52,376 nucleotides of DNA from Amoebophrya sp. A120. Lineage: Eukaryota > Protista > Dinoflagellata. Below are positions 1-52,376 of this stretch, piece after piece. The notes below the pieces were generated by a model. The model made no database searches. It saw only the letters and a program-made list of their open reading frames with translations, and was not told where the DNA came from. The DNA lies in the NCBI GenBank assembly GCA_905178155.1, contig CAJINV010000004.1, positions 1,794,341 through 1,846,716 on the forward strand. The letters run 5' to 3'. How positions within the stretch are numbered: position 1 is the first letter of the stretch; each line of letters opens with the position of its first letter. The translations under genes were made by a program, and so were the position numbers.

Positions 1-279
1 ACCCTGGCGGGAGTCAAGTCCCCCAGGGCGACCATTCTGAACGTCTGGACCGAGCTGAGTCCATTCATTTCACTACGATCCTGATGGCTTTGCCTTCGTA
101 GTATTTGGGGGATTCGCGGAACATGGTGAAGGGTTTCCTTTAGGATCTAGATAGATTCTGACCATTTCCCTAAGGATCTAGCTAGTTCAGGTCATTCAGA
201 GCTGTCATTTCATTGAGGAACAGGCGTCATTTGGGGCGATCGCGTTACGTGTGTGCGGGATCGATTTCCATGACCAACG
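1..279 (-). repeat. 3' LTR (partial)
   Basis: Matches 5692-5970 except at positions 132, 273 and 279; begins CGTTGG on the minus strand versus TGTTGG in the other copy. Confidence 0.93.
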
Positions 280-290
280 CCCCTCCTCAA
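280..290 (-). other. polypurine tract
   Basis: Minus strand TTGAGGAGGGG directly abuts the 3' LTR start. Confidence 0.7.
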
Positions 291-372
291 TCGCTGCGGC
301 GGTGGTGCTAGTCTGGATAACGTCCTACCGCACTCCCCTCCTGAGCGCGCTGTGGTACACTAGCTACCCCCT

Positions 373-2652
373 CTAGAAACCAAAATAAATCGAATAAGTA
401 TAGCCTACTTTAGCCTTGCCCTTATGATTCCCCTCTATAAAGGTTTCTAAATCATCCTCATCGTCAGAGGAGTCACAAATAAAAGACTTAGGGTCGGGGT
501 TATCAATATGGTGCAAAAGTAAGCGTCTCTGCGGCGCACTACACTCGAGCTTCGTAAGACCGTCTGCCTTCATCAGATAGGTCGGGCAGAACATGATCTG
601 GCTCGTTGCGTCTCTCACGCGGAGATATCGCAGCGCGTAGTGCCTCGATTTCGGTTTGTTGTCTGTGCTCTTAGTTGTAGTTATCGCGGACTGGTTGTCG
701 ATCCACAATGTGGCATCATCCAGGGAGGGAGATAAGCCATTCTGCTTTTCCACCATGACAGTGGGCAGAGGTTTGAAGAACTCTGTAAAGTCATTCTGCT
801 CGCTCAGCACAATAGTGTCGGAAGCAGCTATATACTCCGCCTCCGCCGTGGAGTACGCCCACACGGTCTGCCGGTTGCTACGCCAACAGATCGGGAAGCC
901 GCGGAAGTACATAATGCTACCACTAGTGCTTCGCATGGTCTTGCAACAGTTCGCAAAACTAGCATCCGAAAACAGATTCACATCAGGCAAGTCTCTCCCT
1001 TCGGGCAGTAGCTTGCTGTAGATTCTGTTGAATTCCTCCTCAATTTCCGGACTATACGACAGACCCTGCTCTTTCGTTGTCCTTAGATACTTCAAAATCT
1101 TCTTACAGGCGTTTGCGACAGGTCGAGTCGCCGGCTTGCCCACATATCTGGCGACAGTGGCAACCGGGACAACAATGTCTACCCTGCAAGTGGTTGCAGC
1201 CCACTGCAGAGAGCCAACGACCTCTCGAAGGGGAAAACCTTCAATAACTTTAGCTCCTTCAACTTCTTTAGCGAGTTCAGACTCATCGAAGTTTGGCGAG
1301 TGGACCGGCTTGCCCGCTTCTGAGACGTGGAATTTCTTACAAATCTTGGATATGTACTCTGTCATCACGATCCTAACGGTTCGTAGATTCCAGTTGTAGC
1401 ACACTATTGACCCTAGGAAGTCGAACTTCTTGGACACGGAGTTAAACTCCGGAACAAGCTCGACGTCGATCATGCGCCCCTTGACGTGGTGCAAGATCTC
1501 CGCAAGTTCTCCAGCCAACTCGGACCCAGTCGGAGGACCTGTGATAAGATTATCGTCGACATACACTGCCAACTTCAGAAACTTCCCAGGGAATTCCATG
1601 CTCGGTTTCTTCCACAGACCTGGCGCAGGGGGACAGGGTTCCCAACCTAGCTTGGTCAGTGCTTCCTCATACTTCTTATGCCAGAGCCTGGGGGCGTCTT
1701 TCAAGCCGTAAAGCGCTTTCTTGAGCTTGACAATCTCCACGCCGTGCTTCTTCGCCCAGATGGGTGGCAAGCGGCAGAAGGCGTCGCGATCAAGTAAGGC
1801 ATTGAGAAACGCACTATCAAGGTCGAACGGGATTACATCATCACCGTCTGCGGCTGCAGCGGCTAGAAGTAACCTGTTAGCGGCATGGGACACAACAGGA
1901 GCGAAAGTGTCCAGCTCGCCCGAACGATCTAGATTGCCGAGAACTACTGCTCGCGCTTTCTTCGTACCGTCACGCTTCTCGGTAAGAAGGACAGCAATAG
2001 GCAAAACCTGCTTTGCGGTCGCTAGCTCCTCTTCAGTAGCTGGCTCCCGCACTTTATAGGCTTCAAGTCTACAATCTTCCTTGTTGGTTGCTGCGTTCCA
2101 TTCGACTGAGTCTTTGCAACGAGCTGGGTCCAACTTGGCCGATGTAGTCAAGTAACACTGGACGCCAAGGAATTCCTCGCCTTCCTCTCGATCATCCTGC
2201 GCTGCTATTGCTGCGGCAAAGGCACTAGCGTCCTCTCTCAATTCTGCGAGCTCTTTCTTAGTACGTCTCGCGCGCTTTTTCTTGTCCTTTCTCCCTTTGG
2301 GACGGCCACGACCTCGCGGCTTGGAGTTGCGGTTGCCGGCCACAATCCTTGCCGGAGACGGGCTCGCCTTTCTTGGACTCGATAAGCTGCTGTGAGTGGG
2401 GTGATCGTCCAGATTCCCCTCCTCAGGTTTAACACCTTCAGGCTCGGGATGTATCTGGTCCGGATCATCTTCCCTATCCAAACTTTCAGCCACCAGCGTC
2501 TCTGCAGGACCGTCAGGCTGCCTACCAGTGTGCTCCGAGACATCCACCCCCAGCCGGTGCTCAGCCCTTTTTATCAGACAGACCGACACACGGGAGAGAT
2601 GGCGCGCACGACGCTCCACTAGGTAGGGCCTCGATTGCGTCACACTCGACAT
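373..2652 (-). pseudogene. pol: copia reverse transcriptase + RNase H fragment
   Basis: KARAVVLG, FDLDSAFLNA, LKKALYGLKDAPRLW, YVDD catalytic motif, FSDASFA and STAEAEY RNase H motifs; separated from the integrase ORF by a stop/frameshift. Confidence 0.92.
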
Positions 2653-2785
2653 AGATACCTTTAGAGTTAGGAACCAACTAGGTCTTCAATAAATATTCCT
2701 CGCGAGGTACTCCTCACGGAACTTGACGTCGATGGTAGAATATTCCATCCAACGATGTCCCGCGGCGGACCGGCCATCCGTGACA

Positions 2786-4195
2786 TCAGCCCGAAGACTT
2801 TGGACAAAGGCCGAGAAATACACCACGACGAAATGGCGCGGCCAGCTTTGGAGCTACCACATTTACTCCCCCCTCAGGAGCTTCATGAGCTTCGCCTTTC
2901 TTGACTTGTTCACGAAAATAAACGAGACAACCAAAACGCCTCAGCATCCTTGCGCCAACTTTCGAACTGTTTCTTCCAGTTCTCTCATCTAGAATTTCTG
3001 CAGGAGTCTTTCCGTCGTACTCAGGCATCTTGCTATACTTATGCGGAAGGCGGTCCCAGCATGCTGCAGCGTACTCGACCGAGTAGCACCACAGACGCTT
3101 GTCCACGTTCACCAACATCGCACGCACAGCGCCGAATATGGTCCGCATAAAGCGCTCGCAGGTTCCGTTCTGCTCTGGGTTGTAGGGAACCGTAGGAGCA
3201 TCACCGACCCGCAGCGATTGCATGACCTTGGTCATGGAGTCACTGCCCAGAACTGGCTCATTGTCCCGACGGACGAACCACGCCGCTTTGTCCTCGAGGG
3301 TCAAAGCGTAGCTCTGGCGAATGCCTTTTATTACTTCTTCCAAAACCTCAACGCAGTCACTTTTCAGCTTAAGAGGGACACAGAAACACTTCTTGATGGC
3401 GTCACAGATGACCACCAGCACGCAGGTGCGTGACCGAATCGATACAGGTTTAATACCTACCGCGAAGTCCATCGCAAGTAGTTTCAATGGTTCAGGTTTG
3501 TAATTACTAGTGTCTCGCTCCTTTGCGTGAGAGCTTCTTGCGGCTTTCGCTTTATCGCATTCAGGACACTGGACATTAAGACCATCTACGTGAAAGTGTC
3601 CGAATCTTCTATGTTGTTCTAAACGCGTAAGGTGACAACTAGCAATACTTTCTTCGATTGTAATGCATGCAATGTCTTCCGCGGTGTCACTAGTCGCCTG
3701 ACCCCGGAGGCCCATCACGAAAAGATCACACCCAAGGACTGGGAGGATCAACCTCTCGTGGTTCTTGATTGGTAGCATCTGACCGGATTCCCTGTTGACT
3801 AAGGAACCGCCAGAGCTGTTGCAGTTCAGATCCCACCCACGATCACTGAGATTGTCCTCACCGAGCCACGGAAGAATGCGATCAATATCTCTAGGAAGAT
3901 GCTTAAAGTAGACGCCGTAGGGTAAGCCTAAACCTAAAGCGTTTTCCTTCAGTTTTCCGACAAAACCATCACGAGCCCCGGCCGTGCCATTGATGCGACA
4001 GACGTTGCTCGAGATGTCAATAAAATCTGACTTCTGACGTGATAGATATTTGTTTGCACATGAATCGACCAAGCTCACTTCGTCCTTGGTCTGTGCAATA
4101 AAACAGCTAGAAGAATCTACATCGAAATCTTCTAAATTCTCGAAATTTAGCATACAGCTACCATACTCCGAGATAAATACTCCTCCTTCATCTGG
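2786..4195 (-). pseudogene. pol: copia aspartic protease + integrase fragment
   Basis: LVDSCA protease motif, HRRFGH..CPEC zinc-binding motif, integrase core (AMDF..RRDNE..NGTCER). The frame is open from the gag stop at 4196. Confidence 0.9.
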
Positions 4196-5386
4196 TCAGG
4201 CTGGTCCTTGCCAGACCCAACCACCCTTGTTTCCACCGGCTCCCGGCCCTTGATTCTGGTTGTTCGTCTGATTCTGGTTCACCGGCGGACACCACTGCGG
4301 CTGCTGGTTTCCCCAGGCACCACCCCACTGACCTTTCCCTTGATTGTTAGGATTCCAGCGGCAACGGTCCGCCTTATGGTTTTCCTTGCCACAGATCCAG
4401 CATTTGGGTTTGGTCACAGTGTTGTAGGGAGTGCTCTGGTTCCGACCAGTCTTACCGCCTTTCTGGCCACTTCCGCCCTTGGCGTTAGCTTTCGGGGGCA
4501 GGCCATGGGCAGCCAAGACACTCGCTTCGGTCTGCTTGCGTAGTTTGGCTTTCAAGCGTTTCAAGGCTTTCGCCGAGAACACCTTGCCAGAAGCAGCATT
4601 TTGACCATCATCAGCGGAGTCCGGCTCCTCATCGTCATCATCTTTCTGACGTTTGTTTCCCTTCTTCTTCTTCGTCTTCTCCTCGACGACCGGGAAGGCC
4701 TTGCCAAAGGACGGATTGATTCTCGATCTTGTACGAACCCTCCTTGACCAGGCAGCTGCGCGAGCTTCTTCTCGAGACGGTCGCCGATCTGCTGGAGGGT
4801 GATGTGATCGGACTCGTCCGCGCAGCGGTCGATGGTCTGGCGGAAGGCCGACGCGAACATCTTGGGCAACTTGTCCAGAATGTTCTTGACGTGCTGATCT
4901 TCAACCGGACGCCCGGGCTCCGGGACGTAGACACTCGGCGCCATCGCCATTAACTCGTGGATCTGGGCCAGGAACGTCGGAGCATCCTTCGGCGCGTCGC
5001 GGTTGTCGAAATGCATGGCGTCGATCGAGGACGTCTTGATGTGCTGCTGGTCACGGGAGGCAACATTGAAGCGACCAACATCACGAATACGCATGAACAG
5101 CTGCGCAGCGTCGTCGTTGATGTAGTGCTGACTGTTGACCCACGTGGACACGGACCCGGTACGCGACTTGTAGATGGCATCCTTCAGGTCGCGCCACTTC
5201 TCCCGGATCCCGTTGTTGGCAGCATTGGCCGCCTGCGGAATCCCCGGAGGGTTACCAGCAAGACGATTATCCCAATACTCCTGGAGTCCGAGGCGAGAAA
5301 CCTCGTTCGTGACTCCGCGATGCCAGACGCGCCAGTCCTGCGCGCTGGGCAAGCAACTTCTCAACCAGCTTTGCCTCTTGGCCCAT
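4196..5386 (-). pseudogene. gag: copia gag, frameshifted
   Basis: ATG at 5386 (MGQEAKLVEKL), frameshift into SAQDWRVW..., further shifts near 4600-4750, then the CWICGKENHKADRC CCHC zinc knuckle; TGA at 4198-4196. Confidence 0.8.
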
Positions 5387-5390
5387 TATT

Positions 5391-5970
5391 TCAATCACTT
5401 ATCTGACTAGAAGAGCCAGCTTGAGTCTCAAGGCGTAGCGTGGTGTTAGTGGACTTGAGAACACTCGCACACACTTACACAAGTTTGCTCCACTGAGCTC
5501 GTTATCAATAGCAGTTCAATGAATTCTCTCAATTGCAAGTAAGCAAGCAAGTGACGCAAGTCTCTTGCTGCGTTACATCCTGTAGGTTCAAATCATCCAA
5601 ATTCATCAGATTCATATGGACCAATCGGGTCAGAGTCAAGTGGCAAAACAGCATGGGAGTCCATCCCTCAAGGCTGTCGGCATAATGCTCAACCCTGGCG
5701 GGAGTCAAGTCCCCCAGGGCGACCATTCTGAACGTCTGGACCGAGCTGAGTCCATTCATTTCACTACGATCCTGATGGCTTTGCCTTCGTAGTATTTGGG
5801 GGATTCGCGGAACATGGTGAAGAGTTTCCTTTAGGATCTAGATAGATTCTGACCATTTCCCTAAGGATCTAGCTAGTTCAGGTCATTCAGAGCTGTCATT
5901 TCATTGAGGAACAGGCGTCATTTGGGGCGATCGCGTTACGTGTGTGCGGGATCGATTTCCATGGCCAACA
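5391..5970 (-). repeat. 5' LTR (inner boundary approximate)
   Basis: Outer end TG at 5970 is exact from the repeat match. The inner end is inferred from the PBS-like site and gag start, because the partner LTR is cut off. Confidence 0.75.
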
Positions 5971-6048
5971 CATGGGGATTTGGCTTAATAAAAAGATTTG
6001 TAATGCAAGACTTGCATTTATACGAGTGCGATACTTTTGCACAGGATA
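5971..6048. mobile_element. right half of a family A introner, interrupted by the copia element
   Basis: Ends gatttgtaatgcaagacttgcatttatacgagtgcgatacttttgcacaggata, aligning to the right half of 17204-17358. Confidence 0.88.
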
Positions 6049-6053
6049 CGACT

Positions 6054-6468
6054 AACTTTGGAACAGCTGGACGAAGACGGGTGGGACAAACCGGAGGGAA
6101 AATTGGACATCCTACACCAATATCAAATGTAAAAATGTCTGGGTCTGGAAGATTGCCAGGTTTGTCATGCACATTTTGCATGACTCCTGATGTCTGTGAT
6201 GCATGCCCTAGCATCACAGATTTTGTGAGGGATTCCTGATGCCGATACCGCATGACAAATGCTCTTTCCGTGTAGCAAAACTTGGACTCTCTTTGCTGCT
6301 CATGCAATACAGATTTTTTTAGAATCCAAAATCAGCATGACAAGTTGGATTCTTCCAGACCCAGACATTTTTACAGTTGATAACCAAGACAAGGAGGGCG
6401 AGGACCGGACAAGGCAAGACTCTTTGACCGTCGCAAAAGTTGTCCCGCCCGAGCTGGCTGAGGTATAA
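6054..6468 (+). CDS. 3' exons of an unknown host gene (6054-6120, 6388-6468)
   Basis: Splicing out 6121-6387 gives ...TLEQLDEDGWDKPEGKLDILHQDKEGEDRTRQDSLTVAKVVPPELAEV*. The upstream exons must lie beyond the copia element. Confidence 0.7.
6121..6382. mobile_element. introner family B
   Basis: TIR tatcaaatgtaaaaatgtctgggtctggaaga / tcttccagacccagacatttttacagttgata; direct repeat accaa/accaa. Confidence 0.93.
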
Positions 6469-6739
6469 AGTATTGCATTTTGGATTTGGCTGGTGCGGCA
6501 TGCTGCAGTCCGTCGCCGTCGCAGTGATCGCGGACTCGACGCTTTTTTGATTTCAGATGCACTTGAGTTTGATCATTTCATCGAGTAGAAGTTAGTAGGA
6601 AAAAAGTGTGCTCGTGCTGTAATGGATCATATTAATCGACGGCAAAAACGTACAAACGACACAGCGCGACCCGGAGTCGAAGCAAATTTTCGGCGTTCCC
6701 CCGCCGAAGCAATTTCCGCTGGACTTGGGAGAGGGACAG

Positions 6740-7333
6740 ATGCGACCGACGACAAGCTACGCGCAGGCGCCGAAGTCGCGCATCTACGACAAGGCAGGAG
6801 GAATGTGGACGAAGGTAGGACAAGGCAGTAGTTGTGCATCAGCATCTTCTAGTAGAACTACTAGTCGGTCCACAAAAAGTTCTACTTCCTCGAAAAGCTT
6901 TATTTCTGGGTCGAGCAGCCGCGTTTCTGTCCCTCCAGCTGGAGGCTCTTCTACTACTGCAAGTAGCGGCTCTAGTACTTCTGCTGCAAGAGCTTCTAGT
7001 GCGCGCGAGGACACGTACTATACCGCGACCTGTGCATCGCCGGACTCAACATCTGGTTTGTCCACGGCCGCGTCCTGCTCCTCCTCGTCGTCGTCAACTC
7101 CTGGGCAGGACTCAGAGACCCGCTTGACTAGCAGCCCGGAAAGCGAGGCTTCACTCTCGTGCTCTCCCAAAAATGTTGCGCGAGGACCGAGGCAGCAGGA
7201 GGAGTCTTCCTCTGGTTCTTGCGAGGTGAATGGGAGGAAGTGCGGCAAGAGGGAAGAATTAGATCTTCTCTCGTCCATAAAACAAGTGGCCCATATGGAG
7301 GATCTGGATCGTAGAAGAAGAAACGCGAGATAG
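6740..7333 (+). CDS. Ser-rich hypothetical protein (possibly a 5' exon of the downstream gene)
   Basis: 197-codon ORF from the ATG at 6740; low complexity, no recognisable domain. Confidence 0.4.
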   Translation: MRPTTSYAQAPKSRIYDKAGGMWTKVGQGSSCASASSSRTTSRSTKSSTSSKSFISGSSSRVSVPPAGGSSTTASSGSSTSAARASSAREDTYYTATCASPDSTSGLSTAASCSSSSSSTPGQDSETRLTSSPESEASLSCSPKNVARGPRQQEESSSGSCEVNGRKCGKREELDLLSSIKQVAHMEDLDRRRRNAR

Positions 7334-8143
7334 CAAAGAAAACGGCAACTTACAGCGCCAAAGTTGCTGCATGTTGCAAAGATCCTGTTGCATCTCATAG
7401 ACATAGATGCAGCTTCTCGGCTAGGTTAGTGCGACCCTTCTGAGCACGCAGGAGCACAAGGAGCGACGAGCCACTGAGCACACTTTTAGAAGCCTGGAGG
7501 GGAGTGCGTGTGGGAGCTGCCTTAGAGATCATGCAGCAGTTGCAGTAGGATTCTGATAGTGCAAAAATTAATATCTTCTCCAAAAATAAAGCGAGTATCA
7601 GTATGCAAGCTTACGGTTGGGAGACAGAGTCAAATAACCCAAACGTCTAGGCGACCACGTTTTTCTAGCATCTTATTTATCTTCTGATTCCTTTGAGCAG
7701 CAACGCACGTCTTCTTGACGCGGCGGGCTTGTTTGCCGTAGTGCGACTGGTACTAGCTGTGCGCCTTTCTGAGTTTAGTGGGGCATGAAGCTTCTGCCAC
7801 ACGTGAGAGAGCTCTACCTGGAGCACACTTCTTGGAAAGAGATGCGTTTATCATGAACGACGAGCTGCAGATGGAGGCTGCGTTGCAATTTCAGGAGTTG
7901 TGCAGCTTTCTCTACTGCGGCCATGAGTCATGCCCGTTGCCATAGCCATAGCTGTGGTGTGCGGTGTGCAGCTTCGGCCTCGAATTCAACAGAAATACAG
8001 AAAGCTTTCTTTCATCAAAGATGAATGTGAATCCTTGCTAGGTATAGCTTGTCACTACGCACCCTACGACGTAGAAGACGCGACAAGAAAGATATCCCAA
8101 CATTTCATCCGCCCAGTAAAACAATGATCTTCATTCATCCCAG

Positions 8144-11100
8144 GTCGAAGGCGCTCTCCGTCCGCCCTCCTACAAGACCTACCCGGCGCCGAGCTGCGAT
8201 GAGATTGACGAACTGCTGCTCGACAAGGTGGTTTTTTTCCGCCCGACGACCGCCCCGGCCGCGAATCCATCCACGGCCACCCCGATGCCGTATGCGAAAA
8301 TCAATCCCGAGCGAGAAGACGTCAACTTCGACGATTTAGGTATGGACCGGGAGTACCGTACTCCGTACCCGAAGCCCAAGAACTACGACCTGTACGACGA
8401 GATTCACGAGCCGGGGAATCGAGGCGTGGTGAAAAAATTCAACCCCTTCGCGTCCTTTGCCGTGACCCGGTTCCCCGCGAACGCGCCGAAGCAGGTCCGC
8501 GACGCACGCCAGTGGGGCACGATTGCGCAGATGCAGCTGCGCAACACCGACGACATTTGCGCGGCGTGGATTCCGGGCTACGATCCGAACACCTTCAAGA
8601 TGATCGGCGCAAACAAGAATAAAACGAGACCAGGATCAACATCTGGTGGCGACCAACAAATTGCAACGTCGCCAGACAGTAGAAACAACCGTCCTCTCGA
8701 TTATATCCCTCCCGGCACGCCGCCGCTCGCTCCGGGGATGGAGGTCGATTCCCTGGAGCCGACGGCGCGGGACCCACGGTATGGCGCGCCGCGCCAGATC
8801 GGTGGGGAAGCAGAGACCCCGCCCCGGCCGCGGGGGAAAGACGGGGAGTTATTGCCGGACCCGGAGGAAGAGGAACAATACCAGGAGATCGTGAAATTGC
8901 TCAGCAGCGTACCTCCCGGGGAAGACGGTACTTTGCCGATACCACAACCAGCAGCACAGGAAGGAGGTGCAGAAGTCGCAATGCATTTGGAGGCGGGCGA
9001 CAGCGTTTTATTCCCAACATCCGGAGTGGAACAACAACCGGAAGGGACCCAACTACAACCTGCTCCAGATGCAGTAGGTGACGGAACGTCCTCGGACTCA
9101 GCCCTGTTGCAACTACCAGCGGACCTCACCCCAGAGGAGCAAGCGCGGCTGGCAGATGCGAAAGCAGTGGTGCTGGCGGAAACGAATATCACAAACGAGA
9201 TGGAAATCGCAGAAATCGTCGCGTTGGCCGAAGTCGAGCTGAACCTGGCCCCGCTCGTCGGGGAAAACGCGGACGAAACCACGCTGCACCAGTTCATCCT
9301 GTATCCTGTGCAAAGGTATCGTACTCGTATTGCAATCATGCATTACAAATCTTTTTTTAAGGTAAATCCGCATTACAAATTTTATTTCTCATGCTGAGGA
9401 AATTTGTAATGCATTTATACGAGTGCGATACTTTTGCAGTTCATATCCTGGAGGCCGACGCCATGATGGACAGCAACTCCGCCGAGGCAATCGAAATGCT
9501 TGCGGACGCGAGCATATGCATTGCAAATATGTCTGGGTCTGGTAGGATCCAAACTTGTCATGCTGTTTTTGGATTCTAAAAAAATCTGCATTGCATGACC
9601 AGCAAGAGGAGCCCAGATTGTGCTACGCGCAGACGGCATTTGTCATGCGGAATAGGCATCAGGAAGCCTTCCAAAAATCTGTTAATTATGCTAAGTCATG
9701 CACTACAGGCATCATGAGTCATGCAAAATATACATGACAAACCTGGCAATCTTTCAGACCCAGACATTTTTGCAGTTGATAGAGCACGCAGGCCGAGAAA
9801 TTGGAGGAGCTGGACGAAGAGCAGCAGGAAAAGGAGCGCCAGGCGGCCGTGCAGGCGGCGCGGAGGAACTGGAAACTGGCCGCCAACGCGGTCCGCAGAT
9901 ACAGCAAGTCGAAAAACATCGTACAGGCCATGCACGGCAAGACAACAACCACAGGCTCTTCTTCCTTCAAAGATCATCCACAATCACGCCCGCAGGAGCC
10001 AAAAACCACCGACATCGTTTCCAAGATCATGGCCGACGAGGAGGCGGATGAGGAGCTCAAAGCCGCCGCACTGAAGATTCAGGCGGCGCAGCGAGGCAAG
10101 GCGGACCGCAGGAAGGTGGAAGCGCTGAAAGCAGGACAGCAGGAAGGAGCAGAGGGACTCAGTCCAGCCGGCGGCGATGCTATGCAGTGCAAGAGTATCG
10201 TACTCGCAGTATTAATTGCAGTCATGCATTACAAATCTTGTTCCTAACGTCAACCAGCATTACAAATTCCATTTCTCATGCTGAGGCAATTTGTATATGC
10301 GATTCATACTACTACGACATGCTTTTGCAATTCATAGATGCTGGTGAACAACAAACTGCAGGAGAGGGCGTGATCGTCATCGATGAAGAAGATGAAGAGC
10401 TAAAACAAGCGGCAATCCGCATCCAGGCTGTGCAGCGGGGAAAGCAGGACCGTCGGAGGTTGCAGAAACTGGAAGAAGAGAAGAAAGTCGTCGTGTCCGA
10501 CACCGAACTATCAAGTGCAAATATGTCTGGGTCTGGAAGAGTGCAAGTTTGTCATGCTTGTCTCGCATGCCTCTTAAATCTGTAATGCATGACCAGGAAG
10601 GCAGTTTCTTACCTGCCATTAAAGAATGAACTTTCTCCTGCGGGAAGCAAAACACATACGAGCTCAGAAACTTGTCATGCCTGGCTGCATATCGCAGTGC
10701 GTCAACCATTCACAAACTAGCATCACAAGTTTCCAGACGCAGACATATTTGCAATGCATACGAACTGCTAGAATTAATGAACGACGAAAACGCGGACGAA
10801 GAGCTGAAGGCGGCGGCAGTAAAAATCCAGGCGATTCAGCGCGGCAAGGCGGACCGAAGGAAGGTCCAAGAAAAAATATCCGCGCAGAAGGAGGGTACCG
10901 CGATACTAGAAGATCCTGCTGCCGCAACGGTAACTGCTGCACCTAAAGCAGAAGAGCACCAAGACGGTCATCTTGACGAGCAACAAGTGGAACCGCGATC
11001 GTCCACAACCGGCGTCAGTTTTGAGAAAGACGAGGAAACGATGATCGAACTAGACTTAGTCGAGGATGAAGAATTAAAACAGGCCGCGATCAAGATTCAG

Positions 11101-14100
11101 GCCATGCAGCGCGGCAAAGCGGACCGGCGGAAGGTCGCGGAGAAGAAAGATACGAAGGAGAAGGACATTGTTGAGCCCTTGTCCCCGGCGACACTGGCGC
11201 GGCCCGTGACGCTCGACGAAGCGACCGTCGCAGAATTAGCGATGGACGAAGACGAAGAGCTGCGGGCTGCGGCCGTGAAAATTCAGGCGGTGCAGCGGGG
11301 GAAGCAGCAGAGGCGGAAAATGAGCGACAGTGCTGGTGCTGCTACGCCCGCCGTGGTTACTACCACAATTGACGAGGCCACCGTTGACGCAATCGTCGCT
11401 GACGAAGAGGCGGATGAGGAGCTAAAGGCTGCGGCCGTGAGAATTCAGGCGGTGCAGCGGGGAAAACAAGACCGAAGGAAGATGGAGGAAAAGAAAGCGG
11501 CGAAAGAAGCGGGTAGATTTTCACCAGGGGCAACTGGTGCACAACAAGAAGTAGAAGGACCACCAACAGCAGAAGCAGGAGCAGAAGACCTGCTCACGCA
11601 ACAAGAACTTGAGGAGGACAAAGAACTGGAACAGGCGGCCATCAAGATCCAAGCGGTCCAGCGAGGCAAGCAAGAGCGGAAGAAACGCACAGCTGCAGCA
11701 GGTGATGCATCTCCCATTGTAGCGACACCGGTCGTGGACCGAGCCACGATTGACGCCATTGCTGCCGACGAGGAAGAGGACGAGGAGCTGCGCTTGGCTG
11801 CTATCAAGATCCAGGCTGTGCAGAGGGGGAAACAGGACAGGAAAAAAATGGCAGAGAAACACCAAGGCGGCATTGCCGTTGCGGCGGAAGGAGAGGCAGC
11901 TGCCACTGCTGCCAGCCCGCCCGCAGTAGAACATCAAGACGCTGCGGCTGCACAAGAGGAAAATAAGGTCGACATCGATGAAAACGATGAAGAGCTGAAG
12001 GCCGCAGCTGTGAAAATCCAGGCCGTGCAGCGGGGCAAGATGCAACGAAGGAAAATGTCCGGTGGTGTTGAAGGAGGTGATGGCACAAGTCCATCTGCCG
12101 CAGCCGCTTCGCCAGAAGAAGAACCCACTCCGCTGACGCAGGAGGAGGCCGTGTCCGCAATCCTGGCGGATGAGGAGGCTGACGAGGAGCTGAAGGCGGC
12201 CGCGGTAAAGATTCAAGCTGTGCAACGAGGGAAACTGGAACGGAGAAAACTGTCTGAAAAGTCGACTTCGTCAGCAAACCAGGCTCGGGTAGGAGAATCA
12301 ACACAAGAACAAGCTTCAATCCCACAGCAGAAAATCGTCATTGCTAGTGCAACCGCTGGGAGCAGCATCTCCGTCGAGCTGGATGGCGCTGCGATCGCGG
12401 AGCTACTGGGCGACGAAACCGCGGAAGAGGAACTAAAGGCTGCCGCGGTGAAAATCCAAGCGGTGCAACGGGGCAAGCTGGAGCGGAGAAAGATGCAAGA
12501 AAAAAAGATGAAGTCCGTTGAGGGTCGTGGAGACGGACTTCTGGTGGAGCAGGCGGGAGTAGACGAAGGAGGACAAGATGAACCTAGTAGTACCGCAGGA
12601 CCAGGAGCACCACCCGACCAAGCTAGTACCGGGGCCCAACAAGGAGAAGAGCCGCCGATTGACATCATTGAGGACGAAGAATTGTTAGCAGCCGCAGTGA
12701 AAATCCAGGCTGCGCAGCGCGGCAAGAAAGACAGAAAGAAAGTCGAGGAAAAGAAGCAGGAGAAAGAACAAGCAGCTAGTGCTGCAATAATAAGTCCTGC
12801 AGTCGCTCCAGTTACTATCGAGATTGAAGTGGACTCGGAGGAGGAGCGTCGTTTGTCGAAGCAATTTGCCGAGATGAAGCAACGAGTGAAGCAGCAGCTG
12901 CAGGGCTTTAGCCAGGAAGAGGAGGAGGAGCAGGAAGAAGTGCAGAAGTACGTGTCCGATTTGATCTACGTAACCGAAAGTGAAGCGCTCGGGGCCGCGG
13001 CAGGTGCAGAAAGTGCCGCGCCAGTCGATGGTGTTGAGCAAGGTGCTCCTGCTTCAGGAGGAGTAGCTGTACCTACCGCTGATGAATTGCAGGCCCTAAA
13101 AGAAACTACAGGACCTGCTGCTGATAGTTGTGCAGACCCGGGTGTAGAACAAGTAGAGGCCATACTAGAAGCTGCGGTAGAAGCTGTACCAGCGGAGCAA
13201 AGTGTGGTTGTTCCGCAGGTGCAAGCGTCTGCACCAGCGCCCGATGGGGCCGAGGACATGCAAAAAGGCTCAGAAAACGCCATCGAGGGTGCTGAAGGTG
13301 AAGTAAGTGCAGAACAAGTGGCAAGCGTGTCGGCCGAACAAGTCGCAGCGACTGCAGCGACAGTTGCTGGAGAAGGTGCTGCAACTGAGCCACCAATCGA
13401 CGGTGCGGTCGTTGTAGAGGACGGCACCACTGCTGTCGCGGTAGAAGCAGCAGAAACGGAGGATGTGGTGAAAGAAACGGTTCCCACGCAAGATGGTGAG
13501 GTTGCTGCAGACCTACAGGAAGCACAACCACAGGTAATTGTCGAGGAGTCCCAACAAGAGGATAAAGCCAAAGGAGTCGTTGCCATACCACCCAGCGAGG
13601 TCGTTGTACTGCCTGAGCTGCAAGATGCGGCAACTAGTGGAGAACTACAGGCTAGTGCAGTTGCAGCAGTCCCCAGCGCTGGCGCGCAGAGTCCGGACCG
13701 AAGCACTTCGAACGAACAGTCCGGCTCAGCTACATCGGGTCCGTCCCTACTGAAGTCTGCGAAGGCACTGTGGATGGCGGTCACCGTGAAACGCGTGGTT
13801 GCGCACAGCAGACGAGCCAGCAAGGCGAAAAAGGCGGAAGCGGCGAACGGTGCGGCTTCTCCGCCGGCAGAGGATGCTGGTTCAACTGCGGCCGCGGTGG
13901 GAAAAGTAGTAGATTCGGTAGAAGCAGCGGATCAACCAGTGGGCGCTGCTACCACGACGTCAGCAGTAGAGCAAGCTGCTGGTGTCGCGGAGGATGGTAG
14001 TGCTGCGGTCCCGGCGGACGCAGCAGCACCGGGTGAAGGAGTAGACGCAGGTGCAGCACTAGATGCAGAGCCGGGGTCAATAGGACAACCGCCAGCGGAT

Positions 14101-17100
14101 GGTGTAGAAGCTCCGGAGGGGGCTACTGCGGCATCTGCAGACCACGTCGCTGCCACTACAACTCCCGGTGCCGGGGAGGGTGATGAAAGTGCGAAAGTTC
14201 CGTCAGATAGCGAGCAGAAAGCCTCTGTGCCGACTGGTGAAGCAAGTGCAGATGCATCCGCTGCTACACCTGCCGCAGTAGAGGAAGGCACACTACCGAC
14301 GGAAGGCGGGGAGCAACTACCAGCAGCAGAAAAACCACAAGGCACAGCCGCGGAGGGTGATGAACCACCGCTGCCGCCTCCGGCAGAATTTGCGGAGCAG
14401 CTGAACCTGTTGCGGGAAGCAGAGGACTTGCTCGCAGAAGTCGCGGCAGACGACGCCGAAGTGCCGACGATCGTCCCGACCGGAGTATCAACAGCCGACG
14501 TGGTGGCAACAGAAGACGTAGTTCTGGCGGAAGGTGCTGCTCCTGCGGACAATGCAACAAATACGCCAGCTGCTGGTGAACAAGCTACAAGGGAGACGAA
14601 ACTATCGGAAGAGGGAGCAAAAGTCCTCGATCCCACGTCCTCATTACAAATCAGCGACCAACCCGACAACTTGGTACCACCAGAGGGAGGGGCTGAGCAA
14701 CAAGCTGCTTCTGGCGCCGGCGACCCAGCAAGTGCGATCGTGAGCAGGGGAGAGCCGATCGATGCTCAGGCTGCTGCAGCAAAGGAGAAGGCGGAAGCCG
14801 CGGCAAAAGCAAAGACGGCTGAGCAAGAGCAAGCCCTTCCGATCGAAGAGGTAGCAGTAGCCGTGGAACCGGTTGCTGTTGATCCGTCTGTGGAGAAAGG
14901 TAAGGCAGAGGATGAAACAAAGCCGTCTGTAGTTCAGTTTGACCAACAAGAAGTTGACCCAGAAGTAGAACACCAACCGGCTTCAACATCAGTGAAAAAG
15001 GATGAGAAGAAGAAGCGCAGTTCCACTGCGTCTGCGTCCTCTAGCCGGCAACAGTCGCCCGGCGCGGCGAGCAGTGTGGTCAGCGAAGACGCCGGTTTGA
15101 AGCTCGATCTAGACACGCATCGGACCGTCGACACAGCGGCGTCCACGCGGCCGCAGACGCGACAAAAGGATCTGCGGTTCCGCGAGGGGGACGACAGCAC
15201 ATTTGTGTATTCTCCGAAACACAAAGACGCGACCAAACGGCCACGGAGCGGCGGGAGTGCCGCCGACCGGAGTCCCAGCTCGGGCGAGTCCCGGTCCCCC
15301 CGGTCGCGCAGTCCGCCCTTGGCGGACATGACGAATCGCGCGGGGCTGACCAGCTGGGTGGGCATGCTGTCCGGTTTAGGCGGGAGTGGGCTTCGTGGTC
15401 CTATCGCGCGCGCGGACGACGCGGTCGGGCGGGAAATTCCCGCGCACCCGCCGGGCATGGTGCAGGGGAAGAAGACAAAATCCTTTATCGAAGACGACCT
15501 GACGCCGGACCAGGAGCGCCTGAGAAATTTGGTCTCGCCAGCCTACGTCCGACACGTTTTGCGGTCCAAGGTGATCGGCATTGGGCCACCGTACAACGCG
15601 AACTTTGGCGCGGGCGGCCGGAAGATCGAGCCGCGGGGGAAATCCGCGGAGGCGGGCGACTGGACGTGGGCCAAGACGCAGAACGTGAAGCAGGACACGC
15701 GCGATTGGTCGCGGTCGTACCAGCACGTGCGCACGGCCTTCGACAACGTCGGCGGAAGAGGCAAGCTGCCGCGACTGAAACTGGGCCCGCCGCCACAGCT
15801 GCAGCCCGTGCAAACCACGCCCACCGCCGCGAGCGTGGCCGCAAAGCGAAGGGCGAACGCGCGGAAAGCGCAGGGAGTCCCGGTCGGACCGCCGGGACGG
15901 GCGTTCCGAAAAACCGCAGGCGCGAAAGAACCGATTCCGGTGGGAAAGACAGAGCCGGATCCAATAGGCGGAATGCATCCGGGCATCGTGAAGGCCGGAA
16001 CGTCCACAAAGTCCTCCCCGTCCTCCGCGGGGAAAAAGGGCAAATCGTCAGCCGCCGAGGAAGGCCGAGGTGGATCTTCCCCCGGCGGGGGGATCGGCGC
16101 CAGTTCCCCCGGCGGATCGTCGCCGGGAGAAAAGAAGAAGAAGCAGAAGGCAAATATGGACAGTCTAGACACGAAAGAAAGTGGTGCAGCGGAGGATGGT
16201 ACAACTACAGCTGCCGGAGGAGCGAGGAAGGGCAAGGGGGTTTCTGCCTCACCAGGAGGAACTGCCGCGGAGGAAATTGACAGATCTCCGGGCGGACGAG
16301 AGGGACAAGAACTTCCAGATGGGGCCGGCGGCGCTGCTGCAGAAATAGAGCCAGATGGTGTAGATGGAGTTGCAATACCGACCGGAGAAACAGGTGGTGC
16401 CATGATCACGACGGAAGACGGGCGTGTAATCCCCGCTTCCGATGACCAAATCGTGCTCTCCGATGGAACCATCATAACGCAGGATGACAGCACCAAGCAA
16501 GAAGCCTTCTCCGCGAGCTCGGCGGAAGAGCCGGGCGAGCAGTTGGTGCATCAGGCGTTGATGGAAGTGGTGGAGAACCTGTCTGGAGGCTATCAAACAA
16601 AAAAAGTTCGTCACGATCACGCATGCGCATTTTTGCAGTACAAAACTGCTTGTCATGCGTAAAAATGCATCACAGCCAAACTGCATTGGGAATTTCCCTA
16701 GTGTTTCTGCAATACAAGGAAAATTTGTCGTGCTAAGAAAATTTGTAATGCAAAGCCTGCAAGTTAGTGACTGTGGCGAACTTTTTTCTCTCCATAGAGG
16801 CACAGCTGCCTTTAGTATCCAGGACGACTTGTGGTCCGAACAGGAGGTGGTGTTGCTATCCACTGCAAATATGTCTGGGTCTGAAAGATGTCATGCGTAT
16901 TTTGCATGACGCGTGATGCCTGTAATGCATGACCCAGCATCACAGAAGAGGAGAAAATTTCAGAATGCTTACTGATGCCTCTCCCGCATGAGAAATGGTG
17001 CCCTCGCCGCATCACATAAACTTGACCCCTACATGCTCCTCATGCAATACAGATTTTTTTAGATTCCAAAAATAGCATCACAAGTTGCATCCTTCCAGAC

Positions 17101-18587
17101 CCAGATGACATATTTGCAATGCATAGGAGCCGCCACGGGACGATGTCGATCCGGAGGAAGAGGACTCGCAGATGGGCGATCTGGAAGAAGAGCTCGTGCA
17201 GAGTATGATTTGCAAAAGTTAAAGTATCGTATTCGTATAAATGCATTACAAATTTTCCCAGCATGAGAAATCAAATTTGTAATGCGGTTTTACCTGAAGA
17301 AAAATATTTGTAATGCAAGACTTGCATTGATACGAGTACGATACTTTTGCACAGGATACAGAGGATCGTCGCGCAACTGCTGCACGGTGGGTTCGGAAGT
17401 GGAGAGGAGAGTGGTAGCGGGGTGACATCGGTTGCAACTGCAATTGGAATTGCAGCAGCACCACATGATGCGGAGGCACCAGGGCAAGAAGTCGAAACAG
17501 CTGCCGTCGGAGAGCGAGAGGCATCCAACTACGAGAGTGCAACAGCAGCAGCTACCGGCACCGCAATAATAGCAACCGAGGATGGAGTCCACGTTCAGCA
17601 ACCTGCGATAGAAGAAGCAGTTCCGAATGATGAGGAAGCAGCAGCACCAGTAGACCATAGAATCAGCGTTAATACCGAGGGCGAAGCGGAAGTGGCAGCG
17701 GCACTGCCCCTGGACGAGGGTGCGCCTACTGAGGTATTAAGCCAAGACCTTCAGGTCGCTGAGTCCTCTGCACCAGCACAGCCACCCGCCGAGACCACAG
17801 TAGACCAACCGCAGTCACCAGCGCAAGGTTTGTATCCAAGAAAAAACGATCGTAGGTGTAAGTAAGTAACTGCTTTTGAGGAACAGCGTTACAAATCTCT
17901 CTGCAAAAACCTGCGATGCGCAGATACTACGCGAGAACGCGCTTGAACGGACCCTACAACGCATGCCCAGCATGGCAGACGCATACATGTCTATGCATGT
18001 CGCGCATTACAGACTTACACTCACGGAGTTTTTTTCTTGGATAGTCTGCGGGCGGCGACGCAGGAGCACTTGGATGTCGACGAAGATGCAACGGCAGTCG
18101 CAGCGGCCGCGTATGGGACTCTGGAACGTGACATTGGTCGCTGATACGCGATTTTATGATGCACAAAGGTAGCGAAAGAGAAAGAGGGAGCTTACGCTTG
18201 CCGCTTGCGCGTCGCGCATTACAGATTTGGAATGGTTTCAATGATGCTATTTACCGCGTCAGGAAATTGTTTATGCGAAATGGCTTGGTCATGTGGAGTG
18301 TATGTGAAAGTCGCTGTGATTCTGATTTCTGGTTGGTGTTCCGCATGACAAATCCTATGAACAGCGACCAACGTAACGTTTGGGAAGCCCATAGCGCGAA
18401 TCAAGAAGTTGCGGACTCGACGTTGCAGCAGATTCTCGAGGCGGAAAACAGCGTCACGAAGGATTTTGAGGATGCAACAGTTTCACAGATCGTCCTGGAG
18501 CAGGGTGTTGCGGACCAGATTTTGGAACGAGCAGTTGCGGAAAACAACGAGGACGCCGCTGTGGGCAGAAGCGATAGAGAGGGGTGA
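8144..18587 (+). CDS. giant IQ-motif repeat protein, >=2,818 aa, 5' end uncertain
   Basis: Exons 8144-9301, 9451-9514, 9787-10180, 10342-10508, 10766-16590, 16802-16856, 17131-17203, 17364-17832, 18049-18111, 18399-18587 join in frame (8,457 nt). There are 12 IQxxQRGKxxR motifs. A possible 28-nt GT-AG intron at 8116-8143 would extend it upstream. Confidence 0.85.
9302..9445. mobile_element. introner family A
   Basis: tatcctgtgcaaaggtatcgtactcgt...acgagtgcgatacttttgcagttcata; repeat tcctg/tcctg; rejoins QFIL|EADA. Confidence 0.93.
9515..9781. mobile_element. introner family B (reverse orientation to 6121)
   Basis: TIR containing atgtctgggtctg; repeat gagca/gagca; rejoins ADASTQAEK. Confidence 0.93.
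10181..10336. mobile_element. introner family A
   Basis: tatgcagtgcaagagtatcg...gcttttgcaattcata; repeat gatgc/gatgc; rejoins GGDAGEQ. Confidence 0.92.
10509..10760. mobile_element. introner family B-like
   Basis: tatcaagtgcaaatatgtctggg...cagacatatttgcaatgcata; repeat cgaac/cgaac; rejoins SDTELLEL. Confidence 0.92.
16591..16796. mobile_element. introner family C
   Basis: tatcaaacaaaaaaagttcgtcac / gtggcgaacttttttctctccata; repeat gaggc/gaggc; interior matches 46538-46747 in reverse. Confidence 0.9.
16857..17125. mobile_element. introner family B
   Basis: tatccactgcaaatatgtctggg...gacatatttgcaatgcata; degenerate repeat gttgc/ggagc; frame restored. Confidence 0.88.
17204..17358. mobile_element. 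introner family A (reverse orientation to 9302)
   Basis: Ends acgagtacgatacttttgcacaggata; repeat cagag/cagag; rejoins LVQRIVAQ. Confidence 0.92.
17833..18043. mobile_element. introner, family C-type ends
   Basis: TIR tatccaagaaaaaa / ttttttcttggata; repeat gtttg/gtctg; rejoins AQGLRAAT. Confidence 0.88.
18112..18393. mobile_element. introner, singleton family
   Basis: Imperfect ~33-bp TIR tatgggactctggaacgtgacattggtcgctg / cagcgaccaacgtaacgtttgggaagcccata; repeat ccgcg/gcgcg. Confidence 0.87.
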
Positions 18588-20153
18588 AGTGGATGAGAAG
18601 AGGAAAATAAAGAAGACGGGAAAACGCTGCAAGTGGGCGTGAACGTGAAGATGTAAGAAAGATATAGATATTTCTCCGCAAAGGCAAATGTACTAAAAAC
18701 GCTAAAATGACTTCCATGTTATGTACTCATACCTAGTACAACCTCAACCAGCAAATCGAACTATAATCAAACAAACGTAAACGAATAGGATAAGGACAAT
18801 TACAATTAGGAATATCGGTAGTGTGTGCTATGGTAGAATTATTTCGTAGCCGTAGTTTCTTCCCCATTCAATGCAAAGAACTTTGAAGCAAATCCACAAG
18901 TCGAAAGATATTTACAAGATCTTGCTTGCATGCTGCTGGCAATTCGAAATCGATGGTGGTCCTCGTTCAAGCCAGCAAAAAACGCAAGAACGCCTAGTAG
19001 CATGGTTCATCTTATCCTCGGCCTTCGCATTCGCCATGTAGAATTTGATTGTAAAGTAGATGCAGATCATGGCAGCTAGTTGTACTATGGCGTAATCATC
19101 TACTAAGCGAATAGTCGAAGATCTTCGTCTCAAGAGCTTTCCTTTGTTTATTCTGCAGTTCTTATTTCTTGTATCTGTATGTACATCCACCACAGAAAAA
19201 GCCACAACTGGCAGCTAGTTGCTTCTCATCAGGTAGCAATAGAAATTAATCGGCTTGCCAGCAAGAATCAAGCTCGATATAATCCACGTAATCCGATGGC
19301 ACACTAATCTCAATGAATATCAGACACTAGGATCACACAACGATAACCAAATCAAAATCTCACTAGGAGCTTCGGTAGACTGAAAATTGTCTGCGGCTAC
19401 TTGTTTCTTCTTGTAGCGTCCGAAAACTCGTTTCTTGCAGTGAAAAATGAACTTATGTTTTGCTTTTGCGTAGATAATGCACCTTATACCTTGCACGAGG
19501 ATGGAAGATGTACAACCAGTATTACAGAGGTGTTTCCTTCCTGTTGTATGAAACAAAAAAGCGCCCTGTTCCTTGATTTCGCGTGCGAGACCGAGGCCGC
19601 CCGAGCGCGATCTTTCCTGTGTAGGTGGTCTAGTCAATGTGTATGTTCGTCCATCCACGACTTTGTGTTGACCTTCAACATGTTCCTGGTATCAGAACCA
19701 TCTGTACGACGGTTGGAGGAGCGCAAGACTACCAGAAAGCCAAAAAAAGAACGGAGGAGAAGAGATTGACAAGTTGTGTGCTAGAGTGTGAGAGGCCCAC
19801 GCGTCTGCGTCGCAACGAGTTGTATTAACATCACAAGCTGATGGAGCAGACGCAAGATCTAAAATACCAAACTACGCAAAAAGAATGAGAAACAGACACG
19901 TCGTCTGGGAAAGAGCTATTAACTTTTAACACGCACCTCTGCCCGACAAATCAGCGACATTCAAAAACTTCTATAGCGATGTTGTTAGCGACATGGTAAA
20001 AAAAACGTGTATTATTCGTCCATGGCAGGACGTCGACCACGAGCCACGACCAGCACATGTTGTCGACCAGCACATGCTGACCACTCACTGTCACGACATC
20101 AAGAATTTTGATTGAAAGCGACAGTAAAACGAACATCCGAAAAACGGGAAAGA

Positions 20154-20569
20154 ATGCCGACCACGTCTCCGAAGAAGGCGAACTACCAGGGCGCGGCGAT
20201 CAATGCGCAGGCGTATTTGAAGTCCTCCGGTATGGAAAGGTTTTTGATATCCTGTGCAAAAGTATCGTACTCGTAGTAATTGCAATTATGCATGACAAAT
20301 CTGGTTCTTGAAGTAAAAGTAAAACAGCATGACAAGTTCTAGCTTTCATGCTGAACAAACTTGCAATGTCATTTCTACTAGTACGATTTTTTTGCAATGC
20401 ATATTTGAATCAGTGCGTCAACAGTTGCGTGCAGCAGCGGGTGAACGACCCCTACGTGTTTATGCTGCGGAAATTGACCCAGAACCTGACCGAAGCAGAA
20501 CTCCAGCAGTTCGGGCTCGTGCGGACCGCGAAGGAAAAACAAATCAGGATTTCGGAGGAACAGGGGTAG
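20154..20569 (+). CDS. 84-aa protein with RIIa/Dpy-30-like dimerisation-docking motif
   Basis: Exons 20154-20247 + 20409-20569 give MPTTSPKKANYQGAAINAQAYLKSSGMERFLNQCVNSCVQQRVNDPYVFMLRKL...; the domain call is by pattern only. Confidence 0.72.
20248..20403. mobile_element. introner family A
   Basis: tatcctgtgcaaaagtatcgtactcgtag...tttgcaatgcata; repeat tttga/tttga. Confidence 0.92.
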
Positions 20570-22956
20570 CAAGATAGAAGGACAGATGAAGATGATACAA
20601 CTGAAGGTGAAGATGAAGAAGCTGGACACTTCCAGTTCGTGTGTTGCTGTTTCGGAAGAAAGGAAGTGTCAGGCTTGTTGCTGATAGACATCGTCGTTAG
20701 TTGATGTTGATGAAATGGAAGCGGCTCCATGATGAAACCTGAGTACATCTAATTACAAGCTCCTCGGACATCAGGGTGGAAGAAAATGATGCCGCATACT
20801 CGACGGGAATTCACAGATACCTGTGTCTGCTTCAGCTGTTCACAGTCTCACTCCTGCTCATGCGTGTTCACCATTAAGCCGCAACATTTTGAAAGCAACT
20901 CGGCTGCGTTTTGTTCAATTTGACCGTGTGCCTTGCGGTGCCTACCTGCAGCAATACCTTGCGCGCAAGGGGGGTCGCGGCGTTTGCCAAGCGCCGCCAG
21001 TGCGCCGCGCTGTAAGCTTGCGCGCGGCCGCCCGGCCGGTTTCCCGCCGCCGAAGTAGGCGCCTGCGTGGAGGCGCGCGCCGCAATGGTTTTTCGCCTGG
21101 CATCCGGAAAGAGCGGCGGGGCTTGGTTGTTCAAAATTGCGGCCCGGCGCCATTTGCTTCAGCCGGGCGCGGGCCGAAGCCCGTGCCGCTAGGGCTCGCG
21201 AATGGCAGCGCCGGAAACGTCCGCGGCTTCGGAAGGTTCCGCCTTAGTGGGGGGCGCTGGCTTCATTGCATTGGAGTTCGACAGGTACGGCGGCCCCGCT
21301 GCTGGGGCAACAGCCGCAGCAGGAAGGAAGCTAAAACCAGCCGCAGCGCGAGGAGCCGCAGGGCCCCACTACGTGCCAACCTTCTGTGGAGTTTGGGCGA
21401 GAGGCCGAATGCTTCCACGACGCAGGTCGACCGGTTGGCGAACGAGGTGAGTTTGCTCGAGCAACCTCCCAATGGCAAAACGTTAGTCGAGGCGAACAGC
21501 GAAGCGGAAGCAGGCGAACAGTTCCACGCGGCCAATCTTCCCGATGGCCACGGACTACCGGCCTCGCTCTTAGAGTGGCAGCCCTTGGCGCCTGTTCCCG
21601 AGGTGTGGGGGGGGCAACGCGGCCCGGATTGGGCCGCGTCCGCATTGCGTTCCCCTTGAAGCCGTCGCAGTCTATGACAGACAGGCGAAAAGTGGCAGGG
21701 GCTAACCATTCCCGGGCCCGTGGCGTGTTGCGCCCCAACCCCAGCGCGGGCGTGAAACCTGCCCGGAAGAATTTCTGCAAGCAGCTCCGCCTGCGCGATG
21801 GGGATGAAAAGGCGCAGTCGGATTGTTCGCCCACTAATCATAGGCACAGGAAGAAGCCGCTGAATGACCGCACCCCGCGCGGCTGCGTGGCATATCGGAG
21901 GCGCGCCCACGAATTGCATGGCATGCAGGTCGGCCGCCGCATGAATTCCGGGCCGAGCGGCCGTGAAAGAGCTCGCGCCGGTGCGCGTGTGCAGAAAATC
22001 GCTCCGAGATAAGCCGCCGCGCCCTTGCCGGCGAAAAGAAAAGGAGGCGCGTGGCGCCCGAGATCAGCCCGGCGGGCGCGGCGAAGCAAAAAGCCCGCGG
22101 GCTCAGCCACGACAGGGCCGCCAGCAGAGTGGTGCGGGAGCTAGCAGACGGCGCGGACGGGGCGAAAAGATGGCGCGTGGGGCTCAGATGTGCCGCGTGC
22201 AATATTGCAACCAAGGAAGCGCGGCCACATTGATGACGGGCAGGGAGTCCCCGGCCGCCCCCTCTTGGTTTGCCTCGGCTTGTGCGGGGTGGGTGCTTGG
22301 GCACCGGCGCATCGCTGCGACGCAGGGCGCAGGGCGCGCGGCGCTTTGCGCCTATCATTTCACGGAATGGACATGAAACTGCGTCGCGCCCTGGTCATGC
22401 GCGACCGGCCTCCTGGCTTTGGCCAGCGACTTTGTGTACCAGGGCCGGTTGGGCCAAAGAAAGCGCGGGCACGCGGCGCTGTCCGTTGTATCTATAATAC
22501 TTACTCGGACGCTGCAGCCGGGGGTGGCGAAGCTGACTGTTGCTCTTCGCGATGATACCCCTCCTCCTCCGTTGTGGGGCTCCCTCTGGTATGATATTTG
22601 GCATTTACTTTTTTTGCAAGCACGCATGGTGGCAAATGTTTTGTACATGCGGCTCTCGCGGCTACCCTCATTATTGTCATTCGGTGATCGTGACGCAGCG
22701 GGTGATGTTCTGAGTCTGACGTCAACCGTGGTGGTGCTACAACTTGCGTATAATAAAGACGCTGAGATCATAGTTTTCATGCGTGCGCTTATCCATGCGT
22801 CTTCACGTTGACCGAATTTGTACGAGGAGTTTACCAACCCTCAGAGAGGTAGTCCCTTGGCTCGGCCCTTGTATGTATCTAGGCCTCTATTCGTTCTAGC
22901 CAACTCAACACCAACCGCCCGACAAATAGAGTCCCAAACAAGGACGACGAGGTCCA

Positions 22957-25900
22957 ATGGCTGCTCGCGAGGACATGTCTCCGATGTTGCCACCTCCCGG
23001 CGGTGATGGTACTTCTATTGCGCATCATCTCGCCGAAGACGAGTTTCCTCGTGAAGTAAATCTGCCCCATGCAACTGCGGAAGTTGCGGCCCATCAGCTG
23101 CAACATGCCAATATAGAAGTGCCCACCGACCCCGCCATCTTCGACGTGGAAGAGTTTTCGCGTCAGCCCTCCGACTACCACCCCTCGCCCATCACGTCGA
23201 ACCGCGGTCCACTGAAACCTCCTGTCTCCTCGCTACCGCCAACTTCGGTGACGCAGCATAGTACGATGACCGCAACTCCGCCGATCGTTCTGAGCACGGG
23301 TCGTGTTCTTGGACCAGGTACAACTAGCGACGGCGTGGTGGGTTTCGCGCCCAACAGCTCTGAGGACGAGAGCCAAAGCATGTTGGGAGGTGGTTCTCAT
23401 CTGAGTAGTAGAGGACCAGCGTATTTTTCCAAGCCTCCGCACATGTTGACATCATCTTCACCCGCGATTGCACTTGGAGGAAACAAACCCGTATTCCTGT
23501 TTTCCGATCTCAGTAAGAAAACGTCGAAAATAAACCTGTCACCAACCCCAGCCGCCGAAGCAATGGCTAGTACACCGCATCAATTAATACATGGACCTCC
23601 TGGTCGTGCGCCGACCATGCCTTCACCTGCGTCAGCCGCAAGCAAAACCCCTTCGGAAGTGAGTGGGGCAGGTGCTGCTGTGATCGTTGGGACCGGTGCG
23701 GCGAGTTCGAGCAGGTCGAAAACGGAGGCTGTTGCACCTCCCGTGCTCTTGCTTCCGCCTGGAGCAGGCGCATTTCAGCCAGCGCCGCGAGCTGTGCTTT
23801 CCGGTGGAGCTCCTGCGCCGTTGCCGTCAATTGGAAAAATTATGATGCCGACGTCGAACGTGAGTAGTTTCGAATTCGATGCCGTACCAACATCGCAACA
23901 TCAAAAGGAAGGACTCCTCGGCCAACAGCCACCTGTTGCACCTTTATCGTCTGCGCACTTCGCTCGAACGGGCTCCTTTCAAACGGCTGAAGCCGCGCTC
24001 GAGGACACTGGCAACTATAATTTTCGTGTCCAGCAAAACCAAAATCGTGGGGGAGAGACGAAGGGCAGCTCGCTTGGCGGTAAGGAATTAAACTACATGG
24101 GACCATCTTCTTCTTCGTTCCAATACGAACATCAACAAGTGCCCAACTTCGCTGCAGCAGCTTCGTCCAACGCTGATGCTACGACAGCCGATGAAAACTT
24201 TGCATCCATTGCTGGTAAAGGAGTTGTTGGTGTAGGTGTTGCTGGCCCTCGAGGCGGCCTACCGGCTATGATGCTTGGTGGACCTGGTAGTACAAGAGCC
24301 GGGCAGCTTCAGCAGCTGCAGCAGCAGCCCCCGACTTTCACCTTTGGAGCGCCTGCCGCTGCTGTAGGAACCACGGCCGGACCGATTATACCCTCCTCGT
24401 CCTACGCCGGCCCACCTCCTGGCAGTAGCACAGCCCCCGCACTGGCACAAGGTGTTGAAAACAAGCCGCCGCGGTCGCATCTGCTGGAAGTGGGATTTTC
24501 CGAGTTGGAAATGTATGAGGGATCGAAATTTCCACCGAAATCTATGTTCACCAAATCCAAGTATGTCGTGCTTTCCCGCACGCTGCCACGACAGGAGCCG
24601 CTCGCCAAATTGCGCTGGCCGGCCAAGGAGTCGGACGTGTTGCTCAGCAAGTCCGCAGTGACGGCGAGGCCCGGGGACCGCGTGTTTTCGCAGCCGTTTG
24701 ACCACAACAACATCTTCACGGATGGAGATGGTGATGGGTCGACTGACGGAGGTGGGAAAAAGCAAAAGCAGATTCGAATCGAGTTCGACTTTGGAACATC
24801 AGGGAGCAAAACACGAAATTCGGGAAAATCTCCCATATCGGGAGACGCGGTTGACCGGCGGCCAGATTGGGAGAGCCAGGCGGCGGTTGCAAGTTACCCG
24901 CTGGAGTATCAGAAAATTATAAGTGCGCATGATCATTTCACCGGACCACAGGCACAGGCATCATCGGCAACAGCGTCTTCAAGAAGTAGTACATCTGTCA
25001 ACAAGAAGCGAAAAATTTCTCTTGATGGCCACGGGTCGTCCTCATCGAGTTGCGCGACTGGCACCCTGCGGGATTTTGCCCAGCTGGACGAGAAGCGGTG
25101 TCAGGAGGAGCCAAATTTGCTACTGCTCCGACCCACGAGCGCACATGAGTTTCTCGTTCTAGACGTTTGGTTGCTTACCGAGTCTATGACTTCTTCAGAA
25201 CAACTATTCCCTGAAAATTAACCATCCCGATCCAATTTGTCATGCGAAACATGTAGTGAAGTCTGTGTTTGTCATGCAAAAAGTGCCTGGGGATGGTTAA
25301 TTTTCATGGGATAGCAACGACTCGTCGGGAGGGTATCCCTTGACCTGCGGGCAGCGCTGCAGGTACTTACAACTTACACATGCTGAATTCTTATGTATTG
25401 ACGAAGTACAAATGAAGGGCCGCAAGGCCCCATGCAGTGGATTCATGCTGTGTCGAAACATAGTGGACGTCGGAATGTTCGAACTAGTGAATGGCTCAAG
25501 CTTGATTGGGATTTTGAACAGCACTGACCAAGACCGCCATTCTCTTTTTGATATCACGAGTACCTATCAAAATCGTCCAGGGTTTCTCCTACACCGAGCA
25601 GGAGCACGGGCACCCCATTTACGCCAAAGACCTGGAGCTAGTATGCATTGCAAAATTATCGTACTAGTATAAATTGTAATTGCATCACAAATTTTGCATA
25701 AAGGAAAAGTGAAATTTGTCATGCTGACTCACCTAAAAAGGGACATTTGTCATGCCTGATCGCAATTACTACGAGCGCGATACTTTTGCACAGAATAGCT
25801 AGTCGGCCGCGTTTATCTCCAAAGCGTTCGTTACCGCGCCGCCCCGGAACCGGTGACCAGCATTTTCAGCGCAAGTCAGTCGCAGACGGAAATCTCTCTC

Positions 25901-27589
25901 GAGTGGCAAGTCTTCGACGACAGCCAGGTGTCGTCTTTCACGGTCTTTTATCAAATGTAAAAATGTCTGGGTCTGGAAGATTGCCAGGTTTGTCATGCAC
26001 ATTTTGCATGACTCCTGCTGTCTGTGATGCATGCCCTAGCATCACAGATTTCGTGAGGGCTTCCTGACGCCTATACCGCATGACAAATGCTCTTTTCGTG
26101 TAGCAAGACTTGGACTCTCTGTCTCTTTGCTACTCATGCAATACAGATTTTTTTAGAATCCAAAATCAGCATGACAAGTCGGATTCTTCCAGACCGAGAC
26201 ATTTTTACGGTTGATATCTTTCAACGCAGCGCCAGCGCCGACCGCAACACCTGGGAAGTCGTCGCGGACTGCGTGCGCGAGCCGCGCTTCGTGGTGAGGG
26301 AAAATTTGGTTGGGAATTCCGACTATCACTTCCAAGTCACCGCAAACAACCAGTGCGGGGTGGGAATGCTGGACACCAAAAACAGCAGCGGGCTTTCTGT
26401 GAAAACGGCTCCAACCGTGCCGGAGCCGGTTTCTGCGGAGAGCTTTACACTGGAGGCACCGGCGAAGAAGGTACTTCTATCAAGGATTTTTATTCTTCTT
26501 TTGAGTTTTTTGTTGCACCACGACTTACAGGCCCATTTTTAATATAAATAAATTTTCCCCGCGACCGTTCCACCTTCAGTTCAGGGTCACCTTCGACGTG
26601 TAGTTTTATTTTGTTCGCTGTGAATGAAAGTAGATCTCTGACACCGGCAATAAATCAGGACCGCCTGGAACTTTCCTGGCGTCGTCCGCGCACCGACGGG
26701 GGGAGCAGGATCTTGTTTTACCGCGTTTGGATATGAAAGTGCACAATTCCCCCTCGTTCTCATTTCTCATGCAAAATCGCAATTTCAGTTGTTCCCTTGT
26801 ATCACTATTTATGCATGAGAAATTCTGGAAACCCAAACAGTACCACGTTAGGTTCTTTTTAGATTTGTCATGCATAGGCTCCATGTGAGCTGGTGTTTGT
26901 ATTGCTGTTCATGCCATACAAATGAGGGGCTGTGCACTGTCATATTGGATGTGCAAGATTGCGAACTGCTCCTACTGGACGGATTTGATGCCCAAAGACA
27001 CCCTGTGGACCGACCTGGGCATATCCTGAGCAAAAACGTCACCACCCCATAGTCACGATGGGAAATTTGCTAGACAAATCAGCCAACTTTGGTTGTTGCA
27101 CATGACAAGTTTGGCCCCGTAGTGTCATCGTGTGTAGCAAGTTCAGCAGCGTGGTCACAGATCTTGCGCATCATGCCGCTTTGAGCATGACAAATTCCAA
27201 AACGCGCTTAGACAATGCCTCTCATGGGGCTCCGCATGAGAAACATTTTTCAGCATGCGGATTTGCATTACAAATAGGGGATGATGGTGATGGCACCTCG
27301 GTGTCTGCCTGACCTACCCCCCCTGCGTGTCAAGCCATCTGCGGCCTGGGGCAGAGGGGGTGGCAAAGTGTGCTGCAATTCCTTTGGCATTACAACTACG
27401 GGGTGGGGACGTTTTTAGATACGATAGGGCAGCGTGTCCAGCTACGACAACGAGGGGACGTGTGACACCTTTGCCTGCAAGGTGGAGCCCGTTGTGAAGA
27501 CGTCCCGCTATTCCTTCCGGATTTTCGCCGTGAATCGGGTTGGATACTCGAAGCCGAGCGCCACAGAGTTGAAAGTGGTGTATGTGTAG
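22957..27589 (+). CDS. ~1,016-aa protein: low-complexity N-terminus, C2-like region, two fibronectin type III domains
   Basis: Exons 22957-25204, 25319-25362, 25581-25641, 25803-25948, 26222-26470, 26659-26731, 26950-27021, 27432-27589. FN3 motifs ISLEW..DYHFQVTANNQCGVG and LSWRRPHTDGGSRILFY..YSFRIFAVNRVGYS. Five introners plus two GT-AG introns (25363-25580, 26471-26658). Confidence 0.85.
25205..25313. mobile_element. introner, short singleton
   Basis: TIR tattccctgaaaattaaccatccc / gggatggttaattttcatgggata; repeat acaac/gcaac. Confidence 0.9.
25642..25797. mobile_element. introner family A
   Basis: tatgcattgcaaaattatcgtac...gatacttttgcacagaata; repeat gctag/gctag. Confidence 0.92.
25949..26216. 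mobile_element. introner family B
   Basis: Near copy of 6121-6382; repeat tcttt/tcttt; splits an FN3 domain. Confidence 0.94.
26732..26944. mobile_element. introner family G
   Basis: tatgaaagtgcaca / tgtgcactgtcata; repeat ttgga/ttgga; related to 49930-50165. Confidence 0.9.
27022..27426. mobile_element. introner family H with internal expansion
   Basis: tatcctgagcaaaaacgtc / gacgtttttagatacgata; repeat gggca/gggca; related to 50375-50654. Confidence 0.9.
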
Positions 27590-27687
27590 TAGTTTTCGCC
27601 TTTTCATCTTGGCTCGCTACCTCCTTTCTTGCAATTGAAAGAGACTGCGCCTAATGTTCTCGGCCGAGAGATGTCGTCGATTATTGG

Positions 27688-27713
27688 ACACACACACACA
27701 CACACACACACAC
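27688..27713. repeat. (AC)13 microsatellite
   Basis: Direct reading of the sequence. Confidence 0.9.
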
Positions 27714-28282
27714 CAATCCATTATGAAGAACATGAATATGATCCCAGTACCAGTTTGCTATCATACACGCCACGAGCAACGTGAAGGTAAAACTGATTCA
27801 GGCGATGTTATTGGAGTCGTGACTTAGTTCTTTTTCACACCATTCATACATTCCTCGTGAAAATGAGATCCATCCTTTTTTTTTGACGCGCAACCTCTTC
27901 GGCGGGCATGGGACTTCTTCTCGAGATCGCCAAACTGGAGTGATTCAACAGAGGTGGTGAGTTGATTTATTGAAAAAAATTCAAAGAAGGGCACAAAACA
28001 ACGACGAGCTAAAGCCGGCTTTTTTTGCAAATTATGTCGCGGGAGTGATGAAATAAACTACTTTTTCTGCAAATGCGATCGGCGGTTCTTCCACTGCCAC
28101 GACCATGACGTGCACGACTGTATTTTTGTTTCGTTTTTTTTTCCAACGACCCAATCTACATTTTGTCGTAATAGAGTCGAGGGAGAGCTCCTTCTTGGAC
28201 AACATCCTGTGATGGAGGTGCGAGAAGTTGTGAAGAAATCGGAATAAATAGATACGTAACTTCACACCATTTCCAAGAAAAG

Positions 28283-31200
28283 ATGGAGCTCATCGACCCG
28301 ACTTCCTCTCTCGCCTCCCAGGCAACCTGTCCGGTGTGCCTCGAGTTGATCGACACCGTCGCTCACGAGGCCACCTGTTGCGGCCGCCTCGCGTGCGCCG
28401 TTTGCGCGGGAAAACTAGCCACGCGACCCAACTGCTTCAACTGCCGGAAACCGCTGGGGACGGAATTTCGCTTCCAGAAAAGTCTGTTCGCGACGAGACT
28501 TTTGCAACAGGAGCAGGTGCGCTGCAAGAGCTGTGCAGGCGTGATGACCATGGCGGAGTGGCGAAAACACGTGAAAATCACTGACCGCGACTGGGTCGAC
28601 ACTTTTCCTTGTCCACACGTCCGCAGGAAGTGCGTGCACGAAAATTGCGAGTTTGAAGGAAATATCAAATGCAAAAGTGTCTGGGTCTGGAACAATGCAA
28701 GATTTGTCATGCATATTTCTCATGGCCCATGATGCCTGTAATGCATGACTTAGCATCGCAGACTTTTAGAGGGCTTCCGGATGCATCTTCCGCATGAGAA
28801 ATGCCCTGTCCGTGTAGCACAAATTATACCCCTCTTGCTGGTCATGCAATACAAATTTTTTTAAAGTCCAAAAACAGCATGACAAGTTGCAATCTTCCAG
28901 ACCCAGACATTTTTACATTTGATAGGAAATTTGGCGGAAATGAAACACCACGTGGCGAGGGAATGCTCGGAGGTAATACGTATTGATAGTGATAAAGAGT
29001 TGTCGCGCACAACGACATACTCTACTCGGGGTGAGTTTCGCTTTCGATTACAACATGCTTATGTTTAAAAAAATTGTATATATAAGTGCAAAACGGTCAT
29101 ATATGATTTCTGCGTTTGTTCCTGATAGGACAAGCGTAACCTTCCGTTTTATCTTCCTCCCACTGCCCTAACCGCAGGGTTACCGCGCGCTGGACGCCGA
29201 GGCATGGCGGCTGTGTGGGGGCGCGGAAGGCCTACGAAAATCTATGTTCACCATTCAGCGCGTGTTGAAAAAGATCGACCCCACCATATGACTTGCTCAA
29301 ACGTTACAATCTCAAACGTTACAATAGAATCTGGAATTTGTGTCGCATGATGAGCATGACAGAGTCGCACAGCGTTCCATCTTTTGCAATACAAATTTCG
29401 CCAGATTGTCGTGGGGTTTAGGGCTCCGGAACTTGTCATGCGCAACCCTATGAGACTTGGCTAGATCATGCACTCTTGCATCACAGATTTCCATATTCTA
29501 TTGTAGTTCTTGAGATTGTAACACTTGAGCGGGTTATACACCAAAGCCATCGAAGAAGTTCCCGCGCTGGCGGCGAAATTGTGCGACGTGAAGATTTATC
29601 CTGTGCAAAAGTATCGTACTCGCACTAATCGCATTTATGCATGACAAATTTTTTTGTCAAGTTAAATCCGCATTACAGATTCCATTTGTCATGCTGGCCA
29701 AATTTGTAATGCGGTTTCTACTAGTACGATGCTTTTGCAATGCATAAGATTACCGCCAATGTGTTCATTTCCGCCGCAAAAGACTACGTGGACCACCTCC
29801 CGAACGGCTGTATCTTCACCTCCTACGTTGAGCTGGAGCAAGCCCCTTTCTCGGGGCCGTTGTTCACCCTGCTGACCAGACGCAAGCAGGTGCGGGAAGC
29901 GGTTCAAATAAATCCTCAGGAGAATCATGTTGCGGATCATGTGGACGAGGACGGCGCCGCATATGGAGTATTAAAACAGCAGCAAGAAGTAAAACCACAG
30001 GGGGAGGGGGAGGGCGAGCAAACTATACTCACAGTAAATTTCCCGCACAAACACGTACAAATGCTGTTTCTGCATGACAAAATTTTTCTGCATATTTTAG
30101 TTAGCATGACAAGTTGCTTCTTCTAAGTTGGTGAAATTTGTTTTGATGCATGTTGTAGATGTACGGGAAATTTGTATTGCATAAACTACTACAAAAACCA
30201 ACAAAGTCCCCATCTCCACGACCGCCGACCTGATCCGAACCGTTCGGGAGTGGGACCGGGTGCTGTATGCGTTGCAAATATGTCTGGGTGTGGAAAGATG
30301 GAACCTGTGCTGCTGCCTCTGGAAGATTCTAAAAAAAACTGTATTGCAGGAACAGCGAGAGCACTCTACCGTTTGCTACGCGGGAATGGCGTTTCTCATG
30401 CGGGAGAAGCATGATCAGGAAGGCCTAACAATAAAACCAGTGATAGAGATACTTCTACTCTTCGTTCTCGGGCATGCATTACAGTCACCGTAAGTCAAGC
30501 AAAATGTGCATGACAAACTCCTCCACTCATCCAGACCCGCCAGACACATTTGCAATGCATATGCTGTCCAAATGGCCGAAGCTGCCCGGAGAATTGAACC
30601 CACTGCAAGACTTCCAAGTCCGCAACGCGTACATTACGGTCGTAAAACTCTGCGTAGTAGGAACTGCAAATATGTCTGGGTCTGGGAGATTGCGAGATTT
30701 GTGTTTGTCATGGTAGACTGGCATGACTCCAAACTCTGTATTGCGTGCCCGCGAAGAGGTCCTGCTGTCTGTCATGCAAAAGCGCAGTTTCTCATGCGAA
30801 ATACGCAACTCTGAACCACGGAAAAACTTGTCATGCTGGGGAGCGCATTACAGTGTGCTCAATATTCCCCTCCTTCCATCACAAGTTTCCAGACGCAAAC
30901 ACATTTGCATCCGATACGTAGTGGACGACTACAATTTGCTCCCCTTCGCGGATCGGCCGAAACCGCAGGAAATCATCCGGGAAAGTAGAATGCAGTCCAG
31001 ACACTCGAACTTGCTCGGCCGCATAGACAGCAACGACTTCTCGCCCTGCTTCCAACAAGCGAAAGAAGCCTGGAAGCAAGCCGGATTTGAGCTGGGCGGG
31101 GGTGAGGAAGAAGAAGCGGGAAAGAGGAAGAGCCTGAAGAGAGGACATCAAGGGAAAACAAATGACAACACGCTGCCATCTACTTGTACTTCCTCTCCGT

Positions 31201-32356
31201 CGACAGGAACGATAACGAATCGGAGTCGGAGTCCGCGCCAGAATCGGAGAACCAGAAGCGACACAAAAAATACCGCCTCGACTACTTCTTCGAAGAACTC
31301 TGTCAACATCAACCAACCCTCGTCTCGCTGGAGCTGCTCGTCCAGTAGCAGCGTCGGAACCGAAAACGAACGAGCGCAGGGCTTGCTGCACTACCCATTG
31401 ACGCTATGCATTGCAAATATGTCTGGGTCTGGAAGGATGCGAACTTGTGATGCGCGTTTCACATGACACAAAAATCTGTCATTTGCATGGAAGCCAAAAG
31501 CTGCACATTTCTGGCCACCGAAAGAAGGGCTTTTTCGTGCGAATTACGCATTGAGAGACAAGACCTTCTAAAAACCTGTGGTGCTGGGGAGTGCATGGTT
31601 GCCCTTCTGGGTCATCCCAAAGCTGCATCACAAACCTCTGCATCCTTCCAGGCCCAGACATATTTGCATTTGATAAACGCAAACGCAAAGCAATGGCAGG
31701 CCCTCACTCGTTATCCTGTGCAAAAGTATCGTACTCGTACAAATGCAAGTCTTGCATTACAAATCTTGTTTCCAAGGCAAATCTGCATTTTACAAATTTT
31801 ATTTCTCATGCTGAGGAAATTTGTAAAATCAAAATGCATTTATACGAGTACGATACTTTTGCAGTTCATACTCGTACCGTTGCCGAAGCATTTCCGTCCA
31901 CCAGGATCATTGCAGAAGCCGCGGCCGAAGGTGGAACGACGATCTTCATCTCAAGGTGGATTGTTCGGCGAGGAGAGGACCTCATCTGCGCACAACGAGC
32001 ACGGAACAATCATGGCATCCTCGTGGGGGAGCCACCACCCGCGGCTTAGTGATTGCGACTTGGCGCAGCGAATAGAAGCACTGGAACGTAAAACAAGCCG
32101 GATGATCATGAGCGCACCACCAGAAGGAACGACGAGCACTTCTTGTTCATCTATGTTGCCCGCAGAAGCTTCCAGAGTCGCGCAGCACGCGACGAGAAGC
32201 TCGTTTACGAGGAACAAGAACTCAAGCACAACCACTTCTTCTGCCTCCTCTTCTGCACGACCTGCGGCGCAAGCAGAGCACGACGCGCGGAGTCAACAAC
32301 CTCGTCCCGTGCTGAACCTCAACTATAAACCCATATCGAGGGCTGTCAGGAGTTGA
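28283..32356 (+). CDS. ~673-aa RING finger + TRAF-type zinc finger protein (putative E3 ligase)
   Basis: CPVC..CCGR..CAVC..CFNC RING-like pattern, then C/H fingers. Exons 28283-28662, 28930-28972, 29178-29286, 29544-29596, 29752-30025, 30189-30265, 30567-30657, 30922-31404, 31681-31711, 31876-32356 join in frame. One GT-AG intron at 28973-29177 with a ctaac branch-like site. Confidence 0.85.
28663..28924. mobile_element. introner family B
   Basis: tatcaaatgcaaaagtgtctgggtctgg...ccagacatttttacatttgata; repeat ggaaa/ggaaa. Confidence 0.93.
29287..29538. mobile_element. introner family I-like
   Basis: tatgacttgctcaaacgttacaatctcaa / ttgagattgtaacacttgagcgggttata; repeat cacca/cacca. Confidence 0.9.
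29597..29746. mobile_element. introner family A
   Basis: tatcctgtgcaaaagtatcgtac...gcttttgcaatgcata; repeat agatt/agatt. Confidence 0.92.
30026..30183. mobile_element. introner, singleton
   Basis: tactcacagtaaatttcccg / cgggaaatttgtattgcata; repeat aacta/aacta. Confidence 0.85.
30266..30561. mobile_element. introner family B
   Basis: tatgcgttgcaaatatgtctggg...cagacacatttgcaatgcata; repeat tgctg/tgctg. Confidence 0.9.
30658..30916. mobile_element. introner family B-like
   Basis: taggaactgcaaatatgtctggg...acatttgcatccgata; repeat cgtag/cgtag. Confidence 0.9.
31405..31675. mobile_element. introner family B-like
   Basis: tatgcattgcaaatatgtctggg...cccagacatatttgcatttgata; repeat gacgc/aacgc. 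Confidence 0.9.
31712..31870. mobile_element. introner family A
   Basis: tatcctgtgcaaaagtatcgtactcgta...gatacttttgcagttcata; repeat ctcgt/ctcgt. Confidence 0.93.
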
Positions 32357-33707
32357 TTTTGGAGTCGAAGACGATGAGATGACGAGAGAGTGACAACACT
32401 CGAATAGGCTTCTGGCGGTATTTTGTTAATATTAGATGCATATCTTCGCGGGCTGATCCTAATGTTTTTTTTTTTTTGATTCGGTGTGTCCACGAAGCCT
32501 AACACACTTATTTTTCAATCCTGCGTACTTGAATTTCTCGTCATGGCATATGATCTGTGATTTTGCTTTAGTTTCACGAGTATGAAATGTAAAACTTCAT
32601 CACAGTCACTCTCTCTCATTTTTTGTCCCAATAATTTTTTGAGGATAACTTCTTCGTCGAAGATTCTCAGCTCGCCACCGCATGAAATAATGGCTTTTCT
32701 CCAGAATCTTGTACAAAAATATCAATGGATATGGAGGTGAGCCGCGATCACCACGCTCACAAAGTTCATTCCCAATTGGATTTGATGTGGAAGGAGTTTA
32801 CGAAAATGAATCTTGATAGCTTACTTAATACATGTTTGTGTAGTTTGTGGTCGGTAGGCCAGCATATCTTTGCCATGCCGGGTGCTAGTGCCCGCAAAGG
32901 CAGATCATGGTATAGATGCGCATGGTGCCTTGAATGTCATATTGTGGAAAAATGGTACTTATTTCGTTTCGTTTCCGCACGGACCCATTATATATAACGA
33001 TCCCCGGTTGCGCTTCGATGGGGGAAAACTATATTATAAGTGGATGACGTTTGTCGATTTACTTATTTAGGTCTCGCTTTTTTTTTAGCGGCCGTGAGTA
33101 TCAAGCGCGTCACTTAGTAGGAGCACTCCCCTTGCAGTGAAATTGTGTTCGTAACAGGAGGGTAATCGTAGTAGTTGTACTTAAACGAGACAACCAGGCA
33201 CAACTTTGCTATCGTTGAAATCTTATGAGGGCTTTCGAGAGTCAACAAACTATTGTTTGCGATCTCGATGAAATATATATTCAAGATCGAGCGGGGGCTT
33301 TAGAGTGAAATGTTGGAGGCCTCATCGACGACGTCGTCCTCGTCATTTCTTTGTGATAATTGTAAAATTGCATCTAATAAAACGCTTTCTAGACTAACGA
33401 CTATAGTAGATACACGATTATCAGCTGGTCGCGAGCCAGTAGACATAAATTATGAGCCGGTTAACACAAAAAATTATTGAGCCACTAATCATGTTAAATT
33501 GAACTGCGGTTCTTGCCGTGGCAGGAAGGCGAGACAGTCAAATCATCCTCGGACACGACCACGTCCCGCCCGTCGCTCCTGCAACAGAAGAACGACTCCG
33601 ATTTGCCTATGTGGATCCGCTGCTGGTCGTTGATGTGGTACTACGGGTGGTGTTGCTAGAAGGAAGACATCTCCACCTCCGCTGCAGTTTTTGTATTCCA
33701 CCCGAGG

Positions 33708-34870
33708 ATGGTTCTCTCCAACTGTGTCCTGTCGGGGAGTGCCGGGAGCACCGGCACCGCAGTCGTTGTTGCGCGGCAGCACTTCTGTTTGCTCCTTCTT
33801 TTTTTGATCCTCGGAACGCAGAAGATGCTTGTGTTTACCAGGGCGACTACTCTTACAACCGGGAAGATGAAAGTAGCCAAAGCGACGCCCGGCCCAGCGG
33901 GAAAGCAACTAGAACCACGACCACGAGGACAAACGACGAACACAAAGAGCAGATGAAGCTGCCAAGAAGTCGCGGGCGGACTACAACAGCCCCAGCGGAT
34001 GCACACGCAAGCTCTTACAGAGCTGATCTGCCCGCAGATGCCGTCTTCGACGTCGAAGAGAGTAGAACTGCCCCCATTAATCCTGCCGCGGAGCCAGCGT
34101 CCGGACGCGCCGCTCTTGAAGTTCTTGGAGGAGCAGTCAGTAAAGGCCTAAACTCTCCAAGAAGAACGGCCGTGGACGAGGAAGGCGAAGATGAGACTCT
34201 CGAAGAGCGCGGTGATGAAGCAGACGCCGACCAAGTCGTCGCGTCTGAGCAGCCGGAACACCAACAGCAAGAAGCGAAGCCGGAGCTGGATCTTCAAGAG
34301 CGGCCTCTACTTGATGAAAGCGCCGATCACATAGTTGGTAAAAACAACCAGCATCACCATCCGAATCTCCGGGGCGGTAGAAAGCCTACAAGTGGTAGCA
34401 GTTTAGCGCCAACAACAACAAGGGCGGCCACGTCAAGCTCTATGGTGGCGCTACAAGAAGTAGAAGCACTGCAGCAGATTGATGAAGAAAGTTCTTCGTT
34501 CCTTAATTCAGCGGCGTCATCAGCATCATCGGCAGAAGGTGAAACTAAAAGCGAAGACCTTCTTCGGTCGTCGGACTTTGTACAAAAAACTGCTGGATCC
34601 GTCGTGAAAACGACCTTGAGCTCCGGCGAGACCAAGACGATGAAAGCGAAAGCAAAACAACTACACCAGGAAAAACAACAGCAACGCACAACGGTGAAAG
34701 TCGGGGACCTGCTAGGGTGTGCGTGCAGTGCGGGAGAACCTGCGTTCCCTTTGTCCGAGGCCTTCCTCCACAAATATCCGGCGGCCCGTCTCGAAGGAAC
34801 CTCTCTGCAAGCCGCCGGCCTTCTGCCCCGTATTTGGGCGGCCCTACTACGTCCCGTGGAACGCTCCAGT
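33708..34870 (+). pseudogene. 5' part of a host gene interrupted by the 11-kb transposon; apparently frameshifted
   Basis: Hydrophobic leader in ORF 33708, coding-like ORF 33518-34894 in another frame, and the ORF 34719 frame (..RPYYVPWNAPV) that fuses with the frame after 46031. Confidence 0.5.
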
Positions 34871-35133
34871 CATATGTTCCGAGACCCAAGATAGCAAAAT
34901 CTGCAAAATCGGGAAAAAAATTTCATATGGTACTTTCGGAAACCGGACGTCGCGACGGATCCCGGACGTGTGCCTGCTGCTGGAGTTTCGGCGATTTGAA
35001 CACGCCCTATCGACGTGGTTGATAGAACACGATCGTAGCAAGCCAAAGTCAGCACCTCGTCGTTTCGTAACTTAGCAAAACTCGAACTCGGAACAAACGG
35101 GAAAACCATGGAGAGAGAGAGCAATCGTGAGCA

Positions 35134-38100
35134 ATGCCAAACAGGAACAAAATGCACGAGGGTGTGCGATGTCTTCGAAAACGGAAAATGGCGGCCGCCT
35201 TCGTTCATCGGCTGGCAAAAGGTAAGGCGCGCATCGGTATTCGCGCACCCCCCTCGCACCATCAATGTCACATACTTGAAACATTTTTCGGCTCTGAGTG
35301 GAATGATAGCATACCTGTAAGCACTAGAAAAAGTTCACGCAATTTGCAGCAAGTAGTTCACGTCTTGAATTTTCCTTGCAATGGAGGGGCTACCGTTGCG
35401 GCAATCTCTCGCGGACGACGAGAAGGGCCACCTGATCGGGGCTTTGATGTTCGCCCAGACTTTGGTATGTTGGAAAACGTGCCGGCGATCTTTATCTACA
35501 GCTCAGCAGCATCCATAAAAAGACGGTTTTTGTGGAAGCTGAGTTTGCAGATAGGGGTCGCCGGTTATTTTTGCACTCTATACAAGCCGTACCGAGCCTT
35601 CTGCAAGACCGCCTCCCTTTTGACCGGTATCTCAGTCGTCCCGTCCGTCTTGGTGCGATTACGGCAGCGCGCCGTGGAGTATCTCAAGAAGTACAACAAG
35701 GAGAAGCTGCAACTGGCAGCCAGATCCAGCGCTTCGTCGGCCTGCGTAGTAAGACTCGGGCACGACGGCACACCGCTGGGGGTCACAGTCTCAGCTGCAA
35801 GTGGTGGAGGCATAGCAAAGGGCCAGCACAATCACAGCGGGGAAGTTTTTGTTTGTACATGCAAAACTGCCTATGGGACACAAAATAGGCATCCTCGGCA
35901 TCTGTTTGCAATGCGAAAGTGCATGCAGGATTTCGTCAATATATGAGAAAAAAAGCATTTCAAGCAGACCAGGGCGCCTAATTTGTCTTCCACTATAAGA
36001 AACTGGCCGCTGCAGGACAGCGGCTTGCGACGGTGTTCCGGATCCCGGTTGACCTGGTTCTTCTGCGAAAGAAGTCGACGGGGTATGTTTGGCCACGCTT
36101 GCAATCCGTCGTCGAGGAGGTCGAGAACGCGGTAAGCGGGGGCGCCCCGCTGCGGAATTTCATGTTGTGCAACGTGTCGGACAGTGGTGGCGCGGGAAGG
36201 AAAATTCGCAGGGTCGCAAGGTGTTGGAGCTCAATGGCGGCCCGACTAAGCAAATCGACCTTCGCCGCAACGCAGTGGTGTGGGCATCATTGGATCCAGT
36301 TGGCTGCAGTCGACGAAGTCCGAAACACCATGTTTGCCTCCGCGGAAGAGTTTAAGCGGTGGGGGCACGACCTCTACGTGTTTACGCGTAAACTGGTGTA
36401 TCACAAGTGTGATCTCCTTGAGGACTTGGAGGCGTGGGCCGCGGAATGCTTTTCCACACCTGGAATTTCCTCCAACGCATCAGGCTCCTACACCATGGTG
36501 GGCAACAGCACTCCCGTTGACAGTGGGGACGACGCGCTTTTCCGAATTTTGAGCGAGTGCATCCAGGGCCGCGAAGACAGCAACAGCAGCGGATTCGCCA
36601 CTGACGTACGTTTCAGCAGGGTCGAGAAGAAGACTATTGCCGGAAGCAGGGCGGAGGCGCAGGACGTCCTGTGCCGGATCGTCAAGAAGCTGCAGGTGGG
36701 AACGGAAACGCGATGGCTGTCCCTCGGCCGGAGCTGCGGGCTTCTGCTGCTGTTTGCAGCACTCGGCGGCGAGTCGCTCGTCGCAGTAAAAAAAGACGGC
36801 TTCCGCGATGGCCTCCGCAAAGGCTGGGCCGCGATGTTTAGCAGCAAGCTGCTTCGGGTCGCAATCGTGGTGCGGCCGCTCGAGGTGGTTTTGCGTGAGA
36901 CGTTGCGGCGCGAAACGCTTCTCGCCGGCGAAACTCTGACGGATAGATTTGAAGCATTATGGGCCGTCGCGTGGTATGAATTGCAAAAGCATCGCATTCT
37001 CATAAATTGCATTGCAAATTCTCTCAGCATGAAAGACTGAATCTGTCATGCTGTTTTATCTTGAAAGGCAAGTTTGTAATGCATAACAGCAATCAGTACG
37101 AGTGCGATACTTTTGTACAGGATAAGTTGCTGGAGGTGGCCCACATCCTGCAGAACCTCGGGCCATTGTCCGAGCAGCTCAGCGTATCTGAAGTGGCCGG
37201 TAGTTTGGTGCGGGTCACGATGCGGATGATGAAGCGCATGACGCAGATAGATGTCGACGGTGTTCTGGGGCCTCTTCTCGATATCGCGGTTGAAGACGAA
37301 GGAAGACGCACCGTGGCGCTGGCGCGCTTCCGAGAAAAGCTTGCCGGGCTACAAGACGACTGGAAAAAGATGGCAAACCTATCCGACCGCGAAATTTGTG
37401 ATCTCGCTTCCGCCCTTCGTAGCGTCTTCACCTTCGGCACGAAGGCGGAAGAATCCCAGCATGCCTACTCGTCGCGGAAAGTTGGCCTCAACACACACAG
37501 GCGGACGATAGAAGGCCTCTCCGGTGAGGTCTTGATACCGCAGCTCAGCAACGCTGCGATGGACGATATGCAACACAAACCACGCAGGGGCCCCCTGAAG
37601 TTTGAAATGTGTAGGGCTTTTGCATGTCTGCTCTGAATTTGTACATGGGCGGCACATCTCAAACCACAGGGGCGGCGTGTTTTGGGTTGGGATACGACAG
37701 CATCTGGGTTCAGTACACAAAGACACGAAAAAAAAGAAGGTCCCGCAGCCGCAGAAGGCGTCCGCGTATTCCAAATTTATCGGGCAGGAGGTGCAGGAGG
37801 GGAACTGGGAGAAGCTTTTGCAGAACCCGGAGATGTTCAAGGTGGAAAATTCAAAAGTGATGATCCAGCATTCGCGGGAAACCTTTCACCTCGCGGCGAA
37901 AAAGTGGAAGCGCGGGGAGAGCAACATTGGCGACAGCGACCCCGGGCCTGTGGCAAAGCGGCGCATGCCAGGGGACGAAGCGAAGCTGCGCACGGGTGGT
38001 GCAAAGTCGGGCAGCAGCGCCTGCAACTCCCCACGTCCCCTAGCAGGCTTTACGATGAAACTCGGCCAGGCCGGGGCACTAATAGTCAGTAATAATCGGC

Positions 38101-39942
38101 CCAGTAGCAGTAGCAGTTCTGCCGCCAATCCCCGCGCCCCTGAAAACCAGCCACGGGGGCCACCCAGAACCACGAGCGCAGACGCCGACAACGAAAAGCG
38201 CGGTAGCGCAAAGGGGCGGCTGACGACCCGACCTCCACTGCCAGTGCCACTGCCAGATTTGCGGAGATACTGGTCAGAGACAGAAGACGAGATTTCCCGC
38301 ATGCGCTCCGCGTGTTGCGCAACACCACTACCCTGGACCGGAAGCAGTGTTTATCGGGCCTTCGGTGATTTCCCCTCCCTACCGAAGAACCCCTCGCTGC
38401 GACTAGAAAAAGCAATACTGCATCAGGAGGACGGGCGAGGCGACGGGTTTCTGGGGGCGGTTATCTGCAGCGCGAGCTACCACTCCGAAGACGCGGACCT
38501 GCAGAAGGTGCGAGAGGAACTGATGCCGCCGCCAAGGTTTTTGAAGAGTATGCTTGCCATCGCGCCGGCGGAGGGGCACGGCAGGGGAGTCTCGTTCATG
38601 AAGCTCGTCGTGAAGCCCTCCCTGGATAAGCAGAAGCAGTGGCACGCAGCATTGCCCACCGTGGATCAGTGCCGCCTGGAGGCCAGGCTGATGGACGTTT
38701 TCAGCAATTCCGACAACACGGAGTGCGCGTATTGGTACGCGCAACTTCATACCCTGTGCAAAAGTGTCGCACTAGTAGAAATTGCACTGAGAAACTTAGG
38801 CGAAAAAAGAGGAAGGCTAAATTTGTCATGCAGATTGAGGCACGGGAAGCAAGTATCAGACTGTCACGCATGGCCGCGATTTGTATTTGTGCAACCGCCA
38901 GTGCGATACTTTTGCCAGGATAGTAGACTTCGACCCGCCGTCGCAGACGTTTTACCTCCAGTGGGCGGATGCTAAGCCCTTCGGGGATGTTTTGGCGGAG
39001 TACCAGGCGTGGCTGGAGGGCGAGGGTGGTTCCGATGGTGATGAAGATAGCGGTCTGGACACCTCCGGGAGCGAGGACGAAGACGACGAGGAGGTTCTGG
39101 AGCTCATGTTCGAGCGCGCGCAACGGGAAAAAGACTTGCAGGACTACCTGCAGAACCCGGCCCAGCAGGCTGCCCTTGTTCCTGCGCGTTCCGGTAGTGG
39201 GGGAAGTGCGGCATCCGGCGCAAACTCAGCCGCACAGCAGCGCTTGGCTTCTGCTGCCGGGCGACCCGCCGCTGCCCGTCCAAATCGCGCTGTGGGCGGC
39301 CGGGCCAAACACCGAGGTCAGGAGGGGTACCGCGAAGGTGCCGAGGAGCTGGCAGCGCAGCTTGGAGCAGCCCGCGAACGGCTGGACAACATTTCCGCCC
39401 CGGCCGACGTCGGGCCGCGCGGATACTCGGTACGACTGCAGGGCGGGCTGTGGCTCCGGGCACATACGAGACAGGGGGCAGCTGGCCACCGCGCACACAT
39501 GCCCAAAGAGGGTGTGCTGTTCGACAGGGTGACAGTTTTTGGCCCGGCAGCACGACACCGAGCAGTCGGAATGGCGATGTCGAAAGACTTCAACATCCAC
39601 CGGCTCGGTGGGCAGCGGATTTGCAAGGGATTGGGACTCGTCTGGGCTGAGGCCGCCAATTTCTGCCTCGGTGTGCTGGAAGCAGAGGTTGCGCCGGCGG
39701 AGTTACTCGAGGTCGCTGTGCTTCAGGAAAGAATGGGCGACGCAGTTGAAAGGGCGAGGACTGTGGCAGCTTCTTATGCAGAGGACCCCGACGAAGTGGA
39801 GCGACGGGAGGCTGCCGGCACGGGCAGCGCGTTAACCGGGAAGCAAATACAGGACCGCTTTGCGAGTGCTGTGAAGGATGAGATCATTGGTCAGTTGGTC
39901 ACATTTCTTCACGGAAAGCTGGAGAACAAGATTGTTAACTAA
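35134..39942 (+). CDS. hAT-like DDE transposase with long C-terminal extension (~1,400 aa; start uncertain)
   Basis: Exons 35134-35874, 35997-36974, 37130-37566, 37700-38749, 38928-39942 join in frame. Motifs RLGHDGT (D1), NVSDSGG (D2), WCGHHWIQL (CxxH), ETRWLS and GTKAEESQH (E) occur in hAT order. Confidence 0.75.
35875..35991. mobile_element. introner-like insert with GG...CC ends
   Basis: gggacacaaaataggc / gcctaatttgtcttcc (13/16 inverted match); repeat cctat/actat; rejoins KTAY|KKLA. Confidence 0.72.
36975..37124. mobile_element. introner family A
   Basis: tatgaattgcaaaagcatcgca...gcgatacttttgtacaggata; degenerate repeat cgtgg/agttg; frame restored. Confidence 0.88.
37567..37694. mobile_element. 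introner, degenerate singleton
   Basis: tatgcaacacaaaccacgc / gcgtgttttgggttgggata; repeat decayed, but removal of element+5 nt joins ORFs 37007 and 37602. Confidence 0.68.
38750..38922. mobile_element. introner family A-like
   Basis: taccctgtgcaaaagtgtcgcact...agtgcgatacttttgccaggata; repeat decayed (cttca/gtaga); frame restored. Confidence 0.82.
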
Positions 39943-41043
39943 AGTAACGAGCTGAGCTAGCGTAGAAAAATCTCACTCAGAAACAGCTGCCGCGAATACT
40001 AGCGCAAGGTGATAAATTTTAAAGGTCGCGAGAGAAAAGCAAAAACGTCAAAGAGCATGGCGAGCCCACACGGCATGCGAAGCGCTTTCGCTGTAGGGCT
40101 CAGGGCTGCGCTCGTGTTTCGCTCGTCCTTTCGCAAACAAAATTCGATCGCCCATCGATGTGAGAGAGCGAGCAAAACCGCAGAGGCAGTCGCGCGAACA
40201 AAATTCGGCACCGTAGTTCGCCGCTCAAAAATTCCTGCACGCCGCCCGCCAAAAAATTCGCTTCCCGGGGCCCGCCCAAAATTGACGCTGCCCGCCCCCC
40301 GGGCAAAATTTGGCGCCGGGCGCCGCAAATTTTTCCGCAGTAAGCCTACGGCCCCTGTTCCGCCGCGGAAAATTCAAAATGCAGTTTTGTCAACAAAATC
40401 GCGAAAACTGCCTGACCGACAAAAACCCATTGAAATTGCAAGGGAAATCGGCGCGGAGCATTTTTTTTTTCGCCTGCGCCACCTATTTTTCAGGTTTTCG
40501 CGATTTTGTTGCAGTAGTGTGCATTTTTTTTTGCAGATTTTGTTTTCTAAATTCTAAATTTTAAATTTTGTCTCGGATCTAGTTTTCCGAATTTTTTCGA
40601 AATTCCTGACGGATTTTTTTTTAGGATTTTGATGAGCAAACTTCGGTCGCTGGCTCTCCTGAGAATTTTGGTGCGAGTTTTTCTGGCTATTTTTTTTTCG
40701 GCGCGGCCGCGTCTCCAAAGCCCATTTTTTTACGCTAAAATCCCGAGCGCGCTTTTTTCAGGCCAGCAAATTTCTTGTGCCGCAAAAATTGTCGGGCAGT
40801 TTTTTATGTGTAGGACTTTTCGAGCGGGGGCCCGAGTGGGACCATATCTAGCTGTCGGAAAGCTGTTCTTCTGCATGACCAGGAGCCGCGCTCCCGTATC
40901 ACGTTTATTATCATCTTCGGCGCAAATCCGAAAACTCGCACAGGATTAGGATTCAGCAATCCAGCAAAGCTAGTAGGGTCGAGTCCCCAAAAAAAATTAA
41001 GCCCCCGTAGGTTTTCCGCAAGCAACCGCACACACCATACAAA

Positions 41044-44000
41044 ATGGTTAAGAAATCCATCGAGGCGATGGCGAAGCAGTCCGTCAACCAGAAAAAGGAT
41101 GCCGAGGAGGGTCGCAAGAAGAAGCGCGAACCCCTCGACGACCAAGCTGTGAAGGCGCAGCTGCACAACAAGGGTTACAGTACCTGCGACGGGAATGTCG
41201 TAATCTACAAGCGGCTCCGCAACGGCAACACGTACTGCGATATCAATTGCATCAGCGCCCATCTTCTGTGCAAATTCTTTTATTTTGTAATGCGAAGTAA
41301 CCACGTATCTGGCATTTTTTCGGGATTGGAACTGCGCAGAAGATGGGCTTTTTTGATTTTTCATAATTTGGAAGCACGGGTGGAACATCATGAAGATGTT
41401 GAAAAAGGACAAAGAAGGCGTGCTGGAGTGGGGCGCCAACGTGCAGGAGGAGTATTTCGCGGTGGCGACCAAGCGCCTCCCGCATTTGTCGCGGGAAGGT
41501 TTTCTCACCATGCTGAACACCACGCACGAGGAACTGAACAAAACCCGGAAGCATGGTCTGGCGCGGAAACGCATTGCGGAGCAGCGGCTGGCGCAGCAGA
41601 ACAGCATTGGCGTGCTCGTGGAAGAGGTCCCGCCCACTTCGGTTTCCAGTGCAAACGCCCTCGCGTCGGAAAAGGCTATGAAATACAAAAGCATCGCACT
41701 CGTACTGATAGATTGCAAACATGCATGACAAATTGCCCTACCTAAAACAGAGCCAAAAACTTCATTTGTCATGAACAGTAAATCTGTAATGCAATTTATA
41801 CTAGTGCGATGCATTTGCACTTCATAAAGGCCGACGACCAGCAATCTACCGGAAGTGTGGCGAACGAGGAGCAGCAGGCCGGCATCTTTGGGGGGAAGGA
41901 GGACGCGCGAGCCGACGACGACGACCTTCCGTCCATGTTGAGTAGCAGTCAGGAAGATGAAGAGGTGGATCAGGATAACTACAAACCCGCCGGCAAAACA
42001 GTGGACTTCCTCGCCGCAGAGGATGAGCACCCAGACTTTGAGTTCGGTGGCGACAGTGACACCAACGACAAGCGCACTGCCCTCCTCTCTGAGTTCGACG
42101 TGACGGGCGAAACAATCGGCGGGGCTGCGCAGTCCAGCTCTTCCTCTGCTGGCCCCTCCGGCCCCAGCAGCTCTTCCACCGGCCACAACTTCATCTCCGG
42201 CCAGGCCGCGCGCACCAGGATGTTCGGGGTCTCCGGAGGGATGGAAGATGATGATGATGAGGAATCCGTGTGGATTGTCCCGAAAGATGCTAGCGCGAAA
42301 CTGTGGACGGGAGCGACGAGGCAGCAAATCACCGACGCCTCGCATACAATGATGAAAAACAAGAAGGACTGCGGCATTGAAGATGTAATCCCACTCTTTA
42401 AATATGAAGAGTTGCACGACGTCGGGTGTGCGGTTTTAGAGGCTATCTTCTCGCGCGGTTGGGGAATGGATATGTTTCGGGAAGACGCGGAGGTTTTGCG
42501 CTCTTACCCTTCGCTCCAGTGGTTGCAGTGGGCGGACTGGCAGGAGGACGACTTCGTGCCGTCTGGTCTGCCGGAGCCGCCGGCGTGGTTCATCAAGGGC
42601 CAGCCGGAGGAGCTCCGGGAGATGATCAGGGACTCCTCCGCGAATACGTGGATCGAGATGTTGATCGAGGTGGCGGACGACGGAAAACTGGACCTGGCGA
42701 ACAAGATGCTGCGGAAAATTCAGCTGCAGAAGCCGAACCAGTGGCAGATCGTCCTGTCGGGCTTGGCGAAGACGAAGCACTGGGAGTCCTTTCCTGCCCT
42801 CGCGGTTACCTACAAGGCCTTTGAGGTGTTCCTGGGTGAGGCCGGGTTGCAAATCGAGAACCACAACAAGGGGCCGAAGTACCTGCTGAACGACAGCGTG
42901 AAAATCATGCCGCAGCCCGGTGTGGAAATTGATGCCGCTGCAATGATATGATCTGCAAATGTGTCTTCTTGTAGGAACCGCATGACAAATGAGCTTTTTG
43001 CGACAGATGGCATTTGTCATGTTATGTCTAGCATGGAAGGGGAATTTGTCATGCACAGGTGCGATTTGTATGCTTTGACACATTTGCAGAGAATAAGTGA
43101 TGGACGTCGAAGCTACAGTCACCAAACTTTCCAAAGCGCAGACCCCCTTCGTCAAGCTGCGGCAGCACATCCACAAGGCCGTCGAAAAGGTGGCGAAGAA
43201 GTGCCAGGGGTTGTTGGAAGAAGCGGTGCAGGCTGCGCTGGACATCGATGATTACAACTTCTTCTGCCAGACCCGACTGTATTTATTTTCATTTAGTCAC
43301 ATTAGAGGTTTTTTTGCAAATTAAAGACGGGGCAGCCCGGATGCGCGGCGCTATGCCTCCGCCCTGGTTCCCGGAGATTCAGCGCGGGCTTGATTTGTGC
43401 ACCACGCCACTCGCTGCGCAGGAGGGCCTTTGCGGGCCTCACTTGGAGTGATGTTGATCTGCGCCGCGCCAAACAACTTCCCGCCATTCGCTTTGTGCAG
43501 CCCCGGGAGTCTCATTGCCTGCAGGGCCGGCAGCCGCCCTCAGGTTTCCGCACATTTGCACGCGCCGGTGGCCTGTTTTGTTCGCAGCAAGCTCGGTTCT
43601 TGAGTACATGAATTTACAAACAAATTTATGCGCGTCTACACATGTAAAAAAACTACACACACAGGGACAGCAAAGTGCGGGAGCAACTTGTCGCGGCCTT
43701 GAACGTGGCCGAGAAGGACAGTTTATCGGAGAAGCGGGCGGCAAGGGCTATCTACTACATGAAGTACATGGACATGCACCTCGAGGAGGCGGCCCGCGCC
43801 GCTGCTTCCCAGGCCATGCTGATGCCGTCTGACAAAGTTTTCCGCGTGGCCCTCGCGTACTACTACTACGGAAAGCCGACGCTCGAGGGCGCCACCGAAG
43901 GCGTCCGGCAGTTGAGCAGTCTGTTGGATACGTTGTTGGACATTGATGACGAAGGGGTGAAAATTCTCGATGTCGTATGAAGATGCAAGAAACTCCTCCG

Positions 44001-44439
44001 GCTGGAAGTTGTCATGCGTTTACGCATGACACATTTTGACAAAAGAAACAGAAGCGCATGACAACCTAACGCCGGAAATGTTTTTCGCATCCTATACGCC
44101 GCCGAGCTGCAGGACTCTATCGCCGCCATCAGCCAGTTTCAGGAGAACTGCAAAAAGTTCATTGCCCAGTCCGACATGATTAAGCTGACCGCGATTTCCA
44201 GCAACATGGCCAACATTTTGATCGAGTGGAAGCGGAACAACAAGGTGGAGGCGAAGCGCCAAAACGCTGCCAAGACCAGTAAGGAAAAAGATGCGGACCG
44301 CGCGGAGGGACCGGCGGCGAAGAAACTGAAATCGGAAAAGCAGGCCCAGCTGTACGACGTGAAGCAGGACATTTTGAGGGACGCGACGTCCGGCGCTAGC
44401 AGTTCCTCAACCGCCCTGCCGTCGAACAAATCGGCGTAG
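41044..44439 (+). CDS. 814-aa unknown protein carried inside the hAT-like element
   Basis: Exons 41044-41240, 41371-41676, 41832-42946, 43101-43278, 43665-43975, 44102-44439 (2,445 nt, in frame). Four introners plus a GT-AG intron at 43279-43664; no domain recognised. Confidence 0.75.
41241..41365. mobile_element. introner, degenerate singleton
   Basis: Inverted gcccatcttctgtgca / tgcgcagaagatgggc, TA ends; no surviving direct repeat; frame restored. Confidence 0.65.
41677..41826. mobile_element. introner family A-like
   Basis: tatgaaatacaaaagcatcgcact...agtgcgatgcatttgcacttcata; repeat aaggc/aaggc. Confidence 0.9.
42947..43095. mobile_element. introner with B-like ends
   Basis: tatgatctgcaaatgtgtc / gacacatttgcagagaata; repeat aatga/agtga. 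Confidence 0.87.
43976..44096. mobile_element. introner, singleton
   Basis: tatgaagatgcaagaaac..ccggc / gccgg..gtttttcgcatcctata; repeat tgtcg/cgccg; rejoins LDVAELQD. Confidence 0.82.
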
Positions 44440-46031
44440 GAATTGCAAAACGCCCGGACTTGCTCTGTTTTCTGTTTTCACTTTTGCATAGACGGCGAAA
44501 ATACTCTGCGCCCATACAAAACAGAAAACAGCCAAGGTCCGGGCGTTTTGGAGCTGCATACGAACGCCAGCCGCAACACCGATTTGTTCTTTCAGGAGTT
44601 ACAGAAGATGAAGGACGCGAACTAGCGGAGCCAGGAGCGGGGCCGTGGTTCGACCAGAAATTTTGCAAACCAAGAAAATGCTATGTGTAGTTCTTTTTGA
44701 ATAATTATGATATATAGAAAAGACCCTTGCTTATCTCAGTCGATTTTCAAAAAAATAAGCATCTGCCGCTAGGCAGTTTCAGAATGTACCATTAGGCAGA
44801 ACCCAACGACAGAACTGCGTTTTCTTATCAAAGACCGTCGCTGTTTTTCGCTGTGAAGCCCTTGCGGTTTCAGCAGCTCGAGAACTAACCTTTTACCGTC
44901 GTGCCGGTTTATGTCACGAAGCGAGCGAAGACTCTATCTAAAAGAATCACCAGTGATGTAGTTTCGAAGCCAAGCAGCAGGCAGCGGCGCATTCCGCCAC
45001 TTGTCACGCTTGCAAAAATGAATACCAAGAAACAAACTGAGAAATATCGCACTCCAGTCTATTGCTAGCGGATCCTTCAGCAAATTCGTAATTTTGTAAA
45101 GCCGACCGACAGACCAGCTTCCAGGTCTTCGAGAAATTAGGTCGCGCAGAGAACTAACTTTTACCCTTTTCGCAACTGAGATGCAGAAAAACCCCGATAC
45201 TGGCCGCAGAGTACACTACTTCTGCCTGCAGATTAGAACTTGTATTTTACTCAATGTTACAACTCTAAAAACCTCAGCACCGTCGTAGACTATACCGCAG
45301 CAGGGAGCGATGCCTGGTTCTGCAAGATAGCCTATAAACGCCTCCAGTGCAGTCCTGACACAACGAGATGATCTACAGCAATTTGCAGCCCTCGATCCAC
45401 AGCCGAGCCAAGGCGTGAAGCTCAATCTTGCTAGAAAACCCCCCACAAAAATCAAGACGTGAACGATTGCCGTGAACTTTTTCTGACTCCTTATCTTAGA
45501 AAGACGACTTGCATGGCTTGCCACATCAGAACTCGAAGAAGTGTGGTGTTCGTTGTGTCTTCTAGGTACAGGCGCAGGTGAACTTCGGAGCGGACAGCAG
45601 AACCACGGAGGAGAGGCAGACATGCGGTCGGTTTTTTTTTATGTGGAGCTGGAGGCTTAGCAGTGAGAAAAATGAGAACCCAGTGGTGTCGTGCCCAACC
45701 CTCGACCCGCGCTTGCACCCAGCAGAAACGTCCTCTCCGGGAGGCGTCTGTGGGGCTTCTGTGCATCTTCTGAAACACAGCACGAGAGCAATTAACAGCA
45801 GCAGCGCCACCAGTAACGACGGGGGGCCGAGGCAGTAGTATTGAAATAGTGCTGCGGCTGTTCGATTCGAGGCGATGTTGAACAGGGTGGACCACGACAA
45901 GCCTGTGCCCGACGGGGTCCGATGATCCACAAGGACGAGAATCACAACAGGACGCTTGCGGGATTTCTATTTTCGTTTTTCCCATTTTCCCGATTTTGCT
46001 ATCTTGGTTCTCCGGAACATATGACTCCAGT

Positions 46032-47575
46032 CTCTCTCGTGGACCAGTATGGCAAAAGCGCAGGCTTATTGAAAGACGAGAAACGCAGCGGCAAGTTGTA
46101 CTTCAAGGCCCTCGACTTGCTACTACAGCGATATCTTCACCAAGAAGGAGAACCTCCGATGATGAAGGGTGTTGAAGCCGCCACAAGATCATCGTCCCCG
46201 AGAAAAGCAACTACTACCTGGGAACGCGCGCAGGCGTTGGTCGAAGCCGCGCACTCTCGAATATTCTCTAATCCTACAGTGGACCCACATGAGGAGCGGT
46301 TATTTCGAGAGCTCGATGCCCAGTTCGACGCGGAAGAGCGGTTAGCCGAAGGACTCGGCGACGTTGACCCGACGCTGCTAGAAAACCCGCCGCCGGGTGC
46401 TTTGGTCAGGCCGGTCTCCGCGCTCTTTGACTTGGACGAGGTGGATTCCGACGGAAGGAGAACGGGGCTGCGTGGCCGCTGGAACAGGCAGACAAATGCG
46501 GACCCGTTTCTCCTCCGCTTCACTCCAGACCTCGACGTATCCAAGAAAAAAACACCATCTCGAGCACATTTAGGAGGTTTTCGATCAGAGATTTGTCTCG
46601 CATGACAAATTTTCCTTGTATTGCAAAAACATAAGGGAGACCGCGTAAGTATAAATCTTGACTGTGATGCATTTCTGCGCATGACAAAAATTTTTGTAAA
46701 TGCAAAAACGTGCAAAATTGATTGCGATAGTGTTTTTTTCTTGCATACGACGTCCCGCACTTGCAGTACGCGATGGTTAATGTCACGCACTCCTCGGAGT
46801 TATTCCTGCAACCATATCAAATCAATGCAAATATGTCTGGGTCTGGAAGAGCGCAACGTTTGTCATGTACACTTTACATGAGCCACGATGTCCGTGATTC
46901 ATGTTCTAGCACCACAGATGAGATTTTGTGAGGGCATAATTCTGATTCCAATACCGCATGAGAAATGGCCTCTCCGCTTAGCAAAAGTTGGACCTCTTTT
47001 CCTGTTCATGCAATACAGATTTTGGTCGTAAAGTGGATGACTAATATGGGTAGACGCTGAGAGGCAAAAAGGTTCATCCAATACAGATTTTGATTTTCCG
47101 TAGGTAGAGTCCAAAGGCAGCATCACAAGTTCGTTGCAATCTTCCAGACGCAGACCCAGACATATTTGCAAAGCATAACCCGAAGCACAGCACAAAACCC
47201 AGCTCACTTCCCGCCCGGAAGCGGACCCTGGAGCTGGACTCTCTCTACAACCTCCGGGACATTATGCCTATTGCTGCTGCATCGCAGTTTGCGACTTCTG
47301 CAGATCGAGCTGTCTTCGAGGCGCCGCCAGGGCTTCACAACATGTGTGTTGAGTCGTGTGCTCTGTACATGTGGGAATACGTGAATGGGCACTTCGCGGA
47401 CACGCCGGACGATGCTGCGGATGATCCCATCTTTAGAGTATTTCTCCGGGCACGGGGAGCGCTTGTGCGGTACGCCGAAGATCCTGACTATCCCGGCGCC
47501 GTCTCCAAAGTTGGCTTTTTTGGCGACCCAGACGCTGTGGCGGAAGTCCTACACGCGCGATGGCAGGGTGATTGA
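46032..47575 (+). CDS. 3' part of the transposon-interrupted host gene (46032-46537, 46753-46814, 47183-47575)
   Basis: Two introners removed give one frame SLVDQYGK...DLDVPHLQ...LQPKHST...RWQGD*; function unknown. Confidence 0.68.
46538..46747. mobile_element. introner family C
   Basis: tatccaagaaaaaaacac / gtgtttttttcttgcata; repeat cgacg/cgacg. Confidence 0.92.
46815..47177. mobile_element. introner family B with internal expansion
   Basis: tatcaaatcaatgcaaatatgtctggg...cccagacatatttgcaaagcata; repeat aacca/acccg. Confidence 0.87.
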
Positions 47576-48235
47576 GCAACGGTCTGGTGGGGTGGATCAA
47601 TTTACTTTAGTATCTTCACCCCAGAAAAAATCCCACCTGGCGGACCTGTCTTGTTTTCCAGCAGCTCAGATCCAGACTGATTGTGATTGTCTATCAGCAT
47701 TCCGCTTGTAGTACTGATACTGTGAATAAAATGTATACTTCATATGAAGGCTTCAAGAAGTTTAAGTACTTGAATTTTTGACGTTCTCCTTCTGGTGTAC
47801 GTGAAGTAAACAGAGTTCTAGTTCTACTTGTGTTCGTGAAGTAACCGGAATTGAAGCTGAAATCGGTTCTTGATGTCATCATCCTGGTGGCCTATAGTGG
47901 ACGATGATCACGACCACTACGTCGTGAGCTTCATCATACGACATCGACAGTATAGCGCCTTTTTGCGAGTATTTGGGATGTGCCTCCCAGTCGTCGCCAA
48001 GAACCAAGAGGTCGCTTATCATGATCTCGAAAGAGATCCAACGACCAAATAATTCATCCATACGCTCATACGACATTTTAGGTCCAGGTGGTCGATCGAT
48101 CCATCTGTGTCCTCTCGGCCGACATTGGGAATAGAGATGCATTGAAAGCTGCAAGAACCTCCGTCTCTAATCTTGTGTGTGTGTCACCAGCCGCGCACTA
48201 CTTCTAAACAGCGTCCTGCTCCCGAGGAAAGAAAG

Positions 48236-51200
48236 ATGGCCTGCTCAAAAAGACCACGAGCCCCGGGAATAAATCACAAGAAGGGGTCCTCGTCGTACGG
48301 GGGCTCAATGGTTGTTTATTCTCTGTTGCCTTTATTCGCGGCGCTTCTTCAGGGCCCAGCGACCGTGCAAGGAAAGCGGTTTACTGCGTACCAGCCCCCG
48401 CGGCCACTGGGACCACACAGTCCGCGGCCGGATGAAGGAGACGACCGCACATCAGCTGCAACATCCGCGCGGCGCCATCCCACTTCACCTCAAGGAACAC
48501 CGCTTCAAAACGTCAACTGCCATGGCGCCGCTGGAACAAGAACACGAACGCATACAACACAGCGAGAAAAAAATCACATCCCGAATCAGCCACGATATCG
48601 CTCAGGACCTGCGCATTCCCCGATGCTGGGCTACAACTACGACCAATATGAACAACGGTCACGTGGATCAATGCCACCAACGTCGCCACCGCAGATGCCG
48701 AGGATCTATCAGGGCGGGCCGTACGGTTACGGCGACCATAGTTCTTATAATTTTTGGGGTGCGCAGATGCAAATGCAACACAACATGATCAACCAGTGGT
48801 CTCAGTCTCCCAACCAAGACTACCGAAATATCTCTTGGGAGCAGTTTATGGGACGTCGACTCTCAAATGTTACATAATTCATCTCAACTGTGACATAATA
48901 AATTTGTGACACAAGAATCACAAGCGGAGCAAAAGATTAAAAAAAGGGCCGCAAGCTTGCAGCACTTGTGTCACAGATTTGGCACGACAGGTTACTGGCC
49001 TGCTTAGCACTTCGAGGATCTGCCATCCTGCGAAGTAGCAGCTTCACCGTGTGCTGGCAGCTGATAGCAATCTTGCAATTGCAGCATTGCAAATTCATGT
49101 AACAGTTGCGAATGCAAGAACGCAAATGCTTGAGAGCTCCATACAGTTTGCGTACCCCCCTGTCGGAGTTGTGCCACCGAATTTCTACCCCGCCCGCGGA
49201 CACCAACTACCCTGGCAGCACGATGGAAGCGCGTTTCCGCAGCAGCCGCGAGGAGCAGGTGGAGTGCATGTGCAGCACAACCACAATGTAGGTCAAAATA
49301 ACTCACCGATAGAAGAAGTACAACAGGAAGTACAACACCATGCTCCGTTTTTACCCCACCGATCACCAGATGAGCAACAAGTAGGTGCGCAGCAACAGCC
49401 CCAGCCCCAGTTGAGCCCGTATTCGGGAAAATATGGGCAGATCGGAGGCGGCTTTCCGGGCGGCGTGGACGGGACCTCTCCTTCCGGAGGAGGTAGACCT
49501 ATTTCTACTACTACCGGACCTGCTTCCGATCATCATAATTCTAGCCGCGGGACGAGCGGGGCTGCACAACAAGGTACTAGTAGCCCGGCTCCTGCTATGA
49601 GCATTTCTCATCACAGTCCTGCAGTGGCTTTGTGGTCAAGAAGTAGACAAAACCAAAGTCAACAATCCGCTCGGGAGCAGCGGGAACAAGACCACCAGGA
49701 GCACCGCGACTCTACTGCTTGGGACAGTTTTCACGAAGATGTGTTCGTCAGGACGGGCCTGCAATTGGAGCAGCAACGAGAACAGGAGGCAGCTACGCTG
49801 CGCAATGCCGTAGCATCTTCCTCGTCCTACAACCATTGCACATTGGAGCAGCAGATACAAGAGCAGGGCCGTCGCGCCCGCCAGCGCCAGGGAATGCTGG
49901 AGACGCACCACGAGCTGCAGCGGCAGCGGTATGACAGCGCACAACTCCCCCTTTCTCTCATTTGTCATGCAAAATCCCAACTCCCTTGTGGCACTGTGAC
50001 TGTTTGCCTGACAAATTCCACATGAAGCCCAAAGCCAAACAGCACTAAATTTGGTCGTACATCAATTTGTCAAACATAGGCTTCACGTGTGCTTGTGTAG
50101 TTTCTATTGCTGTTCTTGCCATCTATGCAAATGAGGGGGAGGGCAAGTTGTGCACTCTCGTCATAAGCGGGCACTTCTCAACACAGCCCTGGAAGTCTTC
50201 CAGAACACGCGCGCGCCCGTGCAGGTGAACATGCTTGCAGGAGCTGCAGACCACGCCGAGCAAAATCAGATGAACTTTCTGCCGGAGCCCCCGCCGGAAC
50301 ATCTTCAGGGTGGAGGACTGATTTTCGGCGGCCAACAACCGTCGTGGGCGGGTGCAGCTGCTGATGGACCCGTGTATCCTGAGTAAAAACGTCCCCAACC
50401 AATACGTCAAGATGGGAAATCTGCTACACAAATCAGACAGCTTTGGCTGTTGCGCATGACAAGTTGCGCCTTGTAGTGTAGTCCTGCTTAGGTAGTTCAG
50501 CAGCGTCACAGATCTAGCCTGCTATGCTGAACGGAGCATGACAAATTCCGAAGCACGACTAGAAAATGCCTCTCATGGGGCTCTGCATGAGAAACATCAT
50601 CAGCATGCAGATTTGCATGACAGCTATGGGGTGGGGACGTTTTTACACAGGATACCGCGCGAGGTGACTCTAATATTATCCCACAGCAGGAGCACCACCT
50701 GCAGCAGGGACAAGAAATGCTCGCTCAAGGCGGAGACGCACTGGCACTGCAGAGAGATCATTCATCTCCTCCCATCGACTACGCGCGTAGAGCGCCGGTC
50801 GACGTGCAAGAACATCTTAGTAAAGCAGGTGAAGATCATCTCCAACAGCTTGACAAAAGCTCTGCGCAGTTATCCGATCCCTCCCCAAAACAGTCGTCCA
50901 CGCCGGAAGATACTTGTTTCCTGTGTTGCTGCGAAGAGGAACTCGGGAATCCGTTGCTGAAGTTATGGCGTTCTCAAACATTACACTCTCAACTGTTACA
51001 TGATTTGTCATGCAAAATCACAATTAGTATTGATACGATCAAGCTGCTCCGCATGACAAATTCTCGAAGAGCCAAACAGGCTCGGGATCTGTGCCAAGTC
51101 TGTCATGCTAGACGCGCAAGGTCACCCCTTTGACTTTTGCCATTCTTGCATCACAAATTCATGTAACAGTTGAGAATGTAACAGTTGAGAACGCCATAGA

Positions 51201-52324
51201 AGTTCTGCCCAACCTGCAAGGCCAAAATCCACGGACCCTGTTGGGCCATGTACCGCCAGCAGCAGCGAAGTAATCCGGGTGGCGCCGGTGCTTCAGCTAG
51301 TAGTACTACTTCTGGTCGTGGAGGTGCTGCGCACCATAACATTGACCCGTGTCCGCATTGCCAACAACCGCTTTTCGGTGCCACCGCGGAGGCCCACCTG
51401 GGACTTTTCACCTCCAAAGCAGTACAACCGTTTGGCCGCAATAAAGGGGCTGGGGCTGGGGCTCTAACATCGCCCAAGGTCTGGCTGGCCACTGCGAAAA
51501 AACAACTCGGGGAAAGGAAGAGAAAAAATAAGATGAAGCGAGCATGTGGACTTTTAATATGCTCTGGAGGTCGTGGAGCAGCATGTGCAGGAGATGTTGA
51601 CAGGGGCGGCTGCGACAATCGTACCATGCAGAGCTCCGGGCGACGCGGTTGGGGAGTACTAGAAGTAGAACAGCAGCGAGCTTCATCCGGTAGAAATGCC
51701 GCGACCAGCCAGGAGAACTTACTCCTGCTGCAGCCCAAATTTCGCTCCCTATTGGCGCACAACTACCGTAAGATTTTGCGGGACGAAGAGAGACAGCAGA
51801 GAGGGCCGCGAGGGATTCTCGATAGCGATACGGTGCGTGACTGGCAAAATAAGTCACGGTCGTGCGCATCTTCTTTCAACAATAGCGTGGTCGACCCAGA
51901 GGGGGTAGAGGCTGAGATAGTACAACAAGAACAGACTGAAACTGGCACGACGTCCAGACTCGCAAACTCCCCAAGGAGGAGCAGCTTCAGCCACGCCCGC
52001 AGCTTTGATACTACTTGCCCCGAAGGAGCGACTGGACGACCGCACCAGCCGAGGACCACACGAGAAATTGTATCCCTAGACGAAGCTTGGCAACATCCTT
52101 TGACTGCAACTTCTCCATCCAGGTCCGGTCTTCGTCAGAACCTCAGAACTGATTCGTTCGTCGAACCTGTGGTAAGTGATACCGTATCAACTCATCTGGT
52201 AACCAAATGCGTGCGCGCGCGCGCGCAGAGCGCGCGCCGGCCCACGAAGCCGGCGCGCGCGCTCTGCGCGCTTGCGATATTGCTTAGCAAACGCAGCGCG
52301 AAGGCAGTTGCCGTTACCATATAG
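48236..52324 (+). CDS. ~1,000-aa protein with N-terminal hydrophobic segment, Q-rich regions and RING-variant (C4HC3) finger; 3' end uncertain
   Basis: Exons 48236-48846, 49149-49929, 50171-50374, 50660-50963, 51204-52324. CFLC..CPTCKAKIHGPCW..CPHC is only complete after splicing. A GTAAGT at 52172 may start a further intron. Confidence 0.8.
48847..49143. mobile_element. introner family I (reverse orientation to 50964)
   Basis: tatgg...ccata ends; repeat cagtt/cagtt; interior aligns in reverse with 50964-51198. Confidence 0.87.
49930..50165. mobile_element. introner family G
   Basis: tatgacagcgcacaact / agttgtgcactctcgtcata; repeat agcgg/agcgg. Confidence 0.9.
50375..50654. mobile_element. 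introner family H
   Basis: tatcctgagtaaaaacgtcccca / tggggacgtttttacacaggata; repeat ccgtg/ccgcg. Confidence 0.92.
50964..51198. mobile_element. introner family I
   Basis: Perfect TIR tatggcgttctcaa / ttgagaacgccata; repeat gaagt/gaagt; splits the RING-variant finger. Confidence 0.93.
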
Positions 52325-52376
52325 GGCAACCGCCGGGAGGCGTGAAGGTCAGGGAAATGGCCAGAAATGAAGCGGG

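What the first reader, a model, noticed from the sequence alone, without database searches (positions are those of the whole stretch)
5971..51203. MITE-like elements acting as non-GT-AG introns under one geometric rule (TA...TA, TIR, +5 nt)
Seen: 38 complete inserts of more than 10 unrelated sequence families sit in coding DNA. 37 start and end with TA, all have TIRs, and most have a 5-bp direct repeat. Lengths fall in all three phases, yet removing element+5 nt restored the frame in 38/38 cases and completed FN3, TRAF-finger, RING-variant and transposase motifs. Known: non-canonical introner elements with inverted and direct repeats are reported in Amoebophrya genomes, and to my knowledge their excision mechanism is unresolved. 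Inference: a precise, non-standard removal system recognises the element ends, either by RNA splicing or, less likely, by ciliate-IES-like DNA excision.
Basis: partly seen in the sequence, partly recalled or inferred. Interest (0 to 1): 0.9.

Follow-up and report, generated by a model that had tools for sequence, protein, structure and literature searches.

The report
One splice rule for transposon introns
In a marine parasite whose transposon-derived introns lack the usual GT-AG ends, RNA data show each tested element is cut out together with one copy of its 5-base target repeat, apparently always at the same offset, which gives a testable splice code for a known but unexplained intron class.

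Summary
The window encodes proteins that NCBI names Amoebophrya sp. A120. I count 40 TA…TA hairpin elements (2 uncertain), 24 with a perfect 5-bp direct repeat. RNA-type contigs remove exactly element+5 nt in 19 of 40, fit it on one side in 3 more, and contradict none; DNA-type contigs keep the elements. These are the introner elements of Farhat et al. 2021, so the class is known.

What I did not find in print is a fixed cut. At 9 junctions with imperfect repeats only one register fits all: N|TA…ATA-NNNN|, 1 nt before the first TA and 4 nt after the last; two junctions pin it exactly. Splicing survives loss of the direct repeat, works in both orientations, and skips in-frame GT…AG pairs. A second population repeats the geometry (82 of 110 perfect 5-bp repeats). 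The catalyst is untested: a modified spliceosome is likelier (~0.6) than a Euglena-like nuclease/ligase. 'Unrelated families' is overstated. Farhat's figures were not visible and might show the register. The scan noted similar introns in three other genomes.

The parts
5972..6048 (+). 3' half of an element; a Copia-like LTR element (1-5971) abuts it
6121..6382 (+). element, direct repeat 5/5
9302..9445 (+). element, repeat 5/5, in IQ-repeat gene 8120-18587
   Evidence: laid, no row shown
9515..9781 (+). element, repeat 5/5, opposite orientation to 6121/16857/46815
   Evidence: RNA piece starts at 9782, one side only
10181..10336 (+). element, repeat 5/5
   Evidence: RNA contig length fits +5
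10509..10760 (+). element, repeat 5/5
   Evidence: RNA contig length fits +5
16591..16796 (+). element, repeat 5/5
   Evidence: RNA contig length fits +5 in two samples
16857..17125 (+). element, repeat 3/5
   Evidence: RNA contig length fits +5 in two samples
17204..17358 (+). element, repeat 5/5, opposite orientation to 10181/20248
17833..18043 (+). element, repeat 4/5; an in-frame GT..AG pair at its ends is not used
   Evidence: RNA: cut offsets -2..0, +5 removed
18112..18393 (+). element, repeat 4/5; an in-frame GT..AG pair at its ends is not used
   Evidence: RNA: offsets -4..0, +5 removed
20248..20403 (+). element, repeat 5/5, in a short gene 20154-20569
   Evidence: RNA contig joins 20242 to 20404
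25205..25313 (+). element, repeat 4/5, FN3 gene 22957-27589
   Evidence: public protein P0001 identical to +5 model
25642..25797 (+). element, repeat 5/5
   Evidence: P0001 identical to model
25949..26216 (+). element, repeat 5/5, splits first FN3 domain
26732..26944 (+). element, repeat 5/5, splits second FN3 domain
27022..27426 (+). element, repeat 5/5
   Evidence: RNA piece starts at 27427, one side
28663..28924 (+). element, repeat 5/5, splits TRAF-like zinc finger of gene 28286-32356
   Evidence: P0002 and homologues; RNA one side
29287..29538 (+). element, repeat 5/5
29597..29746 (+). element, repeat 5/5; public model keeps 13 residues and starts the intron at an inner TAT (29636), again removing +5
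30026..30183 (+). element, repeat 5/5, 5' end TAC
30266..30561 (+). element, repeat 5/5
30658..30916 (+). element, repeat 5/5, 5' end TAG
31405..31675 (+). element, repeat 4/5
31712..31870 (+). element, repeat 5/5
35466..35553 (+). uncertain: decayed element or a 90-nt GT-AG intron
   Evidence: no RNA cover
35872..35997 (+). uncertain decayed element, repeat 0/5
   Evidence: frame only; no RNA cover
36975..37124 (+). element, repeat 3/5
   Evidence: frame only; no joint listed
37567..37694 (+). decayed element, repeat 1/5
   Evidence: frame only; no joint listed
38750..38922 (+). element, repeat 2/5; intron 38749-38926
   Evidence: RNA joint 38748->38927, offsets -1..0
41241..41365 (+). decayed element, repeat 0/5; intron exactly 41240-41369
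   Evidence: RNA joint 41239->41370, no ambiguity, X1 and X3
41677..41826 (+). element, repeat 5/5
   Evidence: RNA joint skips 155 in three runs
42947..43095 (+). element, repeat 4/5
   Evidence: RNA joint skips 154
43279..43664 (+). canonical GT-AG intron skipped in the same contigs (control that the runs are RNA)
43976..44096 (+). element, repeat 3/5
   Evidence: RNA joint skips 126, offsets -2..0
44437..44560 (+). element, repeat 2/5, 5' end TAG; intron exactly 44436-44564
   Evidence: RNA joint 44435->44565, no ambiguity, three runs
46538..46747 (+). element, repeat 5/5, opposite orientation to 16591
   Evidence: 16-nt loose end joins 46532 to 46748
46815..47177 (+). element, repeat 3/5, arms differ by 4 nt
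   Evidence: RNA joint skips 368, offsets -3..-1
48847..49143 (+). element, repeat 5/5
   Evidence: RNA joint skips 302
49930..50165 (+). element, repeat 5/5
   Evidence: RNA joint skips 241
50375..50654 (+). element, repeat 4/5; intron 50374-50658
   Evidence: RNA joint 50373->50659, offsets -1..0, three runs
50964..51198 (+). element, repeat 5/5, splits a RING-variant cysteine pattern

Best explanation
These are non-autonomous TA…TA DNA transposons with a 5-bp target duplication that are removed from the RNA together with one copy of the duplication, at an inferred fixed register (N|TA…ATA-NNNN|), likely by a modified major spliceosome. Shown: removal of element+5 nt in RNA, retention in DNA, both orientations, no need for an intact direct repeat, no use of nearby AG. 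Strongly indicated (~0.9 for this window): the donor cut lies 1 nt before the 5' TA and the acceptor cut 4 nt after the 3' ATA, measured from the terminal motifs and not from the inner stem. Inferred (~0.6): the donor is read as a GUA-type site with a free first base (U at +2 and A at +3 kept), the long hairpin brings the ends together in place of U1-led bridging, and the acceptor is set by distance from the AUA, whose first A (-7) or last A (-5) would be the branch point. Because 1+4 equals the duplication length, every insertion is erased without a scar, whatever the target sequence, which would explain how the elements spread through coding DNA.
For: Register: offset -1 fits 9 of 9 informative junctions, 0 fits 6, -2 fits 5, -3 fits 3, -4 fits 1, -5 none; 41241 and 44437 allow only -1; chance about 1.3e-3 for any common offset if each junction chose freely. 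Repeat decayed to 0-2 of 5 at 41241, 44437, 38750 yet cut precisely. Arms of unequal length at 41241, 44437, 46815 still give +5 from the terminal TAs. In-frame GT..AG pairs at 17833 and 18112 are passed over in two samples. None of 39 elements reads GT-AG in any of the six +5 registers (2 GC-AG, 1 AT-AC). All four canonical introns of the window start GTA. Farhat's Table S4: all nine commonest A120 non-canonical ends have T second, all nine A25 ones are TT-NN. A120 keeps U2, U4, U5, U6 and nearly all spliceosomal proteins, U1 not detected (PMC7789003). Fritillaria removes transposon-derived non-canonical introns with the U2 spliceosome (PMC13326754 introduction; review PMC11282704). Second population: 82 of 110 perfect 5-bp repeats; coding-phase test implies +5 class in 13 of 14 confident and 51 of 86 scored cases.
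Against: No lariat, circle or factor was tested. Pairing of the terminal UAU/AUA (predicted in 28 of 40) would hide the donor from U6. Only 2 of 4 canonical introns have A at -7 and only one has a clear branch motif there. The stricter conservation of the 3' ATA (40 of 40) over the 5' TAT (36 of 40) is not significant (P=0.12), and in the second population 2 of 8 oriented deviant ends fall on the 3' side (weak calls). The register rests on 9 junctions in assembled contigs of one study, which hide minor isoforms. One contig joins across the 11-kb element at 34869-46025 with a 3' cut 2-3 nt after ATA, off the rule. The public model uses an inner donor at 29636. Farhat et al. call the sites variable relative to the hairpin.
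Confidence: 0.55

Rival explanations
1. Same fixed register, but cut by a hairpin-guided nuclease and ligase outside the spliceosome, as proposed for Euglena nonconventional introns.
For: Same design as the Euglena code 5'-N3CDG…CH'GN5-6|R: short paired motif at fixed, unequal distances from the two cuts (PMC12501133 abstract and discussion). No base is required at +1 or at -4..-1. AG is ignored. Hairpins in 39 of 40. U1 not detected.
Against: U at +2 and A at +3 match the window's canonical donors, and A25 keeps U at +2 with a different repeat. Cuts follow the terminal motifs where the arms differ in length. No candidate enzyme.
Confidence: 0.3
2. The length rule (+5) is real but the cut position varies inside the direct repeat, as Farhat et al. 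describe; the common register in this window is a small-sample effect.
For: Farhat Fig. 3 legend and Fig. S23 legend. Only 2 junctions are unambiguous. An off-rule join at the 11-kb element.
Against: One offset fits 9 of 9, chance about 1e-3; perfect repeats make aligner placement arbitrary, which by itself produces 'variable' sites; T at +2 in all nine top A120 classes.
Confidence: 0.08
3. Programmed DNA excision, like ciliate IES removal, produces clean templates.
For: TA ends, inverted repeats and transposon origin resemble IESs (own knowledge). Only 15 of 1246 joints of the DNA-type run were shown.
Against: DNA-type contigs at flat depth 24-30 run unbroken from exon into element at both ends; the runs that lack the elements also lack a GT-AG intron; the mirror register is excluded at 8 of 9 junctions, so the cut follows the transcribed strand although elements lie both ways; both TAs are removed, whereas IES excision leaves one (own knowledge).
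Confidence: 0.03
4. The junctions are reverse-transcriptase template-switch artefacts at direct repeats flanking hairpins.
For: Direct repeats plus secondary structure favour such artefacts (PMC4176328 passages).
Against: Precise junctions where the repeat is 0-2 of 5 (41241, 44437, 38750); the skipped form is the main contig path in three runs; retention breaks the ORF in 38 of 39 cases; homologous proteins are collinear with the skipped form.
Confidence: 0.03

Closest known systems
Introner elements among the non-canonical introns of Amoebophrya A120/A25 (Farhat et al. 2021, PMC7789003)
   Same: Same organism by protein name; inverted repeats starting TAT, seven looser bases, then AAA; direct repeats of 3-5 nt (5 bp in the Fig. 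S19 legend); RNA-supported; about 29,850 repeated introns in A120.
   Different: The paper reports no clear splice signature, variable sites relative to the hairpin and a commonest repeat of four bases. Here: repeat length always 5, one register, repeat dispensable, AG skipped, both orientations. Its figures were not visible to me.
Euglena nonconventional introns (PMC12501133; review PMC11282704)
   Same: MITE-like origin, paired ends, cuts at fixed unequal distances from a short paired motif, no GT-AG.
   Different: Motif CDG/CH'G with spacers 3 and 5-6 and a purine opening the next exon; here TAT/ATA with spacers 1 and 4 and no exon preference. Circular release is reported there, untested here.
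Fritillaria borealis non-canonical introns (PMC13326754; review PMC11282704)
   Same: Transposon-derived, TIR and TSD, mass gain, removed precisely.
   Different: Preferred ends AG-AC/AG-AT with exonic TAC, U1 conserved; here no end dinucleotide beyond U at +2, and U1 not detected.
Micromonas, Aureococcus and Symbiodiniaceae introners (PMC9860276, PMC12130899)
   Same: Splicing removes element plus one TSD copy so that mRNA length is unchanged.
   Different: They carry or co-opt GY and AG and so need particular target sites; these need none.
IS3EU/GingerRoot DNA transposons (PMC10045372)
   Same: TA..TA termini.
   Different: TSD usually 6 bp, here 5; no autonomous partner identified here.

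Membership tests
Amoebophrya A120 introner elements | Located in A120 genes | tested here: met
   P0001 and P0002 are A120 proteins, 100% identical to window exons
Amoebophrya A120 introner elements | Intron supported by RNA with non-GT-AG ends | tested here: met
   19 of 40 full length, 3 one-sided, none contradicted; no GT-AG register in 39 tested
Amoebophrya A120 introner elements | Terminal inverted repeat starting TAT, N7, AAA | tested here: met
   TAT in 36 of 40; A at positions 11-13 in 32-33 of 39
Amoebophrya A120 introner elements | Direct repeat of 3-5 nt at the borders | tested here: met
   5 bp, perfect in 24 of 40
Amoebophrya A120 introner elements | Repeated in the genome | tested here: met
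   two clusters hold 17-19 of 40; DNA-type run piles thousands-fold on elements
U2-type spliceosomal intron | GT/GC donor and AG acceptor | tested here: not met
   30 different end pairs among 39 under the inferred register; only U at +2 is constant
U2-type spliceosomal intron | Lariat with branch adenosine | not testable with these tools
   only assembled contigs held the strain; A is invariant at -7 and -5
U2-type spliceosomal intron | Dependence on U2/U5/U6 snRNPs | not testable with these tools
   components present per PMC7789003
Euglenid-type nonconventional intron | CDG…CH'G motif with 3 and 5-6 nt spacers | tested here: not met
   TAT…ATA with spacers 1 and 4
Euglenid-type nonconventional intron | Ends brought together by base pairing | tested here: met
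   predicted folding only: inner stem in 36 of 40
Euglenid-type nonconventional intron | Release as full-length circle | not testable with these tools
   no raw reads of this strain
Ciliate-type IES | Absent from the expressed genome's DNA | tested here: not met
   DNA-type contigs cross exon-element borders unbroken; contigs drop rare alleles
MITE (non-autonomous TIR transposon) | Short, TIR, TSD of fixed length, many copies | tested here: met
   88-405 bp
MITE (non-autonomous TIR transposon) | Empty site or cognate transposase | tested here: inconclusive
   0 of 114 joined flanks found among the 134 loci; the window's transposase-like gene sits in an element with other ends
IS3EU/GingerRoot | TA..TA termini with 6-bp TSD | tested here: not met
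   TA..TA met, TSD 5 bp: 0 perfect 6-mers in 110
Group I/II self-splicing intron or other Rfam family | Match to a covariance model | tested here: not met
   0 matches at gathering score in the window

The most novel reading that the evidence does not exclude
A120 runs a genome-wide, AG-free splice code, N|UAU…AUA-NNNN|, read by a U1-less spliceosome that takes its donor from the element's end, branches within the terminal AUA and sets the acceptor by a 4-nt ruler matched to the transposase's 5-bp target duplication, so that any such transposon, in either orientation and at any site, becomes a scarless intron.
Probability: 0.35. Interest if true: 0.88.

Novelty: already known. Interest (0 to 1): 0.6.

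Why it matters
Over 60% of the introns of A120 lack GT-AG ends, and how they are removed is an open question in the describing paper. A single register turns that into testable statements: where a branch point or nuclease cut must lie, which bases to mutate, and how to re-annotate tens of thousands of introns whose borders aligners place arbitrarily. It would be the second defined non-canonical splice code of this geometry after Euglena's, in an unrelated lineage, and it explains how a transposon can invade coding DNA without needing particular target sites. The elements themselves are not new.

Tried and rejected
No whole genome is held for this window, so the rule could not be tested genome-wide. 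Raw-read run X8 (same species label): 138 reads laid, all partial, on one element end with a foreign flank; uninformative. Including DNA-type run X5 in the first lay filled the joint table with element-to-element joins (15 of 1246 shown), so five elements there have no RNA row. Two rows (46538->47288 and 50465->50632, sides 22-26 nt, letters between unknown) were not followed. Candidates 25392-25566 and 35856-35995 were dropped: the first lies in a canonical intron confirmed by P0001, the second was redefined as 35872-35997. The right end of 43976 was moved from 44094 to the next TA, 44096; that correction is first recorded after the lay. Homologue searches with the IQ-gene exon and the transposase-like exon found nothing. 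The single-sequence fold of the transposase-like exon had pLDDT 35.6 and was not searched. A fixed branch point at -7 in canonical introns was looked for and fits 2 of 4. 5'/3' asymmetry of conservation is not significant. No empty sites among the metagenome loci. Ten elements were duplicates (120 calls, 110 unique; 146 seed matches in all), and 24 of 110 lacked enough flank for the phase test.

Full report
Identity. An exon of the FN3 gene matches one public protein at 100%, named by its source Amoebophrya sp. A120; the TRAF-like gene matches a second. No whole genome was available. All genes that carry elements lie on the + strand.

The observation. A scan for TA-bounded inverted repeats, with the other 15 start dinucleotides as control, gave perfect 5-bp flanking repeats in 22 of 159 TA pairs against 0-2 of 269-770 for each other dinucleotide. 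My curated list has 40 complete elements of 88-405 bp, two with uncertain ends, plus a 3' half at 5972-6048. The repeat is perfect in 24 and at least 4 of 5 in 30; no other repeat length from 1 to 10 is enriched. Predicted folding is stronger than shuffles (z below -2) in 39 of 40. Removing element+5 from all, with four canonical introns, gives unbroken frames of 2826, 1025, 709, 1373, 844, 380 and 1036 codons; retaining an element breaks the frame in 38 of 39. The +5 class wins the frame test in 36 of 40, the other four lying near ORF ends. My model of the FN3 gene equals the public 1016-aa protein letter for letter (five elements); the TRAF-like gene agrees at 7 of 8 elements, the public model starting the intron of 29597 at an inner TAT, again with +5, while homologue P0004 favours full removal. 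The public models may rest on the same RNA data as below, so they are not independent of it. The families are not unrelated: two clusters hold 17-19 of 40, and 35 of 40 share an internal motif.

RNA against DNA. Ten runs were listed; I laid X1, X4, X8, X5 on 9200-29199 and X1, X3, X4 on 35000-50900. X1, X3 and X4 are only guessed to be RNA, but they skip the GT-AG intron 43279-43664 and their depth ranges from 0 to 142 along the window; they are two samples of one study. Of 13 joints, ten are element joints and each skips element+5; one is the canonical intron; two have short sides and were not followed. A loose end adds 46538. In one search, 20248 is joined directly and contig lengths between pieces (167, 128, 61) equal the +5 prediction for seven elements, the last two gaps in both samples. 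DNA-type run X5 has flat depth 24-30 and its contigs cross exon-element borders and break only 25-30 nt inside the repeats; contigs drop rare alleles and only 15 of 1246 joints were shown, so rare empty sites are not excluded.

The register. Where the two 5-mers differ, the RNA tells which copy each base came from. Nine junctions are informative. With the T of the 5' TA as 0, an intron start at -1 fits all nine; 0 fits six, -2 five, -3 three, -4 one, -5 none; 41241 and 44437 allow only -1. If each junction chose an offset freely, the chance of one common offset is about 1.3e-3. The intron is thus N-TA…ATA-NNNN. The element ends were listed before the second lay, except that of 43976, moved by 2 nt. 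Four consequences. (1) The direct repeat is not the signal: it has decayed to 0-2 of 5 at 41241, 44437 and 38750. (2) Cuts follow the terminal motifs, since arms unequal by 1-4 nt (41241, 44437, 46815) do not shift them. (3) AG is not scanned for: 17833 and 18112 offer in-frame GT..AG pairs (element+2) and are still cut at +5. (4) Orientation is free: 10181 and 20248 against 17204, and 16591 against 46538, are the same families in opposite directions, though no register-informative pair within one family was available. Under this register the only constant bases near the cuts are U+2, A+3 and A-7, U-6, A-5 (TA by construction). One result is off the rule: a single X4 contig joins 34871 to 46024 across an 11-kb inverted-repeat element, with the 3' cut 2-3 nt after ATA.

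A second population. A 24-nt seed from inside one arm found 134 loci, all in one metagenome assembly, 69-90% identical to window copies and with no match to the window's exons. Of 110 unique elements, 82 have a perfect 5-bp repeat, 101 at least 4 of 5, none a 6-bp repeat, and 101 end TA..TA. A coding-phase test that ignores the repeat implies the +5 class in 13 of 14 confident and 51 of 86 scored cases. This has no RNA and says nothing on the register.

Mechanism. Insertion by a DDE transposase with a 5-bp stagger is inferred from the TIR/TSD anatomy; the enzyme is unknown. For removal I favour a modified major spliceosome (about 0.6 given RNA splicing): U+2/A+3 match the GTA of all four canonical donors here, A120 retains U2, U4, U5, U6 and most proteins but no detected U1, and a tunicate shows that the U2 spliceosome can adapt to such introns. 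Against it: no acceptor dinucleotide, a free first base, predicted pairing of the donor, and no consistent branch distance in the four canonical introns. The main rival is a Euglena-like pathway. DNA excision and template switching are unlikely for the reasons given under rivals.

What is known. Farhat et al. 2021 (PMC7789003; I read the abstract, sections 10, 11, 12, 16, further passages and supplement parts 2-3; figures not held) describe these elements in this strain, call the splice sites variable and see no signature, yet all nine commonest A120 ends in their Table S4 have T second. Their Fig. 3 and S19-S25 could show the register; I saw legends only. Gozashti et al. 2025 (PMC12130899; passages, and 20 of 58 A120 rows of one supplement; two supplement files not searched) give mixed automated calls, TSD 2-5 and differing mechanisms. 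Other papers: PMC11282704, PMC9860276, PMC11453091, PMC12621601, PMC10045372, PMC4176328 and bioRxiv 2024.09.05.611473 (passages); PMC12501133 (abstract, discussion); PMC13326754 (introduction, passages). Roy et al. 2023 and Henriet et al. 2019 were not read. Searches found no statement of a fixed register; the library lacks most subscription papers. The IES and spliceosome background is from my own knowledge.

Verdict. Real, RNA-confirmed, and a known class in a known genome; the single register, the dispensable repeat and the skipped AGs appear unreported and make the open question of their splicing testable. Interest 0.6.

Noticed in passing
window 34869-46025: An 11.2-kb element with ~50-bp inverted ends (90% identical) and an apparent 4-bp target duplication splits ORF 33503-34891 from 46051-47572. 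It holds two genes full of introners; 35131-39939 has D, D and CxxH motifs by eye and hAT-like Atlas hits under 0.9 (lead only). One X4 contig joins across it off the +5 rule; an X1 contig runs out of its right end into another flank, suggesting a second copy. Farhat et al. report no transposase in A120.
   Followed up: partly
window 1-5971: Copia-like LTR retrotransposon on the - strand (LTRs 99% identical over 278 nt) abuts the 3' half of an introner.
   Followed up: partly
window 29597-29746: Inner TAT at 29636 with a 3/5 repeat is used as donor by the public gene model; possible alternative donor under the same rule, or an annotation error.
   Followed up: partly
all elements: Internal motif GCAT(G/T/C)A(C/G)A(A/G) or its complement occurs 99 times in 8.3 kb of elements and twice in 44.1 kb outside; a candidate transposase or splicing-factor site.
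   Followed up: partly
window 20154-20569: Short well-expressed gene whose spliced product looks like a Dpy-30/RIIa dimerisation motif (recalled resemblance; no Pfam hit on the separate exons).
   Followed up: no
window 44626-46301 and 18587-19560: RNA contigs run about 1 kb or more past stop codons, one into the next ORF; long UTRs or read-through in a co-oriented gene block. A contig does not show a single transcript.
   Followed up: no
window 28876-28924, run X8: A different strain or species under the same label carries this family's end in RNA reads with another flank (131 reads), i.e. an unspliced or non-intronic copy.
   Followed up: no
window 20790-22800 and 40000-40950: Two stretches without introners and with odd composition (GC-rich; A/T runs with a 20-nt inverted repeat at 40384-40518), possibly other repeats.
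   Followed up: no
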